A stretch of DNA of 64,000 nt from contig CBDCCZ010000004.1 of assembly GCA_965215005.1 (NCBI GenBank), positions 288,001 through 352,000 on the forward strand, in the 5' to 3' direction. Positions 1 to 64,000 of the stretch are shown one piece after another; position 1 is the first letter of the stretch; each line of letters begins with the position of its first letter. The translations under genes were made by a program, and so were the position numbers. Source of the DNA: Kofleriaceae bacterium (lineage in GTDB: Bacteria > Myxococcota_A > Polyangia > Haliangiales > Haliangiaceae). The notes beneath the pieces were generated by a model, which searched no databases, was not told the DNA's origin, and saw only the letters and a program-made list of their open reading frames with translations.

Positions 1-264
1 GACCTGTGCGAGGTCACCAACGTCGATGGCAAGAACCTCATCGAGACCGCCACGGAGTACGGCATCTGCGGAGTCCAGTTTGCCGGGGGCCTCTTCGACT
101 GCAACCCGAGCTTCATTGACGGCCCGGATGGCTGGGACATCATTCACGCGGCCAGCAGCGCGGTTCTCGAGAGCGTCTTGCAGTGCGATCCCAGCGCCAT
201 CGACTCGCTGAGCACGCTCGAGAGCACCTATCCTGCCGTGGTCGAGTTTCGACAAGATCTGTAG
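1..264 (+). CDS. C-terminal fragment of a hypothetical protein (runs off window start)
   Basis: Frame +1 is open from base 1 to TAG at 262-264 (DLCEVTNVDGKNLIETATEYGICGVQFAGG...EFRQDL) with GC-rich wobble usage. Confidence 0.6.
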   Translation, partial: DLCEVTNVDGKNLIETATEYGICGVQFAGGLFDCNPSFIDGPDGWDIIHAASSAVLESVLQCDPSAIDSLSTLESTYPAVVEFRQDL

Positions 265-338
265 CAACCACCGCTAGCAGGTTCTCGCCCCGTGCATCGG
301 GGCAGGGGCGAGAACGCGTGCGGCTCCGACGGCCGCCC

Positions 339-809
339 TCAGAGGGTGGTCGGCGCGCGCGCAGCCGAGCCGTGCTCGTCCACCGCTAGGTGCGCGTGCA
401 CCGCTTTGCGCAGCGTATCGAGGCTATCAATAAAGGAAAGCTCCGAGAGTCGTCCGAGCTCAGCCCGCACCTCGCACAGCTCGCCCGCGACCACCACCAG
501 CTCCTCCAACACGCGGCTGTCGTGGACGCATGTGGCCAGCACCGCATGGCAAATGACGTCGGTGCTGCGCGCGAGATAGACCCGCAACAGGCACACCAGC
601 TCTTCGGCATCGTGCTCGAGCGTGAGTGCGCGCTCGGCCAGCAGGCCCAGACCATTGCCCGCGGCCTCCAGCTTGGCACCGTACACGGCGCGAACGAACT
701 CCACTTCCTGGGCGACTCGCTTGAGCGTCAGCGCGCTGGCCAAGAGGCGATGACCGAGCTCGGCGCGCAGAGCGATGGCTGCTTCGAGGAACATCGGTTG
801 CGAGGGCAT
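339..809 (-). CDS. Hypothetical alpha-helical protein
   Basis: ORF 339..869; likely ATG at 809 (MPSQPMFLEAA...); no recognisable motif. Confidence 0.45.
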   Translation of the reverse strand: MPSQPMFLEAAIALRAELGHRLLASALTLKRVAQEVEFVRAVYGAKLEAAGNGLGLLAERALTLEHDAEELVCLLRVYLARSTDVICHAVLATCVHDSRVLEELVVVAGELCEVRAELGRLSELSFIDSLDTLRKAVHAHLAVDEHGSAARAPTTL

Positions 810-1064
810 ACGGTGCTTTCGTCCCAGCATGAGTCCAGGTATGAGCAAGAAGGACTCCAGTGAAATCAATAGTGAAGTCGCTAACGCTCCAGCAATGAAG
901 CGCGGCGGCCTTCACGGCCACAGGATGGCCGCTGGGGTCGCAACCGCGGCTACGTGGGAGCATGCCCTCACATATCGAGGGGCGGCGCCCCCCGCGATAT
1001 GTGAGGGCTCGTGCGACAGCCGCGCCCCTCGCTGCAACCCACGGCGTAGCGTACGGTAGACGGT

Positions 1065-2081
1065 ATGCGGCGACTCCTCGTCCTGGTTATCGCGGTGTCG
1101 ACCTCGTGCGGCGACGACAGCACAGCCACCCCCGCCGCCGCCGCCGCCGACGCCGCCGCCGCCGCCGACGCCGCTGACGCCGCCGAGCCCGTGACTGGCT
1201 GGTCGTCCCTGCCCGAGGTCGCCGTTGGGCCGGTGCAGGAGCATGCCGTCGCCGCGCTCGATGGCCGCGTCTACGTCGTCGGCGGCTTTGACAACACCCG
1301 GGGTGTGCTCGACACCGTTTCCGTATACGACCCTCGTGCACGGCGCTGGAGCCAAGCGGCGCCGGTTCCAGAGAAGGTGCACCACGTCAATCTCGTCGCC
1401 TATGACGGCAAGCTCTATCTCCTTGGCGGCCTCACAGGAGGCTCCTTTACCGCGACTGGCTCGAGCTGGGAGTACGATCCGGCAGCCGACCGCTGGCGAC
1501 TTCTTTCGGCAATGCCTGCAGGCACCGAGCGCGGCGGCGGCGCGGTTGGCGTGCTTGGCGACGAGCTTTGCGTGGCGGGCGGCCTGCGCCGCGGCGCCGT
1601 TGCCGACGTCTCGTGCTACGACCCCGCGGCCGACCGCTGGCGAACCGACCTACCGGAGCTGCCGACGCCCACGGATCACCTGGTAGGAGCCGTTGTCGGT
1701 GGGGTGTTCTACGCCATTGGTGGCCGCGATACCGACATCGACGCGGTAACCGGCGCCGTACTCGCCTACGATCCGGCAGACGGCCAATGGCGCTCCAAGG
1801 CGAGCATGCCGACCGCGCGCGGTGGTATGGCGGCGGCGGTGATCGACGATCATATCTACGTGCTCGGGGGCGAAGGCAACGGCGGCGTCACCTCGGGCGT
1901 GTTCGATGACGTCGAGGCCTACGACGTTCGCGCCGATCAGTGGCGCACGCTCGACCCGATGCGCACGCCTCGGCACGGCATGGGCGCCGCGGCGATCGGT
2001 CGAGTGATTTACGTGCCCGGCGGCGCCACCGAGGCCGGCTTTGGCGCGGTGGCAACCTTCGAAGCACTCCAGGTGCCGTGA
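1065..2081 (+). CDS. Kelch-repeat beta-propeller protein, probable lipoprotein
   Basis: Signal peptide ending in a lipobox-like STSC, Ala/Asp linker, then about six kelch repeats (YVVGG...YDP...W). Confidence 0.9.
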   Translation: MRRLLVLVIAVSTSCGDDSTATPAAAAADAAAAADAADAAEPVTGWSSLPEVAVGPVQEHAVAALDGRVYVVGGFDNTRGVLDTVSVYDPRARRWSQAAPVPEKVHHVNLVAYDGKLYLLGGLTGGSFTATGSSWEYDPAADRWRLLSAMPAGTERGGGAVGVLGDELCVAGGLRRGAVADVSCYDPAADRWRTDLPELPTPTDHLVGAVVGGVFYAIGGRDTDIDAVTGAVLAYDPADGQWRSKASMPTARGGMAAAVIDDHIYVLGGEGNGGVTSGVFDDVEAYDVRADQWRTLDPMRTPRHGMGAAAIGRVIYVPGGATEAGFGAVATFEALQVP

Positions 2082-2127
2082 ATCGCGCCTTGCCGGGTCG
2101 GCCGCTCGGCACTACATACCCTAGGTC

Positions 2128-3318
2128 GTGGCCAGCGCCGCTCGTGTGATCCTGTTTATCGTTGTGAGCGTCGTGCTTCACGGCGGCACTGCCTACTATC
2201 TTTGGCGGCGTCTGGTGGCCGACACCCGGCTAGCGAGGCCATGGCGGAGGCTGGTAACCGCGGTGATCGTGGCCGGAGCGGTGTCGATGCCGCTGGCGAT
2301 GGTCGTCGCGCGATTGCTAACGCCAGCGGTCGGCGGATTGCTCGGGTGGCCGGCATTCTTGTGGATGGCGCTCAGCGGCTTGACGTTGCTCGGGCTCCTC
2401 ATCACAGACCTTGCGCGACTAGCCCGTTGGGGCGGCCAGCGCGCGCTCTCTCGGCAAGCGCCCCAGAGCCCGGCGAGGCGCACGTTCCTCGCCCGCGTCA
2501 TCGGCGGCGGCGTCGCAAGTGCGGCCGGGGGAGCCGTGCTCTATGGCACCCGCCGCGTGCTCGCTGGAGCGCCCGTCGTCGAGGTGCCGGTGCGGCTCGA
2601 GCGCCTGCCGGCGGCGCTCGATGGGTTCTCCTTGGTGCAGCTCAGCGATGTGCACATCGGCTACACGATCGGCCGCGAGTTCATCGTCGACATGGTCGCT
2701 CGCGCCAACGCTGCCGGTGGCGACGCCATCGTCATCACCGGCGACTTGGTAGATGGATCGGTGGCGACGCTGGCCCATGCGGCAGCACCGCTGAGCGAGC
2801 TGCGCGCGCCGCAAGGTGTCTATTTCGTCACCGGCAATCACGAGTACTACTCGGGTGCCGATGCGTGGATTGCCGAGCTGCGTCGCCTCGGCATTCGCGT
2901 GTTGCGCAACGAGCGGGTATCGCTCGGGCGTGGTACGGCTCGCCTCGAGCTCGCCGGCATCGATGATCACAGCGCCGCTAGATATGGTCGCGGTCACGGC
3001 CCCGATCTCGCCGCCGCCGTCGCCGGACGCGATCCTTCGGTGCCGCTCGTGCTGCTAGCGCATCAACCACGACAGGTGCATGAGGCGAGCCGCTTCGGCG
3101 TCGATTTGCAGCTCTCCGGCCATACCCACGGCGGTCAAATCTGGCCATGGCACTACCTCGCCAAGTGGCAACAAGGCGGGTTGCTCGCGGGTCTTTATCG
3201 AATTGGCGATACGCAGCTGTACGTCTCTCGCGGCACCGGTTACTGGGGCCCTCCGGTTCGCGTCGGTGCGCCCGCAGAAATCACTCGGATCGTCCTCCGC
3301 GCGACTCGCGCGACGTAA
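2128..3318 (+). CDS. Membrane-anchored metallophosphoesterase (YkuE-like)
   Basis: N-terminal TM helices; motifs SDVH, TGDLVD, GNHEYY, LAHQP, GHTHGGQ, VSRGTG. Confidence 0.92.
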   Translation: MASAARVILFIVVSVVLHGGTAYYLWRRLVADTRLARPWRRLVTAVIVAGAVSMPLAMVVARLLTPAVGGLLGWPAFLWMALSGLTLLGLLITDLARLARWGGQRALSRQAPQSPARRTFLARVIGGGVASAAGGAVLYGTRRVLAGAPVVEVPVRLERLPAALDGFSLVQLSDVHIGYTIGREFIVDMVARANAAGGDAIVITGDLVDGSVATLAHAAAPLSELRAPQGVYFVTGNHEYYSGADAWIAELRRLGIRVLRNERVSLGRGTARLELAGIDDHSAARYGRGHGPDLAAAVAGRDPSVPLVLLAHQPRQVHEASRFGVDLQLSGHTHGGQIWPWHYLAKWQQGGLLAGLYRIGDTQLYVSRGTGYWGPPVRVGAPAEITRIVLRATRAT

Positions 3319-3327
3319 ATGGGCGGG

Positions 3328-3666
3328 TCAACGTGAGGGCGGCGCGAGGACGCCGAGGCGACGAGCGCGCAGTGTCGTGCCGTCGAGCTCGCCAATCACC
3401 CACACTTTGTAGCCGGGACCGGCGATGCGCGGAACCGCCAGCGGCCCCGCGAGACGCCATTGGCCATCGCTGGTCATCAGCACGAGGACCTCGCCCCGCC
3501 GCTCGATGACTCCAACCCGCGGCGGACCCTCGCCGGCGATATCGTCGATGGCATATCCCGTGGCGGTGATGCGCACCGCTTGCCCTTCGAGTCGCGAAAG
3601 CTCATCCGACGGCGCGGTGAACGGCAGCGCGAGCCCGAGCCAGCACCCCGCAAACAGCGCAATCAT
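3328..3666 (-). CDS. Small secreted or membrane hypothetical protein
   Basis: 112-aa ORF with hydrophobic N-terminus; its start overlaps the PilZ gene stop (3663-3666). Confidence 0.6.
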   Translation of the reverse strand: MIALFAGCWLGLALPFTAPSDELSRLEGQAVRITATGYAIDDIAGEGPPRVGVIERRGEVLVLMTSDGQWRLAGPLAVPRIAGPGYKVWVIGELDGTTLRARRLGVLAPPSR

Positions 3667-4100
3667 GGCGCTACGTCGCGCCCGGTGAGCGTTGCGAAAT
3701 ACTTGGTGAGCTTGAGCGTGGCGTGCACGTCGAGGTCATAGAACTGCACGCCCATGCCCAAGTCGGCACCTTCGGGAGAGGCACCGGGCCCTTGATCGTC
3801 GGTCTCCACCGTCCACCGCACCTCGGCGGCGACCGAGATGCTCTTGTCGTCGTTGTCGGCGGCCTCTGCATCGTCACCGCCGGCGATCGGCACGTGGATG
3901 ACGATCGCCAGGCGCGTGCCCACGGGCAACGGCTCATTGGTGACGATGAACGCGCCCCCTACGCCGATGTTGCGCGTCATCGCCTCACGCGCCGATTCCA
4001 ACGGCTTGTTGGCTTCTCGGTAGTGCAGACCGACGTGCGCGCCAGGTCGTGCCTTCCCGCGAAAGTGCTTCCGCTTCTCGTGCAGCGCCGTGTCTCCCAT
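3663..4100 (-). CDS. PilZ-domain protein
   Basis: KRKHFR (RxxxR) and NIGVGGAFI (D/NxSxxG-like) motifs; C-terminal GMGVQF. Confidence 0.85.
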   Translation of the reverse strand: MGDTALHEKRKHFRGKARPGAHVGLHYREANKPLESAREAMTRNIGVGGAFIVTNEPLPVGTRLAIVIHVPIAGGDDAEAADNDDKSISVAAEVRWTVETDDQGPGASPEGADLGMGVQFYDLDVHATLKLTKYFATLTGRDVAP

Positions 4101-4186
4101 GCCCCAAACGGGAGTTTAATCAAACCCCTGGGGCGCATGCAAACTGGTTTGACGGCGTCCGGCTTGCCGAGTAGCCTGCTCCGGCT

Positions 4187-6070
4187 TTGAAGTATCATCT
4201 CATTGGGATAGGCGGCACCGGTATGGGCGCCCTGGCTGGCTTGCTGAAGGCAGCAGGCCATCAGGTTCGTGGCTCCGATACCGCGCTTTACCCTCCAATG
4301 AGCGACCAGCTAGCAGCGCTGGGAATCGCCGCCTTCACCGGCTTTGCTGCCGAACATCTCGATTGGGGCCCCGACGTCGTGGTCGTGGGTAATGTATGCC
4401 GCAAGGACCATGTCGAAGCGGTCACGGCCGAAGAACGCGGCATTCCCAGGCGGTCGATGCCGCAGGTACTCGCCGATGAGCTTCTCGGCGATAAGCACGC
4501 ACTGGTCGTGACCGGCACCCACGGCAAGACCACCACGTCCTCGCTGTTATCCCACATCTTGATCACCGCGGGGCGCGATCCGGGCGCGTTCATCGGCGGT
4601 GTTCCCGTTGGGCTCGGTCGCGGCTGGCGCTACGGTGATGGCAACGAGTTCGTGATCGAAGGCGACGAGTACGACAGCGCGTTCTTCGACAAAGAGAGCA
4701 AGTTTCTCCACTATCGGCCGCGCACCGCCATCCTCACCTCGGTCGAGCTCGACCACGTCGACATCTTCGCGACCATGGAAGATGTGCGCGATGCGTTTCG
4801 CAAGTTCGTCGCGCTGATTCCCGAGGACGGCTTGCTCGTGGTGTCGAGCGAGTCCGAAGAGGCAATGGCCATCAGCGAGGCGACGGCGCGGTGCCGTGTC
4901 GAGACCTACGCGGCCGATCGCGATGGGCATCCAGAGGCGCTGGAGCGCGCGCCGATGTGGCACGCGCGTCGCCTCCAGTACACCAAGCACGGCCGCTGCA
5001 CGTTCGAGCTGTATCGCTCCGGCGAGCTGTTCGATCGCTATGAGAGCTTGCTCGTCGGTCACCATAACGTCGGCAACGCGGTGGCCGCCATCGCGGTTGC
5101 AAACTCCCTCGCGATCGAGCCCGATGTCATCCGCTTGGCACTGGCCACATTTGCTGGCGTCAAGCGCCGGCAGGAGATTCGCGGCATTGCCCAGGGCGTC
5201 TACGTTCTCGACGACTACGCCCATCATCCCACCGCAGTTCGCGAAACCATCTTGGCGCTGCGCCGGCGGTTCCCGACCCGCCGCTTGATTGCCGTCTACG
5301 AGCCGCGCTCGGCGACCAGCCGCCGCAAGACCTTCCAGCGCGAGTTCGTCAAGTCGTTCGCTCACGCCGACATGGTGCTCGTTGGCCGCCTCTACGGCGC
5401 CGAAGGAATTCCCGCCGAAGACCGTTTCGACCCCGAGCTACTGGCGCTCGATCTGCACCGCCGCGGCACCCACGCCAGCTATGTCCCCGAAGTCGATGGG
5501 ATTGTCGCGCACCTGGTCGAGCACGCTCGGCCCGGTGATGTGGTAGCGGTGCTCAGCTCGGGCGCGTTCGACAACCTGCACGAAAAGCTGCTCATGGCGC
5601 TTGGCGATGCGGTGTTGCCGGCGCGTGCCACGGACATGGCCGAGGTGCGAGCGCTCGATGCGGCTCTCGAAACCCACTCAGTGGATTTAGAAGACGAAGA
5701 CGCATCTCACTTCTTCGTCTTGCGCAACGAAAACGGCTTCGTCGGCTGCGTAGCGCTGGATGTCTTTGGCGAAGATGGGATCTTGCGCGCGTTGGCGGTG
5801 AAGAAGGAATGCCGCGGCGTTGGCTACGGCTGGATGCTCGCTGACGCGGTCATCGCCGAGGCCCGGCATCGCGGGATTCGCCGCATCTACTTGCTGACCA
5901 ACACCGCCAGCGATTGGTTTGCCTCCAAGCATGGCTTTCGCATCGTCGACCTTTCCACCGTTGCGCCCCAGGTTGCCGCCTCGGCGACCTTTCCGCCGGC
6001 AGCGCGATCACGCCGCGGTGGCCATGCGCCTCGATCTCTGAGCGTGTTCGCTCAACTCGGCTTCGGGTAG
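4187..6070 (+). CDS. mpl: UDP-MurNAc:tripeptide ligase (Mpl/MurC family) fused to a C-terminal GNAT acetyltransferase
   Basis: IGIGGTGMGALA, GTHGKTTT, EGDEYDSAFFDK, DDYAHHPT, EPRSATSR motifs; C-terminal GNAT (LRALAV...RGVGYG...YLLT). Probable +1 indel near 5990: the alternative frame ends FRRQRDHAAVAMRLDL* at about 6041. Confidence 0.88.
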   Translation: MKYHLIGIGGTGMGALAGLLKAAGHQVRGSDTALYPPMSDQLAALGIAAFTGFAAEHLDWGPDVVVVGNVCRKDHVEAVTAEERGIPRRSMPQVLADELLGDKHALVVTGTHGKTTTSSLLSHILITAGRDPGAFIGGVPVGLGRGWRYGDGNEFVIEGDEYDSAFFDKESKFLHYRPRTAILTSVELDHVDIFATMEDVRDAFRKFVALIPEDGLLVVSSESEEAMAISEATARCRVETYAADRDGHPEALERAPMWHARRLQYTKHGRCTFELYRSGELFDRYESLLVGHHNVGNAVAAIAVANSLAIEPDVIRLALATFAGVKRRQEIRGIAQGVYVLDDYAHHPTAVRETILALRRRFPTRRLIAVYEPRSATSRRKTFQREFVKSFAHADMVLVGRLYGAEGIPAEDRFDPELLALDLHRRGTHASYVPEVDGIVAHLVEHARPGDVVAVLSSGAFDNLHEKLLMALGDAVLPARATDMAEVRALDAALETHSVDLEDEDASHFFVLRNENGFVGCVALDVFGEDGILRALAVKKECRGVGYGWMLADAVIAEARHRGIRRIYLLTNTASDWFASKHGFRIVDLSTVAPQVAASATFPPAARSRRGGHAPRSLSVFAQLGFG

Positions 6071-6139
6071 TCGCTCGACGCGGCGCCATCGTCGATTGGT
6101 GACTCCTGCCATGCGCTGGCCGGCGCTAGGGCGGCTACA

Positions 6140-6979
6140 GTGCGGCGCATGAGCACCGAGCTCGCAGACGCTTTAGATATCGCACGCGCCGTCGCTGCCG
6201 AAGCGGCCGCGCTGCTAACCGGCGCGGCTGGCAAGGTGGGGCAGGTGCGCAGCAAGAGCAACCCGCGCGACTTGGTCACCGAGTGGGACACGCGCACCGA
6301 AGAGCTCATCCGCGAGCAGCTCGGCCGGCACACGCCGCGCATCCCCATCCTTGCGGAGGAAGCCGGCGCGTCTGGCGGTCCGGTGGAAGAGCTCGAGTGG
6401 GTCGTTGATCCGATTGATGGCACCGTAAACTTCGCCCACGGGTTGCCGATGTTTGCCGTTTCGATCGGCCTAGAGCAGCGGGGCCAGCCGGTCGTCGGCG
6501 TGGTCGCAGCGCCGGCGCTCGGCTGGACGTTTTGGGGGCGGCGCGGCGGCGGCGCCTTCCATGATGAGAATCCGATGCGCGTGAGCACCACGGCACGCCT
6601 CGAGCAAGCCTTGCTCGCTACCGGCTTTCCCTACGATCGCGCCACCAACCCGGACAACAACCTGCGCGAGTGGGATCATTTCCAGCGGCACGCCGGGGCC
6701 TGTCGCCGCTTCGGCGCCGCGTCCCTCGATCTATGTATGGTCGCGCGCGGCTGGTTCGACGGTTACTGGGAGAAACAGCTCAAGCCATGGGATCTCGCTG
6801 CCGGCGTGCTGCTCGTCATCGAGGCCGGCGGTTGCGTCACCGGCTGGAAGGGCCAATCCTTCTGCACGCGAGATGGAGCGGCGGTGGCCAGCAATGGTGC
6901 TATTCATTCCCAGCTCACCGACGAGCTCGCCGAGATCGGCAGAGCCCGCGAATCGGGCACGAGGCATCCTCATGAATGA
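6140..6979 (+). CDS. suhB: Inositol monophosphatase family protein
   Basis: WVVDPIDGTVNFAHG, ATGFPYD, WDLAAG motifs. Confidence 0.9.
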   Translation: MRRMSTELADALDIARAVAAEAAALLTGAAGKVGQVRSKSNPRDLVTEWDTRTEELIREQLGRHTPRIPILAEEAGASGGPVEELEWVVDPIDGTVNFAHGLPMFAVSIGLEQRGQPVVGVVAAPALGWTFWGRRGGGAFHDENPMRVSTTARLEQALLATGFPYDRATNPDNNLREWDHFQRHAGACRRFGAASLDLCMVARGWFDGYWEKQLKPWDLAAGVLLVIEAGGCVTGWKGQSFCTRDGAAVASNGAIHSQLTDELAEIGRARESGTRHPHE

Positions 6980-8315
6980 GACATCACCCGGGTATCCAGC
7001 GAAACAGCCGGTGCGGCGATGCCGGAGCGCAGGCCTGAGGCGATCCGCGCTGCGCATCGCAGGGAGCGCGCTTCTGGCCCTTTCAGTGGTTGCTTGGGCG
7101 GCCGTGGCAAACGCCGAGCCGCAGGCCTCGCGAGCTCGCTTCGAGCTCGGGGAGGTGCAGGGAGCTCTGGCGGTGCAGCGGCTCGACGGTTGGTTGCTGT
7201 ATGGCAACGGCAAGAAAAACGCCATCGCCTCCGAGCTGGTGAATCCCGCAAAGCCGCGGCACGCCTGGTACTACTTCATCCCGGCGCGGGGCGAGCCCAT
7301 CGCCATCGTGCGCGATAGCGATGCCGCGGCTTTTGCAGACGTTCCCGGCACCGTCGTCACTTTTTCCGGCGCGCGTGGCCTCAGCGATGCCCTCGCCAAG
7401 ACGCTTGCCGGCTCCAAGCGCGTTGCCATGGAGTACGCGCCGAAATCGGGCATCCCCTCGCTCACGCGGGTGGACGCGGCCACGGTCAATCGCATCGAAA
7501 CGCTCGGCATTGCGATCGAGAGCTCCGCTGGTCTGGTTCAGCTCACGAAGTCGCTGTGGGGCGCAAAGGGGCGCGTCGCGCATTACGTTGCCGCCCACCA
7601 TCTCGAAAAGCTCGTGCAGGACGCGCTGGCGTTCGTCGCGCAAAAAATTGCCGCCGGCGAGCGCGTCACCGAGCACGACGTGCAGCAGCGGCTGCTTAGC
7701 GGCTACGCAATTCGCGGCATCGCCGGCGCTCCGCCGATGGTTGCAGCGGGTCCCAACACGGCTAAGCCGGACTACATGCCCACCAAACAGCGCTCCCGCG
7801 CAATCGCCGAGGGAGATCTGTTGATGATTGACCTCTGGGCACGCGCCGAGGCCGCCGAGCGGCCCATTGTTGCTGAGCTGGCGTGGATGGCCTATGTCGG
7901 CAGCGAGGTGCCCGCTCCTTATCAAGAGCGATTTGCCGCGGTTGCGCAGGCGCGCGAGGCGGTGTTGACACTGCTGCGCGAGCGCGCTGCGCGGCGTCGG
8001 CCGGTGCAAGGATTTGAAGCTGATCGTGCGGCACGCGCGAGTCTGGCCGAGCTGGCCGACGCGTTCCTTCATCGCACTGGCCACTCGCTCGATACCTCGG
8101 CAGCGGGAGACGGCGCCAACCTCGACGACTACGACACCAAAGACACCCGCACCCTGGTCACCGGCTCTGGCTTCACAGTCGGCCCGGGCATCTACGTACC
8201 CGGCGAGTATGGGCTTCGCAGCGAGGTCGACGTGTTCTTGGCCCCGGGGCGCGTTGAGGTCACAACGCCGGTGCAGACGTCGATCCAGCCGATTCTGCCG
8301 CCCGCTGGCTCGTGA
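6972..8315 (+). CDS. M24 (Xaa-Pro aminopeptidase-like) family protein with an N-terminal signal
   Basis: HRTGHSL, GANLDDYDTKDTR, PGIY, GLRSEVDV; likely ATG at 6972 overlapping the suhB end; hydrophobic signal ending VANA. Confidence 0.8.
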   Translation: MNETSPGYPAKQPVRRCRSAGLRRSALRIAGSALLALSVVAWAAVANAEPQASRARFELGEVQGALAVQRLDGWLLYGNGKKNAIASELVNPAKPRHAWYYFIPARGEPIAIVRDSDAAAFADVPGTVVTFSGARGLSDALAKTLAGSKRVAMEYAPKSGIPSLTRVDAATVNRIETLGIAIESSAGLVQLTKSLWGAKGRVAHYVAAHHLEKLVQDALAFVAQKIAAGERVTEHDVQQRLLSGYAIRGIAGAPPMVAAGPNTAKPDYMPTKQRSRAIAEGDLLMIDLWARAEAAERPIVAELAWMAYVGSEVPAPYQERFAAVAQAREAVLTLLRERAARRRPVQGFEADRAARASLAELADAFLHRTGHSLDTSAAGDGANLDDYDTKDTRTLVTGSGFTVGPGIYVPGEYGLRSEVDVFLAPGRVEVTTPVQTSIQPILPPAGS

Positions 8316-8361
8316 TTAACGCTCGCTTCGGTGCGCCGCGAGGTCGGGCGGGGAGCTGGCG

Positions 8362-8946
8362 ATGATCTCCGACTGCGCCGCGGTCATTCTGGCCGGCGGG
8401 CAAGGCCGACGGCTCGGCGGGTGCGTCAAGCCGCTGCTAGAGATCGATGGCCGGCGCATCATCGATCGGCAGCTCGAGGTTTTGCGTCGGGTTGCTGCGC
8501 CTATCGCGCTTTCGGTGCGCGATCAGAACGCGGCGCTCACCGAGTTGCAGCTGCCACTCGTGCGCGATGATGATCGCTACCAGGGCCCGCTCGGGGGGAT
8601 TGCGGCGGCGCTGGCATGGTCACCGCAACCGTGGCTGCTGGTCGTCGCCGGCGATATGCCGCTGCTTGCCGCCGACGTCTTGCACCTACTCGGCCAGCAT
8701 CGCGCTGGCGTCGAGCTGGTGTGCCCGGAAGCCGGTGGCTCACTTCAGCCACTCTGCGCGTTGTACTCCCGTCGCTGCCTCACGCGTGCACGTGCTCTGT
8801 TAGCGGCGGGGCAGCGTTCCGTGCAGGCGTTGGTGACAGATCCGTCGCTGCGCACAGCCGTGCTTTCGGAACGCCAGTTGCGTGTCGCTGACGCCGACCT
8901 TTCGTTCCTGACAAACCTAAACACGCCGCAGGATCTGCCGTGCTAA
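8362..8946 (+). CDS. mobA: Molybdenum cofactor guanylyltransferase
   Basis: ILAGGQGRRLGG..K, GPLGGI, AGDMP, QPLCALY, FLTNLNTP. Confidence 0.9.
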   Translation: MISDCAAVILAGGQGRRLGGCVKPLLEIDGRRIIDRQLEVLRRVAAPIALSVRDQNAALTELQLPLVRDDDRYQGPLGGIAAALAWSPQPWLLVVAGDMPLLAADVLHLLGQHRAGVELVCPEAGGSLQPLCALYSRRCLTRARALLAAGQRSVQALVTDPSLRTAVLSERQLRVADADLSFLTNLNTPQDLPC

Positions 8947-8952
8947 GGCGCG

Positions 8953-9993
8953 GTGGATCGGCTATCGTCGCGCACCATGCGAGTTGGCTCGCTACACATC
9001 GATCTACCGGTTTTGTTGGCACCCATGGCGGCGGTTACCGATCTGCCGTTTCGCACCGTCTGCGAAGAGCTGGGCGTCGGCTTGACGATCACTGAGTTCC
9101 TCTCGGCGCACGCGCTCGAGGCGGGCGCTCAGAAGACCATCGACAAGCTCACCCCAAGCCTTGGCGGCCGAGCGTTTGGCGTGCAGATCTTCGGTCGCGA
9201 GCCGGAGCCGATGATCGTCGCTGCGCAAATGGCGGTGGCGATCGGTGCCTCGCTCGTAGACATCAACATGGGCTGTCCGGCCAAACGAGTGGTCGCCGGC
9301 GAGTGTGGCTCGGCGCTGATGCGTGAGCCGGCGGTTGCACAAGAGCTCGTCCGCACGGTTGTGGGCGCCGTTCCCGCCGAGGTGCCGGTGACGGTGAAGC
9401 ACCGCGCTGGTTGGGACGCCATGCATCGCAATGCGCCGGAGTTCGCGTGCGCCATGATCGAAGCCGGCGCCAAAATGATCACCGTGCACGGGCGTACCCG
9501 AACCCAAGGATTTTCGGGCAGCTCCGATCTGGAGATCATTCGCAAGGTGCGCGAGGCGGCGCCGCCGGAGGTCCCGGTGGTGGGCAACGGCGATGTCGTC
9601 GATATCGACGGCTATCGCCGCATGCGCGAGGTCACCGGCTGCGATGCGGTGATGATCGGACGCGGCGCGCAGGGCAACCCATGGTTGTTTCGCCGGCTGC
9701 GCGAGCTTTCCCAAGGGCGCGGCGACCCAGGCGAGCCGTCGGGGGCAGAACGCATCGCGGTGTTCCGTCGCCACGTCGCTTTGATCCTCGAGTTGAAGTC
9801 GGGTCCCAAGGTGATTCACGAGCTCCGCAAAGCGTGCGCGTGGTACGCCAAGGGGCAACGCGGCTGCAACGCCTTTCGCCAGCACATCTGGAAGCTCCGC
9901 GAGGCCGGCGACACCATCGCGGCGGCGGAGGCCTATTTTCAGTCGCTCGATCACACCGCTCCGCCGCCAGTCGCGGCAGTCTCCGCCGCTTGA
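8953..9993 (+). CDS. dusB: tRNA-dihydrouridine synthase B
   Basis: LAPMA, DINMGCP, TVHGRTR, GNGDV, VMIGRGAQGNPW. Confidence 0.93.
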   Translation: MDRLSSRTMRVGSLHIDLPVLLAPMAAVTDLPFRTVCEELGVGLTITEFLSAHALEAGAQKTIDKLTPSLGGRAFGVQIFGREPEPMIVAAQMAVAIGASLVDINMGCPAKRVVAGECGSALMREPAVAQELVRTVVGAVPAEVPVTVKHRAGWDAMHRNAPEFACAMIEAGAKMITVHGRTRTQGFSGSSDLEIIRKVREAAPPEVPVVGNGDVVDIDGYRRMREVTGCDAVMIGRGAQGNPWLFRRLRELSQGRGDPGEPSGAERIAVFRRHVALILELKSGPKVIHELRKACAWYAKGQRGCNAFRQHIWKLREAGDTIAAAEAYFQSLDHTAPPPVAAVSAA

Positions 9994-10004
9994 CGCGAGG
10001 AACG

Positions 10005-11087
10005 ATGTCCAGACGGAACCCCAGGCCAACCGATGTCCTGGTGGCCGAGAGCCCGGTCATGCAAGCCGTGGTTCATCGGGTCACCGAGCTCGCCGAAGGC
10101 GACGCTCCGGTGCTGATCCAGGGAGAGCGCGGCTCCGGGCGCGAGCTCATTGCGCGGGTCTTGCATCTGTCGAGTCGGCGGGGCCGTGCCGAGTTCGTCG
10201 CGGTGCACGCCGAGCTCGCTCCGAAGGTGCTGCACTACGACGCCGCACGCGCTACCTCGGCTTCGACCTTGCGCTCTGCCCAGGGCGGCACGCTGCTCAT
10301 CAAGGACGTGTGCGACCTGCCGATCGAGTCGCAGCGCCGGCTGCGCGAGCTGCTCGGCTGCGGCGAGGCGGCCGCCGCGGAGGCTTCGAAGGATGGGTAC
10401 GACGTGCGGGTGGTGGGCTCGTGCGATGCGGTGCTCGGCGCGGCGGTCGAGGCCGAGGTGTTTGCGCGCGATCTCTATCAGGCGCTCGAGCAGAGCGCGA
10501 TCGACGTGCCGCCGCTGCGCGAGCGCACCGCGGACATCGTGCCGCTAGCGGAACAGTGCTTGCGACACTTCGCGCGCGAGCTCGGTCGCGGCCGGATGTC
10601 ATTCTCAGCGCGCGGACACGAGCGCCTGTTGGCCTATCCGTGGCCCGGCAACGTCGCCGAGCTCAAGAGCATGACGCGGCGGCTGGTGTTATCGGCTAGC
10701 GCGCCGCGAATCGGCGCCGATGAAATCAACGCGCTGTTGCCACCGGTGACGCATCGAGTGCCGCTCGAGGACATCTCGTTCGAGGAGATGATCAAGAGTC
10801 AGCTGGCGGAGTTTTTGCGTAAAGTCGAGGGCTACCCGATCGAGAACCTCTACGATGAGGTCCTGGCACGCGTCGAAAAACCGCTACTGGACCTAGTCAT
10901 GCAGCGCACCGGCGGCAATCAAGTGAAAGCAGCCGAGATTTTGGGTCTAAACCGCAATACATTGCGTCGGAAGCTCACGGAGCGGGGCATCAAGACGCCT
11001 GTGAGAGATGGCCGCGCGGTGAAAACGCGTCGGCAGACCAGCAAACGCAAGAGCACCACGCGCCGCGGCTCGCGACGCACCGGATGA
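10005..11087 (+). CDS. Degenerate sigma54-activator-like AAA+ domain plus Fis-type HTH regulator
   Basis: ATG at 10005 just after the dusB stop; GERGSGRE, PPLRER, YPWPGNVAEL; C-terminus LYDEVLARVEKPLLDLVMQRTGGNQVKAAEILGLNRNTLRRKL is Fis-like; no GAFTGA. Confidence 0.85.
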   Translation: MSRRNPRPTDVLVAESPVMQAVVHRVTELAEGDAPVLIQGERGSGRELIARVLHLSSRRGRAEFVAVHAELAPKVLHYDAARATSASTLRSAQGGTLLIKDVCDLPIESQRRLRELLGCGEAAAAEASKDGYDVRVVGSCDAVLGAAVEAEVFARDLYQALEQSAIDVPPLRERTADIVPLAEQCLRHFARELGRGRMSFSARGHERLLAYPWPGNVAELKSMTRRLVLSASAPRIGADEINALLPPVTHRVPLEDISFEEMIKSQLAEFLRKVEGYPIENLYDEVLARVEKPLLDLVMQRTGGNQVKAAEILGLNRNTLRRKLTERGIKTPVRDGRAVKTRRQTSKRKSTTRRGSRRTG

Positions 11088-11099
11088 GGGGAGGCAACC

Positions 11100-12626
11100 A
11101 TGGGACTCAAAGCTCGAACGGCCAGCGCCTCGACGCGCGAGGCGTCCACCACGACGACGGGCGCACGCAAGGCCGCGGCGAAGTCAAAGGCGACGGCGAA
11201 AGGGGCGGCAGGCAAGACCGCGAAGGCTCGCGCAGCGGGCAAGGGCGGCAAGGCGACCGGCAAGGCTGGGAAGAACGCCGCGGCGAAAGCGACGTCGGCC
11301 AAGGCGGGCGGCAAGGCTGGGAAGAACGCCGCGGCGAAGGCGTCGTCGGCTAAGGCGGGCGGCAAGGCTGGGAAGAACGCCGCGGCGAAGGCGACGTCGG
11401 GCAAGGCGGGCGGCAAGGCTGGGAAGAACGCCGCGGCGAAGGCGACGTCGGCCAAGGCGGGCGGCAAGGCTGGGAAGAACGCCGCGGCGAAAGCGACGTC
11501 GGCCAAGGCGGGCGGCAAGGCTGGGAAGAACGCCGCGGCGAAAGCGACGTCGGCCAAGGCGGGCGGCAAGGCTGGCAAGAACGCCGCGGCGAAGGCGTCG
11601 TCGGCCAAGGCGGGCGGCAAGGCTGGCAAGAACGCCGCGGCGAAGGCATCGTCGGGCAAGGCGGCTAAGGCTGCGGCAGGCAAGCCCGCGGCCGTCGCAA
11701 AGGCGGGCGCAAACGGCAAGCGCGGGTCTAACGCTGGCGGGGCGGCAAGCAGCGCGTCCGGGCGACGGACCACCGGCCGAGTGCCGGAGGAGACCACGGC
11801 TGCCGGCGCTGGTGCACGCGACTCGGCGTCCAACGGTCAAGCGCCTCGGTCGAAAGCCGCCAAGTCAAATTCGATTCCCGCACGCCGGGCGGCGGCGCGC
11901 GTGCAAGCGACCCCGGCGGGCCTTGCCTCCGAAGCGGTCATGGAAGAGGAAGTGCCGGAGGATGATGAGGCCTGGACGCCTGCGGACCGAGCCAACGCAG
12001 TGTCCGCGCGAGGGCGCGGAAGCGCCAGCGACGAGAAGCGCGACCTCAGCGATGACGATGAGCGCGACCTCGATGAGGAGGATGAAGACGAGGACGAGGA
12101 CGAGCCCACCGCCTTGAGCCGCGATGCTGGCGACGAAGATGAGCTGTCAGCCTCAGTCGATGACGAGGGTGAAGACGATGAGGACGAGGACGAGTTATCG
12201 GCCTCCGCCGGTGATGAGGAAGACGAGGACTTCGAGGAGGAAGACGAGGACGACATATCGGCCTCAGAAGCCTCCGAGGACGAGGACGATCCGGTGTCGG
12301 CCTATATCGCGCGGCTCGATGCCTCAGTTCGCGACGTCACTTCCACCCTGCGCACGCTGATCCGCGAATCGGCGCCGGACGCGACCGAATCTGTCAAATG
12401 GGGCATGCTGAACTACGCGCTGCAGGAGAACCTGTTGTACGTGGATGCCAAGCCCAGCCACGTGAATCTTGGCTTCTTTCACGGCGCTGAGCTCGACGAC
12501 CCGCACGGCCTGTTGCGTGGCGCCGGCAATAAGCTGCGTCACGTCAAGGTCGCCGATGAAAGCACCTTGGGCACCGATGCGTTGCGCGACTTGGTGCGCG
12601 CTGCCGTCAGTCGCGCGCGCAGCTAA
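11100..12626 (+). CDS. Histone H1-like Lys/Ala-rich protein with an acidic tract and C-terminal DUF1801 (YdhG-like) domain
   Basis: AKAGGKAGKNAAAKATS repeats, D/E-rich middle, C-terminal ESVKWG...HVNLGFFHGAELDDPHGLLRGAGNKLRHVKV. Confidence 0.8.
   Translation: MGLKARTASASTREASTTTTGARKAAAKSKATAKGAAGKTAKARAAGKGGKATGKAGKNAAAKATSAKAGGKAGKNAAAKASSAKAGGKAGKNAAAKATSGKAGGKAGKNAAAKATSAKAGGKAGKNAAAKATSAKAGGKAGKNAAAKATSAKAGGKAGKNAAAKASSAKAGGKAGKNAAAKASSGKAAKAAAGKPAAVAKAGANGKRGSNAGGAASSASGRRTTGRVPEETTAAGAGARDSASNGQAPRSKAAKSNSIPARRAAARVQATPAGLASEAVMEEEVPEDDEAWTPADRANAVSARGRGSASDEKRDLSDDDERDLDEEDEDEDEDEPTALSRDAGDEDELSASVDDEGEDDEDEDELSASAGDEEDEDFEEEDEDDISASEASEDEDDPVSAYIARLDASVRDVTSTLRTLIRESAPDATESVKWGMLNYALQENLLYVDAKPSHVNLGFFHGAELDDPHGLLRGAGNKLRHVKVADESTLGTDALRDLVRAAVSRARS
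11259..11666 (+). repeat. Coding tandem repeat, about 8 copies of 51 bp (17 aa GKAGKNAAAKA[T/S]S[A/G]KAG)
   Basis: ggcaaggctgg(g/c)aagaacgccgcggcgaa.gcg.cgtcgg.caaggcgggc repeated head-to-tail with no spacers. Confidence 0.92.
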
Positions 12627-12927
12627 TCCCGCAATCCCGGGCCGCCGCATCCTCGACGTGCGGCGGTCCCTCGGACCGCCCGTGCGGCGGTCCCTCGGCT
12701 CGATACCGACGTCTTTGCATGACGCACGCGCTTCACGTGGTCGAGCGCCGCGGCTCTCGAGTGCGCCGCTCCTACCACAGTGTGCTGGCGCCGTTGTCGC
12801 GTCCGGCCTTAAGCGTGGGCGCCAGCAGTGTCGGCTGCTGCAGCGCCTGATCGACCGCGACTTGCGCGACTTTCGCTGCCTTTGTGATGCCCGCACCTTA
12901 GCTTTGCGTCGGTTTAGTCGTTCCTGC

Positions 12928-12955
12928 TTGACACGGACTTCTCCTATCGCACACT
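12928..12955 (+). promoter_or_regulatory. Possible sigma70-type promoter upstream of the mini-CheA gene
   Basis: TTGACA at 12928-12933 followed 16 nt later by CACACT, in a long intergenic region. Confidence 0.25.
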
Positions 12956-13090
12956 GCTAAGTCTTGGGACGAGATGCCACGATAACGCCTCCGGCGTATA
13001 AGGCACGAGCCAACGGTCTCCTCGGCATATTCTCATCTCACCATTGGCGCGGCGGAATGGTCGGTTCCCTTCAACGGAAGGCGCGTTGAC

Positions 13091-14032
13091 GTGTTCTTCG
13101 GCGTTCACGCTCCCGACCAGCGCTTGCAGGCATTGTTCTGCTCAGAAATTGCCGAGCAGGCTGGCGCCCTCGAGACCATGAGTCTGCAGCTTCTCCAGGG
13201 CCTCGACCGTCTCGACGGGGTCACCCACCTCCTGCACGGTCTCAAGGGCGACTGTCAGGTCATGGGCCACGCCGACCTGGTGGCCCACCTCGACCGGCTG
13301 GAAGATGAGCTCCAGGGTGTTCGCGCCGGCCATCGCGAGCTTCACGCCGTTGCGCCTCGATTGCTCGAGGTCGTCGAGCGACTCCGAGCTGTCGCCGGCG
13401 TTGCGCGCCCCCACGGCGACTTCGCTTCCACCACCAGCGATGCCTGGCGAGCCGGGCTCGTCGTGTGGCTGCTGCGCGTCGCCGCACACGCCGCGGAGCG
13501 TGTCGAGCATCCGGCGGAGCTGCTCGTGACCTGCGGCCTCGGTGACTACTCGGTCGAGCCCGCGCATCGTCGGCTGCTCGTCGAGGTCTTGCCGCACCTG
13601 ATTCGCAACGCCGTCGTTCACGGTATTGAGCCGGCCTCGGTGCGCCAACAGCGTAGCAAGCCGCCTCTGGGGCGGATCGAGCTCGTGCTCCGCCACACCG
13701 AGAGCACTCTCATCGCGAGCATCTCCGACGATGGTGGCGGCTTCGACGACGCTGCCTTGCTCGCCTCGGCCGCGCGCATCGGGCGGGTCGCCTTCGCCAA
13801 CGCCGCGGCACTCGATGGTCCGGCTCGCCATCGCCTGGCGCTGGAGCTTGGCGTCTCGACCCGCGCCAGCTCCCTCTCCGGTCGCGGCATTGGCCTGCAC
13901 ATCGCTGCCACAGCGACCGAAGCCGCCGGCGGCGCGATCGACATCGCCACCGGCGCCTCCACCGGCACCACCGTCACGATCTCCCTGCCTGCGAGCACCT
14001 CCCCCCGCCGCGACGTCGCGTTCTCCGACTGA
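13091..14032 (+). CDS. Hpt plus HATPase_c (minimal CheA-like) protein
   Basis: LLHGLKGDC (Hpt His), HLIRNAVVHGIE, SDDGGG, SGRGIGL; lacks a CheW domain. Confidence 0.8.
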   Translation: MFFGVHAPDQRLQALFCSEIAEQAGALETMSLQLLQGLDRLDGVTHLLHGLKGDCQVMGHADLVAHLDRLEDELQGVRAGHRELHAVAPRLLEVVERLRAVAGVARPHGDFASTTSDAWRAGLVVWLLRVAAHAAERVEHPAELLVTCGLGDYSVEPAHRRLLVEVLPHLIRNAVVHGIEPASVRQQRSKPPLGRIELVLRHTESTLIASISDDGGGFDDAALLASAARIGRVAFANAAALDGPARHRLALELGVSTRASSLSGRGIGLHIAATATEAAGGAIDIATGASTGTTVTISLPASTSPRRDVAFSD

Positions 14033-14112
14033 CGCCGCGGCGCGTGCGATGCGATACAGTGCCTGTCGTTGCGGCCGCTCTTAGAGCTCTGCCGTCGCAG
14101 CAAGCTCTGCTC

Positions 14113-14727
14113 ATGGGCCAGTTTTTCAACCTTCCCAATCTCGTCACCATGACCGGCATCGCTGCGGGCGTCGGCTGTGCCCTCTCCGCGGCCGCCGGAG
14201 CCGTCCCCGGTGCACTCGCTCTGCTGATCGTCGCCGGCATCTGCGACCTCTTCGATGGGCTGCTCGCCCGAAGAGTCGTCCTTACTGACCAAGCCCGACT
14301 CTTCGGAGCCCGCCTCGACAGCATCGCCGACATGGCGTCCTTTGGCCTCGCTCCCTCGGTGTTGCTCTATGCCGCCGGCCTGCAGTCGCCGCTGGAGGTG
14401 CTGCTCCTTATCCTCTTCACCGGCTGCGCCGCCTGGCGCCTGGCGTACTTCGATACCGTCGGTATGACGACGACCGGCACCACCAGCTACTACACCGGCT
14501 TGCCCACCACCTACGTAGCGCTCGTGTTGCCGCTCATGCTCCTCAGCGGCTTTCTAGGCGCGGCCACCATGCGGGTGATCGCAATCGTCACTGCTGTAAC
14601 GTTGGCCGCTGCCATGGTGAGCAGCGTGAAGATTCCCAAGCCGCGCGGCATTTGGTACCTCCTGTTTCCGCTGCTCGCCGTCGTGCTGCTCGTCGTCTAC
14701 GTATCCCTCGCCGACCGCTGGGGCTGA
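14113..14727 (+). CDS. pssA: CDP-alcohol phosphatidyltransferase (phosphatidylserine synthase PssA-like)
   Basis: LPNLVT; DLFDGLLARR...FGARLDSIADMASFG (DGxxAR...GxxxDxxxD); RLAYF...YTGLP. Confidence 0.8.
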   Translation: MGQFFNLPNLVTMTGIAAGVGCALSAAAGAVPGALALLIVAGICDLFDGLLARRVVLTDQARLFGARLDSIADMASFGLAPSVLLYAAGLQSPLEVLLLILFTGCAAWRLAYFDTVGMTTTGTTSYYTGLPTTYVALVLPLMLLSGFLGAATMRVIAIVTAVTLAAAMVSSVKIPKPRGIWYLLFPLLAVVLLVVYVSLADRWG

Positions 14728-14766
14728 TCGGGCATCGCCTGCGCGCTCGGGGTCAAGCGCACCCGC

Positions 14767-14997
14767 TCAGCGTACGTCGACTCCGGCGACGTCGTAGAGC
14801 TCGTCGATGGCAAACGCGAAGCCGAGCGATGGTAGCTCGAACACTTGACCGGCCATCGCGACGCTGTAAATCCACGCGGTCGCCGTTCGCCTCCAGACCT
14901 CGATGCGGCGCCGATCCTGCGCAACGAGGACGTACTCCTGCAGCGAATCGAGCTGCTGGTAGTAGACGCGCTTTTGCTCGCGATCGCTGCGAGTCCA
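14767..14997 (-). pseudogene. C-terminal remnant of a Uma2 (DUF820) endonuclease-fold gene
   Basis: TRSDREQKRVYYQQLDSLQEYVLVAQDRRRIEVWRR...IDELY is the Uma2 C-terminal half; upstream sequence is not Uma2-like. Confidence 0.75.
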
Positions 14998-15206
14998 GCA
15001 TTCACCAACGGCTGATCGGTCGTCGGCGCTGGGGTGTGGCAACGAGCCACCGCGACGTACGTGGCGAGGAACCCACGGTTTTTTTGCTCGTAACGCAGGG
15101 CCGCGGCCACGCAACGACTGGATCCCGGGTGCTAGCATGGAAGCGATTTGCGCAGCGCGGAGCTTCCTTGGAGGCTCGGGCGCGATAGGGGCGCGATCGG
15201 GGAACC

Positions 15207-15944
15207 ATGCCTACGATAGACACACGCGAGGTCGAATCGTTTTACAAGAGTGCAGCGCTGGGGCTCGGTGCGTTGGATGCCAAGCCGGGGCAGCGGCGGC
15301 GGTTTGGGGGGGAGGCGGATGCGCGGTGGAAGGGGTTTGCGGGGCAGCTGACGGCGGCGGATCGGCTCGATTTGGTGATTCGGGATGCGGCGGTGCAGCA
15401 TGGGGCGGGGTTTGCGCCGCGGGTGATCTTTGGGTTGCCGGGGCTGGCGGAGGATGAGCCGTTTGGGCCGGGGTGGACGGGTTGGGAGGTGCGCAAGAGC
15501 GAGGCGGTGTTTCGGCAGGTGACCGACTTCGACACGCAGGCTGCGTTGGCGGCGGCGGCGGGGGCGTGGGGGCTGGAGGCACAGGGGCTCGAGGCGGCGG
15601 TGCTCGCGGGCATTTCGCCGGCGAGTAAGGTTGTTGTGGCGGGGGCTGGGGCGATGTTGGCGCTGGCGGCGCATTTCGAGGGGGCGAGCAATCTGGATCT
15701 TGCGGACCAGGTGCTGGTCGTCGCTGGGCATCCGGGGGAGCGCCAGCTGTTTGGTTTGGCGGTGGCGCTGGTGGGGGGCTCGCGGGCGGCGCAGCTTTTA
15801 TCGCCCAGCGACGACTCCAAGGGGATGGCCAGCGCGGCGGAAGCTGCGGGCTTTGCGCAGGTCGACCTGGCGCTGATTTCTGCCGATGCGGCGCCGCACG
15901 AGCGCGCGGCGGCGGAGGGGTTGGCGGCGGTGCTGGGGGCGTAG
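15207..15944 (+). CDS. Hypothetical protein immediately upstream of pglW
   Basis: 245-aa ORF with a purine-rich RBS-like GGGGA; ends 26 bp before pglW. Confidence 0.75.
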   Translation: MPTIDTREVESFYKSAALGLGALDAKPGQRRRFGGEADARWKGFAGQLTAADRLDLVIRDAAVQHGAGFAPRVIFGLPGLAEDEPFGPGWTGWEVRKSEAVFRQVTDFDTQAALAAAAGAWGLEAQGLEAAVLAGISPASKVVVAGAGAMLALAAHFEGASNLDLADQVLVVAGHPGERQLFGLAVALVGGSRAAQLLSPSDDSKGMASAAEAAGFAQVDLALISADAAPHERAAAEGLAAVLGA

Positions 15945-15970
15945 CGCCAAGCACGCAGTCAAGTAACTGG

Positions 15971-18253
15971 ATGCTGTCGAACAACCGCATACTCGTGTCT
16001 GGGCAGTCGCCTCATCCCTGGGAGCAGGAGGCGATTGAGTTTGCCCGCAAGGCGCTGCCGGATCGCGATCCGATTTGCGTGGCGGAGCTGTTCGATTTGG
16101 TCGATGGCAGCGGGCGCCGCTACGACATCGATCTGCTGGTGATTGGCCGGCATGCGGTGTACGTGGTCGAGATCAAGAGCCACCCGGGAACCATCACCGG
16201 CGATAGTCGCGACTGGACTGTCACGTTTCCCACCGGCGGCAAGAAGATCCTTCCCAACCCGCTCGAGCTCACCAACTACAAGGCCAGAATTCTGGCCAGC
16301 TTGCTCCGCAAGCAGCTCGGCAATTCGTGTCCGTACGTGCAGGCGCTGTGCTTCGTTTCCGATCCGGACGTCAAGGTCGCGCTGGCCGGGCCGGCGCGCC
16401 ACGGCGTGGTCACGCGCAAGAATTTCCTCCGCGCCATCGACTATGGCGAGTTTCCCGGCGCGCCCACCAACCTCACCCGCCGGGTCATCGATCGGCCGAT
16501 GCTGCGCGACCTGCGCCAGGCCTTACAGACGATAGGCATCAAGCCGAGCGTTGGCGCTCTGCAGGTGGATGGCTTCCGCCTCACCGACCTCCTCGAAGTC
16601 ACCGACACCTATCAAGATCACCTGGGCATCAATGCGTCGATGCGCAAATTGCGCCGACGCATTCGCACCTACAACGTTCCGCGCACCACCACCCAAGAGC
16701 AGCGCGATCGCGTGGCTCGCGCCGCCGAGCGCGAGGCCCAGCATCTGGCCACGCTCTCCGACCACCGCCACATCCTCGGCCTGATGGGCTACCACCCAGA
16801 GGGCCCGCTCGGCGGCCCGTGCGTGCTGTTCGAGCACTTCGAAGACGCGGTCCCGCTCGATGCCTTCGTGCGCACCGAGAAGGAGCGCACCGGCGCCGAT
16901 CTGTCGCTCGACGACAAGCTCAGCCTCCTCGAGCAAATCGCCGACGCCCTCGACTATTGCCATCGCAAGGGCGTGTATCACCGCGGCCTGCACCCCGGCT
17001 CCATCTTGGTGCGTCGCGGCGAGAGCAGCCTGCAGGTGCGCGTCTACAACTTCCACCTGGCCGCGCGCGAAGGTGGAAGCCTGGGAACACGGCATATCTC
17101 CAACCTCGGACCGGACAGCTCGGTGGTCTATCGCGCACCCGAGGTCATCGAAAACCCGGACGCCGCCGAAGCCGCCAGCGATCTCTTTTCCCTCGGCGCC
17201 ATCGCCTATTTCCTTCTCACCGGCCGTCCGCCCGGCACCACCTTGGCCGAACGCCACGCGCTCATGGCCCCCGGCTATTTGTCGCTCGCGGTGGCGCGCG
17301 ATGATCTCAACATTCCCGCGATCGAGGAACAGAAGTCTCTCGAAGACATCGTCGCATTCGCCACCTTTATCAATCCCCTCGACCGCTACACCAGCGCTGT
17401 CAAATGGGTCGAAGAGCTACTTGCGGTCGCCACCGCGCCCGCCGAAGTTCCCGCGCCGACCTTCGTCCACCCGCTGCAAGCGCGCGCCGATCAGCTCATC
17501 GCCGCCGACATGCGCGTCGAAAAAGTCCTCGGCTCCGGCTCGAGCGCCCGCGCGCTCTTGGTCGCAACTAACGACGGCCAACGCGCGCTCAAAGTCTCGC
17601 TATCCGAAGACCACGACTACCGCCTCGAGCAGGAAGCCAAGGCCCTCCAGCGCCTCGATAGCTCGCGCATCGTGCGCCTCTACGAGGTGCGCCACTTCGA
17701 TGGCCGCCCCGGCCTGGTCCTCACCTATGGCGGCGACAGCCTCGCCGATTACCTCCGCGAGCACGGCCCGGTCAGCCTCGATTACGCCCGCCGCTGGGGC
17801 GATGACCTGCTCCTGGGCGTCGAAGAGCTCGAGCAAAAGCAGGTCCAGCACCGCGACATCAAGCCCGCCAACGTCGCCGTCGACGACGCCAGCTCCAAGC
17901 GCCAAAAGCACCTGCGCCTGTTCGACCTATCCATGACCGCGACCCCGCCGGACGCGTTCACCGCCGGCACCCCCGCCTATCGCGACCCATTCTTGCCGGC
18001 CCGCGGCGTGTGGGACGAAGCCGCCGATCGCTACGCCGCCGCCATCACCTTGCACGAGATGCTCACCGGCACCCGCCCGCGCTGGGGCGAGGACGACAAT
18101 CGATGTGGCGGGTCTGTTCGCCTGGTGCCGATCACGCCGGCGGTCATTGCCAATTCGGAGAATTCTGCTGATGTCCAACGAAACCTGTGGACCTGTCCGA
18201 TACGTCGCGAATCAAGTCAGCAGTGCGCGGCACTCGATTTATCGCTGGTTTAA
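15971..18253 (+). pseudogene. pglW: BREX-2/Pgl Ser/Thr kinase PglW, C-terminally truncated near 18100
   Basis: N-terminal NERD (YDIDLL...VVEIKSHPG), pseudokinase (HRGLHPGSILV), second kinase (LGSGSSA, HRDIKPAN, GTPAYRDPF). After TGTRPRWGEDD the codon style breaks and the tail looks like read-through; the long C-terminal region of PglW is absent. Confidence 0.82.
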
Positions 18254-18355
18254 TCGTGAGGCCTCGTCAACGAACGTCGACCGGCTTTGGCGCATTAGAC
18301 GGACCCACGCGGGCCACACCGCAAGTCACAGTCCCCAGCACGCTGGCGAGAAGGC

Positions 18356-18928
18356 GTGGACATGACAGGCGTCACGCCGACCGACTTCGACCGCTTGTTT
18401 AAGCTTCGCCTCGTCGTGGCTCGCCATGGCGAGATGGACGCGGCCAAGTGGTGGAATACACAGGGAATACTGGGTCGCCGCGGGGAACTGCTGCTCAAGC
18501 GCGGTTTCCCATCGACGCACTACTTCGCCCAGGCCCGCATTGTGTTCGAGGTGGCTAAGAGCCGGTGCCATGAGCTGTTCGCCCCGCCGGGCTGCATGAC
18601 GTTGTGGAGCTTGCCTGCCGAGGTGGAAGAGCAGTTTCAGGAGCATTGGCAGGGTTGGCTCGACGAAATCGACGAGTGGGCACCGGTGTTTCAGATGGTC
18701 GCGCATCACTCGGGCAAGGACCTGCTCGAAGCGCTCGGCGAGCTCGATCTTGTCGCTCAGCCCCAACTCGATGCGGTCGCGAAGCTCCGACGGTCGGCCG
18801 AGAATCGGGCGGTGCCCATCTCCGGTACGTTCCGCCCCAACGACGACATCATCACGCTGCTCGCTGCCGGATTCGCCCGCGGCGAGACCGGCAGCCCCGC
18901 CATTCCTTACGCGAGGCTGGAAGCGTAG
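18356..18928 (+). CDS. brxE: BrxE family protein
   Basis: LRLVVARHGEMDAAKWWNT...RGFPSTHYFAQAR...TLWSLP matches the BrxE family as I recall it; first gene of the cassette. Confidence 0.82.
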   Translation: MDMTGVTPTDFDRLFKLRLVVARHGEMDAAKWWNTQGILGRRGELLLKRGFPSTHYFAQARIVFEVAKSRCHELFAPPGCMTLWSLPAEVEEQFQEHWQGWLDEIDEWAPVFQMVAHHSGKDLLEALGELDLVAQPQLDAVAKLRRSAENRAVPISGTFRPNDDIITLLAAGFARGETGSPAIPYARLEA

Positions 18929-18930
18929 AC

Positions 18931-19716
18931 ATGGCGCAGTCCCGATCCAGCGTCGTCTCGTCGTTTACGATCATCAAAGGCTCCTTGATCGACCAGACCT
19001 ACGCGGTGTTCCGGGACTGGGACTTCGGCAAGTCTCGCACCGAGAACCTGCGCGGCGTCCGCGAGAACAACACCATTGGTGTCACGAGCACCCACTGGGC
19101 GCGCGACGTCGCGAAGGTCATAGGCCGCCGTTTCGACCCCACGGGCCGCGACCGCCCGCTGGTGAACCTCGCGATTGCAGGGTGCGAGCGAGACGTCTGG
19201 AAGCCGCTGCTCCTCTTCCACATGACCCGCGACGAGTTCCTGGTGCGCGACTTCTTGGTCCACTGGATCTACCCGCAGTTCGTCCAGGGCGCCCACCGGC
19301 TGCACACGGACAACGTCGCCAAGTACTTGGCTTCCCTCAGCAAGAAGAAGGGCATCGAGTGGTCCGGCAAATGGAGCGACTCCACGACCTCACGGGTGGC
19401 GTCGGGGCTCTTGCGTATAGCCACCGACTTCGGCCTGCTCACCGGCACACTGCACAAGGAATTCGCGTCGTATCAGCTGCCCGAGCAGAGCTTCATCTAC
19501 CTCCTTCATGCGATGGCGGACGTCGAACCTAACGCGCGGCGCATCGTCGACGCCGAGGACTGGCACATGTTCCTCATGGACACTCCAGACGTGGAGCGCG
19601 AGCTCCTGCGACTACATCAGTTTCGCAAGGTCCATTACGAGGTCGCCGGTAGCCTGGCCCAGCTCAAGCTGCCCCATGGATCCTCGGCAGATTACGCAAG
19701 GGAGCTCTGCGCATGA
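18931..19716 (+). CDS. brxA: BREX protein BrxA (DUF1819)
   Basis: SSFTIIKGSLI...WSDSTTSRVASGLLRIATDFGLL...WHMFLM; position between brxE and brxB. Confidence 0.8.
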   Translation: MAQSRSSVVSSFTIIKGSLIDQTYAVFRDWDFGKSRTENLRGVRENNTIGVTSTHWARDVAKVIGRRFDPTGRDRPLVNLAIAGCERDVWKPLLLFHMTRDEFLVRDFLVHWIYPQFVQGAHRLHTDNVAKYLASLSKKKGIEWSGKWSDSTTSRVASGLLRIATDFGLLTGTLHKEFASYQLPEQSFIYLLHAMADVEPNARRIVDAEDWHMFLMDTPDVERELLRLHQFRKVHYEVAGSLAQLKLPHGSSADYARELCA

Positions 19717-20291
19717 GCGATTGGAGGGACCGCCTCGTAAAGCAACTCGAGCCCGTGCTCGAGCAGGCCGATCCGCGCCCCACGATCAGCGCCTACCACG
19801 ACATGCCCTACGCGATTTTCCGGTACCCGCCGGAAGACGAGTTTGCCGTGCGCCAGGAGACCGCGCTGCTTCGCACTCGCCTCGAACAAGCCGGCAAGCG
19901 TGTCACCTCCATCTCGCTGTCAGCCTGCATGCAGGAGGCGCTCGAAGCCGTGGGCCTCGGAGTCGAGGCCTTGGCCGATGCTGAGAAATCTGTCGGCCTG
20001 GAATCGACCATCGAGACCATCCACCAGGTGCTCTGCGAGTACCGCCCACTCGACGAGCTGGTTGCCGCCCGCATTCCAGACGACGCAGCTCCGCTGCGCG
20101 ACGTGGTGTTCATCGTCCGCGCCGGCGCGCTCTTCCCCTTCTACCGCACTTCGTCGTTGCTCGAGCAGCTCAAAGGGAAGGTAACGGTTCCAGGTGTTCT
20201 GTTCTTTCCAGGATGTCTCGAAGGCGCTGCCGGACTTCGCTTCATGTGCGTACTGGATGCCGAGCACAATTACCGGCCGAAGATTTTCTGA
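19713..20291 (+). CDS. brxB: BREX protein BrxB (DUF1788)
   Basis: AIFRYPPEDEF, GALFPFYRTSSLL, VLFFPG, LRFM...NYRPKIF; ATGA overlap with brxA. Confidence 0.88.
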   Translation: MSDWRDRLVKQLEPVLEQADPRPTISAYHDMPYAIFRYPPEDEFAVRQETALLRTRLEQAGKRVTSISLSACMQEALEAVGLGVEALADAEKSVGLESTIETIHQVLCEYRPLDELVAARIPDDAAPLRDVVFIVRAGALFPFYRTSSLLEQLKGKVTVPGVLFFPGCLEGAAGLRFMCVLDAEHNYRPKIF

Positions 20292-20302
20292 GGGAAACGC
20301 GA

Positions 20303-23300
20303 ATGACGAAATCGACCATCAAGAACCTCTTCGCCAACGACGTCTCCCGACGCATCGAGGAGGTGATCAAGGTCGACCAGGCCGACGAGCAGATTATTCG
20401 CGATGAGCTCGCCGAGTACGTGGTCACCGGCTCCATCCGCGACCACCTCATCGAGGTGCTAGAGCGCTACTGGGAGACCCCAAAGAAGCCTCACGAAGGC
20501 GTCGCAGTATGGGTTTCCGGATTCTTCGGATCCGGCAAGTCGAGCTTCGCCAAATACCTCGGCCTCGCCCTGCAGAACCGCACGGTCGTGGGAGAGAGCG
20601 CCGCGCAGCTCCTCGCCAAGCGCACTGGCGACCCGAAGGCCGAGGTGCTGCTCAGCAACATCGCCGAGCAGATCCCCACCGAAGCGGTCATCTTCGACGT
20701 CTCCACCGACCGCGGCATCCGCACCGGCAACCAGAGCATCACCGAGATCATGTACCGGCTCTTCCTTCAGAGCCTTGGGTACGCCCGTGATCTCGACCTG
20801 TCTGAGCTGGAGATCACCCTGGAGGAGGCCGGGCGGCTCGACGACTTCAAGGCGAAGTACCAGGAGGTCTTCAACAAGGACTGGGACGTCGGCAAGGGGC
20901 TCATCGCCATCGCCGTGCAGCAGGCAAGCCGGGTGATGCACGAGATGGACCCGGACACCTATCCAACCGCAGACAGCTGGCGCGAGTCGGCGATGAAGCG
21001 CGCAGACATCACCCCGGGCGACCTCGCCAAGCGGGGCATGGAGCTGATGAAGCGCCGCTCTCCCGGCAAGACGCTGCTCTTCGTGGTGGACGAGGTTGGC
21101 CAGTTCGTGGCCCGCGACGTCCAGAAGATGCTCGATCTGCAGGCGGTGGTGCAGAACCTCGGGCGCATCGGCCGAGGCAAGATGTGGATCGTCGTCACCT
21201 CGCAGGAGAAGCTCACCGAGCTCGTCGGTGGTCTCGACGACAAGCGGGTCGAGTTGGCGCGCCTCATGGACCGCTTCCCCCTGCAGGTCCACCTCGAGCC
21301 AGCAGACATCTCCGAGGTGACCAGCAAGCGCGTGCTGTCGAAGAACGCACAGGCCGAGAAGACCCTGCGCGAGCTCTTCACCCAGCACCGCGGCCGGCTC
21401 ACTGACAACACCCGGCTTACGGCCGATATCAAGCTGCCGGAGTTGTCTACTGAGAGCTTCGTCGACCTGTATCCGCTGCTGCCGTACCAGATCGACCTGA
21501 TAATCCAGGTCGTCTCGGGTCTTCGCACCCAGGGCGGCGCCAGCAAGCACGTGGGTGGCGCCAACCGCACCATCATCAAGCTGGCCCAGCAGCTCCTCAT
21601 TCACCCGGACGTCGATCTCGCCTCCGCTCCTCTGGGCACTCTGGCCCGGGTCGACCAAGTGTACGACCTGGTGTCCGGAAACATCGGCAGCGAGGTGCGC
21701 GGCAAGATCGACGACATCGGCAAGAAGGTCGACCACCCGCTGGCGCAGCCCGTCGCCAAGGCCATCTGCTTGCTCCAGTACGTCCGCAGCATCCACCGCA
21801 CGCCCGAGAACCTCGCGGCCGCTTTGCACCCCGGCATCGACGCGGACTCGCGGCTGTCCGAGGTCAAGGCCGCTCTCGATGCGCTCGAGAAGGCGCACAT
21901 GGTTCGCCGCGGTGACGATGGCTACCGCATCCCGACCCCGGCCGAGGACGACTGGGAGCGCCAGCGCGCCAGCCTATCGCCCAAGCCTGGCGATGTCAGC
22001 CGCCTGCACGCGGAGGTCGTCACCGGCCTCTGGCAGCCGCAGCCCCAGCACAGCTTCCTCGACGTGAAGGTCTTCAAGGCCGGGCTATATCTGGGTGGCC
22101 GCCTCTCGGTGGAAGGCGACACCCCCGTGCATCTCACGCTGGCCGAAGCAGGTAAGGAGCACGAAGAGCGCGTGGCCGAGGCGCGCAAGCGAAGCCAGAC
22201 CGAGACCAAGTCCATATTCTGGGTGGCGGCTCTCGACCAGGCTATCGATCGTGAAACCGTCGAGCTCTTCCGCTCCAAAGAGATCCTCTCCCGCAAGGAG
22301 CGCGGCGCCCAGACCAAGGACGAAACGGCACTCGTCGCCGAGGAAAAGCTGCGCCTGCGCCGGCATCAGGACGAGCTGCGTCGCTTCATCAAGCAGTCGC
22401 TTTTGACCGGCACCATCTTCTTCCGCGGCAACGACCGCAGCCCGGACGACACGGCGACCGACATCGGCCGCACGGCGGCCAAGGTGCTGGCCCAGGCGCT
22501 CCCGGAGGTCTTCGACCGTTTCGAGGAGGCGGCGGCCCGCGTCGGCAAGAAGGACCTCGAGTCGCTGATGACGACCGAGAACCTCCGCGGGCTAACCTCG
22601 GTCTTCACCGACCTCAACCTGGTCCGCGACCAAGGCGGCAAGCCCGTCTTCAACACCGAGAACGGATCCCTTGCCGAGGTGCTGTCGCGCATCGACAACC
22701 GCACGAGCTACGGCGAGGTGGCCACGGGCCGCTACCTGACCGACGAGTTCGCCAAGGAGCCGTTCGGCTGGGACTTCGACGTCGTCCGCCTGTTCGTCAT
22801 CGCGCTGTTGCGTGCCGGCAAACTCGAAGCCACGAGCAAGGGCCAGGTCATCGAGTCGGCGCTGTCGCTGGATGCTCGTAACACCTTTGCCAACAACAAC
22901 CTGTTCCGTCAGGCCTCGTTCCGTCCCAAGGTCGGCCTCGAGTTCACGAACATTGTCGACGCCTCCGAGTACTTCAAAGAGGTCTTCGGTCGAGAGATTT
23001 CGGAGCTCGAGCAGGGGGTGGTCGCCAACGCCATCCGCGAGGAGATCCATCGCCACGACGAGGAGCTCCACGAGGTGCACACCACCTTGGTGCAGCACGC
23101 GCTGCCCGGTGCCGATGTGCTGCGGATTGCCCTCGACCAGATGCGGTCGATCCGCTCCGGCAAGGAAGACCACGCCATCCTGACCTTCAACTCGGCCTAC
23201 AAGGAGCTGAAAGAAGCCATCAAGCGGGGCGCCGAGCTGTCGCAGGGGCTTACCGAGACTCGGCTGCATGACATCGGCCGGGCTCGCAAGGCGCTCGACG

Positions 23301-23842
23301 TGGTCTGGCCGTTCCTGAAGGAGGAGCCCGACCTCACCGACGAGGACCGCGAGCACGCCGAGAAGCTCGAGGACCTGATGGCGCGCGAGACTTTCTTCCG
23401 CGAGCTCGCGGCCATCGACCAGCATGCGCGGGCCCTGGAACAGGAGCACAAGCGGCGCCACCAGGAGGCAGTCGAGGCTCGCGCCGCAGCCTACGAAGAG
23501 GCTGCCCAGAAGCTCAAAGCAACGCCGGGCTGGGAGCAGCTGGGCGAGGACCAGCAGCGTCGCGTTGCTGGCCCGCTCGTTTCGCGAGCGACCACCGACG
23601 GTTCTGCCTCAATGGCGATCCCGCTACTTCGCTCGGATCTCGCCGCTTGCTCGGGCCGTCTGTCCAGCGCGGTGGAGGAGATGCTCCGACTCGTGGACGG
23701 CAACCGCCTCGTGCGCGTCGCGGCGTCGAGCTACTTCAGCGGCGGCATCGAGACCGAAGAGCAGCTCGACCAGGCCCTGTCTGGTTTGAAAGAGCAGTGC
23801 CTGGAGCTCATCGGCGCCGGCAAAAAGGTGCTGGTTCAGTAG
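20303..23842 (+). CDS. brxC: BREX P-loop ATPase BrxC
   Basis: IEEVIKVDQ, WVSGFFGSGKSSFAK (Walker A), VVDEVGQF, VTSQE, DRFP, LYPLLPYQ; about 1180 aa. Confidence 0.93.
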   Translation: MTKSTIKNLFANDVSRRIEEVIKVDQADEQIIRDELAEYVVTGSIRDHLIEVLERYWETPKKPHEGVAVWVSGFFGSGKSSFAKYLGLALQNRTVVGESAAQLLAKRTGDPKAEVLLSNIAEQIPTEAVIFDVSTDRGIRTGNQSITEIMYRLFLQSLGYARDLDLSELEITLEEAGRLDDFKAKYQEVFNKDWDVGKGLIAIAVQQASRVMHEMDPDTYPTADSWRESAMKRADITPGDLAKRGMELMKRRSPGKTLLFVVDEVGQFVARDVQKMLDLQAVVQNLGRIGRGKMWIVVTSQEKLTELVGGLDDKRVELARLMDRFPLQVHLEPADISEVTSKRVLSKNAQAEKTLRELFTQHRGRLTDNTRLTADIKLPELSTESFVDLYPLLPYQIDLIIQVVSGLRTQGGASKHVGGANRTIIKLAQQLLIHPDVDLASAPLGTLARVDQVYDLVSGNIGSEVRGKIDDIGKKVDHPLAQPVAKAICLLQYVRSIHRTPENLAAALHPGIDADSRLSEVKAALDALEKAHMVRRGDDGYRIPTPAEDDWERQRASLSPKPGDVSRLHAEVVTGLWQPQPQHSFLDVKVFKAGLYLGGRLSVEGDTPVHLTLAEAGKEHEERVAEARKRSQTETKSIFWVAALDQAIDRETVELFRSKEILSRKERGAQTKDETALVAEEKLRLRRHQDELRRFIKQSLLTGTIFFRGNDRSPDDTATDIGRTAAKVLAQALPEVFDRFEEAAARVGKKDLESLMTTENLRGLTSVFTDLNLVRDQGGKPVFNTENGSLAEVLSRIDNRTSYGEVATGRYLTDEFAKEPFGWDFDVVRLFVIALLRAGKLEATSKGQVIESALSLDARNTFANNNLFRQASFRPKVGLEFTNIVDASEYFKEVFGREISELEQGVVANAIREEIHRHDEELHEVHTTLVQHALPGADVLRIALDQMRSIRSGKEDHAILTFNSAYKELKEAIKRGAELSQGLTETRLHDIGRARKALDVVWPFLKEEPDLTDEDREHAEKLEDLMARETFFRELAAIDQHARALEQEHKRRHQEAVEARAAAYEEAAQKLKATPGWEQLGEDQQRRVAGPLVSRATTDGSASMAIPLLRSDLAACSGRLSSAVEEMLRLVDGNRLVRVAASSYFSGGIETEEQLDQALSGLKEQCLELIGAGKKVLVQ

Positions 23843-23854
23843 GGGAACGACCGG

Positions 23855-26800
23855 ATGGACAGAGAGACCAGAAATCGCATCCAGCGCGCGACCCAGGCAG
23901 CCCGAGAGCTGTTGGAGCACGAGTACGCCGAGCAGCTCGAGGGTGTGTTCGACATCCGCCTCGACGGCACGATTGCGGCCGAGCCGGGCGAGCACCTCGA
24001 TGCACCCCAGCGGGTGCTTCGAGGCAAGCTGGTCACGGCGGTGGAGCACCAGCGCACGAGCGGGATGAGCAAGGCGGACGCGGTTGCGTCGTACCTCCGG
24101 GAGACGGCGTTCACTACGCTGAACCGTTTCGTGGCGCTGAAGATGCTTGAGGCCCGCGAGCTCGTTCAGGAGTGCATCAGCCGAGGCGATCAATCGGCAG
24201 GTTTCAAGGAGTTCACTGGGCTCGCACCCGGGCTCGTTCAACTCCCCGATCACGGGTACCGCGTCTACATAGAATCGCTCTTTGATGAGATCGGACGCGA
24301 GGTGCGCGTGCTGTTTGACCGGCGAGACCCGGCAAGTCTGCTCTGGCCACGACGACAGGGTCTGTCGGATCTGCTTGGCATCTTGAACGCCTCGGAGCTC
24401 GGGCCCGTGTGGGGCGATGACGAGACGATTGGCTGGGTCTACCAGTACTTCAACAGCGATCACGAACGGAGGCAGATGCGCGCGGAGAGTCAAGCGCCGC
24501 GCAATAGTCGCGAGCTGGCCGTTCGCAACCAGTTCTTCACGCCGCGATATGTTGTTCAGTTTCTCACCGACAACACTCTCGGCCGCATCTGGTACGAGAT
24601 GCGTCAGGGCGACACGCGGCTGCGCGATCTCGATTACCTGGTCCGCCGGCCGAACGAGGTCTTCCTCGCCCAGGGCGAAGGGCCAGATGCCGATCCAGAG
24701 CCGGCCGAGAGCCTGACCGAGGACGAGCAGTTGCAGCGCCCGGTCTACGTGCCATTCCGGGCCAAGAAGGACCCGCGAGATCTCCACGTTCTCGATCCCG
24801 CCTGCGGCTCGGGGCACTTCCTGCTTTATGCTCTCGATTTGCTACTCGTAATCTACGAGGAGGCGTGGACCGACGAGGCTTCGCCCAGATCGGAGGTCAC
24901 ACGCAAGACGCTTCGCGATGATTACCGGGACATGGACGCCCTTCGGACGGCGATGCCCGGCCTAATTCTGCGGTACAACCTTCACGGCATCGACATCGAC
25001 GCGAGGTGCGCCCAGATAGCCGCACTCGCGCTTTGGATGCGGGCGCAGCGAGCACACAAGGAGCTCGGCATTGGACGCGCTATCCGTCCCGCCATTCAGA
25101 AGACGAATATCGTTGTCGCCGAGCCCATGCCCGGGGCGCCGCGGTTGCGCGAGGAGTTTTTCGCCACCCTTGAACCGAAACTTGGTGAACTGCTTGAACA
25201 CGTGTTCGATGTGATGGGGCTCGCGGGAGATGCCGGCATGCTTCTTCGGATCGAGGACGATATCGCCGCGTCCGTGCGGGAGCTTCATCCTGGTGACGGG
25301 GATCTCTTTCAAGTCAGCAACGAGGCAAAATGGCGCGCAGTCGAAGCAGATCTGCTCCTAGCATTAAGCGCCTACGCCACTACTGCAGCGACTTCAGACG
25401 ATTTGCGACGCAGGCTGTTCGCGGAAGACGCCGCACACGGACTGGGCTTCGTCAACCTTTGCGGCAAGCGCTTTGACGTTGTGCTAATGAATCCGCCGTT
25501 CGGTCAGCCAACAGCCCCCCTTTATGCCTACGCACGCGAGGCCCTGAACGGCGCCCACGGGGACATCTTCGGGATGTTTGTTAGGCGCGCCCTGCAGCTC
25601 TTGGAGGACGATGGACTTGCTGGGTGTATCACTTCCCGGTCGTTCATCATGCGTCCAAGACTGGAGGAACTCCGGCGTCAGGACATCCTGCCATTCATTT
25701 CCTTTCTGTTGGACCTTGGCGGTGGCGTGATGGACGACGCGCTCGTCGACTCGTGTGCGTTTACGCTCGACAACCGAGGACCACGGGTCCTTTGGGCGGC
25801 GGACGCGAGACAGATCTCTACCGACCAAAGAGAGTCAGGAACGCAGGCGCACAGATGGACGAGGTGCCCAAAGGAAGCCCTTCGACAGGCTGCCGAAAAG
25901 CGAGATCCTCTACGACGTTCCGTCTCGTGCCTTGGCGTTGCTGCAGACCGCGGACGAACTCGAAACAATGGCCGGAACCGCCCGTGAAGGCATGAAGACC
26001 TTCGACAACGCTCGTTTTCTCCGGCTGTCCTGGGAGATTGCACCGGCATTTGTGGGGCGAGGTCACCACTGGGTACCTTTCGCAAAGGGGGGGGCATTCG
26101 CGCTGTTCCTCGGTCCGACCGATTGGCTCCTGAACTGGAATCGCGACGGCGCTGAACCTCGAGCTGTCAATGAGAGGGTAAACGGATCAACGGCTCAAGT
26201 GCGGCAGGCGAGCACCTATTGGTATCGATCCGGTGCGACCTATACATACCGGAGCCAGCTAGGTTTCAGCGCTCGGGTTTTGCCTCTAGACCACATCTTC
26301 TCCAACAGTGGCCCGGCGATCTTGGTTGAACCCGACAAAGGGACGGCGGTGAGTAGCCTCTTCTTGCTCGGGTGGCTGAACTCCCGTCTAATCCGCGCCC
26401 TTGCCCAACTACAAGCGAACTTCGGGAAGTTCCTTACCGGCATCTTCAAGGCGATGCCCTGGGTTGAGCCCGATAGGAGCACCAGGGTCCAGGTCGAGGG
26501 AGCTGTCGAGGCCGCACTTGCTGCACTCATCCAAAACGAGATGCGGAGGGAAACGAGTCCCTACTACTGTGGTCCGTTTCCGTGCGAAACGTTTGATGAG
26601 GCGATTGAGAATACAGTTCGCATGGCAAGACGACGAGATGCGGCCATCAATGGCTGCGTTGACTCATGCAGTGCAGTAATAGACGCTCTTTATGCGATCG
26701 ATTCCTCGGGTTGGGGCGACGATGTCCTCGGCACCACGAAACCGGATTATGCATGGAGCAATGTCACCGAGACGGAGGCCGCCTCGTCCCGAAATTCGGT

Positions 26801-28115
26801 TGCCGCGGAGTTGGCGCGGGAGCATGTGTCCTGGGCCGTGGGAGTCGCACTCGGTCGCTGGTGCGGCACACACGTCGTCGAAGCTCTTCCTGATCTAGAT
26901 CCTTTCGCCCGCCTACCTGTCGCACCGCCAGCGACTAGTCGGCCCGCAGCGGAGCTCCTCGCTGTGAGAGATAGCGGCCATCCTGCTGACCTATCGAAGA
27001 CTGTAGAGGCCGCGCTGGCTGAAGCATTCAACTCAGACTTCGCGCGAGCAGTACTCCACCAAAACGGGAACAATATCGACTGGCTCAGCGACTCTGGGGC
27101 TGCCGGTTTCTTCTCATGGCATATTGCCCGCTATTCGAATGCCGAACGCCAGAGCCCCGTCTATTGGGCGTTGGGGACGCCAAGCGCGAACTACGTAGTT
27201 TGGTTGTACTACCGTCACATCACCGAGGACACGTTCTACAGGATCCTCCATGATTTCGTTGAGCCAAAACTCGCGCACGAGGAGCGCGTTCTTGCAGATA
27301 ATTCGGGAGAATTCGCAGGCGACTCGTCAGCCGGGCGCCGAAAAGAAAGAGCTAACCAAGAAAGCCTGGTTCGAGAGCTTCGTGCATTTCGAGTCGAGAT
27401 CTCGCGCATAGCCCCTTTGTGGAAACCCAACTTGTGTGACGGCGTGACGGTGAACGCGGCTCCGCTCTGGCGGCTGTTCTCCCATCACCGGCCCTGGCAA
27501 AAGGAATGCAAAGCAACATGGGACAAGCTCTGCAAGGGCGATTACGACTGGGCCCACCTGGCGATGCACCTTTGGCCCGAGCGCGTGGTGCCCAAGTGCG
27601 CGGAAGACCGCAGTCTCGCCATTGCACACGGCCTCGAAGATGTCTTCTGGTACGAGGACTCGGACGGCAAGTGGCAGCCTCGAGAGGTCGCAGAGTCGGA
27701 AGTCGACAAGCTCGTCAAGGAGCGGACCTCGGCAGCTGTCAAGGACGCCCTGAAGAGCTTGCTCGAAGCCCCGGCGCCCGCGACCGGGCGCGCAACGAGG
27801 AAGAAGGCCCCTCGAGCCAAGGGCACCCGGAAGCGGGCCGCTTCAGCGCGCCCCAAGGCCGCGACGAACGGCGCTGCCTCGTCCAGCCGTTCCTCGGCAG
27901 CAGTCGACGCTGAGCTCCTGAGCAAGGTCAAGGCCGCCATTGGCTCCAACGGTGACGGCGCTAGCAAGGCCGACGTCATCGACGCGACGGGGATCTCGGC
28001 CAGCGAGTGGAACAAGGCCATCAAGGCCCTTCTCGCCGACGGCTCCGTCACGCAGACCGGTGAGCGCCGCGGTGCTCGGTATCACGTAGCTGTTTCGATA
28101 GGAGTAGAGGGATGA
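23855..28115 (+). CDS. pglX: BREX adenine methyltransferase PglX (split by a single frameshift near 25878)
   Basis: IGWVYQYF, QFFTPRYVV, VLDPACGSGHFL (motif I), NPPF (motif IV); second ORF has WVPFAKGG, SPVYW, GDYDWAHLAMHLWPERV. Deleting one C in GCCC at 25877-25880 joins the frames (KEAFDRLPKSEILY). Confidence 0.88.
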
Positions 28116-29236
28116 CCTCACCGGTTCACTATCACAAGGGTCAGTTTCCTCCAGCGCAGCTTGATTGGGCCGAGCTCATCCCTCATGTCGGTCCAGCCGC
28201 GGCGGCGGTGGCTCGCTATGACGGGATGCTTGCTGCGATCCCGAACGCCGATGTCCTACTCAGCCCGCTCACGACGCAAGAGGCGGTCCTTTCGTCGCGA
28301 ATCGAGGGAACCCAGGCGACGATGGGCGAGGTCCTCGAGTTCGAGGCAAGTGCTTCGCCGCCCGACCTTCCACAAGCGCGGCGCGAAGACATCAACGAGG
28401 TCCTCAACTATCGCCGGGCAATGCGGAAGGCAGAGGAGATGCTTCTCACGCTTCCCCTATCGCTGCGCGTAGTTCGCGAAGTGCACAGCGTGCTTCTGGA
28501 AGGCGTGCGAGGACAGGGCAAGGACCCCGGGTCGTTTCGGCGTGTTCCGAATTGGATCGGACCGCCTGGATGTCGGGTAGAGCAGGCCAAGTTCGTTCCG
28601 ATCGGTGCTGAATCGCTTCCCGACGCGATGACGGCCTGGGAGGGCTACATACACCAGGACGAGCCCGATCGCTTGGTACAGCTAGCGATTCTACACGCGG
28701 AGTTTGAGGCGCTGCATCCCTTTCTGGATGGCAACGGTCGACTCGGTAGAATGCTGGTGCCGCTGTTCCTGTGGCAGCTCGACCTGATCCGAAAGCCGAT
28801 GTTCTACTTGAGCGCCTACCTCGAGGCGCAACGTGACTCCTACTATGAGCGGTTGCTCGCAGTGTCACGCGACGGCGACTGGACCGGCTGGTGTCGCTTC
28901 TTCCTGCTTGGCGTTCGGGAACAGGCGGAGCAGAACCTGGGCAAGGCCCAGGCCATCCTGGCTCTCTATGAGCGGCTCAAGCCTGCGGTGATCGAGCTCA
29001 CCCGCTCGCAGTACGCCATTCATGCGCTCGACTGGATATTCAGCCGACCGATCTTCAAGAGCACCGATTTCATCGAAGGCGCCCAGATCCCGCCGCCGAC
29101 GGCCCGACGGCTATTGACCGAGCTCAAGGCCGAGAACCTTGTGCTCAAGGAGCTCGTGCCCGGCCGAGGCCGGCGTGCAGGGACCTATGTCTTCCCCGAG
29201 CTACTCAACATCGCGGAAGGAAAGAAGATTTTTTGA
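28112..29236 (+). CDS. Fic family protein (Fic_N + Fic + C-terminal wHTH)
   Basis: EAVLSSRIEGTQAT and HPFLDGNGRLGR motifs; ATGA overlap with pglX. Confidence 0.93.
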   Translation: MTSPVHYHKGQFPPAQLDWAELIPHVGPAAAAVARYDGMLAAIPNADVLLSPLTTQEAVLSSRIEGTQATMGEVLEFEASASPPDLPQARREDINEVLNYRRAMRKAEEMLLTLPLSLRVVREVHSVLLEGVRGQGKDPGSFRRVPNWIGPPGCRVEQAKFVPIGAESLPDAMTAWEGYIHQDEPDRLVQLAILHAEFEALHPFLDGNGRLGRMLVPLFLWQLDLIRKPMFYLSAYLEAQRDSYYERLLAVSRDGDWTGWCRFFLLGVREQAEQNLGKAQAILALYERLKPAVIELTRSQYAIHALDWIFSRPIFKSTDFIEGAQIPPPTARRLLTELKAENLVLKELVPGRGRRAGTYVFPELLNIAEGKKIF

Positions 29237-29262
29237 TGATCACCGGTTCGCAGCAACCTGGA

Positions 29263-29296
29263 TTGTCGCTCATGGAATGCGTTCCATGAGCGACAA
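29263..29296. promoter_or_regulatory. Perfect 15-bp inverted repeat (operator or hairpin) between fic and pglZ
   Basis: TTGTCGCTCATGGAA-TGCG-TTCCATGAGCGACAA. Confidence 0.7.
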
Positions 29297-31819
29297 ATGC
29301 ACTTGCCTGCCACTGGTGCGCGACAAGACCCGGCTTTGTACGTCGGATTACGCGATGAGCTGGCCACGTGATGGCCACGTCAAGATCATCCACCCGCTCA
29401 ACGGAGAACGCCAGTGAGCCATCCCCTGCACCAGTACATCGCTGGCCAACTCGACGACATGCTGAAGAAGCGCGGCATCGTCGTCTTCTACGATCCGCGG
29501 CGCGAGTTCGAGCCGTTCTTCGACCGCGAGTTGAAGGAGACCGGCACTGGCTACGAGGGCCTCCCGCGCGTCTTCGTGAATGACCGTCTGACCTTCGTCG
29601 CGCGGCACGAGGGCTCGTTCTTCGCCCTGCGCCACGCAGTCGAGCCCATCGCGGACCTCGACAAGCCCGACCCGCTCATCGCCTACCTCCCCGGCGTCGA
29701 GCGAGACCGGCAAGCGTCGGTTCTGATGGAGCTGGAGAAGAGCGGCCGTACCTACGAGCCAGCGCTGCGGGACCTCGCTCGGAAGATGCTGCTCAAGCTC
29801 GGCTATTCGGACGTGCATATTGATCAACTTAAGCTTGCGAAGGCTGGCTACGACGACATCGTTTCGTTCCTGCACCAGGGCGAGGAAGGCACCTCGGCCT
29901 CGGTGCTTCGGACCATCTTCGATGGCGCGCAGAGCGAGGCCCTCATCACCCGGTGGCTCGCTGACGAGGACAAGGACGAGACCATTGTCGAGAAGGACGC
30001 CACGGTCGAGCTCTTCAAGCTCATCGAGTCGCGCCTCGGTCTACCGGTGCCGGAGAACACCTCCGTCACCGAGACGCGAGACAAAGTCCTCCGCTACGTT
30101 CTCGTCGGCGAGTTTCGCTCCGACCTCGAATGCGATCCGCCGCAATCGGTCGGAATGGTGCCCGAGCCCCCGAGCAAGGAGCACGTCGAGCGACTCCGGG
30201 ATGTTGCGGAGAGCCTTCGACGTGGCCATGCAGACCGCTACGTGGCCCTCGCCAGCAAGGTCGAAGCCGACCTCGGACTCGGCAAAGCAAAGATCGACGC
30301 CGGTCACCTCGGCAACATCGACACCTTCCGTTTCGAGGAGCGGGCGCTCTTGGCCTACGCTGGCGAGCTCATCTGTGCTCGCGAGTACAAGAAAGCGCTC
30401 GGCATCGTCGCTGGTCGCAGCCGCAGCTTCTGGGTCGACCGCGACGTGGGCCGGCAGGCGCAGTGGGAAGCCTGTCGTCTGATGGCCGAGCTCGATCGCG
30501 AGATCGAAAAGGTCCGTCCCGCGTTGTCCAAGGGCAACGGCAATCCGGCCAAGTGGGTTCAGGCGTATTCGACCGAGGACGGCTGGTTTCGCGTCGACGA
30601 GCTTCAGCGTCGGCTCGAAACCTGGGTCGCCAAGATGGACGAGGAGCCCGAGACCGAGAAGGGTCTCGCTGTCGTCCGGCGCGAGCACGAAGAGCTCCTC
30701 AAGAAGATGGCCGACGGCTTCGCCAAGGTCCTTGGCGCGGCCGCTTGGACCGTTCCCGGAGCCCTGCATCAGACGCGGGTCTACCCGGAGGTGGTCCAGA
30801 CCATGGGTGGCCGGGTCCCCTACTTCTTCGTCGATGCCATGCGCTTCGAGATGGGTGTAGAGCTCGCCCGCCAGCTCGAGGGCACCAAGGACCTCACCAT
30901 GCGGCCCGCCATCGCGGCACTGCCGACGATCACGCCGGTCGGCATGGCAGCGCTGCTGCCCGGCGCGTCCGCGAGCTTCTCGGTCGTGGAGCGCAAGGGC
31001 AAGCTTGCCGCGAGCATCGAGGGTACGGAGATGTCCGGCTTCAGTGAGCGCCTCAAGTTCCTCAAGGCCAAGGTTCCGGATGTCACCGACATCGCCCTCG
31101 GCAAGCTGCTCGGCAGCTCGACTTCCAAGTTGAGCAAGTCGATCGGGGACGCCTCACTGGTGGTTGTGCGCTCCCAGGAGATCGATGCGCTGGGCGAGAA
31201 CGTCGACGAGCTCACCGCCCGTGCGGCCATGGAGGGCGTCATCGGCAACGTCGCCCGTGCGATTCGGAAGCTCGCGTCGGCCGGCATCGAGAACTTCGTG
31301 GTCACCGCCGACCACGGCCACCAGTTCTCGATTCGCAAAGACGACGACATGAAGACCGACAATCCGGGTGGCGACACGGTGGACATCCACCGCCGGTGCT
31401 GGATTGGGCACGGCGGCACCACGCCCCCTGGCACGGTCCGCGCTTCGGGGGCCGAGCTCGGCTACGACACCAACCTCGACTTCGTCTTCCCGACCGGGCT
31501 GGGGGTATTCAAAACCGGCGGCGGTTTGAGTTTTCATCACGGAAGCGTCAGCCTGCAGGAGCTTGTCATCCCGGTGCTATCGTTGCGCATTCCCCGAAGG
31601 CGCAGAAGGCGATCCACGGGCGCAGTCGCGGAGATTCGAGGGGTTCCATCCGTTCTCACGAACAGAACATTTGGCGTTCAGATCTTCTTCTCTGAACAAC
31701 GGGCGTAAGCGCCCGACAGCGCGCACCTGCCTAAGGCGGTGCGGCCGTGCGAAAAGGCGGGGGTGAAATGTAGTGAACCAGGAAGAGCCGCCGAGGACGG
31801 GCTCGCCGGCGCTTTGGCG

Positions 31820-33427
31820 TCAGGAGAGAGTATCGCCGGCGGGCTGCTCTGGGCACTCGCGGGCGGCGAGCCAGGCGCGTGGCAGGAGCTCAGGGGCGCG
31901 GCTCATCATCCAGCCGTTAGCGACTTTGTCGATGACATCGGCGAGGTAGTCGTAGGGGTTGACGCCGTCGATCTCGCACTGGAGAACGAGCGAGAGGAGG
32001 ATGGCAAAGCGCTGACCTGCCTCGATGCTGCCGACGAAGAGGCAGTTTTTGCGGAAGATGCCGACGGTGCGCAGCCGGCGCTCGACGTGGGCGTTGGAGA
32101 TGGGCAGCGAGCCATCGGTAAGAAAGACCTCGAGTGTTGGCAGCTGGCGTTGAAAGTAGACGACGGCTTTGCCCAATGGACTCTTGCTGCCTGCTTGCGG
32201 CGCGAGTTTGGCAACGGCCTCTGTGAGCCGCTTCCAGGTCGGCACCGACGCGGCAGCGCGCAGCGTGCCCCGCCCCACGTCATCTAACCCGCGCTCTTTA
32301 GCCTCGCGTTCGATGGCGTAGAGTGCTTTGTAGATGTCGACGATCGGCTGAGCTCGTCGATCGCCTTGCTCGAGCGCGGCCACGAATTTGCGGCGTGCAT
32401 GGTCGTTGCAGCCGACGCGGATAGGTCCACCTTCGCGGGCGAATAGCGGATTGATGCCGCCATAGCCGTCGCCTTCGATGCTGCCGGAAAAACTAGAAAG
32501 CACAGCGCGAGGGTGCTTTCCTTTCCAGTCTTCGCTGAATTCAGCGTAAGCGATACGACTGATGTCGCCAAGGTAAAGCCATTGACGGCCGCGCACCATC
32601 GTCTTGCCGCTTGGCGAGCCGCGGCCTTGTGCCTTGAGCGGTGTGTCGTCCAAACTGATGAGTCTAGACTTTAGAAGCTCTGTTCGCAGGAGCGGATGGA
32701 GAAACGCCAGCATGCGTGCCGTCTCGCCGAACCAGTCGTTGAGGGTCGAAATAGCTAGATTTGCACCATGGCGGCGGAGTCCGCGGGCAATACGCTCGAT
32801 CGGCAGACCATCGAGCACTTTGCCAACCACCAAATGGGCAAGCAAGCTGGCTGACGCCATGCTACCGGAGATGGGCTTTGCAGGCAGTTGAGGCGGCGCC
32901 GTTACGATGCCGTCGTCGCAGCGCCGACATGCGTACTTGAAGCGGTGCTCTTCCAGCTTATAGAGCTGCGCCGGCTGAAAGATGATGCGCCGCTGGATAT
33001 CTGGCGGCAGCTCCGCTCGCGTCTTGCCGCACGAGCCGCAGTTACGCTCGTCGCCAGTGAGGCGTGCTTCGACCACCTCGACACGTAGCTCCTTGCCACG
33101 ACGCACTCGCTTCTGTTTTGGCTTTGCCGGCGCGCTGCGTTCAACTTCCACTGGCTCCGGGGAAGTCACTTCGCGGTTGAAGGCGAGCACATTCAACAGA
33201 TCCAGCGCTAACTGTCCAGCGGGCACCGCTTCAGCCTTCTTGCGATATGGTGCGCCGATCAACCATCGCACGCGCTCGCTGAGCTCGGACACCTCGTCTC
33301 CGAGCGAGCTCAGCAGAGCAATGATGCGATCCACCGTCGCGCGTTCCGCGTCGCTCACCTTGTCTCGAAGCGCATCGAGCGCCTCAAGTGCCTCGTGAAC
33401 CTCTGTGCGCGCTGCCGTCACCTGCAC
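31820..33427 (-). CDS. tnpC: IS66 transposase TnpC
   Basis: Zn-finger CGSCG...YACRRC, LDDTP, GDGYGG, GCNDHARRKF, ISNAHVERRLR, GVNPYDYL, ELLP. Confidence 0.93.
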   Translation of the reverse strand: MQVTAARTEVHEALEALDALRDKVSDAERATVDRIIALLSSLGDEVSELSERVRWLIGAPYRKKAEAVPAGQLALDLLNVLAFNREVTSPEPVEVERSAPAKPKQKRVRRGKELRVEVVEARLTGDERNCGSCGKTRAELPPDIQRRIIFQPAQLYKLEEHRFKYACRRCDDGIVTAPPQLPAKPISGSMASASLLAHLVVGKVLDGLPIERIARGLRRHGANLAISTLNDWFGETARMLAFLHPLLRTELLKSRLISLDDTPLKAQGRGSPSGKTMVRGRQWLYLGDISRIAYAEFSEDWKGKHPRAVLSSFSGSIEGDGYGGINPLFAREGGPIRVGCNDHARRKFVAALEQGDRRAQPIVDIYKALYAIEREAKERGLDDVGRGTLRAAASVPTWKRLTEAVAKLAPQAGSKSPLGKAVVYFQRQLPTLEVFLTDGSLPISNAHVERRLRTVGIFRKNCLFVGSIEAGQRFAILLSLVLQCEIDGVNPYDYLADVIDKVANGWMMSRAPELLPRAWLAARECPEQPAGDTLS

Positions 33428-33455
33428 TCTTCGCTAGCAGGCGGCGGATCGAAGT

Positions 33456-33794
33456 TCAAGTGCTTTGCGACATCTCTTGCACCAACTCAGCGCGCGTAAG
33501 CAGTCGACTTAGCTCCGCTTGCGTTATCTCAGCAGCGCATTGATCATTTTTGATCGAAAGGCGCATCTGAAACGTGCCCTTCACCAGCCGCTTGCTCAGT
33601 AAGCAGTACCCGCCTTGATCAAAGAACAAGATCTTGATCATATCGCCGCGACGGTTGCGAAACAGATACAGGTCGCCACCTTCTGGCTCCCGCTCGAGCT
33701 GTTCGCGCACCAGCGTCGACAGCCCATCCATCTGCTTGCGCATGTCACACGGCGACGCATACGCAAAGACGCGCGCGGCACGGTTACTCAGCAT
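33456..33794 (-). CDS. tnpB: IS66 accessory protein TnpB
   Basis: DMRKQMDGL...LYLFRNRRGDMIKILFFD..G..LLSKRL..GTF. Confidence 0.92.
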   Translation of the reverse strand: MLSNRAARVFAYASPCDMRKQMDGLSTLVREQLEREPEGGDLYLFRNRRGDMIKILFFDQGGYCLLSKRLVKGTFQMRLSIKNDQCAAEITQAELSRLLTRAELVQEMSQST

Positions 33795-34173
33795 GGTCGC
33801 CTCCCAAGACTGCCATCCAAGGCCGTAGCGACACCGCATTCCAGTCGCCACGAAACACCATCGTTGCGCCAGTTCGCAGCGTGACCTCGACCTGCCGCCG
33901 ATCCATCGTCTGCTCTGGCTCATCCACCACCAGGACCGGCACGAAGCCGCCCGTTCCCGCCATCGATCTTGCAAGCGGCTCCGCGCCAAGCCTCTTGCGC
34001 CAATACTGAATTCGGTGCGACGCGACCCCTGTTCGGCGCGAATAGCCGGCGTCACTTTCGCCGCTAGCCGCCAACTCCTCCAACATCGCCGCTCCCTCCG
34101 CCGCGCTCCACCGCGCACGACCGCCCAGCGGGGCAGCTGATTGGCCCTGATCTCGCTCTCGTTGATGCTTCAT
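33784..34173 (-). CDS. tnpA: IS66 accessory protein TnpA (HTH)
   Basis: SGESDAGYSRRTGVASHRIQYWRKRL...GFVPV; overlaps the tnpB start. Confidence 0.85.
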   Translation of the reverse strand: MKHQRERDQGQSAAPLGGRARWSAAEGAAMLEELAASGESDAGYSRRTGVASHRIQYWRKRLGAEPLARSMAGTGGFVPVLVVDEPEQTMDRRQVEVTLRTGATMVFRGDWNAVSLRPWMAVLGGDHAE

Positions 34174-34509
34174 GCCCTCCTACTGACCATGAAGCCGCGC
34201 ATCGCAGTAGGTGCGGACTGTCGGGCGGATACCAACGGGCGTTGGATAATCCTCCCCAGGATTATTTCTCTGTGCGTGTCGTTCTTCTCGCCGGTGGCGA
34301 GGAAGTCGGCAACGCCGGAATGGCCGTCGATGCTGACCTGGATCGCACCACAGGTGTCCTCCGTGTGCAGCCCGGCTCTAAGGCGAGTGTGGGCCTGATG
34401 CTGAGTCGGGACACGGTGCCGTCGTTCCGGATCGTGGTCATCGAGACGTCGACCGACATGGTTCTCGTGCAGACCCCAGAGATCCCGGTGAAGCTAGGAA
34501 TCTAGTGAA

Positions 34510-36549
34510 ATGAATGAGCAAATGCCACAGAGGGATCTTCTTGACGACAAAGTTAACCGCGTCTTCGCTGGTAAGGTCGTCCGCAAGGACCTGGTCCGGA
34601 AGGTCAAGGTCGGCGCCAACGTGCCGGTGTTCGTGCTCGAGTATCTGCTCGGCAAGTATTGCGCCTCCAGTGACGAGATGGCCATCCAGATGGGCCTTCA
34701 GGTCGTCAATGACACGCTGGCCGACAACTACATTCGGCCGGACGAGAGCACCAAGGCGCAGAGCAAGGTTAAGGAAGCGGGCAAGCACACCTTCATCGAC
34801 AAGGTGAAGGTCCGTCTCGTTGATTCGCAATATTGGGCCGAGGTCACCAACTTCGGCCATAAGTACGTGCACGTCCCCGACCATTACGTTCGCGACTTCG
34901 ACCGGCTGCTCACCGGTGGCATCTGGGCCCAGGTCGACATGCGCTTCGAATACGACGAGGAAACGAAGGGCAAGTATCCCTTCTGGATCGATAAGCTCAC
35001 GCCGATCCAGCTTGCGACCTTCGACCTCGAGGACTACCGCAACCTTCGCAGCGAGTTCACCACCGACGAGTGGCTCGACCTCATGGTGCGCAGCATGGGC
35101 TACGAGCCTGCTGTCATGGAGCGGCGCCTCAAGCTCCTGTTCCTCACCCGGCTCATTCCGCTGTGCGAGCGCAACTACAACCTGGTCGAGCTCGGACCTC
35201 GCGGCACCGGCAAGAGCTACGCGGTCCAGGAAATCTCGCCGTACTCAGCACTGCTGACCGGGCCCACCACGGTCGCCAATCTCTTCGGTCAACAGCAGGG
35301 CCGCTATAAGGGCATGGTCCAGATCTGGGACGCCATCGGCTTCGACGAGGTCGCCGACCTGCAGAAGATGCCGAAGGAAGTCATAACCACGATGAAGACC
35401 TACTGCGAGTCGGGCCAGTTCCAGCGTGGCCAGGAAGCGATGGCCGGCTACGCCAGCATCGCGATGTTCGGCAACACTCAACAGCCCATCGACGTGATGG
35501 TCCAGACCGGACACCTCTTCGCGCCCATGCCCGACGTTATTCGCGATGACATGGCCTTCATCGACCGCCTCCACTTCTACCTCCCGGGCTGGGAAGTGCC
35601 GAAGATGCGGAACGAGCATTTCACGAACCACTACGGATTCGTCGTCGACTACCTCGCCGAGGCCCTCCGCGACCTGCGCAAACACAACTATACCGAGATC
35701 ATCGACCACCACTTCGGCCTCGGCACGCATCTCAACGCTCGCGACCGCAAAGCAGTGCGACGCACCGTCTCTGGCCTTGTGAAGATCCTGCACCCGCACG
35801 GGCAGGTCTCCAGGAACGACATGGAGGAGCTCCTGACCCTCGCGCTCGAGGGCCGCCGACGCGTCAAGGAGCAGCTCAAGAAGATGGGCTCCTTCGAGTA
35901 CTACCAAACCTCCTTCAGTTACCAAGTCAGCGAGACCGGCGAAGAGAGGTTCGTCGGCGTGCCCGAGCAGGGCGGCAAGGACCTCATCTCGCCCGATCCC
36001 CTGGCCCCCGGAACCATCTACAGCGCGTCGGTAAGCGGCGACGGCACCGTCGGCATGTACCGGCTCGAGCTCACCACCTCATCCGGCAGCGGCAAGCTCA
36101 AGCCCGCCGGCGGCATCTCCGGCGCGTTGAAGGAATCCATCAACCGCGCCTTCAGCTACCTACTCGCCAACAAGGGCTCCTTCGGCGTCGCCCGCGAAGT
36201 AGACACCTCCGACTTTCACGTCGAGGTCATCGACCTCCTCGGCAACAAGGTCGAGGCCGAGCTCGGCGTCGCCTTCTTCGTCGCCGCCTACTCGATGCTC
36301 CGCAAGGCGCCACCGCAACCCGGCCTCCTCGTCCTCGGCGACATGAGCGTCCAGGGCAACGTCAAACCCGTGCGCTCCCTCACCGAGCCGCTCCAAGTCG
36401 CCATGGACAACGGCGCCAAACGAGCCCTCATCCCGATCGAAAACAAGCGCCAGTTCCTCGAGGTAAATGCGGACGTCCTCGAGCACGTGGACCCCGTCTT
36501 CTACGGTGACCTGCGACAGGCGGCGTTCAAGGCCCTGGGGCTGAACTAG
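34510..36549 (+). CDS. brxL: BREX Lon-like protein BrxL
   Basis: GKVVRKDL, ANVPVFVLEYLLGKYC, ELGPRGTGKS, FDEVA, AFIDRLHFYLPGWEVPK, LEGRRRVKEQLKK; Lon C-terminal domain. Confidence 0.95.
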   Translation: MNEQMPQRDLLDDKVNRVFAGKVVRKDLVRKVKVGANVPVFVLEYLLGKYCASSDEMAIQMGLQVVNDTLADNYIRPDESTKAQSKVKEAGKHTFIDKVKVRLVDSQYWAEVTNFGHKYVHVPDHYVRDFDRLLTGGIWAQVDMRFEYDEETKGKYPFWIDKLTPIQLATFDLEDYRNLRSEFTTDEWLDLMVRSMGYEPAVMERRLKLLFLTRLIPLCERNYNLVELGPRGTGKSYAVQEISPYSALLTGPTTVANLFGQQQGRYKGMVQIWDAIGFDEVADLQKMPKEVITTMKTYCESGQFQRGQEAMAGYASIAMFGNTQQPIDVMVQTGHLFAPMPDVIRDDMAFIDRLHFYLPGWEVPKMRNEHFTNHYGFVVDYLAEALRDLRKHNYTEIIDHHFGLGTHLNARDRKAVRRTVSGLVKILHPHGQVSRNDMEELLTLALEGRRRVKEQLKKMGSFEYYQTSFSYQVSETGEERFVGVPEQGGKDLISPDPLAPGTIYSASVSGDGTVGMYRLELTTSSGSGKLKPAGGISGALKESINRAFSYLLANKGSFGVAREVDTSDFHVEVIDLLGNKVEAELGVAFFVAAYSMLRKAPPQPGLLVLGDMSVQGNVKPVRSLTEPLQVAMDNGAKRALIPIENKRQFLEVNADVLEHVDPVFYGDLRQAAFKALGLN

Positions 36550-36558
36550 GGAGATACC

Positions 36559-37866
36559 ATGGTCAAGAAGCCTCTCACGCCCGATCCGGGTGCCAACGCG
36601 TCAGCCATACCGAGCGCTGCCCCGGAAGAGCAGACTATCTGTGCTAGGCGGGGCGGCCAGTGGCTGTCGCCTGACGACCTGCAGGCGCAGCTGGCATGCC
36701 TCCTTCGGCTCGACAATATTGGCGTACTCCTGGGCTCGGGCGCATCCATGGGAACGCTGGGCGGCATGACGATTGCGAGGCTGTGGGAACACTTCGAGTC
36801 GACCTATGGAGACAGCGCGAAGTGGCTTCAGGACAACGGGTTCACGGAAGCGGGGGACGCTCCAAACGTCGAGCAACTGGCCGACGCCATCGAAGTCGCT
36901 GCGCTCGAGTGGCGACGTGCGAAGAATACGGAGCTTTCCAAGCTACTGGGCGCGCAAGCCGACCTTGCCCGGGCCGTGATCCATGCGGCGCTTCTTCAAC
37001 AGAAGTGGTGGGAGGAGCCAGCGCTCGTGGATGTGGACGTTCCCGAACTGAAGCATCACCGCGCCCTCCTCCAGAAGCTGACCGCAGCGAGGCAACCAGG
37101 GCAGCCTGCGCCGTGGGTCTTCACCACGAACTACGACCTGGCCGTCGAATGGGCCGCGGAGTCGATTAACCTCAAGGTCATCAACGGCTTCGACGGTCTT
37201 CACCGTCGAGTCTTTTCGCCGCACAATTTCGATCTGGGGTGGCGAAACGTGCTGGCTCGCGGTGAGGCAAGATTCGGCACGTATCATGTGTACCTAGCGA
37301 AGGTGCACGGCTCGCTTTCCTGGCACAGCGAGGAAGACGGTACCGTTGTCGAACTACCCGCGTCAGCGCGCTGGGCCGTATTTGACAAGCTCTTCCAAGG
37401 CGACACGAGCAAGGCGGCTGGGTTGCTCGTTCTGCCGAGCGCTGCGAAGTACATGCAGACCGTAGGCTTCGCTCTCGGCGAGCTGTTCAGACGGCTCGCC
37501 GAGTTCCTTGCCCGTCCGCAAACGGCAATCGTCACGAATGGCTACTCGTTTTCCGACGACCACCTCAACAGGTTGCTCATCACTGCGCTGCAGAACCCCA
37601 CGCTTCAACTCGTAATGTACCTGCCGGAGGCTCGGCGCGACGGCGACAATCTCGACCTCTCGGGCTGCTCGCCGTGGGCACGGAAAGTCCTAGCCCTCGA
37701 GTCTCCTCAAGTGACCATCGTGGGCGGCGGTGCTGATGCGTACTTCGACGCGATGACTCGACAGCTTCCAGATCCGGCTGTGTACGACGAGCAGGCTGCG
37801 CGGATGCGCTCCATCGTGAGGGAGCTTGGAACAGCGGCTAGGTCCGACCAGCAGAGACAAGCATGA
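36559..37866 (+). CDS. SIR2-family (SIR2_2) NADase of a Sir2-HerA defence pair
   Basis: VLLGSGAS, FTTNYD, KVHGSL, GYSFSDDHLN; RBS GGAGA within the 9-nt gap after the brxL stop. Confidence 0.9.
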   Translation: MVKKPLTPDPGANASAIPSAAPEEQTICARRGGQWLSPDDLQAQLACLLRLDNIGVLLGSGASMGTLGGMTIARLWEHFESTYGDSAKWLQDNGFTEAGDAPNVEQLADAIEVAALEWRRAKNTELSKLLGAQADLARAVIHAALLQQKWWEEPALVDVDVPELKHHRALLQKLTAARQPGQPAPWVFTTNYDLAVEWAAESINLKVINGFDGLHRRVFSPHNFDLGWRNVLARGEARFGTYHVYLAKVHGSLSWHSEEDGTVVELPASARWAVFDKLFQGDTSKAAGLLVLPSAAKYMQTVGFALGELFRRLAEFLARPQTAIVTNGYSFSDDHLNRLLITALQNPTLQLVMYLPEARRDGDNLDLSGCSPWARKVLALESPQVTIVGGGADAYFDAMTRQLPDPAVYDEQAARMRSIVRELGTAARSDQQRQA

Positions 37867-39608
37867 AGACCCGCGAGTCGTTCGCATATGTGGTTGGTGT
37901 CGAGGGGGCCAACGTTCGATTAAATCTTCTCGATGCGCATCGCGGGCACGTCGCGGCACATCGAGACGGTGTCTCGTCCGTCACGGATATCGGCGGCTTG
38001 TTCGGGGTCGATGCCGGAATTCGGCTCCTGCTCTTGCGGGTGAAGAGTCTCTCGTTCGCTGAGCCGCGAGAGGCACACCGCGCTGGGGTTGGCTCAACAC
38101 ACAGCGCGGGTGAACCGCTGCGGCACGTCGAAGCCATCGTCGTCGGCACGATTTGCCGACGAGATTCGGGCCTGACCTTCACCGCGGACTCGCTGGTTTC
38201 GCCGTCCCTTGGTGCCGAGGCATATCCGCTGTCTCAGGAGGAACTCGCCTGTGTGCTTCGCACCGAGGCAAACAAAGGCCCGGATGTCAGTATCGGACTC
38301 GACACGAGGGGTGGGGGCAACCTCCGGTGCGATCTCTCCGAAATGCTTGGGCGCCATGTCGCTGTGCTTGGCAGCACGGGGCAAGGTAAGAGCTGCTTCA
38401 CCGCAGCCGTACTGCAGCAGTTGACGCGGCTCCGCGCACCTCGAATCGTGGTGTTCGACATCAACGGCGAGTACGAGACAGCGCTCGCTCCGCACCTTCC
38501 GGGCACCACTTTCAAGAAAACGGTGCTCGGCGGGAGCAACTCGACGTTCACGATCCCGTACTACGCCCTCGGCCGCCACGGTCTGGCGCGGCTCTTCCTG
38601 CCCAGCGAGAAAACGCAGAGGCCCGCTCTTACGTTCGCGCTTGAGCACCTAGGCGCGGTGAAGTGGTTTCCCACGGAACAGGGTGCCGGCCTCGTAAGTT
38701 CGAATAGCCCGGCTCTGTTTGACGATGGGCGCCCAGGAGATGCCAGCGCCGCCTGGAAGGCGATCGACATCCTCCGACGAGGGGCGGGGCACGGTGCGAC
38801 GGAGTGGCCTAACATGGGAGCGCTCGCTTGCCTGGTCGCCGAGAGCCACTCGCTGAAGCAGGTGAACAGGGGGGGCTCGACGATCTACGAACGTGATGCC
38901 TTCCACTACAGCAACGTCGCACCGTTGGTGACGCGGATCCGTCGGTGCATGGACGACCCGTTGTTTACCTCAGTCGTGAATATCGGGGGTGGGCCACCAA
39001 AGCAGGCCGGCGTCCTCGATTGGAATGCTGAGGGTGCGGCGCTTTGCGACGAGGTGTTCGGTGCCCAGGACGCTGAGTGGAAGGTCCACCTCGTCGACCT
39101 CCGGCGTGTGGCACACGATCTGTTGCCGCTTGTCCTTGGTTCTCTCCTTGAGCTCCTGGCTTTTCAGCTATTTCACCGGGGCCAGGCGAACACGTACCCG
39201 ACGATGCTCGTGCTTGAGGAGGCGCACCACTACCTACGCCAATTCGCCGAAGGCGGTGAGGAGGCCCGTCGCAACGGCCTTGCGTACGAGCGACTCGCGA
39301 AGGAGGGGCGGAAGTTCGGACTGAGCCTCTGGCTCAGCACGCAACGCCCCTCGGAGGTCTCCAACACGGTCCTGGCCCAATGTGGCACGTGGGTGGTCTT
39401 TCGCCTCACGTCGGAGCAAGACCTGAAATCGGTAGGCTCCGCTGGGGAATGGGTGGACCGACACGAGTTGAAACGGATCTCGGGGCTGCCGAGGCAGCAA
39501 GCCGTTGTCTTCGGCTCCAGCGTCACCATGCCGGTGCGAGTAATCGCCCCGCGGGCAGAACCGCTCCCGAAGTCCGCTGATCCCGACTTCAGCAGATGGT
39601 CCGGGTGA
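37863..39608 (+). CDS. herA: HerA-family ATPase of a Sir2-HerA pair
   Basis: N-terminal beta-barrel-like region, RHVAVLGSTGQGKS, FDINGEY, LEEAHHY, AKEGRKFG, TQRPSE; ATGA overlap with sir2. Confidence 0.92.
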   Translation: MKTRESFAYVVGVEGANVRLNLLDAHRGHVAAHRDGVSSVTDIGGLFGVDAGIRLLLLRVKSLSFAEPREAHRAGVGSTHSAGEPLRHVEAIVVGTICRRDSGLTFTADSLVSPSLGAEAYPLSQEELACVLRTEANKGPDVSIGLDTRGGGNLRCDLSEMLGRHVAVLGSTGQGKSCFTAAVLQQLTRLRAPRIVVFDINGEYETALAPHLPGTTFKKTVLGGSNSTFTIPYYALGRHGLARLFLPSEKTQRPALTFALEHLGAVKWFPTEQGAGLVSSNSPALFDDGRPGDASAAWKAIDILRRGAGHGATEWPNMGALACLVAESHSLKQVNRGGSTIYERDAFHYSNVAPLVTRIRRCMDDPLFTSVVNIGGGPPKQAGVLDWNAEGAALCDEVFGAQDAEWKVHLVDLRRVAHDLLPLVLGSLLELLAFQLFHRGQANTYPTMLVLEEAHHYLRQFAEGGEEARRNGLAYERLAKEGRKFGLSLWLSTQRPSEVSNTVLAQCGTWVVFRLTSEQDLKSVGSAGEWVDRHELKRISGLPRQQAVVFGSSVTMPVRVIAPRAEPLPKSADPDFSRWSG

Positions 39609-39636
39609 ATGCTCGGCGCATGGATCGGGACAGTAG

Positions 39637-42308
39637 ATGCCGACGGCAATGTCCCAAGCGCGAAGTTCCCTCGCTCGTAGCCAGCGCGGCGCAAGCAATG
39701 CTCGCATCGCGCCGATTTCCTGCGAGCTCGAGCTGCGCGCCACCCTGGCCGAGAGCGATGGCGAGCCGGTCGCCATCTTGGTTCCGTACCTGGCCGAGCC
39801 GGTGCCGCCGGACATCGCTGGGATCCACCCGGTCACCGGCGAGCGTCGCCTGGCGCGCATCTTCGATGCCGCTGGCGCCCATCCCGCGCTGTTGCAGTCG
39901 CCGCTCAAGCAGGCGCTGTTGGCCCAGCCCGACAAGTTCGCCGGGCCGATCAGCGGCACCACGGTGAGCCTGGAGCTGGCCTGGCGGCGGTTTCTCGACC
40001 GCGAAGCCGGCTTGCCGCAGACCGAGGTGCTGTCGGTGCAGCACCTGGCCAAGTTGTGCGCCGAGGCGCCCGGTGGCGTCGAGTTTGGTCAGCGCTGGGT
40101 CTACGATGGGCCGCTGCGCGAGGCGTTGGCCAGATTTCTGGACTCGCAGGTCGGCGAGCTCGGCCGGCGGCTGTGGGCTGCCTGGGAGCAGGGCCGCGGC
40201 ACCGACATGGCCGCGTGGTCGCTATTGCTCGAGACCTTGGCGCCGCAGATTGCCGGCAGTGAGGTTTTGAAGACGTATCTGCCGGAGAAGCTGGCGTCGA
40301 TGGTGCCCGGCATCGATCTCGCCGATGATTTGGCGCTGCTCGCGCAATGGGGCGAGCTCGCCAAGAGCTTGCGCCTGCGCCTGGGTGAGACCGCCTTTGC
40401 GCGGCTGGCCGCTCAGGCCGATGGGCTCTTTCCCATTGAGACGCTCGCTGCTCAGCTTCTCGACAACCCGTATGTGCCGAGCTCGCTGGTCTGGGCCAAA
40501 GACCAGCTCGCCGCATCGCTCCGCGATGCCATGGCCTCGCTCACCGTCGAGCGCTTTGCCGCCGCCAAGGCCGACCTGCAGCGGCTCGAGGCCCACCGCC
40601 TCAAGGTCGACCCGGCGCACGTCTCCACGGTGCTGCGGGCGCGCATGGCGGTGCGGCTCTTGGCCTATCTCTGGCAGCGGCAAACCCGGCCGCCGAGCTC
40701 GGCGCCAGCGCACAAGACGCGAGCCTGGCGTTGGCCGAGCACTACGCTAGCGAAGGGGGCTTTGTCGACTACGCGCGCCGGCGCGCCCAAGGCGGCGGCA
40801 GCGGCGCGCTGGATGCCGCCATCGAGTCGGTCATCGCCCGCGTTCATGCGCTGCGCGACGCCGACGATGAGGGGTTTGCGCGCGGATTGCAGTCGTGGCT
40901 GCACGCCGGTCGGCCGCACGATCGCGTCGTGGCCATCGACAAGGCGCTCGACCGCTTTGCGGTGCGCTTCCTCGAAGGCGGCGCGCACCGCAAGCTCTTG
41001 GTGCTGCTCCTCGATGGACTGTCGTGGTCGGTGGCCGTCGAGCTGCTCTTGGATTTGGAAAGTCATGAGTATGGCCCAATCAAATGGCGACCGAGCGGCT
41101 ACCACGGCGCCGCGCCGCTGCCGCCGATGCTGGCGGCGTTTCCGACCATCACCGAGGTGAGCCGCAGCGCGTTCTTCGCCGGCGCGCCGATGCCAAGCGG
41201 CGCCTCGCACGCAACCAGCCGCGATCCGGATCGCTTCGAGGCTCACCGCGGCTTGAACAAGCTCCTCGGCGAGGGCCCGACGCTGCTCCTCAAGGGCGCG
41301 GCCGAAACCGCCACCGGCTTTGCGACCAGCGAGCTGCGCGAGCTTCTGCGTGGCGACGACCGCGTGGTCGGGGTGGTGGTCAACGCCGTCGACGACCACC
41401 TCAAGCTGACCATGAGCCTCGAGGTGGAATTTCGGCTTGAGTCGATTCGCGTGTTGGGCGAGGTGCTCGAGCTGGCCACCCACGAAGATCGCGCGGTGTT
41501 GGTGGTGGCCGATCACGGTCACGCCACCGGCGGGCGCATGGACTACCTCGCGCCCAAGACCAGCGAATGCGGCGCCCGCTGGCGCCTGCTCGATGACGGC
41601 GAGGAGCCGGGCGCGGGCGAAATCGCACTCGAAGGCGAGGGCGCTTGGAGCCCGCACAAGCGCCGGCGCGTGGCCATGCTCGCCACCGAAACCAAACGCT
41701 ACGTGAGCAGTAAGCACGCCGGCGAGCACGGCGGCGCCACCTTGGCCGAGGTGGTCGCGCCGGCGTTCTTCCTCGGCTCCGACCGCCTGGCGCAAAGCCC
41801 CACCTACGTTGGTGACGAAGACATGGAAGCCGGCGCGCTGGCGCCGCCGGTGTGGTGGGACTGCGAGTTAGCGCCCGAGCGTGCCGAGGCGCGGCCGGCG
41901 GCTCCGGCGCCGCGCGCCAAGAACGCCACCAAGAAATCCAAACCCGCGCCCAACCAAGTCGCCATGCCCTTCGCCGAGGCGCCGGTGGCCGAGGCGGCGG
42001 GCGCGAAGCCGAGCAAGGTCCGCCAAGCGATCGAGGCGAGCGAGCAGTTCGCCGGCCTCAACAAGCGAAAACGCGCCGAGCTCGACGCGGTGATAACGCA
42101 GCTCGAGGTCCTCCTCGATTACGGCGACGACGGCAAGCTGCCCGACGAGGTCTTCGCCCACCGCGTCGGCGTGCCCAAGCGCCAAGTCGAAGGCGTGGTC
42201 GCCCGCATCCGCGAATACCTCAACATCGATGGCTATGCAGTGGTGCGCTACGAAGCCCAGCAGGTCATCTTCGACCTCGAGCTCTTCCGCGAAATGTTCG
42301 AGGCCTAA
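39637..42308 (+). pseudogene. pglZ: BREX-2 type PglZ, N-terminus apparently clipped, frameshift near 40710
   Basis: Two overlapping ORFs (39637..41160, 40731..42308); HYASEGGFVDYAR, LLDGLSW, FPTITEVSR, VVNAVDDHL, VADHGH, GEHGGATLAEVVAP, LNIDGY; directly followed by brxD. Confidence 0.8.
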
Positions 42309-42332
42309 AAATCACCGAATGAGCGATTGTCG

Positions 42333-43670
42333 ATGAGCCAACCCAGCAAACTCCTCCGTCGCGACATCATGGCGGCGCTGCGCAATGGCACCGTCCCCCA
42401 GCGCGGCATCGAGCATTTCGCCGTTGGCCTCGACCGCTTCGCCGACGCCATCGACGAGGAGCTGGCCCGCGCCGCTCAAGGCAGTGGCGTCTTCAAAGCC
42501 GTGCGCGGCGAATACGGCAACGGCAAGACCTTCTTCGCCCGCTGGCTCCAGCACCGCGCGCAACACCAAGGCTTTGCCACCGCCGAGGTGCAGATCTCCG
42601 AAACCGAGACTCCCCTGTACCAAATGCAGACCATCTACCGACGGGCCATGGAGAGCCTGCGGACCAAGGAGTGGCACACCGGCGGCTTCCGCTCGCTCAT
42701 CGACCGCTGGTTTCTCGACCTCGAAGAAGAAGTTTGCGCCCGCCCCGGCATCGATGTTCACGACGGCCCGCGCGTCGCCACCCTGGTCGGCGAGCTCCTC
42801 GAAACCCGCCTTGCCAGCGTTAGCGCCACCCAAAGCCAGTTTTCTGCCGTCCTTCGCGCCTACCACCGCGCCCGCGTCGCCGAAGACCAAGCCACCGCCG
42901 AAGGTCTTCTATCGTGGATCATGGGCCAGCCCAACGTCGCCGCCGCCATCAAGCGCCAAGCCGGCGTCAAAGGCGAAGTCGACCACGCCGGCGCTAGCGG
43001 CTTTCTGCGCGGCATGCTCGAAGTCCTGCGCCAAACCGGCCGCAAAGGCCTCGTCCTCGTCCTCGACGAAGTCGAAACCGTCCAGCGCATGCGCCGCGAC
43101 GTCCGCGAACGCAGCCTCAACGCCCTGCGCCAACTCCTCGACGACCTCGACGGCGGCAGGTATCCCGGCCTCTACGTCCTCGTCACCGGCACCCGCGACT
43201 TCTTCGAAGGCCCCAGAGGCATCCGCTCGGCCGAAGCACTCGCCCAGCGCCTCTACGTCGACTTCCGCCTGCCCTTCGAAAGCTCCAAAGCCGTGCAGAT
43301 TCGCCTGCAGCCCTTCACCCTCGAACGCCTCATCGAAGTCGGCACCACGATCCGCGACCTCTACAACGCCAAACACCCGGGCCGCATCGCCGCCAAAGTC
43401 ACCGACGTAATCATCGCCGCCCTCGCCAAAGACACCGCCGGCGCCCTCGGCGAAAACGTCGGCGTCGCCCCGCGCATCTACCTCAAAAAGCTCGTCGGCG
43501 GCCTCCTCGACATGGTCGACGAGCACGAAGCCTTCGACCCCGCCACCCACTTCCACCTCGACCTCACCCCCGCCGAGATGACCCCCGAAGAAAAGGCCGC
43601 CGCCGGCCTCGAAACCTCCGTCGACGACATCGAGCTCGACCTCGCCAGCGAGCCCGGCGCATTGTCATAG
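42333..43670 (+). CDS. brxD: BREX ATP-binding protein BrxD (DUF2791)
   Basis: ALRNGTVP..G...AVG, VRGEYGNGKTFF, QISETETPL, LVLDEVET, ALAQRL, GVAPRIYLKKLV. Confidence 0.92.
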   Translation: MSQPSKLLRRDIMAALRNGTVPQRGIEHFAVGLDRFADAIDEELARAAQGSGVFKAVRGEYGNGKTFFARWLQHRAQHQGFATAEVQISETETPLYQMQTIYRRAMESLRTKEWHTGGFRSLIDRWFLDLEEEVCARPGIDVHDGPRVATLVGELLETRLASVSATQSQFSAVLRAYHRARVAEDQATAEGLLSWIMGQPNVAAAIKRQAGVKGEVDHAGASGFLRGMLEVLRQTGRKGLVLVLDEVETVQRMRRDVRERSLNALRQLLDDLDGGRYPGLYVLVTGTRDFFEGPRGIRSAEALAQRLYVDFRLPFESSKAVQIRLQPFTLERLIEVGTTIRDLYNAKHPGRIAAKVTDVIIAALAKDTAGALGENVGVAPRIYLKKLVGGLLDMVDEHEAFDPATHFHLDLTPAEMTPEEKAAAGLETSVDDIELDLASEPGALS

Positions 43671-43777
43671 GAGGAAGTTAGGGTTCTGGAAAATGGCACC
43701 CAGGCGCCCTACACTTCGCGGCGCGCGCTAACGCGCTGCATGGCGACAGAGTCGATCATTAGACGTCAGAGCCAGGA

Positions 43778-44305
43778 CTACTCCTCGAGGTCGGGTTGCT
43801 CGGCTTCTAGCTCATCGATCTCGGGGAGCACCATCTCGCCCATCGTCGTTGAGAACCTCGCGGATTGGTCTTCTTCGAGCCGAGGATGGTGCGCGAGTTT
43901 CGCGGCCTCGTCCTGGGCCAGGGGCGCTTCCATCTCCTTAGGTGGCGGCATGATGCACGTGTACGTATTCACCGACGCGGCCTGCTGATAGCCGAAGGCG
44001 ACCGCCATGCCTGCGCTCACGCCGGCGCCCACACCGAGGAGTAAGCGCTTTCGACGCGCGGAACGCGCGCCCACTGGACAATCGCCGGTGATGACGGTGC
44101 CATCGGCGCGATGGTGGAAGCGAACACATGGCGTCTCGTCCTGCCGAGCGAGCAGCGCCTCGAGCTGCTCACTGGTCATATGTGAGAGGTGATAGACGTC
44201 CTTGTCGCACTGGGAGCAGTGGCGTATTGCGTCGTCCCCCCGCATGTCGTCCCAGCTGGCGCGGCAAGGACTCGCAACCTTCAGTCGCATCGAACGCTTG
44301 GTCAT
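43778..44305 (-). CDS. Hypothetical protein with an N-terminal Cys motif and one TM segment
   Basis: ASPCRASWDDMRGDDAIRHCSQCDKDVYHLS...CVRF..RADGTVITGDCP followed by a hydrophobic stretch. Confidence 0.7.
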   Translation of the reverse strand: MTKRSMRLKVASPCRASWDDMRGDDAIRHCSQCDKDVYHLSHMTSEQLEALLARQDETPCVRFHHRADGTVITGDCPVGARSARRKRLLLGVGAGVSAGMAVAFGYQQAASVNTYTCIMPPPKEMEAPLAQDEAAKLAHHPRLEEDQSARFSTTMGEMVLPEIDELEAEQPDLEE

Positions 44306-44412
44306 GGGGCTATGCAACGCCCGATGCTCCCATTGGATCTGGAAGTCGACGGCGATTGCCACGACCGCCGCAGCAAGGGGCAACGATCAACCTATCGAAT
44401 ATTGCGATCAAC

Positions 44413-44433
44413 ATATCGATATTTCGATATAAT
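44413..44433 (+). promoter_or_regulatory. Palindromic operator overlapping a TATAAT -10 box
   Basis: ATATCGA-TATT-TCGATAT (44413-44430); TATAAT at 44428-44433, 8 nt before GTG 44442. Confidence 0.6.
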
Positions 44434-44441
44434 CGAGAGAA

Positions 44442-44595
44442 GTGCCGATAGAACTCGAGAAGAATCGAGTCGAGATAGCGCGAAACGTGCGCGAGCTACG
44501 CCGCTCTCGCAAGTGGAGCCAGGCCGAGCTGGCGGCGCGGCTGGGGCTGTCGCAAAGCCGGCTGAGCGAGCTCGAACGCGGCGACGGGTCGTTCA
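44442..44595 (+). pseudogene. XRE-family HTH gene, truncated
   Basis: IARNVRELRRSRKWSQAELAARLGLSQSRLSELERGDGSF, then runs into unrelated sequence. Confidence 0.65.
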
Positions 44596-44979
44596 ACTCT
44601 GGGCCGTCGGTATCACAGAGATCTTTCTCGACGGCTCGTTCGCCGAAGACAAGGATCATCCGAATGACGTCGATGGCTATTTCGAGTGCGACCTCCACTT
44701 CCTCGCATCCGGCCGCTTACAGCGCCAGCTGAATCTCCTGGATCCTCACAAGGTCGGGACGTGGGATCCTCGTTCGCGTCTGCCTACCGCGGCTATCCGA
44801 AGAAGCAGCTGCCGATGTGGCATCGGTATCGAGTCGAGTTCTACCCCCCTTATGGCCAGCGCTCGGGAATCTGCGATCGCTACGGCAACCAGCTCGAGTT
44901 TCCGTCGGCATTCCGGCTGTCTCGCCGGGATGGGCGACCCCGAGGAATCATCAAGGTGAAGAAGGACGGCAGTCTATGA
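44594..44979 (+). pseudogene. N-truncated, frameshifted nucleotidyltransferase-like (DUF6932-type) putative toxin
   Basis: QLWAVGITEIFLDGSFAEDKDHPNDVDG (GS...DxD) and, after a frameshift near 44785, YRGYPKKQLPMWHRYRVEFYP...RGIIKV. Confidence 0.6.
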
Positions 44980-45437
44980 TCCGCAACGAAAATGAGTACA
45001 AGGAGGCAATTCGCCGACTTCAAGAGGAGGAGGGGCGGCTTAGCGATACGAAAACCAATCTCGAAGAGATGGGGCTGAGCTCGGACGAGGTCAAGCGCGC
45101 GCTCGATCCCATGCGTTCGTTCCACGCGCAGCTGGTAGAAGAAGTCGAGAGCTACGAGCGGCTTCGCCGCGGGGAGTTCTCTGAGCTAACGAATCTTCAC
45201 GGCCTGGGCCAGATGTTCGTGGCGGTGCGAATCGCCAAGGGGCTCTCTCAACGTGAGCTGGCGCGAATCTTAGGGGTTCACGAGACGCAAGTATCACGCG
45301 ACGAGCGCAACGAATATCACGGCGTCACCGTGGACCGAGCCAGCAGAATTCTCGACGCTCTGGGTGTCTCGATGCGAAGTCAGCTCGAACAGCCGTTGGT
45401 TCCAGGCGCTGGCGCGGAGCCTCTCACCCTCGGATGA
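44976..45437 (+). CDS. XRE/HigA-like HTH regulator (putative antitoxin)
   Basis: MIRNENEY...VESYERL...RIAKGLSQRELARILGVHETQVSRDERNEY; ATGA overlap with the upstream gene. Confidence 0.85.
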   Translation: MIRNENEYKEAIRRLQEEEGRLSDTKTNLEEMGLSSDEVKRALDPMRSFHAQLVEEVESYERLRRGEFSELTNLHGLGQMFVAVRIAKGLSQRELARILGVHETQVSRDERNEYHGVTVDRASRILDALGVSMRSQLEQPLVPGAGAEPLTLG

Positions 45438-45456
45438 AGCCGCGAGTTGAGCAATC

Positions 45457-47535
45457 ATGAGTGATGCATTCGCGCGCTTCAGTCCGGCACTGCAGTATCA
45501 AATCGTCAACGCGCTGGGATTTACGGGGCTGCGGCCGGTGCAGGAGCAGGCGGCCGCGCAAATTCTCGATGGCAAGAACTGCGTGGTGCTGGCGCCGACA
45601 GCGGGCGGCAAGACCGAGGCGGCGTTCTTTCCGCTGTTGTCGCAGATGGACGCAGGCGATTGGAAGCCGGTGTCGGTGATCTACGTGGCGCCGATTCGGG
45701 CGCTGCTCAACAATCAGGAAGAGCGGCTGATTCGCTATGCGGGGCTCGTTGGCCGGCGCGCGTTCAAGTGGCACGGCGATGTGTCGCAGAGCGCGAAGAA
45801 GCGGTTCTGCGGCGATCCAGCCGACATTCTATTGACCACGCCGGAATCGCTGGAGGCGATGCTGATGAGCCAGCGGGTGCCGGCGCGGCGGCTGTTTCGC
45901 GGTTTGCGCGCGGTGGTCATCGATGAGGTCCACGCGTTCGTCGGCGACGATCGCGGAGGTCATCTTTCTGCGGTGCTAGAGCGTCTGAGCCGCTACTGCG
46001 GCAGTGACGTGCAGCGTATTGGACTCTCGGCCACGGTGGGCAATCCGGCCGATATTCTGGCCTGGGCGGCGGGAAGCTCACAGCGTGCGGGGGTGGTGGT
46101 GGATCCGGGTGGTGGTCGCGCCGAACCGCAGGTGACTCTCGACTTCGTCGGTAGCCTCACCAACGCCGCGATCATCATTGCCAATTTGCACCGGGGCAAG
46201 AAGCGGTTGGTCTTTGCCGATAGCCGTCGCGTGGTCGAAGATCTCGGCCGCGAGCTGGTGAGTCGTGGGATCGATGCGTATGCGATTCATGGATCGCTGT
46301 CCTTCGATGAGCGGCGCCTGGCTGAAGAGAAGTTCGAGCGTGGGCGCGACTGTGTGATCGTGGCAACCAGCGCCATGGAGCTCGGCATCGACATCGGCGA
46401 CCTCGACCACGTCATTCAGATCGACGCACCGACCACCGTGGCTGCGTTTCTTCAGCGCATGGGCCGCACCGGTCGCCGCGCCGGCACGCAGCCCAATTGC
46501 CTGTTCTTGGCCACCGACGACAAGGGCCTGCGGCGCGCCGCTGCCATCATTCATCTGTGGGAGCAGGGCTTCGTCGAGTCGCTGCCGATCGGCAGGTTCG
46601 CGCCCCATCTCTTGGCGCACCAGCTCATGGCGCTCATCGTTCAGCAAGGCGGCATCCCAGCCGGCGACTGGTGGGCGTGGATCTGCCGGGCCACGCCGTT
46701 TCAGAACATCGAAGACGCGGATCGTGCCGAGCTCGTGGACAAAATGCTCATCGAGGACATCCTCTGCGAGGCCGACGGCCGCTTACTGCTCGGCGCGGTC
46801 GGCGAGCGCGTGTACGGCAAACGCAATTTCCTCGACCTCTACGCGGTCTTCTCGACGCCGCCGGAGATGACCGTGATCTACGGCGGTAAGGTCATCGGCA
46901 CCATTGCGGTCGACTTCGTCACCTTGCAGGGCGAGAACGATCTCACCTTCACCCTCGCCACCCAGGCCTGGCGCGCCACCGAGATCGACTGGAGCAAGTC
47001 CATCATCTACGTGGCCAAGGCTGAAAGCGGCCACGCACCCCGCTGGGTGGGCAGCCGCAAGTTTCTGTCGCGCACGCTGTGCCAGGCGATACGGCACGTC
47101 GTCGCCGGCACCGAGCTCAACCCTCGCTGGTCGCAACGCGCCCAGGACGCCATCGGCCGAATCCGCGACGAGTACGGCTTTCTCGGTAGCTCGAATGGAT
47201 TCCAGCTGGCCCGCCACGAAACCGGTTATCGCCTCTACACGTTTGCCGGCGGCAAGCACAACGTGGTTCTCGCTCGCCTGCTCGAAGAGCCGTTGGGCGA
47301 GCGCATCTCGTCGAGCAACCTCTACCTCACCTTGCGCGACCGCGCCGGCCAGAGCGAAGCGGCGATCCGCGACGCGCTGCGCGAGCTGCACGACCAGCGT
47401 CGCCCAAATGCCGAGGATGTGGTTCGGCTCGCGAAGTCCTGCGTGACCCATCGCCTGAGCAAATTCCAGCGCTGCCTGAGCGATCGGCTCGAGTCGCGCT
47501 ACATCGCCCATACCCTGGCCGACGACATCGCCTGA
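45457..47535 (+). CDS. brxHI: Lhr-like DEAD/DEAH helicase (BREX BrxHI)
   Basis: APTAGGKTEAA, TTPESLE, IDEVH, GLSATVGN, IHGSLS, ATSAMELGIDIGDLD, QRMGRTGRR; downstream of brxD. Confidence 0.88.
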   Translation: MSDAFARFSPALQYQIVNALGFTGLRPVQEQAAAQILDGKNCVVLAPTAGGKTEAAFFPLLSQMDAGDWKPVSVIYVAPIRALLNNQEERLIRYAGLVGRRAFKWHGDVSQSAKKRFCGDPADILLTTPESLEAMLMSQRVPARRLFRGLRAVVIDEVHAFVGDDRGGHLSAVLERLSRYCGSDVQRIGLSATVGNPADILAWAAGSSQRAGVVVDPGGGRAEPQVTLDFVGSLTNAAIIIANLHRGKKRLVFADSRRVVEDLGRELVSRGIDAYAIHGSLSFDERRLAEEKFERGRDCVIVATSAMELGIDIGDLDHVIQIDAPTTVAAFLQRMGRTGRRAGTQPNCLFLATDDKGLRRAAAIIHLWEQGFVESLPIGRFAPHLLAHQLMALIVQQGGIPAGDWWAWICRATPFQNIEDADRAELVDKMLIEDILCEADGRLLLGAVGERVYGKRNFLDLYAVFSTPPEMTVIYGGKVIGTIAVDFVTLQGENDLTFTLATQAWRATEIDWSKSIIYVAKAESGHAPRWVGSRKFLSRTLCQAIRHVVAGTELNPRWSQRAQDAIGRIRDEYGFLGSSNGFQLARHETGYRLYTFAGGKHNVVLARLLEEPLGERISSSNLYLTLRDRAGQSEAAIRDALRELHDQRRPNAEDVVRLAKSCVTHRLSKFQRCLSDRLESRYIAHTLADDIA

Positions 47536-47772
47536 GCGGCAACATCGGAGCCGTGGTTGGCGCGGCAAGGCTCGAGCGGTGCGCAGTGCTGCCCGGCATC
47601 CCCGAGCCGTTTCTCTAGCTTACGGCGCTTGCTCCGGGAGAGGGGCGACGCTTCGAATTCGGCACGCGGAGGGCGCAATCTACGGGCAGATTCCTCGACG
47701 AGGCTCGCCGCTGCAGCTGCCACGTTCATCTAAGTCGTGGCGGATTGCAGCGGCGAAGCGAGTGGGCCGCAG

Positions 47773-48363
47773 CTACTCTAGGTCGAAAACTTGCAGTGAG
47801 GCTGCGATCATAAGGACGGTAGATAGCTCACTCCTTTTGAGTGCACTCAATTGCGACGCAGTCAGAATCTCCTTTGCCGGCTTCCAAAGCAGCTCGTCTC
47901 GGCTCATCTGCCACGGTTGCGCTTCGACGGCATCGACCGACCATCCTTGCTCTATCAGTTCGAGCCTAGCTAGCCGCTCTGCTTGATAGTTCTGCTGGGC
48001 ATCGTAATAAAGGAGCGAGAAAATGCGTTTCTGCTCAGGCGAGAGCTTCGCGCGCTCGAGGAACTTCTCGTATGCATCTATGACAATCAACCGATGCTCG
48101 TAATCGAAATCGGATTCGTTCTCTCGACGGTCTCGGGAGTACGAGAGTCGCGGCTCGTGCATCGCAGGCACCGAATGGGTCTGAACGTTCACCAGCGTTG
48201 AACCTGTTTGCGCCGCGCGCACGGGGGCCTTCTTGCTTAGAATAGAATCCGAGACCGGAATCGTTCGCTTCAACTCCCGGGCGGTGTCTTCGAGACCGAG
48301 TAATAGCAAGGCGACACCAACGGCAATTGTGACGAAGGCTCCCAAAGCAACGCTGCGCTTCAT
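47773..48363 (-). CDS. Hypothetical membrane-anchored protein
   Basis: MKRSVALGAFVTIAVGVALLLLG signal/TM; follows the Cys-rich gene on the same strand. Confidence 0.6.
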   Translation of the reverse strand: MKRSVALGAFVTIAVGVALLLLGLEDTARELKRTIPVSDSILSKKAPVRAAQTGSTLVNVQTHSVPAMHEPRLSYSRDRRENESDFDYEHRLIVIDAYEKFLERAKLSPEQKRIFSLLYYDAQQNYQAERLARLELIEQGWSVDAVEAQPWQMSRDELLWKPAKEILTASQLSALKRSELSTVLMIAASLQVFDLE

Positions 48364-48389
48364 GGCCAGCACTCCTTTCTCTTCCAACC

Positions 48390-49335
48390 CTATAAAGGTC
48401 GACCGGAAGTATCGAACCCGGGCAGGGGCGACATCAGCGAGCTCGAGGGTGAGTCAAAACCTGACGGGCAATTTGCCTTCTGCTCACACGTGGCGGCACC
48501 GCCGGCGCATTCTTGAAGAAGATACGTGTACGAAAGTGAACGGCACATGGTGCGGCTTCCGTCTCGACCCCCGAAGGTGGCTTGCAGCGACTGCGATCCA
48601 CCAACGCTAAAGAAGCTGCTCGCGGACAAGTTCACGGAAGCGCCCGAAGTGGTAGAGAGTTGGGGAGCATCGGCCTCGAAGCTCTCGATGCAACGGTCGA
48701 TTCCTCGGCCTCTGCAGGTGTAGGCGCTGAGTACAGGTTCTCCATTCTCCATCTCGGGCCTTCCATTCGGACCAAGGATCGGAAACCGGCCACACGTGAA
48801 ATCGCTAATGGTCGCGCCACTGTGGTCTCTTCTATCCCGAATGCAGCGGTTGCTTGCCAGGCGCGAAAACATGCCAAGACAGGTGCTTTCCAGCCGCCGA
48901 GCGTAGTCCTCGCAATTGCTCTTCTTTTTCGCGCATCGCTCGCACGGGGTTTCAGGGTAGCAGGCCTGATCGTCGTTGGCAGACGGCGCGAAACCGCTGG
49001 GACACTGGGGCTCTGGAGGCGGGTTTTTGTCGCCTCGATCACCTTGACCGCCACCACTGCCGCCACCCTCGCCGCCGGTTCCTGGCGACGGGCCGGGTCC
49101 CGAGGGCCCGAGTCCGTGATGATGATGACTTCGCCGCCACCGCCACCGCCACCGCCACCGCCGCCGCTGCCACCGCCGCGGCAGATGCTGGCTGTGGTTC
49201 CATCGTCTGCCGTGACCGTATCCACGAGGTTCTGGTGCGTGGGTGGGCAGTCATCGTCGATGCCGGCAGAGGCGGGCGCGGGGCCTACGCGATGAGCGCG
49301 GCCGCCAAACTCAAAGTGAGTACTACAGATTTCAC
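48390..49335 (-). CDS. Secreted Gly/Cys-rich protein (reconstructed across two frameshifts near 49288 and 49107)
   Basis: GTG 49335 gives MKSVVLTLSLAAALI.. joined to VGPAPASAGIDDDCPP...poly-Gly..EVIIITD, then GPSPGTGGEGG...CPSGF...CYPETPCERC...CLGMFSRLASNRC, into ORF 48390..48872. Confidence 0.55.
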
Positions 49336-49673
49336 TGCTTCGAATGGTCCTTCTTCGTCGTTTGCTCGAGTCTCTAGTGGAGCTCGAGCGTTGCGGCCGC
49401 GGAATCTACGCAGGCGCGATATCCGATGCAAGCGTAAAAAGGCGGCAAACAACGATCAGCCGAGCAGCGGTGTTCTGGCTCTCTATTCGGCCATTCTCCA
49501 GTGAGATCGTTGCTAGTTTCGAGCGCGGGACGCCGTCGTGAGCGACGGTTACGGCCGCGGCATTGCTACCTGTTACCTATAGGTTTGCCGACATACAGCT
49601 CGGCCTGACCGAGGTCGAAGGGGGCCGCGGACAACGATTCACGTCGACCCGCGGATGACGGTAGGGTGGGCCG

Positions 49674-50570
49674 ATGAGCGACTATGAAGACGAGATTCGC
49701 TACTACGACCGCGAGAGTGGCGAGATGCGCAGCGAGCGCGTGTTTGGGGGCGATGCGTTGCGCAGGCTGTATCGGACGCGGAGCGGTCGCTTCCTCACTG
49801 ACCGCCTGCTGACTCGAGGGCCGCTGAATCATCTCTATGGTTGGCTCAAGCGGGCGCCTTGGAGTGCGCGTGAGATCGTTGCGTTTGCCGATGGGCTCGG
49901 AATCGACGTGGAGGAAGCCGAGCGGCCGGTCGGTGGGTATCGATCATTGGATGAGTTCTTCACGCGTCGCCTGCGCGCCGGTGCGAGACCGATCGATCCC
50001 GATCCGGAGGCACTGCTCTCGCCTGGGGATGGTCGATTGCTCGTGTTCCCCGCGCCGGTAGGGCTGCTTCCGATCAAGGGAACACGTCTGTCGATTGCAG
50101 AGCTTGTCGCGGATCGCGAGCAAGCCGCTCGCTATGCAGAGGGCGATGTCGCGGTGCTGCGGCTTGCTCCGGCGGACTATCATCGGTTTCATTTTCCCGC
50201 GGCGGGTCGGGCTCACGCGCCGCGTGCGGTCGCGGGGCGATTGCACTCGGTGCATCCGATTGCGCTCACGGCAGGCGCGCCGAGCTTTGCCAATAAACGC
50301 GTGGTGACGGCGCTGGTCACACCGCTGTTTGGAACCCTGCAGCTCGTGGAGGTGGGCGCGCTGCTGGTTGGCACCATTGTGCAAACCTTCCGGCCCGGCG
50401 AGGTCGAGAGAGGCGCGGAGAAGGGCTACTTTCGGTTTGGCGGCTCGACGGTGGTCGTCCTAACTCCACCCGGCGTGCTGCGGTTTGACGATGATTTGGT
50501 GGAACGGTCGCGGCTCGGCATCGAGACGTTCGTCAAAGTCGGCACTCGCATCGGGCGGCGGCGCGGCTAA
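49674..50570 (+). CDS. psd: Phosphatidylserine decarboxylase proenzyme (long/archaeal-like type)
   Basis: FFTRRL...RP, SPGDG, RLAPADYHRFHFP, EVGALLVGTI, EKGYFRFGGSTVV (GST self-cleavage site). Confidence 0.92.
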   Translation: MSDYEDEIRYYDRESGEMRSERVFGGDALRRLYRTRSGRFLTDRLLTRGPLNHLYGWLKRAPWSAREIVAFADGLGIDVEEAERPVGGYRSLDEFFTRRLRAGARPIDPDPEALLSPGDGRLLVFPAPVGLLPIKGTRLSIAELVADREQAARYAEGDVAVLRLAPADYHRFHFPAAGRAHAPRAVAGRLHSVHPIALTAGAPSFANKRVVTALVTPLFGTLQLVEVGALLVGTIVQTFRPGEVERGAEKGYFRFGGSTVVVLTPPGVLRFDDDLVERSRLGIETFVKVGTRIGRRRG

Positions 50571-50672
50571 TTCGTCTGTTGCCAAGTACGCCGCTCTTGC
50601 CCGGCAACCGCCGGCGCACGCGCTAGCGGCACCTCGGCTTCCGCTGGCGCGCGAGTTGCTCTACGCCACAGA

Positions 50673-53291
50673 ATGTCAGCTGGCTCCTCTTCTGTACCGA
50701 ATCGCATCGCTAGTTCCGCAGAGGTCACCGTCATTGCGCTCGACCGGGCGGGATCGGCAGAGCTGGCGCAAGTAGGCGGCAAAGCGCAGTCCTTGGGCGT
50801 TTTGTTGGCTGCGGGCTTCGATGTTCCGGACGGCTTCGTTGTGACGGTTGCCGCATTCGAAACGGTCTTACAGGCCCCCGCGCTGGCAGCTCGAGTTGCC
50901 GCTGTAGAGACTGCATTGGTCGCCGGTGAGCTTCCCGATGAGTCGACACTCGCGGCGCTGCGCGAGGCGATTCTGGCGGTCGAGTTGCCGCCGGCGCTTC
51001 GTCAGCAGTTGGCCGAGGCGTACGGCGCGCTGGCAAATCCGCGGGTCGCCGTTCGTTCGAGCGGAAGCCGCGAAGATCTCGATGATGCGAGCTTTGCTGG
51101 TCAATATGAGACGTACTTGAATGTTCGCGGCGAAGTAGCTCTGGAGCGAGCGTTAAAACAGTGCTGGGCCTCGCTATGGCAGTCGCGGGTACTGCAGTAT
51201 GCATCGCGCCATCGCGAAGGTGCCAGCGGTCTGCGCATGGCGGTGGTGGTTCAGGAGATGGCCGCCGCCGAGGTTGCAGGCGTTGCGTTCACCGTCAATC
51301 CGCTCACCGGTCGGCAGGAAGAGATGCTTGTCGAGGCGGTGTTTGGTCTCGGCGAGTCGCTGGTATCGGGGCGAGCCAACGCCGACCGATTTGTGCTCGC
51401 GGCCGCCAATGGAGACGTTATGCAGCAGGAGCTTGCGGCCAAGACGCTGCAGGTCGTGCCCGTCGAGATAGGCGTGGAAGAGCGGCAAGTAGAGGGCGAA
51501 GAGGCCACGCGCGTCACTCTCACGGGCGAAGAGCTGCGCAAGCTCGCGCAGGTCTCTGCCGACATTCAAGAACATTACGGTCGTCCCATGGACATCGAGT
51601 GGAGCTTCGCAGCGGGGCGGCTCTACATCTTGCAAGCCAGGCCCATCACGCATCTGGCATTCGCAGCGGAGATCGGGCAGTGGACGACCGCCGATTTTCG
51701 CGACGGTGGCGTTTCCTCGGAGGTGTGTTCGCCTTTCATGTGGTCGCTCTACGAGCTTGCCTTGCAGAGCTCGATGCCGACCTACTTCAAAGCGCTCAAG
51801 CTGATCCCGCAAGACCACGAAGCGACGTGGGCACGGATGTTCTTCGGGCGTCCGTACTGGAATCTCAGCGAAGTGAAGCTCGGCCTAGAGCGGATTCCAG
51901 GTTACAGCGAGGATAGCTTCCACGCCGATCTGGGTGTCGATGTCGACAGGGAGTTCGAGGGCAAGAAAACCCGCACGACGGTGACGGGCGTGCTCCGCGC
52001 GCTGCCTACGCTGTTTGCACTCAAGCGCAACTATCGCGAGCGGTTGGGCCAAAATCAGGCGTTCTTGACCCAGTTCGAGGAGCGCAAAGCTCCGTTCGAC
52101 ATTTCCGCCGCCGACATAGCGGCTCTCGACGACGAGGCGTTTTTGCGCTCCTATGCAGAGCTCATCGAAGACCTCTATCGAGACACCGAAACTTCCTACT
52201 TCTACACCATCTACAACACCTCGAACTCGAAGCTCGACTTCAAACCGTGTTTCGAGAAGGTCAACGCGTTGGCTGGCGGCAGTCTCGATGAGCCGACGCT
52301 GCTCACGGGTCTGCAGAACTTGTCGCATCTGCGGCCGATGAAAGACCTACATGCAGTAGTCGAGGCGGTGCATCAGCGCGGCGGCGAAATCGACGACGCG
52401 CTGGTGGCGGAGTTTGCGCATCGCTGGCGTCATCATGGACGCCGCGAGCTCGATATCCGCGTGCCCCGTTGGGATCAGGATCATGACTATGTTCGCGACA
52501 TGCTCGAGGCTGCTCTCGAGCACCACGACGCTGAGCGCGACCCCGCCGAAGTTGAACGCCGGCACGTACAAGCGCATTCCGCAGCGTTGTCAACTGCGTT
52601 GGCGCCGCTGCGTTGGCGACCGCTGCTCCGCCGTTCGTTCATTGCTAAGCTCGAACTAGTTCGACGCTATGCTTGGTGGCGCGAAGAGATGCGCGACTGC
52701 TCGAGCTTTTTGTACTACTTGGTTCGCCAATGGACAGTCGATGCCGCACGCCGTCTAGTCGCGGCAGATATGCTCGCGTCCACCGATAGCATTTGGGCGC
52801 TCTCGTTCACGGAGGTTCTGCAGGCGCTGCGGGGCGCACTGAGCTCAAGCGAGGTGAAAGCGCGGGCGGCGTGCGGCGAGCGGATGATGCGCTCGTATCG
52901 CAACTTCGCCAATCCCAACGAGATCGGCTCGCATTTCCGTTTCGCTCGCGAGCAGTCGCCGCCTACCGAGGGCGCGTTGCGCGGTACCCCATGCTCGCCA
53001 GGACGCGTCACTGGGCGCGCCCGCATCATAGGCAGCCTAGAAGAAGCGCACTCTCTCGAGCCGGGCGACATCCTGGTTACGCGCTTCACGGACCCCGGCT
53101 GGACTCCGCTGTTCGGTCGCATTCGCGCTGTCGTCACCGAGACCGGCGGCGTCTTGTCTCACGCTGCGGTCATCTCACGTGAGTACGGAATTCCCGCGGT
53201 GCTCGCTGTCTCCGGCGCCACCGAAGCCATCGTGGACGGCACAACCATCACCGTCGATGGCTGCCAAGGCATCGTCGATCGCGGCGACTGA
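50673..53291 (+). CDS. PEP-utilising/PPDK-family phosphotransferase (RPH/PigC-like three-domain architecture)
   Basis: VGGKA, VAVRSSG.EDLDDASFAGQYETYLNV, DIEW...LQARPIT; large helical middle domain; C-terminal TETGGVLSHAAVISREYGIP phospho-His swivel. Confidence 0.88.
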   Translation: MSAGSSSVPNRIASSAEVTVIALDRAGSAELAQVGGKAQSLGVLLAAGFDVPDGFVVTVAAFETVLQAPALAARVAAVETALVAGELPDESTLAALREAILAVELPPALRQQLAEAYGALANPRVAVRSSGSREDLDDASFAGQYETYLNVRGEVALERALKQCWASLWQSRVLQYASRHREGASGLRMAVVVQEMAAAEVAGVAFTVNPLTGRQEEMLVEAVFGLGESLVSGRANADRFVLAAANGDVMQQELAAKTLQVVPVEIGVEERQVEGEEATRVTLTGEELRKLAQVSADIQEHYGRPMDIEWSFAAGRLYILQARPITHLAFAAEIGQWTTADFRDGGVSSEVCSPFMWSLYELALQSSMPTYFKALKLIPQDHEATWARMFFGRPYWNLSEVKLGLERIPGYSEDSFHADLGVDVDREFEGKKTRTTVTGVLRALPTLFALKRNYRERLGQNQAFLTQFEERKAPFDISAADIAALDDEAFLRSYAELIEDLYRDTETSYFYTIYNTSNSKLDFKPCFEKVNALAGGSLDEPTLLTGLQNLSHLRPMKDLHAVVEAVHQRGGEIDDALVAEFAHRWRHHGRRELDIRVPRWDQDHDYVRDMLEAALEHHDAERDPAEVERRHVQAHSAALSTALAPLRWRPLLRRSFIAKLELVRRYAWWREEMRDCSSFLYYLVRQWTVDAARRLVAADMLASTDSIWALSFTEVLQALRGALSSSEVKARAACGERMMRSYRNFANPNEIGSHFRFAREQSPPTEGALRGTPCSPGRVTGRARIIGSLEEAHSLEPGDILVTRFTDPGWTPLFGRIRAVVTETGGVLSHAAVISREYGIPAVLAVSGATEAIVDGTTITVDGCQGIVDRGD

Positions 53292-53364
53292 TTGCACGAG
53301 CGGAGAGCGGGCGGAGCGCGTGCTCCGCTAACCGCTCGCTCTGCCGTATCGCTAGTGTGAGCGC

Positions 53365-55251
53365 TCAGGCCGGCTCGCGGCGACGCTTGAGCGTTTGCCG
53401 CAGCTGCATGAGCAAGTATCCAGCGCCCGAGCGGACGAACACGCCACCCAGATCAAGTTTGGTTTGCCGCGGTGCCATCAGCGAATCACTGAGATAAAGC
53501 TGACGACACGCGTTGCGTTGGCGCTTGCCGCTAGAGGTTTTGGGAATCGCGCCGGGTTCGGTGAGCACGACCTCTTCGAGGTTCACCCCGCACTCTCGTA
53601 GCACCGCCTCGGCGACGCGAGCCGAAAGTGCCACTCGCTTGTCCGAGTCACTGATGCGCGTCTCGCACACGAGAACCACCAGGTCGCGCGCCTCGCGGTC
53701 ATCATAGACTGCGAACGCAACGGTGGCGCCGGCGCGGACGCCTTCCACGGTCTCGGCCGCACGCTCCAAATCTTCTGCATAGTAGTTGCGACCTTGCAGG
53801 ATGATTAGATCCTTGGCGCGACCAGTGACGTAAAGCTGGCCATCCGACACGTAGCCCAAATCGCCAGTCCACAAGCTGCCCTCGCGAAGCACCTTAGCAG
53901 TGGCTTCCGCATCTCCCCAGTAGCCACGCATCACCGAGCGACCTGATACTACGACGTGGCCGACCTGGTTCTCGCTAAGTTCTCGACCGTGCTCATCCAC
54001 CACCGCCAATCCTTGGCCGGGGACTGCGCGCCCGACGCTCACGAGCGTTAGCGCACCGGCGCCTTCTGCCGGCACGACGTGGCCATTGGCGAGCTGCTCG
54101 CGATCGACCGTTTGGTGGGCAATCCGGCGGTGCGGCTCGGGGAACGCCGCGGCCAAACTGACTTCTGCAAGACCGTACGCTGGCAGTATCGCCTCGGCGG
54201 AAAATCCATGCGGCGCGTACGTGGAGACAAACTGCTCAACGGTTGCCAGATTCACCGGCTCTGCACCGTTAGAGGCGACGCGCCAGCTCGACAGATCGAG
54301 CCCCTCACGCTGCTCGCGCGACACGCGCTTTACCGCCAACGCATACCCGAAGTTGGGCGCAGGCGATAGCGTGGCGCGGTAATCCGAAATCGCGCGCAGC
54401 CAGCGATGAGGTCGCGCCAAGAATGCCGTGGGAGACATGAGCACGAAGGGCAAACGCCAGTACACGGCGAATAGCAGCGCGCCGATGAGACCCATATCAT
54501 GGTACAGCGGGCACCAGCTCATCACCACATCGTTGCGCGAGACCTCTAGAGCCTGACCCATCGTGTGGATATTGGACACTAGGTTGTCGTGGGTCAGAGT
54601 CACGCCTTTGGGCTTGCCCGTGGAGCCAGAGGTGTATTGCAAGAACGCCGGCTCACTGGCGCTGGCGCGGAATTTTTCATCAAGCACGCTACTACGGGCG
54701 AGCTGAGCCGCCGTTACCACGCGAGTGATGCATGGCGCGCGAAGTCCCAAATCGCCGAGTAGACCGGATATATCGGCACAAGTGACGCAAACCGTTGCCT
54801 GCGAGTGGTTTGCGATATGCGCGAGCTTGCGCAGCCCAGCCTCCAATCGTAGACCCGTTGGCGGGTACGCCGGAACTGGAATGGCTCTCAGCAGCTGGAC
54901 GGCGAAAAAGGCTTCGACAAACTCAAAGGATGTTGGCAGCACGAGGAGCACGCGGTCACCGGCAGAGACTCCGAGCTCGCGAAGCCCGCGGGCGATGCGG
55001 CGAGCACCATGATAGAGCTCGCGATAGGATCGGGTCTGGGCTGGACGATTTTCGCGCTCCGGCAACAGCGTGATGCCGCGGTCCGCTTCTAGTCGTGCCG
55101 CTTCCGCGAACGCATGCAACAGGGTTGGGTGATATGGCTCGAGCTCTGTTGGAAGCTCGGCTTTGCCGCTTGCCCACGCTCCGGTACGGAAGCCTGTTTG
55201 CTCGTGGCTCGGAAAGCTCGAGCGAAATTGTCGATTGAGGGACGGGTTCAT
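53365..55251 (-). CDS. Fatty acyl-AMP ligase (FAAL)
   Basis: AFLQYTSGSTGKPKGV, WCPLYHDMGLIG, NGAEPV, PAYGLAE, TGDLG, GRAKDLII, IPKTSSGK. Confidence 0.92.
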   Translation of the reverse strand: MNPSLNRQFRSSFPSHEQTGFRTGAWASGKAELPTELEPYHPTLLHAFAEAARLEADRGITLLPERENRPAQTRSYRELYHGARRIARGLRELGVSAGDRVLLVLPTSFEFVEAFFAVQLLRAIPVPAYPPTGLRLEAGLRKLAHIANHSQATVCVTCADISGLLGDLGLRAPCITRVVTAAQLARSSVLDEKFRASASEPAFLQYTSGSTGKPKGVTLTHDNLVSNIHTMGQALEVSRNDVVMSWCPLYHDMGLIGALLFAVYWRLPFVLMSPTAFLARPHRWLRAISDYRATLSPAPNFGYALAVKRVSREQREGLDLSSWRVASNGAEPVNLATVEQFVSTYAPHGFSAEAILPAYGLAEVSLAAAFPEPHRRIAHQTVDREQLANGHVVPAEGAGALTLVSVGRAVPGQGLAVVDEHGRELSENQVGHVVVSGRSVMRGYWGDAEATAKVLREGSLWTGDLGYVSDGQLYVTGRAKDLIILQGRNYYAEDLERAAETVEGVRAGATVAFAVYDDREARDLVVLVCETRISDSDKRVALSARVAEAVLRECGVNLEEVVLTEPGAIPKTSSGKRQRNACRQLYLSDSLMAPRQTKLDLGGVFVRSGAGYLLMQLRQTLKRRREPA

Positions 55252-57947
55252 CAGGCTCTGTTCTCCTCGATAATGAAGCCATGCATCCGTGCTAAGTCGC
55301 GTGCCCGGCGCACTTGCAGCGCCCGAAGTGGGCCATACGAGAAGTTCTCTCGAAGTCCCGCCAACCCGAGCAGCACCGTCTCGGCCAAGCAGCCATAGAG
55401 CTCGCCCGGACGTAGCGACAGCTCCTCGAGATCAACTGTTTGTCCGAGCGGCGCGCGCACCATGCCGCCTTTGAGCACCACGGCATTAGGACGCTCGTGG
55501 CTTACTTGCGGCGCCACGTCTCTTGGCACCGCGACATCGGAAATGATGACCGTGCCGGTGCCGACGTGCTCGGGCAACACCACGGGTTCCGCGGCATTGG
55601 TGGCAGAGACGATGATGTTGCAGTCGCGCAGCGCCCCCATGTCAGTTGCAATCTCGATTTTCGGCCTGCCGGCGTCGCGAGCGATGGCGTCGCGGGTGCG
55701 TTCCAGCCGGCGCTGCGCACGCGGCTGCCCGACCAGCACCAGCTCGTCCACCGCCTCGGCAGCGACCTCCGCCAACACCGCGCCAATGTTGCCAGCGGCG
55801 CCAACCACGCCCAGCCGCAACTGGCGCAGGTCGCGGCGTTTTGCCGCCAACAGTGCCGCCTCGAGTGCCGAGGCGGCGGTGAGCGAGTTGCCGCTGGTGA
55901 TGCCGATGTCGGAGGCGACCACCGCTCGGCAGTTGTTAGTGAGGATTGACGTGTAGCCGCCAAAGCCGACGGCGGAGCAGCCAAGGCGCCGCGCATACGC
56001 TACGCCGCGATGGATGAGATCGAGGATGACGTCGCCGTTGCCCTGCCGGAGCCCCAGAAGGGCCTGCTCTGGGGTGAACGCAAGTCCCAGCACGGTCACC
56101 GTCACGCGATTGCCGAGGGCTGATTCGATCTCGCTTTGGCCGACGACGAATGGCTCGATGGCGCCGGTGGTGCGTCCCAAGAACTGCGCGCACTCGTTGT
56201 CGCTGAAGTCGCCCAGGGTCGGGTCCCAGGAGCGAAGGGTGCCTGGCTCGAGAAAGTGCGCGAGAAAGCCTACGTGCGCCTGGCCCGGTCGACTCGGACG
56301 GGCGGCGCGTTTAGGCGGGGCACTCGGAGCGGGTTTGCTCCGCGTCGAACGCGCGTTGCCCACTAAATAGCGACTGAGCAGGCTGGCATCAGAGCATCGG
56401 AGCGCCTCGCAGGCGCGCTCGAGGGCAGCGCAGAAACGATCGAGCGCGGCCTCTTCGATGAAGGCGGAAGGTTGCAGTCGAAGCGTGGCACCCGCTGATA
56501 GCGTGGGCAGCACGCGAATGCGTTCTTCATGAAGGAAGTACCCAGCAAGAAATTGTCCCAAGCGATCCTGCTCACCGAGCACACGCAACAACGGGCTGCG
56601 GGAATCCTGCTGCGCACCGAGCTCGATGCCGAGCATCAGCCCACGGCCGCGAACCTCGACGATTTGGTCTGGGTAGCGGCGCTGCAACTCCTCGAGGCGA
56701 CGGCGCAAATATTCGCCCTTGACGCGGCACTTGAGCAAGACCTCGTCGCCCTCCAGTACATCGAGTGTGGCATTGGCCACCGCCGCCGAAAAATGATCTT
56801 CGGCGTAGGTTGACGTATGGACGTAGCCGAAGTGCGGCTGGTAGCGCTCTCGATCGACGAGTAATACGGCAATCTTTGCGAGGCCGCCGCTGAGCGTCTT
56901 TGCAAGGGTGTAGTAGTCACCGCGAACGCCCGCGGCCTCGGAAGCTAAGAACGTGCCCGTTCGACCCATGCCAGACTGTATTTCATCGATGATCAACGGG
57001 AACTCCGCAGCGTCGGCGGCGGCGCGCAGCGCTCGCAGGTACGCTGCCGGCACTTCTCGAACCCCGCCTTCCCCTTGAATTGGCTCTACGAAGCAGGCAG
57101 CGATGTTGACCACATGCCCGGTGGTCAGCCGCGCCACGCCGTGGTCGTCGAGCTCGAGCATCGGATACGCGAGCGTCTCTGTCGCCACCACCTGCGCCAG
57201 CGTTGACTCGTCGCCAACCGGCAAGAACAACACCCGCGGCCCCAGGTGCTGCCAGGCGGTTCGCATTTGCGGATTGTGGGTGAGCTGCAAGGCGCCGAGG
57301 GTCTTGCCGTGAAACGCGCCTTCTAGGGCGAGCAGCAGCGGGCGTTGCTCGAGCGCATCGAGGATCGCTCGCGAGAGCCGGAGCATGAGCTCATCGAGAG
57401 TGTGAATGGCCTCGACACCGAACCGCCGGGCGGCGTCGCGAAACAAATCCTCCGGCAGCACTGCCGTCTGTTCCCGTAGCCGTAGCCGCAGCTCATGGTG
57501 GCGACGCTCGAGCTCGTCTTGCACTGCCTGCCAACGGAGCCGGCGCTCGAGCTCGGCGTGCTTGATCGCTGCCTCGATAGCTTCGGCGCCGGAGTTGGTG
57601 AACGTCGCAACATACTCGCGGTTGGTGACGCTACCCAGCCGCGCGGCTAAGCGTTCGGCCAGTACGCCAGCCTCGCCGCGGGCACTGCCCTGCGCCAGGA
57701 ACGGCCGTTGCTCGTCCAGGACCCGCCGTGCAGCGGCGACCAGTGTTGGATGATTATGACCGAGAAGGGTGGCGCCAAATCCACCCACGAGATCGAGCAC
57801 CGCGACCTCGCTGCCATCGGCTTGGCGAAAGTAGAGCGTGTCGCCTTCGCCACGCTCATATTCGAAATCGAGCGCGAGTGCCCGGAGCCGCTGCATGAGG
57901 GTTGGCTTGACGAACTGCTCGTAAGCCGCACGACGCTCGCTGCTCAT
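55251..57947 (-). CDS. Class-III aminotransferase fused to an acyl-ACP-reductase-like domain (TamH-like)
   Basis: FTNSGAEA, AFHGKT, VEPIQGEGG, IIDEIQSGMGRTG, LAKTLSGG (PLP Lys); C-terminal GFGGYTSI, TSGNSLT, GVVGAAGNIG, DVAVPRD, YGCLAET (AAR-like catalytic Cys). Confidence 0.85.
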   Translation of the reverse strand: MSSERRAAYEQFVKPTLMQRLRALALDFEYERGEGDTLYFRQADGSEVAVLDLVGGFGATLLGHNHPTLVAAARRVLDEQRPFLAQGSARGEAGVLAERLAARLGSVTNREYVATFTNSGAEAIEAAIKHAELERRLRWQAVQDELERRHHELRLRLREQTAVLPEDLFRDAARRFGVEAIHTLDELMLRLSRAILDALEQRPLLLALEGAFHGKTLGALQLTHNPQMRTAWQHLGPRVLFLPVGDESTLAQVVATETLAYPMLELDDHGVARLTTGHVVNIAACFVEPIQGEGGVREVPAAYLRALRAAADAAEFPLIIDEIQSGMGRTGTFLASEAAGVRGDYYTLAKTLSGGLAKIAVLLVDRERYQPHFGYVHTSTYAEDHFSAAVANATLDVLEGDEVLLKCRVKGEYLRRRLEELQRRYPDQIVEVRGRGLMLGIELGAQQDSRSPLLRVLGEQDRLGQFLAGYFLHEERIRVLPTLSAGATLRLQPSAFIEEAALDRFCAALERACEALRCSDASLLSRYLVGNARSTRSKPAPSAPPKRAARPSRPGQAHVGFLAHFLEPGTLRSWDPTLGDFSDNECAQFLGRTTGAIEPFVVGQSEIESALGNRVTVTVLGLAFTPEQALLGLRQGNGDVILDLIHRGVAYARRLGCSAVGFGGYTSILTNNCRAVVASDIGITSGNSLTAASALEAALLAAKRRDLRQLRLGVVGAAGNIGAVLAEVAAEAVDELVLVGQPRAQRRLERTRDAIARDAGRPKIEIATDMGALRDCNIIVSATNAAEPVVLPEHVGTGTVIISDVAVPRDVAPQVSHERPNAVVLKGGMVRAPLGQTVDLEELSLRPGELYGCLAETVLLGLAGLRENFSYGPLRALQVRRARDLARMHGFIIEENRA

Positions 57948-58192
57948 CGAGCATCCCGCTTTGCATCCACCAGCGCGGCGAGGTCCCGAACGGTAACCAC
58001 TTTCGCTAACGCTGGATCATGCTCGCTGATTTCGATGTCAAACTGGCCTTCCATCGCCAAGATGAGATCCAGCGAGCGAACTGAGTCGAGGCCATAGCCA
58101 AGGAGGTTGCCGTCATCGCGGATCACCTCGCGCTCGACTCCGCACACGGTGGCAAGCTCGCATTTGACGGCTGTGAGTACTTCATCAGACAT
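57944..58192 (-). CDS. Acyl carrier protein
   Basis: YGLDSVRSLDLILAMEGQFDIEI (phosphopantetheine Ser); GGAG RBS; stop overlaps the next start. Confidence 0.88.
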   Translation of the reverse strand: MSDEVLTAVKCELATVCGVEREVIRDDGNLLGYGLDSVRSLDLILAMEGQFDIEISEHDPALAKVVTVRDLAALVDAKRDAR

Positions 58193-58221
58193 GCTCAACT
58201 CCATTGGCGAATGCGCATCAA

Positions 58222-58855
58222 TCACAGGTTTTTTCGTATGGAAGCAAGGCGAAGTGCAGCGTTGATCACGAGGTGCAGCACCGTGAGCGTGAGCGTGCCC
58301 GCGACTGCAATGGTCCAGGAATAGCCAAAGGCTAACGCACCGAGAAAAAGGGCGGCGATGACGCTGTCGGCTTGATCGAGAACAAAAAAACCAGCTCCTG
58401 CCACTCCAGCGCCCCGCTTGCCGGGAATGATGTCGATGCGGCGCCTTGAGAAACGAATTGGGTAGCTCGCCCAGTGCGTAGCCAAGGCCAAAGATCGTGT
58501 TGACTATCGCGTAGCCCACAGCGAAGGACGTCCAGCCTTCGGGGGCGCGAAAGGCGCTACCCACCGCCGAGTACGCGATCAGCTCGAGCCCTGCGCTGGC
58601 GGCCCATGCGCCGCCGACGGCACCTTGCACGAATCCGACAGCAGCGCTGCCGACGATCATGAAGCACACGCCACGCCACGTCTTGTTGTCGCCGAAGATT
58701 CGCTTGCCGCGAAAGCTCCGGCCGCCGTCGAGCGGTAGCTTGAAGGCCGGGAACAAGTCGAGCTTGACCACGACCATATGCAAGATGCCGGTCAACGCGA
58801 CGGCACTGGCGAGCCAGAAGACGGGTCCACTAAAGGCGATAGCTAAGAAATTCAT
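58222..58855 (-). CDS. CDP-archaeol synthase (CarS/DUF46)-like cytidylyltransferase, frameshift near 58445
   Basis: PLDGGRSFRGKRIFGDNKTWRG, GELPNSFLK; removing one base gives RRIDIIPGK...FFVLDQADS; multiple TM segments. Confidence 0.78.
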
Positions 58856-58869
58856 CGTACATTCCCTCG

Positions 58870-59862
58870 ATGATCGATTGTCACGCGCATGCATTCCCTC
58901 GTCTGGATGAGTTGGTTTCTCGAGTTCCTGGCTCTGCAGCGGCCGTGGCTGCCTCGCTGGTGCGTGGTGGCAGCGGCGCGGTCACCGCGGTCGGCAAAAT
59001 GCTTCGGAACGTGGTGCCTCGCGATGAGCGGCCGCCGGCGCTGGGCATCGAGCGAGTCGCGGCAATGCGCCAAGCTCGCTCCGACAAAGCCAATCGAGTC
59101 ATCGAAGGCACGCTGGCTACCGTGGCTGCACCGGCTATGCTCGCCACCGGTGGCGTTTCGCAGCTGCTTGCCTCCATGGAGCGGCATCAGCTCGCGGCGA
59201 CGGTACTGATCGGCGCGCCTCCCATCGCGAGCAACGCCTGGCTTCTCACCGAGGCGGCTCGATGCTCGCCGCGCTTGATTCCGGTGACCACCATGCCCGA
59301 GCTCGACCCCGCAGCGAACGCCAACGCGTGGCAGGCGGCATTCGAGAAGCTCGCAGCGGAAGGCGCACAGGGCTTCAAGATCCACCTCAACATGGATGGG
59401 CTGTCGCCGCAGCATCACGCGTACCGGAGCCTCTTTAAAGTGGCCAGCGACCGCGACTGCTTCGTCATCGTTCACACCGGTTGCTTTCATGTGCCCTCGT
59501 ATCACCGCCACGGACCGATCGAGCCCGGTGAGCTCGAGCCGCTGCTTCGCGAATTTCCCGACGTACGGGTGTGTTTGGCGCACATGAATCGCGAGCGGCC
59601 GGAAGCGGCTTGGGAGGTCATGGAACGCCATTCTCAGGTCTTTACGGACACCAGCTGGCAACCGGCGAGCGTCATACGTCAAGCAGTCGATCGGGTCGGC
59701 ATCGACCGCGTCTTGCTCGGCTCCGACTGGCCGCTGCTTCACGCAGACCTGCAAGGTGACGCACTGCAGGTGTTGCGGAAGGCGGTATCGGCTGAGGAGG
59801 TCGAGCAGATTGGTCATGGCAATGCGAAGCGTTTTCTCGGTCGGGCGCTCGTCTCCGAGTGA
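58870..59862 (+). CDS. Amidohydrolase-2 family metal-dependent hydrolase
   Basis: IDCHAH, GFKIH, VHTG, LAHM, DTSW, VLLGSDWP. Confidence 0.88.
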   Translation: MIDCHAHAFPRLDELVSRVPGSAAAVAASLVRGGSGAVTAVGKMLRNVVPRDERPPALGIERVAAMRQARSDKANRVIEGTLATVAAPAMLATGGVSQLLASMERHQLAATVLIGAPPIASNAWLLTEAARCSPRLIPVTTMPELDPAANANAWQAAFEKLAAEGAQGFKIHLNMDGLSPQHHAYRSLFKVASDRDCFVIVHTGCFHVPSYHRHGPIEPGELEPLLREFPDVRVCLAHMNRERPEAAWEVMERHSQVFTDTSWQPASVIRQAVDRVGIDRVLLGSDWPLLHADLQGDALQVLRKAVSAEEVEQIGHGNAKRFLGRALVSE

Positions 59863-60246
59863 CCCTCCGCTAGCCGGCGCGCGAGCCTCAATGCACCCAG
59901 CTGACGACGAGCACCAGTAGCGCCGCCAGAATCATCCACGAGCCGAGCGCCGGCCAACGGCGCGCTCGAGTCATCGTTCCCACCGCCGTCCATTCCCCAT
60001 TCACGTTTCGATACTTCACTGTCATTGCGAGCCACCAAGGTTGCACTCGCTATGCCACGGGCAAATGCCGTAGCGGCGTTGCTCGAGCCCGCTTTGCCGC
60101 GCAACTCGGGTGGCTAGTGTAGCCACCGCGAGGGCGGTCATGAACCGAGGTGGCGGGCTCGATGGGCCCGTTTAGGGCGGTTCGCTGCTTGCACTGCGTC
60201 GCGCTGCCCAAGTTATTCAGTTCCTAACAAAGGAAGTTACTGCATC

Positions 60247-61053
60247 ATGCGACACGTAAATTTCACCGCCGCAGGCACCTTTGCGCTTGCCTTGCTTTCG
60301 CTGCCTCTACTTGCATCGGCGGACAAAGGCAGCAAGCGCACAAGCGGCAATGAGAGCGCGGACGCCATCGTCGAGCGGATGCTCGACATCGACCCGCTGA
60401 CGTATGGCGGCGCCGAAGCCAACGTCCAGATGATCCTCGTCAACGGCCGCAATCAACAGCGGAGCCGCGACGTCGTGATGTTGAGCCGCAAGGATGGCGA
60501 TGAGCGGCGCACCTTTATTCGCTTTCGCTCGCCCAGCGACGTGGCCGGGACAGCGTTTCTCGGACTGGATGACGATGGCGATCGCGTCCAGCACCTGTTT
60601 CTGCCGGCGCTCGGCAAGACCCGTCGGATCTCGACCAAGCAACGCAACGCCAGCTTCGTTGGCAGCGACTATACCTACGCCGATCTCGACAATCGCGATA
60701 TCGATGACTCGAAGCGGAAACGCCTCCCAGACGAGACGTTGAGCGGCAAGGACTGCTACGTCATCGAGCTCGAGCCGACCTCGAAGGAGAGCGAGTATGA
60801 AACGATCAAACTGTGGCTCGCAAAAGAGAGTTACTTGCCGCTCGCCATTCGTTACTTCGATGGCAAAGGCAAGGAGATGAAGCGCTTCGTCGTGACGTCG
60901 GCGAAGAAGCACGACGGTCGCTGGGTCATCGAACAATCGAAGATGGTGGATCTCCGGAAGAACCATGCAACGGGAATGAAGCTCACCGCGATCCGCTTCC
61001 GCAGCGACATCTCCCGCGATCAGTTCACGATCCAGGCGCTCGAGCGCGAGTAG
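60247..61053 (+). CDS. Outer-membrane lipoprotein-sorting (LolA-like) protein
   Basis: Signal peptide; F.SPSDVAGTAFL...LFLPALGKTRRIS...SFVGSDYTYADL. Confidence 0.85.
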   Translation: MRHVNFTAAGTFALALLSLPLLASADKGSKRTSGNESADAIVERMLDIDPLTYGGAEANVQMILVNGRNQQRSRDVVMLSRKDGDERRTFIRFRSPSDVAGTAFLGLDDDGDRVQHLFLPALGKTRRISTKQRNASFVGSDYTYADLDNRDIDDSKRKRLPDETLSGKDCYVIELEPTSKESEYETIKLWLAKESYLPLAIRYFDGKGKEMKRFVVTSAKKHDGRWVIEQSKMVDLRKNHATGMKLTAIRFRSDISRDQFTIQALERE

Positions 61054-61056
61054 TCG

Positions 61057-62757
61057 ATGCGTTGGTTTACGGTCGTGGTGTTGATCTGCGCTGGGCGTAC
61101 GGCGCTAGCGCAGACGGCCTCCGCCACTCCCCCCGCGGCCAATGAAACGCTGACTCCGGCGGTCGTCGAGCGCGGCGCGGCGCGGCGCTCGGCAGGGCGT
61201 CTGGCGGCCGAGCCCGCCATCACGGCTGACGATGCGAGCTCAGCGCCAGACGAGGGCGGCGATAGCTTCACGATGAGCGCGGGCCTTGACGATGTCGGGC
61301 CGCAGCTGGAGCTCGACTCGGCGCCGATCGTGACTCTTGATGAGCCGGCGGTTGAGAAAAATCCGGGAATCGAGATGTCCGCGCTGCTTTACGCTCGCGC
61401 GGGCACCGACCTCGTTCATCAGCCCGGCGCCGCCAGTGGTTCCACCTCGGTTCCCATCGGCGAGGACGTGCTGTCGTTTCGCGGTCACGCTCGCGCCGAG
61501 GCCACGAGCCGATACCAGCGAATGCTCAAGCTCAAGTTGTCGGGCCGGCTAGACGCCGAGTGGGGCATGGACGCCGACTCGCGTTTGGACGTCGAGCGCT
61601 ACGAAGCACGTCTGGGTGAGACCTATGTCGACTATTTTGGCTCGGGCCTCAGCGCCCGTGCAGGCAATCAAGTCATCGTTTGGGGCACCGCAGAGCTCAT
61701 TACTCCCAACGATGTCGTCAATCCGCGCGACCTGCGGCGAGGCTTTCTCGAGCGCGCTGACGAGCTGCGCCAGCCTGTCGTCGCTCTCGAGGTGAGCGGC
61801 TTTCACGGTCCCGCGTATCTCACTGGAGTGTGGGTTCCGGTTCCCGCCAGTCATCGAATGGAGCTTCTAAACAGTGATTTCGCGTTGCTTGGACCCAGCG
61901 CCCCGAGGCTCGAGCGGTCAATAGGTACGGCGCTCCAGCGGCTGAAGGCCGATCCGGAGCTCGGGCCCGCGCTGGCTCCAATGCTCGAGCTCGATGGCAG
62001 CTCCTCGTTTGGCATTCAAGATAGTGAATTGGGTGCTAGTGCCGGCTTTCATTTTCGTCATCTAGATCTACTTTCGTACTTCTTTTGGGGGCATGAACGG
62101 AGCCCGCGCATCGTGATCGCCGAGGAGCTCGCGACGATGCTCGCTACAGCGCCCGCGGAAGCCCTCACGCCAGAGCAACTGGCCGATGCGGTTGGAGCGC
62201 TCGCGAGGCAAGGTGTGGTGGCGGTCGCGAGCGATTATCCGCGGCGCGTCCACACGGGAGGTGCCTTGGCGACTCGCCTCGAGCCAATTGGCATCAAGCT
62301 CGATGTTGGCTACACGTTTGGTGCGACGGCGCCGCTGACTCGCGAAGGCGGCGGTTTGCTGGCGGCCGAGTCGCGCCAGCTCGACCGAGCGAGCGGCACG
62401 GTGTCGCTCGACTATCAGCGCGGCGCATTCATGGTGGTGGCGGAAGGAAACGTCACGCGAGTGCTCGGCGTTCCGGCCGGCGCGGACGTGTATCAGATGC
62501 ACGGCGCAAGCGCGTATCTCGCCGCCGCGCGAATCGACTGGCGGCCAGCGGCGAGCGCTATCTCGATGAGCCTGCTTTCGTTCGTTGATGTCGCGACCAC
62601 GCCATCGTACGCGGTGCGACCGGCGATTCGCTTCTCCGGTCACGACCACATCTCGCTAGAGGCGGCCGCCATTCTCTATGAAGGCCCTCCAGACACGCTG
62701 GCAGGCGCCGCCGACCGCAATGACGAAGTGGTCTTGACGGTGGAGCTCGGCCTCTAA
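61057..62757 (+). CDS. Putative outer-membrane beta-barrel protein (DUF1302-like)
   Basis: Signal peptide; RLGETYVD...RAGNQVIVWG...DVVNPRDL; alternating strand pattern; coupled to the LolA-like gene. Confidence 0.7.
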   Translation: MRWFTVVVLICAGRTALAQTASATPPAANETLTPAVVERGAARRSAGRLAAEPAITADDASSAPDEGGDSFTMSAGLDDVGPQLELDSAPIVTLDEPAVEKNPGIEMSALLYARAGTDLVHQPGAASGSTSVPIGEDVLSFRGHARAEATSRYQRMLKLKLSGRLDAEWGMDADSRLDVERYEARLGETYVDYFGSGLSARAGNQVIVWGTAELITPNDVVNPRDLRRGFLERADELRQPVVALEVSGFHGPAYLTGVWVPVPASHRMELLNSDFALLGPSAPRLERSIGTALQRLKADPELGPALAPMLELDGSSSFGIQDSELGASAGFHFRHLDLLSYFFWGHERSPRIVIAEELATMLATAPAEALTPEQLADAVGALARQGVVAVASDYPRRVHTGGALATRLEPIGIKLDVGYTFGATAPLTREGGGLLAAESRQLDRASGTVSLDYQRGAFMVVAEGNVTRVLGVPAGADVYQMHGASAYLAAARIDWRPAASAISMSLLSFVDVATTPSYAVRPAIRFSGHDHISLEAAAILYEGPPDTLAGAADRNDEVVLTVELGL

Positions 62758-62781
62758 AGCACGAGCTCCACTGGCGTCGCG

Positions 62782-63750
62782 CTAGAGCCCGAGATTCAAA
62801 GTCAGGCCGCGGTCGATGATATAGGCGACCGGAACCGCGAACGAAATCGCCATCGTGATGAGCTCGCTCACGGGGCGCAGCTCGGCACGAGCCGGCGTTG
62901 GTGCCGCCAGAAACTGGGCGGCGCGGCCAATCGCGAGGCAGCCGACGACGATGGTGATTCCGGCGCCAAGCCAGCCAAACCCGGCGCGCATCAGCGTCCA
63001 TGCGACACAACCCGTGGCCACAGTCCAGAACAGGATGACCATGGCGGTCGCAACTCGCCATCCAACGATCTTCGAGTACGTCGTGTAGTCGGTCTCCTGC
63101 TCCGGCAAGCGAATCTTCCGCGACCACTCCCATGCTGCTAACGGCATCCAAAGGCCGATGAGGAGCACGAGAATATCCACTACGGCCGCATCGCGGGTGA
63201 AGTCGGCTTGGAACAGAACCAACGCGTATACGAGCATGACCGCAACGAGCGGATTATGCGTGATGAACGCTAACAGCAAGTTGCGCTGCATCGGTGGATA
63301 GAAGAACCAGCGAAATGATGCGTAGGTAAGACCAAAGCAGACCAGAAACGCCACGAAGGCGCTGCTCGGGAAGAGCGGTAGGTTGATCGCGAAGAGCAGC
63401 GCAGTCGTTAGCCATCGCAGCCAAACGATATCCTCGACACGGACCTCTCCGGTCACGATCGGTCTGTCCGCGTAGCGCGGGTCTCCGGCACGTCCAAGCC
63501 GCAGGTCTGTCTCGACGTCTTTGAGCTCGTCATAGACGCGCAGCAGTAGCGAGAGCAGGACGAACGTGACTGCACCGATAACCGAGCGGGTGGTGAGCGA
63601 AATCGGCGCGTATCCAGCGAGCGCTTGTAGCGACCCGTAGAAGGCGGCGAAGTACATCAGGAACGCAGGCACCATTAGCACCGGCGGGAACATGTACTGG
63701 AGGTATCGGGCTATACGAATGAATCGTGATCGACTGGCTGGTTTGTTCAT
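62782..63750 (-). CDS. UbiA-superfamily prenyltransferase-like membrane protein
   Basis: LRVYDELKDVETD...RPIVTGEV Asp-rich motif, EWSRKIR...E...TYS; multiple TM helices. Confidence 0.78.
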   Translation of the reverse strand: MNKPASRSRFIRIARYLQYMFPPVLMVPAFLMYFAAFYGSLQALAGYAPISLTTRSVIGAVTFVLLSLLLRVYDELKDVETDLRLGRAGDPRYADRPIVTGEVRVEDIVWLRWLTTALLFAINLPLFPSSAFVAFLVCFGLTYASFRWFFYPPMQRNLLLAFITHNPLVAVMLVYALVLFQADFTRDAAVVDILVLLIGLWMPLAAWEWSRKIRLPEQETDYTTYSKIVGWRVATAMVILFWTVATGCVAWTLMRAGFGWLGAGITIVVGCLAIGRAAQFLAAPTPARAELRPVSELITMAISFAVPVAYIIDRGLTLNLGL

Positions 63751-64000
63751 TGGGGGCTCCGTTCGTTTGGTCCCCTTTATGCAAACCCGCTGCCTGTTCG
63801 ATGCGAGCGAAATTTCCTAAAACGGCGCAAAAACGGGCTTGCTGGGCGATCTGCGTGGCTTCTTTAGTTGCCAGCAAAGCGGCTAACGCTGCCGCCGGAG
63901 GAAACGCTGGACCCTGTCCGCCGGTGCACCGCGCCCAGGCGGCTTTCGCGTTCAACCTCGACCCCAACGAGCTTGCAGGCTCTGCGAGCGCAGGAAGTGG

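Follow-up and report, generated by a model that had tools for sequence, protein, structure and literature searches.

A type 1 BREX cassette with a SIR2-HerA pair nested in a type 2 BREX operon that has lost its core, a likely scar of recent defence-gene turnover

When the genes of two BREX systems are interleaved at one locus, do they form a working hybrid, or are they what remains after one system has overtaken another? The question is raised by a locus in the window analysed here, a stretch of 64,000 nt from a Kofleriaceae bacterium (contig CBDCCZ010000004.1 of assembly GCA_965215005.1), in which an initial annotation had described one BREX system in place of the core of another, with no visible integrase or att repeat. 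Our analysis supports that description. The nesting is real: a type 1 BREX cassette and a SIR2-HerA pair lie inside a type 2 BREX operon without its core, and the locus is probably a one-off scar left by recent turnover of defence genes, not a working hybrid. The insert, in the order brxE-A-B-C-pglX-fic-pglZ-brxL and then SIR2-HerA, measures 21,609 nt (19,073 nt without its IS66 element), in agreement with the first estimate of about 21.5 kb, and the lost outer part comprises 3' pglW, pglX, pglY and 5' pglZ, about 10 kb. The features are listed below, where G011 is a related type 2 locus and L052 a related cassette.

15207..15944, + strand: orf245, conserved gene leading the type 2 BREX operon (outer system)
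15971..18096, + strand: pglW' (NERD nuclease, pseudokinase, most of kinase 2), 75% identical to G011
18097..18365, + strand: left end of the insert, cassette 5' leader and decayed HTH_17 (excisionase-like) gene, from the L052 alignment
18356..18928, + strand: brxE-family gene, NF033447 150.7 bits (cut-off 40)
18931..19716, + strand: brxA, PADLOC BrxA E 1e-87, 89% identical to L052
19713..20291, + strand: brxB, PADLOC BrxB E 1e-53
20303..23842, + strand: brxC (type 1), NF033441 886 bits, 99% identical to L052
23855..28115, + strand: pglX (type 1) with a frame change, halves 355 and 190 bits on BREX-1 PglX
28112..29236, + strand: Fic/SoFic cargo gene, PADLOC SoFic E 1e-108, Pfam Fic_N and Fic
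29414..34505, + strand: inner pglZ, cut by IS66 after codon ~763
31705..34232, - strand: IS66 element, 2,528 nt, Pfam IS66 domains
34510..36549, + strand: brxL, TIGR02653 973.5 bits (cut-off 628)
36559..37866, + strand: SIR2 of SIR2-HerA, intact ORF, NF042942 533 bits (cut-off 500)
37863..39608, + strand: HerA of SIR2-HerA, intact ORF, NF042943 836 bits (cut-off 800)
39609..39705, no strand: linker holding the right join, 97 nt
39706..42308, + strand: 'pglZ (type 2), first ~50 residues missing, BREX-2 PglZ match
42327..43670, + strand: brxD (type 2), intact ORF, NF033438 571 bits, 85% identical to G011
43671..45456, no strand: separate insertion between brxD and brxHI, 1.8 kb
45457..47535, + strand: brxHI (type 2 Lhr-like helicase), intact ORF, PADLOC E 7e-265, 82% identical to G011

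The IS66 element in the inner pglZ, the SIR2-HerA pair, the 1.8-kb insertion and the conserved gene before pglW were not part of the initial annotation.

That conserved gene, orf245, has no match in Pfam, PADLOC or NCBIfam. Its family is present in 43 of 401 genomes of the class, and it stands immediately before pglW in all 20 fetched genome loci; comparison with a PglX profile was not significant (E 0.25), and its leads in the ESM Atlas were all below 0.8. Behind it, pglW' follows the 1,504-aa PglW of G011 at about 75% identity over about residues 1-708, then the match stops. No stop codon occurs within these 708 codons, and the reading frame continues past the break through foreign DNA until it meets a stop at 18253. 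At the DNA level homology extends to 18095, which places the break at 18095-18097 and bears out the break in the second kinase domain that had been put near 18100. Judged from the sequence, kinase 2 is truncated late in the domain (Pfam position 204 of 263), past the catalytic loop, with the last ~55 residues gone. PglW' covers positions 4-719 of 1403 in the PADLOC model and 8-715 of 1391 in the NCBIfam model (619 bits against a cut-off of 990), and its 708 homologous residues fall short of a full-length PglW, which has about 1,400-1,600 aa and a C-terminal half with wHTH and iSTAND. A naturally short PglW was considered and rejected, because both halves of the protein are contiguous in 20 of 20 fetched genome loci and the ends of 16 other short homologs are scattered between positions 451 and 1082. 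Scanning genomes with PglW' as sole query gave no match.

On the other side, alignment to the 942-aa PglZ of G011 places the start of type 2 homology at about 39706, that is at about residue 55, and the restart without an N-terminus that had been noted near 39700 is thereby located. The missing segment is found in most of 14 aligned PglZ homologs; neither this start nor the short PglW is a normal form. A conserved motif is also deleted near 39820, in a stretch without coverage by Logan contigs. With the first ~50 residues missing and a frame change near 40693, 'pglZ is not a complete type 2 gene; its C-terminal part scores 338 bits on the BREX-2 PglZ model (cut-off 200). The 97-nt linker before it showed no significant match to the 5' end of G011 pglZ (356 of 500 shuffles scored as high) or to a PglZ N-terminal profile, and no match elsewhere in the genome or in the fetched loci; remote pglZ homology in the linker was rejected on the shuffle test and the profile. 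As first described, brxD and the Lhr-like helicase gene brxHI follow pglZ. The insertion between them separates two genes that adjoin in G011, G014, G022 and G006; it carries a hypothetical gene on the opposite strand, an HTH-DUF6932 gene split across three frames, and an HTH_3 gene. In 120 genomes of the family, no match at E 1e-100 was found for a gene in the downstream flank (50673-53291).

The deduction that 3' pglW, pglX, pglY and 5' pglZ are missing was confirmed for the whole assembly, which is 93% complete: tblastn with the G011 PglW C-half, PglX, PglY and PglZ N-terminus found none of them, and the positive control, the PglZ C-half, matched at E 1e-179. The type 2 system is presumably dead, and brxD and brxHI are probably remnants too recent to have decayed. 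At the ends of the insert we found no terminal repeats or att sites, only chance-level GC-rich repeats; there was no tRNA target at the locus, no integrase among the scanned ORFs in a Pfam search, and no recombinase, transposase or target duplication at 18097 or 39706, the sole IS lying within the insert. An integrative element or composite transposon was rejected since the ends lack recombinase, att repeats and target duplication.

The inner cassette had been taken for type 6, whose gene order is brxE-A-B-C-pglX-pglZ-brxD-brxHI, and the orphan brxD and brxHI had been proposed to serve it; neither proposal was supported. On sequence grounds, the cassette is a type 1 BREX carrying BrxE. It ends in its own brxL instead of brxD and brxHI, and it stays below the type 6 cut-offs for BrxE (41.4 against 80, with the general BrxE family model passed at 150.7 against 40), for PglX (halves of 240 plus 146 against 900) and for PglZ, where the type 6 model is nevertheless the best NCBIfam match (238 against 400, scored on the IS-truncated form). 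In 43 of 50 related genomes brxL lies on the same contig and strand as brxE, at most 20 kb downstream; BrxD is present in 17 of the 50 and is linked to brxE in none. Moreover, the five closest relatives of the cassette have no brxD or brxHI in the ~15 kb after brxL. Borrowing of the orphan genes is unsupported because the cassette family ends in brxL with brxD never nearby, and the inner PglZ is itself interrupted.

Not all six type 1 genes are intact. The IS66 element is flanked by an 8-nt target duplication (31697-31704 and 34233-34240) and has seven other full or near-full copies in the genome, 97.5-99.4% identical; the last 87 codons of pglZ lie beyond it, in frame with the 5' part, and the insertion would have removed a predicted C-terminal beta-barrel. 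The inner pglX changes frame near 25820-25855 (+2 to +3, against the L052 protein). The reality of this change is uncertain: a Logan contig matches the assembly there, and a phase-variable tract was rejected, with no homopolymer visible. The frame changes in pglX and 'pglZ may be sequencing errors, because they are no denser than the background (2 of 49 ordinary orthologs). In a two-outgroup selection test, brxA, brxB and the inner pglZ showed an excess of changes unique to the window, which was set aside; since dN/dS stays at 0.08-0.09 in these genes, module exchange rather than decay may explain it. The SIR2-HerA pair, adjacent genes above their family cut-offs, is the only clearly intact system at the locus and would be the part likely still able to defend. 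SIR2-HerA acts by depleting NAD+ on infection. Close relatives of the SIR2 were found in none of 400 other genomes of the phylum at E 1e-60, and its protein matches, taken as proteins alone without genomic context, reach 86% identity.

The left join is sharp, with pglW homology up to 18095 and cassette homology to L052 from 18097. The HTH gene behind it (ATG at 18171), whose L052 counterpart is an HTH_17 gene, has a dN/dS of 1.0 (30 codons), whereas two relatives compared with each other give 0.10. Its drift is ~0.3 per site, against less than ~0.02-0.03 in the outer remnants; this counts against the two-step route favoured below, which requires the gene to have been dead before the left join formed. 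Over 737 conserved columns of the outer genes there are 13 window-only and 18 sister-only changes and no stops; in simulation, neutral drift at 0.03 per site would contribute ~43 further changes. The joins are thus likely recent, the remnants showing no excess drift. The promoter region of the closest relative is absent upstream of the cassette: homology to L052 begins 10 nt past a TTGAGC-17-TATGCT motif that, read by eye, is largely common to L053. Since the insert starts ~10 nt downstream of this predicted promoter, it likely relies on the type 2 promoter. A promoter scan of 14500-20500 gave no consensus site (0.8 expected by chance), and the promoter for read-through was not located.

How did the locus arise? 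With moderate confidence, we favour a route in two steps, in which a self-contained type 1 cassette with SIR2-HerA would have landed in a cargo slot of the type 2 operon, and recent deletions on both flanks of the cassette would have removed the type 2 core, leaving remnants that probably form no working system. The insert would be transcribed by read-through from a promoter ahead of orf245, and the inner BREX might have worked alone until IS66 took the predicted beta-barrel of its PglZ. In favour of this route, both slots lie within the deleted block and are often filled: a hand count gave a gap of more than 1 kb at the pglW-pglX slot in 4 of 19 genome loci and at the pglX-pglY slot in 11 of 16. 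Decay is visible in the IS66 with its target duplication, the lost PglZ motif, the HTH pseudogene and the broken HTH-DUF6932 gene. Joint loss of pglX and pglZ may have been tolerated because, according to PMC4365076, a pglZ null in the Streptomyces type 2 system is lethal unless pglX is lost too; this dependence is evidence from Streptomyces type 2 only, which limits the explanation. Against the two steps, no type 2 pglX or pglY fragment survives to give a direct view of the slot step. The sequence, with its dead type 2 system, would look no different after a single replacement: cassette DNA joined by two illegitimate crossovers, in pglW and pglZ, would have swapped out ~10 kb at once. The sharp left join, the lack of core fragments and the lack of att repeat and integrase all agree with such an event, and the donor could already have carried a decayed HTH gene. 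However, the joins have no microhomology or common sequence, the two systems are too diverged for homologous exchange (type 2 PglY against inner BrxC, E 0.03), and the cargo slots of the deleted block are commonly filled. We regard the single replacement as possible but less likely than the two steps.

The remaining readings concern whether the combination works and whether it exists. In a functional hybrid, the joins would be old and the remnants under selection, with PglW' as a backup nuclease-kinase, BrxD and BrxHI assisting the type 1 core, and true BrxA and BrxB replacing the lost C-half of PglW. The C-half is indeed described as BrxA-like and BrxB-like in PMC12839542, which would make the swap like for like. 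All BREX genes point the same way, the inner PglZ leans towards the type 6 model, and pglW', brxD and brxHI have no stops or excess change at conserved sites next to a fully neutral HTH gene. This contrast between a decayed leader and undecayed remnants is compatible with a natural type 1/type 2 chimera that captured the type 2 promoter and kept the remnants as selected backup effectors until IS66 struck. Yet pglW, orf245, brxD and brxHI occur in the flanks of none of 80 brxE loci (63 with at least 3 kb upstream), and type 1 genes occur in none of 50 orf245 loci; the ends of short PglW homologs scatter, kinase 2 is clipped, IS66 interrupts the inner PglZ, and the cassette brings a BrxL of its own. 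A functional hybrid is for these reasons unlikely, and the captured-promoter chimera seems to us just as improbable. A second nested case was found neither in the 50 type 2 loci nor in the 80 brxE loci. As for an assembly artefact, a chimera of the defence loci of two strains or organisms might be suspected in a low-depth metagenome assembly: depth is only 2-4 with one supporting sample, the exact left-join 32-mer is absent from the metagenome contigs searched, and the PglW' cluster has one member. The coverage check that the initial annotation had called for was favourable on the left, where a Logan contig of run X1, probably the source sample, covers 14500-31600 without a mismatch and with a single 1-nt gap. 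It was less so on the right: a second contig of the run spans 34300-39755, the join is passed by only 35-50 nt, and 39756-39821 is uncovered. Nevertheless, independent unitigs cross both joins without mismatches, neither join has a repeat that could mislead an assembler, two chimeric joins would both have to keep type 2 order and strand, and the IS66 in the insert matches copies on other contigs of the genome at 99.4% identity. An artefact is consequently very unlikely indeed.

Under the favoured two-step reading, the locus captures defence turnover cleanly. Because the displaced system has kept both of its cut ends, the event can be placed to within a few bases on the left and assigned a recent date. 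The accidental co-occurrence of brxE, brxD and brxHI could lead tools that work from gene lists to call the locus type 6 or hybrid. Were the hybrid reading true, modules of BREX subtypes would be interchangeable, and the locus would offer a direct test of the proposal that the PglW C-half is equivalent to BrxA and BrxB together. Two side results may outweigh the nesting itself, namely a widespread brxE-plus-brxL form of type 1 and orf245 as the leader of type 2 operons.

Compared with the type 2 BREX or Pgl system of Streptomyces coelicolor (pglWXYZ with brxD and brxHI), the outer genes are orthologous and keep the canonical order, with BrxD and the PglZ C-part above the NCBIfam cut-offs; the window differs in lacking pglX and pglY, in its clipped pglW and pglZ, in the insertion between brxD and brxHI and in orf245 leading the operon. 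With type 1 BREX (brxA-B-C-pglX-pglZ-brxL) the insert shares the six core genes and their order, with BrxC and BrxL above the cut-offs and two PglX halves that sum above the BREX-1 cut-off. It differs by a leading BrxE-family gene, an internal Fic gene and a trailing SIR2-HerA pair, by an IS66-interrupted pglZ below the type 1 model cut-offs and by the missing promoter region of its relative. Like type 6 BREX, whose markers include BrxE and a helicase according to PMC12839542, the cassette is led by a BrxE-family gene and has brxD and brxHI downstream at the locus, but it ends in brxL, misses the type 6 cut-offs, and the downstream genes belong to the type 2 operon. The SIR2-HerA anti-phage system likewise has adjacent, overlapping genes, known here from sequence; the pair occupies the variable slot behind brxL, which is filled by other cargo in relatives, e.g. 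a reverse transcriptase in G734. Finally, at hotspot 37 of E. coli, as PMC10121019 reports, defence systems replace each other without a detectable mobile element. The same replacement without visible mobility genes is found here, at one locus only, with a displaced system of the same superfamily and both cut ends kept, and the locus is a tidy example of an already known form of defence-locus turnover.

All BREX genes across 15207-47535 lie on the + strand, and their order, established with PADLOC, Pfam and NCBIfam models, is orf245, a truncated pglW (pglW'), brxE, brxA, brxB, brxC, pglX (two frames), fic, pglZ (cut by IS66), brxL, SIR2, HerA, a type-2 pglZ lacking its start ('pglZ, two frames), brxD, a small insertion and brxHI. 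The initial annotation had described one BREX system nested in a broken type-2 one, and both the order and the two breaks are borne out.

14044-14727: CDP-alcohol phosphatidyltransferase gene, ahead of the island
15207-15944, + strand: orf245, encoding 245 aa
18095: end of pglW DNA homology to G011, a same-family relative with the closest type-2 orthologs
18097 to about 39706, + strand BREX genes: insert of 21,609 nt, GC 62.8% (outer remnants, 67-68%)
20303-23842, + strand: brxC of the insert
31705-34232: IS66 element
about 39706, + strand: type-2 PglZ homology resumes
49674-63750: phosphatidylserine decarboxylase, PEP-utilising enzyme, AMP-binding and aminotransferase cluster, after the island

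The window matches residues 1-708 of the 1,504-aa G011 PglW at 75% and none beyond; the left cut removed the end of kinase 2 and the entire C-terminal half. On the right, homology to the G011 PglZ restarts at about residue 55 of 942. The intervening type-2 block, proposed earlier to be lost, measures about 9.7, 9.9 and 14 kb in relatives with intact loci (G006, G022 and G014) and has no match elsewhere in the 93%-complete assembly, where a positive control matched at E 1e-179. A short PglW as a natural form was ruled out: both halves occur together in all 20 genome loci fetched out of 47 orf245-family matches (picked mainly for long contigs), with 18 open frames of 1,398-1,489 aa, one broken frame and one gene at a contig edge. 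Among 30 metagenome loci, the C-terminal half is present in all 17 that reach it, the other 13 stopping sooner or having no visible pglW; the end points of 16 further short PglW homologs are dispersed.

Misassembly, raised initially for the joins near 18100 and 39700, is unlikely. The window lies on a contig of 381 kb, and its DNA is present in one sequencing run, X1, probably the source of the assembly. A myxobacterium is the likely host, given that the G011 PglZ is labelled Haliangium sp. Logan contigs from this run pass both joins: a 20-kb contig covers 14500-31600 with zero mismatches and one 1-nt gap, and a second covers 34300-39755, extending 35-50 nt into PglZ-homologous sequence. Since depth is 2-4 and 39756-39821 is without cover, the 5' detail of 'pglZ is weak. 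The IS66 of the insert, with an 8-nt target duplication, differs from two other genomic copies at 14-15 of 2,528 sites, and this resemblance ties the insert to the present genome. Seven other full or near-full copies of this family occur; two pairs compared differ by 0-1 nt, and the family is active-looking.

Using a BrxE alignment, 80 loci from many phyla were retrieved (L052-L131), and pglW, orf245, brxD and brxHI are absent from the flanks of all of them (63 include 3 kb or more of upstream sequence). In the 50 genomes where brxE, brxL and brxD were positioned, 43 by hand count have brxL within 20 kb downstream of brxE on one contig, 4 have it on another contig, 1 has only more distant homologs on other contigs, and 2 are without a match; BrxD was found in 17 and near brxE in none, a link that draft contigs could hide. 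All type-6 NCBIfam models fall below cut-off for the inner genes, while BrxC and BrxL pass. Given these linkages and model scores, the insert is a type-1 BREX with BrxE, plus SIR2 and HerA (both intact and above cut-off) in the post-brxL slot, and the initial proposal of a type-6 cassette using the orphan brxD and brxHI is not supported. PMC12839542 presumes that BrxHI plays in type 2 a role like that of BrxL in type 1, so that a cassette with its own BrxL has no evident need of BrxHI. The same source counts types 5 and 6 as subdivisions of type 1; its summary of the original classification gives BrxE as exclusive to type 6. A type-1 form with a BrxE-family gene first and brxL last is widespread in several phyla. 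Cargo after brxL varies among the five closest relatives, none of which carries brxD, brxHI, SIR2 or HerA there. The cassette is also mosaic: dS to its closest relative, L052 in G734, is 0.22 in brxC versus 0.65-1.2 in neighbouring genes, which suggests a recent exchange of brxC alone.

The alignment of L052 (BrxC 99%, BrxL 95% identical) with the window begins at 18097, and the spacer ahead of brxE is the cassette's own leader with a decayed, excisionase-like HTH_17 gene (dN/dS 1.0 over 30 codons vs 0.10 between two relatives), found ahead of brxE in 29 of 75 loci. A promoter-like motif in L052 (by eye), largely common to another relative, L053, stops 10 nt ahead of the homology start, so the window is without this promoter region, and transcription reading through from a start ahead of orf245 likely serves the insert. 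Only a few bases separate the left join from the point where the relative's cassette promoter is predicted to start transcription (L052:9700-9790), a single, post hoc coincidence that may be chance. In one relative a serine recombinase lies upstream of the same leader; with it as query, no other was found among 63 brxE loci and none in the present genome. The HTH_17 leader also heads two other apparent defence clusters in this genome (G000:C1:192959 and G000:C5:12305; L164, L165). Judged from translations, these are a type I restriction-modification-like set, where the leader is a close copy, and an ATPase-methylase-helicase-like set, with an IS near each; such a gene may lead defence cassettes more generally.

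Over columns of six outer segments conserved in outgroups (n=737), 13 changes are window-only versus 18 in G011, with zero stops. In simulations, about 43 more changes are expected from neutral drift at 0.03 per site, so either the joins are recent or the remnants are still under selection. Both pglX and 'pglZ carry a 1-nt frame change that is indistinguishable from error, as 2 of 49 ordinary orthologs carry one. The inner pglZ is in frame prior to IS66 and loses 87 codons, a region predicted as the terminal beta-barrel of type-1 PglZ (PMC12205998). Both brxD and brxHI are intact; in the 1.8-kb insertion that separates them, one gene lies on the opposite strand and an HTH-DUF6932 gene is broken.

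In related type-2 operons, cargo occupies the pglW-pglX interval in 4 of 19 and the pglX-pglY interval in 11 of 16 (hand count of inter-match gaps), and both slots fall inside the deleted block. The cassette would have inserted into such a slot, and deletions on either side would then have removed the type-2 core; we lean towards this course over a single illegitimate replacement, which is conceivable but rather doubtful, and which sequence alone cannot separate from it. Joint loss of pglX and pglZ would fit Streptomyces, where cells survive a pglZ null only if pglX is gone as well (PMC4365076), if those genetics extend to this genome. That outer remnants and inner cassette form a functional hybrid seems very improbable: the remnants are undecayed next to a dead HTH gene and the domain swap is like-for-like, but the kinase is clipped, the cassette has its own BrxL and no second case was found among the 80 brxE loci or 50 orf245 loci. 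The closest type-2 operon (G011:C81 and G011:C117; L015, L027) is itself interrupted between pglW and pglX, its parts lying on two contigs. Unrelated genes flank the split, as does a short segment that is similar on the two sides, and we read it as a separate, independent break in this slot.

In 20/20 fetched genome loci orf245 comes immediately before pglW, and it has no match to Pfam, PADLOC or NCBIfam models; its family occurs in 43 of 401 class genomes (a tally including the unpublished G342), and within this group it probably counts as a seventh gene of type-2 BREX. A short remnant of a second family member (G000:C3:40433-40606) is broken by an internal stop, and no BREX genes were found near it; another type-2 operon may have been lost there. 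The genes on the two flanks suggest that a lipid-synthesis cluster may have been split by the island; the downstream PEP-utilising enzyme has no close match in 120 family genomes.

No report of one BREX nested in another was found in the full-text literature searched, which takes in a minority of subscription journals; neighbourhoods of this kind may be listed in the PMC12839542 supplements. Published work already describes BREX gene sets that are mixed or broken (PMC9716671) and defence hotspots that lack mobility genes (PMC10121019). The locus is an unusually legible scar, in a single genome, of a process already known.

Follow-up and report, generated by a model that had tools for sequence, protein, structure and literature searches.

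Gene content and layout of the locus

The window analysed here is a stretch of 64,000 nucleotides from a Kofleriaceae bacterium (contig CBDCCZ010000004.1, positions 288,001 to 352,000); below, G labels denote genomes, with G000 being the source genome of the window, and L labels denote loci. A sequence-only reading had named ten genes towards the end of the window, and all ten were found to be real as open reading frames with Pfam domains. On the plus strand, the phosphatidylserine decarboxylase gene psd (49674–50570; PF02666, E 6e-47) is followed by an RPH-type phosphotransferase with ATP-grasp, substrate and His-swivel domains, termed dikinase-1 (50673–53291; PF01326 and PF00391). Converging on this pair from the minus strand, as that reading had described, are genes for a CarS-like cytidylyltransferase with a split frame (58222–58855; PF01864/PRK04032 on both halves), an acyl carrier protein (ACP, 57944–58192; PF00550, with the serine of a DSV motif at residue 37), a TamH-like fusion of a class III transaminase and an acyl-ACP thioester reductase (55251–57947; PF00202 and PF01488), and a fatty acyl-AMP ligase (FAAL, 53365–55251; PF00501). 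The plus strand then carries an accessory Amidohydrolase_2 protein (58870–59862; PF04909), recognised in just one further cluster, that of G228, followed by a LolA-like periplasmic carrier (60247–61053; PF17131, E 2e-53) and a DUF1302 protein (61057–62757; PF06980, E 1e-9), a family which we take to form outer-membrane barrels. The gene for a UbiA-fold membrane transferase (62782–63750; PF01040, PRK13592) had been noticed earlier; its place on the minus strand is a correction.

Inspection of the sequence past 64 kb showed that the cluster runs on into locus L001, in which position p corresponds to window position 61999+p. A divergent intergenic stretch (63751–64000) leads from the UbiA-like gene towards a second dikinase. 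The sequence-only reading had seen one dikinase and missed dikinase-2 (L001 2011–4749, plus strand), a GNAT protein (L001 4763–5878, minus strand) and an MMPL exporter (L001 5943–8450, plus strand), each recognised beyond the window edge by open reading frame and Pfam domain. By the same means DUF445 (L001 8368–9588, minus strand) and PlsC-like (L001 9676–10569, minus strand) genes were found ahead of NADH dehydrogenase genes; neither was recovered next to related clusters, and these doubtful members were rejected as core genes.

A probable fatty-amine module resembling that of tambjamine synthesis

The best NCBIfam model for the FAAL was PRK09192 (458 bits against a cut-off of 600), and the fusion protein matched CrmG (E 2e-86) and, over both domains, PigE. 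Residues K350, G716xxG719xxG722 and C853 of the fusion are invariant in 37 of 37 homologs and, set side by side from published positions, agree with the TamH catalytic residues K340/GxxGxxG/C887 (PMC9594044). With its domains present and its catalytic residues intact, the TamA/TamH-like amine arm proposed earlier is upheld at the sequence level, and the gene set likely converts fatty acid to long-chain amine. The tambjamine system of Pseudoalteromonas tunicata (TamA, TamH, TamQ) has adenylation, ACP and transaminase/reductase functions whose domain order and catalytic residues agree with those seen here, and an RPH-type enzyme, which we take to be TamQ in tambjamine synthesis, is nearby in both. 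Here, however, FAAL and ACP are separate proteins, the two RPH-type enzymes belong to other subfamilies, bipyrrole genes are absent, and phospholipid head-group and lipid-export genes are present. The absence of bipyrrole genes noted earlier holds for window positions 44–64 kb and for the following 18 kb, and the upstream sequence is a defence island. Contig C3 of the genome does carry a gene resembling PigA (451 bits against a cut-off of 500) plus an adenylation gene; the pair was rejected as linked to the cluster because it lies on another contig and is absent from the five other carriers, all of which gave only generic matches of at most 266 bits. A P450 on C3 was rejected as a cluster member given its unrelated neighbours. 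Two AONS-like genes elsewhere in the genome stand alone and, at 397 and 411 aa, are presumably not PigH-sized.

In a full-fusion alignment scan of genome contigs, both domains were present in 5 of 80 loci among the matches listed, which were dominated by ordinary aminotransferases. A dikinase was present in 2 of 21 metagenome fusion loci of at least 15 kb, so the fusion alone is no predictor of this pathway. Across 301 genomes of the Nocardia phylum, the reductase domain found G433 as the sole close match alongside 19 distant ones in short frames, a plasmid search returned one partial reductase match, and T. thermophilus contained a PigE-model match.

Predicted head-group genes and a displaced PssA-like gene

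The CarS, PssA and Psd proteins all pass Pfam family cut-offs, and none reaches its NCBIfam equivalog cut-off. Psd carries GGST at residue 256, presumably a self-cleavage-type motif. The CarS-like frame is broken by one extra base near 58444, a split that was overlooked when the gene was first recognised. This base is missing from the sole Logan contig spanning the site (depth 4.4, with the site 16 nt from the contig end, and possibly from the source sample), so the frameshift is likely an assembly error; both halves match the intact CarS of G228 and 7 intact orthologs.

The predicted serine step is encoded 35 kb upstream of the cluster, past a BREX/SIR2-HerA island separating it from psd, by a PssA-like CDP-alcohol phosphatidyltransferase gene (14113–14727, plus strand; PF01066). 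Its product shares 49% identity (E 7.5e-35) with that of the in-cluster gene of G228, whose only other match reached 32% (E 2.8e-5), and by this comparison it is the ortholog of the G228 gene. Its best NCBIfam model was archaetidylserine synthase (100 bits against a cut-off of 240). None of the 20 largest repeat families contained a direct repeat bounding the defence island. At family level, the predicted CDP/serine/ethanolamine tail is therefore supported, with the PssA step also present.

Two dikinases with different neighbours

Dikinase-1 has rifampin phosphotransferase (5HV2/5FBS) as its best solved match, through the N- and C-terminal domains; its central part matches Rph_4th clusters, and His830 is invariant in 9 of 9 sequences. 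Dikinase-2 matches PRK06241.2-2 over its full length (697 bits, cut-off 883), and the two form separate clades (tree support 1.0). Both share the ATP-grasp, substrate and phospho-His domains of RPH, PigC, RedH, HapC and Cj1418, but lie under every curated cut-off. Against the RedH, PigC and RPH models, with cut-offs of 1350, 1300 and 999 bits, dikinase-1 scored 413, 381 and 387 bits and dikinase-2 scored 319, 314 and 330 bits, which places neither among PigC/RedH-class condensing enzymes as defined by the PigC and RedH models; both also fall short of the RPH cut-off, and antibiotic resistance of the RPH kind was rejected as a role.

The two enzymes also keep different company. Dikinase-1 lies at most 1.5 kb from CarS, PssA, psd or DUF3419 genes in 8 of 20 loci, from the amine synthase in 6 and from a P450 in none, and in G1132 and G432, which lack CarS, it adjoins DUF3419. 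Among 23 entries, the neighbours of dikinase-2 were UbiA (9), GNAT (9) and P450 (6), and CarS or PssA in no case. In three loci (L025, L151 and L142), one of them from Nocardia, a single open reading frame encodes transaminase, reductase, dikinase-1 and a thymidylate-kinase-like domain, an arrangement that fits a monophosphate product. Given its head-group neighbours and these fusions, dikinase-1 is probably a lipid kinase rather than a TamQ-like condenser, and likely makes a lipid monophosphate. The earlier statement that the amine or alcohol is phosphorylated or condensed can thus be narrowed in favour of a kinase. The accessible portions of the literature examined report no lipid substrate for RPH-type phosphotransferases.

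Condensation was weighed against this assignment. One dikinase could join the fatty amine to a carbonyl compound or an acid, such as glycerate to give an N-glyceroyl alkylamine, or yield a secreted small molecule, with UbiA adding an ordinary prenyl group. RedH and PigC are among the top NCBIfam models for dikinase-1, DGGGPS is one of the tied closest matches to the UbiA fold, and a dikinase-2 acting as such a ligase would be compatible with our preferred model. The accessible parts of two reports add that HapC has the same three-domain design (PMC13534948) and that Thermus and Deinococcus contain N-glyceroyl alkylamine lipids (PMC3398001). The PigC, RedH and RPH models, however, fell well short of half their cut-offs in a two-stretch match, the best stretch covering the ATP domain only, bipyrrole genes are absent beside the cluster, the head-group genes go with dikinase-1, and a strong dikinase-2 match was absent from the T. 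thermophilus and D. radiodurans controls. We consider condensation unlikely. PRK06241.2-2 itself had 0 matches in 251 Bacillota-group and 5 chosen genomes, where the controls were equally silent, so that this absence is uninformative.

A kinase could alternatively act on nitrogen. Dikinase-1 would then phosphorylate an alkylamine, or a dialkylamine made by dikinase-2 and UbiA, CarS would form a CDP-amidate, and PssA and Psd would deliver an N–P-linked serine or ethanolamine lipid. Dikinase-1 is fused directly behind the amine synthase at 3 loci and neighbours it at another 3, which fits this scheme, and the scheme needs no extra hydroxyl source. Dikinase-1 scored 62 bits, far under the cut-off, on PRK05849, a model that we presume approximates Cj1418; moreover, P–N lipids are acid-labile, and the amine would also be drawn on by the GNAT, which most clusters with a UbiA gene retain. 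The accessible part of one report describes Cj1418, once annotated as a PEP synthase/PPDK, as an N-kinase, although its target is a glutamine amide and not an alkylamine (PMC10971088). Phosphorylation of nitrogen appears improbable, and phosphorylation of a lipid hydroxyl by dikinase-1 is preferred.

A UbiA-fold protein with an altered third motif

The predicted model of the UbiA-like protein (pLDDT 94.8) adopts a UbiA membrane fold (Foldseek E 1e-4, TM 0.62). DGGGPS (6M31, TM 0.62) and ApUbiA (Z 18.5) were tied as closest matches at 12–16% identity, and the VIA comparison gave Z 18.4–18.5 with an rmsd of 3.1–4.1 over 258–274 residues. Motif 1 is intact (D74-x3-D78-x3-D82). The region corresponding to motif 3, E208-x2-R211-K212-x-R214-x4-E219, is invariant in 37 of 37 sequences and is basic and Asp-poor, whereas the accessible part of the MjDGGGPS report gives D180/D183/D187/D190 (PMC9385802), with equivalence set by sequence position rather than by superposition. 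Of the two Asp-rich motifs that mark DGGGPS, the protein therefore has motif 1 only. Its profile had 0 matches among PDB sequences and none in plasmids.

UbiA enzymes use diphosphate donors, usually allylic, and a precedent for a saturated alkyl monophosphate donor was not found. Where distant loci combine dikinase-2 and UbiA but lack the fusion, thioester reductases of other kinds are present, of the HMG-CoA-reductase fold in L303 and a male-sterility SDR in L304, which fits an alcohol donor. The GNAT is distantly related, at 22% identity, to a single gene in each of two sphingomonads, possibly bCerS, and had no meaningful match in the PDB.

Recurrence of the gene set

The gene set was found in bacteria of several phyla, reordered or scattered. 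Besides the fusion, G228 has 13 genes in common with this cluster, PssA included, in a different order, and recurrence in new gene orders shows that the clustering exceeds chance. In a sample of 250 Planctomycetota genomes, 13 had a strong UbiA-family match; 12 of these contained a close fusion, 11 dikinase-1 and 11 CarS, although the co-occurring genomes may be kin. UbiA-negative genomes held a close fusion in 0 of 60, with 3 distant matches, and a weak CarS match in 1 of 31. The co-occurrence anticipated from the window alone is thus borne out. Nocardia, with Nocardia sp. CNY236 as a cultured carrier of the variant, has both dikinases without UbiA or GNAT, and extra SPT-like, SDR and DAG-kinase-like genes, differences which imply that the scaffold varies.

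Modules also occur alone. In G015 and G024 (92–93% complete) a dehydrogenase-ACP-fusion-FAAL set was recovered, and UbiA and dikinase-1 were not found; G422 has dikinase-2 and UbiA without the fusion or dikinase-1, and L262 and L299–L304 have dikinase-2 and/or UbiA with no fusion nearby. The amine synthase, a dikinase-2/UbiA ether maker and CarS/PssA/Psd might then be merely co-located, the amine never entering a phospholipid. Set against this are the fusion co-occurrence of 12/13 versus 0/60 genomes, the interleaved gene orders, the fusion of amine synthase to dikinase-1, and, in G000, G228 and G031, a CarS gene that abuts ACP or the fusion; mere co-location is very unlikely.

Proposed pathway and relation to known systems

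Genes, motifs, conservation and module linkage were observed directly, and we infer the chemistry throughout. Our best model, for which the chances seem evenly balanced, is that a fatty amine becomes a phospholipid analogue with two chains and no glycerol ester, headed first by phosphoserine and then by phosphoethanolamine. FAAL would load ACP, and the fusion, with its strong TamA/TamH homology, would release an aldehyde and aminate it. The scaffold module is the least certain part. In it, a hydroxylated acyl unit may be attached to the amine by the GNAT, and dikinase-2 may convert a fatty alcohol, supplied by the reductase or, in relatives, by a P450, into an alkyl phosphate. Transfer of that alkyl chain by the UbiA-fold enzyme to a hydroxyl of the amide would then give a lipid resembling diacylglycerol, with a single free OH. 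Dikinase-1, judging by its neighbours and fusions, would phosphorylate this OH to give a phosphatidic-acid analogue; by family chemistry, the CarS-like protein would add CMP, the PssA-like protein exchange it for serine, and Psd decarboxylate the product. MMPL, the LolA-like carrier and the DUF1302 barrel would transport the lipid outward. It counts against this model that the cluster encodes nothing to supply the carbon of the scaffold core.

The pathway is neither the tambjamine nor the archaeal one. With the archaeal phospholipid pathway it shares a UbiA fold near DGGGPS and CarS-like, PssA-like and Psd proteins, but here the chains come from fatty acids via FAAL and ACP, and the phosphate is proposed to come from the dikinases. 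The description archaeal-style thus holds for families and fold and fails beyond them: GGGP synthase (PcrB family) had 0 matches in G000 (92.8% complete), with the control positive in 5 of 14 genomes, and motif 3 of DGGGPS is missing from the UbiA-like protein. The bacterial sphingolipid pathway (Spt, bCerS, CerR) likewise has an N-acyltransferase acting on a long-chain amine, as proposed for the GNAT; here, the cluster lacks Spt, the two AONS-like genes lying elsewhere in the genome, and the amine would arise by reduction and transamination. The N-glyceroyl alkylamine phosphoglycolipids of Thermus, Deinococcus and some Bacillota contain an amide-linked long-chain alkylamine, as predicted here, but in the accessible part of their description are head-group extensions of ordinary diacylglycerol phosphate, unlike the lipid proposed.

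Enzyme families and CDP/serine/ethanolamine tail alike are of known kinds; it is the backbone-building route that fits no known pathway, and no description of this gene set or route was found in the openly accessible literature searched. More tentatively, and with some doubt, His-swivel dikinases and a UbiA variant using non-allylic monophosphate donors might link a fatty amine to an alkyl phosphate with no glycerol involved; finished by an archaeal-type CarS, this might constitute a further phospholipid route, in its boldest form with a P–N-linked head (a phosphoramidate lipid). Such a route, if this doubtful prospect held, would add to the ester lipids of bacteria, the ether lipids of archaea and the sphingolipids.

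Amine synthases of the TamH type occur widely outside pigment clusters, which gives a hint at the origin of Thermus alkylamine lipids. From the cluster, three orphan groups gain a function that can be tested, namely CarS-like proteins of bacteria, a divergent family of UbiA proteins and two dikinase families of RPH type, with a variant carrier in culture in Nocardia sp. CNY236. The cluster points to a predicted, undescribed N-containing membrane lipid, both in uncultured Planctomycetota and in the phylum from which the window itself derives.

Gene content of the cluster

The window corresponds to positions 288001-352000 of contig C4, within a 6.2 Mb genome of 62 contigs that is 92.8% complete. 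Domain and family searches recovered all ten genes named in a sequence-only reading of the locus as a candidate undescribed lipid pathway, each in the family stated. On the plus strand, psd and dikinase-1, an RPH-type phosphotransferase (50673..53291), converge on a minus-strand run encoding a CarS-like protein, an ACP, a TamH-like fusion of a class III transaminase and an acyl-ACP thioester reductase (TA-TR, 55251..57947) and a FAAL. The UbiA-like gene is likewise present, with its strand corrected to minus. Genes beyond the 64 kb were inspected as that reading suggested: locus L001 (position p equals window 61999+p) continues past the window edge with a second RPH-type phosphotransferase, dikinase-2 (L001 2011-4749), a 371 aa GNAT (4763-5878) and an MMPL exporter (5943-8450), followed by DUF445, a PlsC-like gene and then NADH dehydrogenase genes.

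The serine-transfer step presumed by the same reading is represented by a PssA-like gene in the window (14113-14727), which is 49% identical to the PssA-like gene within the cluster of a second genome, G228; the sole other match in the genome is at 32%. The approximately 35 kb of BREX, SIR2-HerA and helicase genes between pssA and psd suggests that an insertion split a former pssA-psd-dikinase-1 unit. A repeat search, covering the 20 largest repeat families, found no direct repeat flanking this putative insertion. The defence island (15971-47535) comprises BREX PglW (partial match), BrxC, PglX, PglZ, BrxL, SIR2-HerA, a second PglZ, BrxD and an Lhr-like helicase, together with an element, presumably IS66-like, that also occurs on contig C3.

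The CarS-like gene spans two frames owing to one extra base near 58444. Seven orthologs have an intact frame, and the only Logan contig that spans this position lacks the base. That contig is shallow (depth 4.4), stops 16 nt beyond it and may derive from the source sample, so an assembly error is a likely rather than an established cause.

Probable amine synthesis and comparison with tambjamine clusters

The TA-TR protein matches CrmG and both PigE domains. All 37 of 37 aligned homologs share its K350, GxxGxxG motif and C853, which correspond to K340, G707-G713 and C887 of TamH (excerpt of PMC9594044). In vitro, fatty acids are turned into amines by TamA and TamH together, according to excerpts of PMC9594044 and bioRxiv 2025.08.11.669332. 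The fusion is common (804 matches among 8000 candidates), the closest named full-length homologs being labelled Deltaproteobacteria and Planctomycetes MAGs. Among 21 metagenome fusion loci of at least 15 kb, FAAL was present in 11 and a dikinase in two, and the fusion is usually found outside this kind of cluster.

Related arrangements were also observed. More distant TA-TR fusions occur in L020 (9917-19748), where three B12 radical SAM genes and a GNAT come next, and in several of L137-L194; these probably belong to another amine-lipid pathway. Several metagenome TA-TR loci have recurrent GNAT-like neighbours. Adenylation-transaminase-reductase fusions of about 1500 aa (L015:10013-14488, with DUF3419 after it, and L125:1059-5564) are candidates for a one-protein fatty-acid-to-amine route. 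Among 301 genomes of the Nocardia phylum, most of them small, 19 have stand-alone acyl-ACP-reductase-like frames of ~370 aa (L240-L258). At E<=1e-120 the PigE model matched only Thermus thermophilus among 14 control genomes, and the matching protein is a candidate alkylamine synthase for that organism's N-glyceroyl alkylamine lipid; the D. radiodurans control gave no match at that threshold.

The lack of bipyrrole genes noted from the window was confirmed for the cluster and its neighbourhood (window 44-64 kb and the following 18 kb). The bit scores of both dikinases are well below half the cut-offs of the PigC, RedH and RPH families. Identity as a tambjamine cluster was rejected on the lack of an adjoining bipyrrole gene and the dikinase scores far under the PigC and RedH cut-offs. 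On contig C3 (335515-341187, L234/L235), a PigA-like dehydrogenase scoring 451 bits against a cut-off of 500 and an adenylation gene, accompanied by a small carrier-like ORF, a GNAT-like ORF, and ectoine-synthase-like and arylamine acetyltransferase genes, form a small, unrelated biosynthetic locus. A search of this genome gave no AONS protein of PigH size, and five other carriers of the cluster have only generic dehydrogenases.

The UbiA-like protein

The predicted structure of the UbiA-like protein (pLDDT 94.8) shows a UbiA fold that is equally close to DGGGP synthase and to Aeropyrum UbiA, at 12-16% identity. Motif 1 is intact. Whereas DGGGPS has D180/D183/D187/D190 (excerpt of PMC9385802), this family has invariant E208, R211, K212, R214 and E219, matched by position only. 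It is fair to infer that the donor may have changed, for example to a monophosphate. The earlier description of archaeal-style head-group enzymes holds for CarS, PssA, Psd and the UbiA-like protein at the level of family and fold only, and this is not the archaeal pathway, because a search of the genome (92.8% complete) gave no GGGP synthase.

Two distinct dikinases

Dikinase-1 and dikinase-2 share 28% identity and form separate clades in a tree without three partial or duplicate rows. Dikinase-1 had CarS, PssA, psd or DUF3419 no more than 1.5 kb away at 8 of 20 loci, TA-TR at 6 and P450 at none, the remaining 6 being short or having different neighbours. Dikinase-2 (23 entries, with one Nocardia gene entered twice and UbiA across stretch borders or under the score limit left out) had within the same distance UbiA at 9, GNAT at 9, P450 at 6 and CarS/PssA at none.

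Three loci encode TA-TR, dikinase-1 and a thymidylate-kinase-like domain as a single four-domain ORF of about 1950 aa (L025:9944-15904, L151:8345-14209, L142:8411-14173), after which comes a second thymidylate-kinase-like gene. Both the nucleotide-monophosphate-kinase fold of these fusions and the cytidylyltransferase at other loci need a monophosphate, which makes a kinase the best reading of dikinase-1. In G1132 and G432, two genomes without CarS, DUF3419 (which we take to be the betaine-lipid BtaA family) adjoins dikinase-1, fitting a common acceptor group able to receive either phosphate or an aminocarboxypropyl unit. A phosphoramidate lipid made by phosphorylating the nitrogen directly, for which Cj1418 offers a precedent (excerpt of PMC10971088), is unlikely. 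A condensing role for one of the dikinases, with a product such as the N-glyceroyl alkylamine of Thermus lipids, draws on excerpts of PMC3398001, PMC13534948 and PMC13274423 and is also unlikely. Beyond its four-domain fusion, a Nocardia cluster (L259) has SPT-like, nucleotidyltransferase, HAD, DAG-kinase-like and SDR genes.

Distant loci that have dikinase-2 and UbiA but no TA-TR encode an acyl-activating enzyme together with a reductase of another type, with an HMG-CoA-reductase fold in L303 and a male-sterility SDR in L304. This gene content and the P450 link suggest that dikinase-2 phosphorylates a fatty alcohol for UbiA. A second family (L262, L299-L304) has dikinase-2 and/or UbiA with no amine synthase nearby, partnered by an AMP-binding enzyme, an HMG-CoA-reductase-like or SDR reductase, a formyltransferase, and PEMT or DUF3419, and is a candidate alkyl-ether lipid route. 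A Condensation/PapA-type acyltransferase adjoins UbiA or dikinase-2 in L292, L293, L296 and L260.

Conservation in other genomes

G228 has TA-TR, ACP, CarS, amidohydrolase, FAAL, PssA, both dikinases, MMPL, LolA-like protein, barrel, psd, GNAT and UbiA in a different order, with an additional P450 and acyl-CoA dehydrogenase. Comparable sets occur in a Planctomycetota MAG (L019), G311, G016, G1201, L129 and L198. In the window's own phylum the UbiA family is rare (5/401), as is the reductase domain (15/401). Among 250 sampled Planctomycetota, 13 strong UbiA carriers were identified besides the centre genome (three weak ones excluded), of which 12 have a close TA-TR, 11 the dikinase-1 core (E<1e-40) and 11 CarS, often on separate contigs; the genomes may be kin, and the counts are not a statistical test. 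Among the 234 UbiA-negative genomes, the first 60 contained no close and three distant TA-TR matches, and the first 31 one weak CarS match.

The expected co-occurrence in other genomes is supported. Partial sets count against a fixed pathway: only the amine arm is present in G015 and G024 and only dikinase-2 and UbiA in G422, the fusion is missing from G050, and neither UbiA nor GNAT occurs in Nocardia sp. CNY236. That separate modules merely share a locus is very unlikely.

Proposed pathway

Fatty acid would be converted to acyl-ACP and then to an amine. GNAT would form an amide and dikinase-2/UbiA would transfer a chain, yielding a two-chain lipid with one free hydroxyl, which dikinase-1 would convert to a phosphatidic-acid analogue. 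CarS, PssA and Psd would install serine and ethanolamine heads, and MMPL, the LolA-like protein and the barrel are predicted to export the finished lipid. Two sphingomonads each encode a single distant homolog of the cluster GNAT, putatively bCerS. The role of bCerS is described in an excerpt of PMC11087976. We regard this outline as a whole as evenly poised between right and wrong, with firmer support for its amine step and head-group tail than for the scaffold.

Searches of mainly open-access literature turned up no paper about this gene set. Every enzyme family in the set is already known. The set fails the defining tests of the tambjamine, archaeal and RPH systems alike, and it is rated as a new pathway with a putative product.
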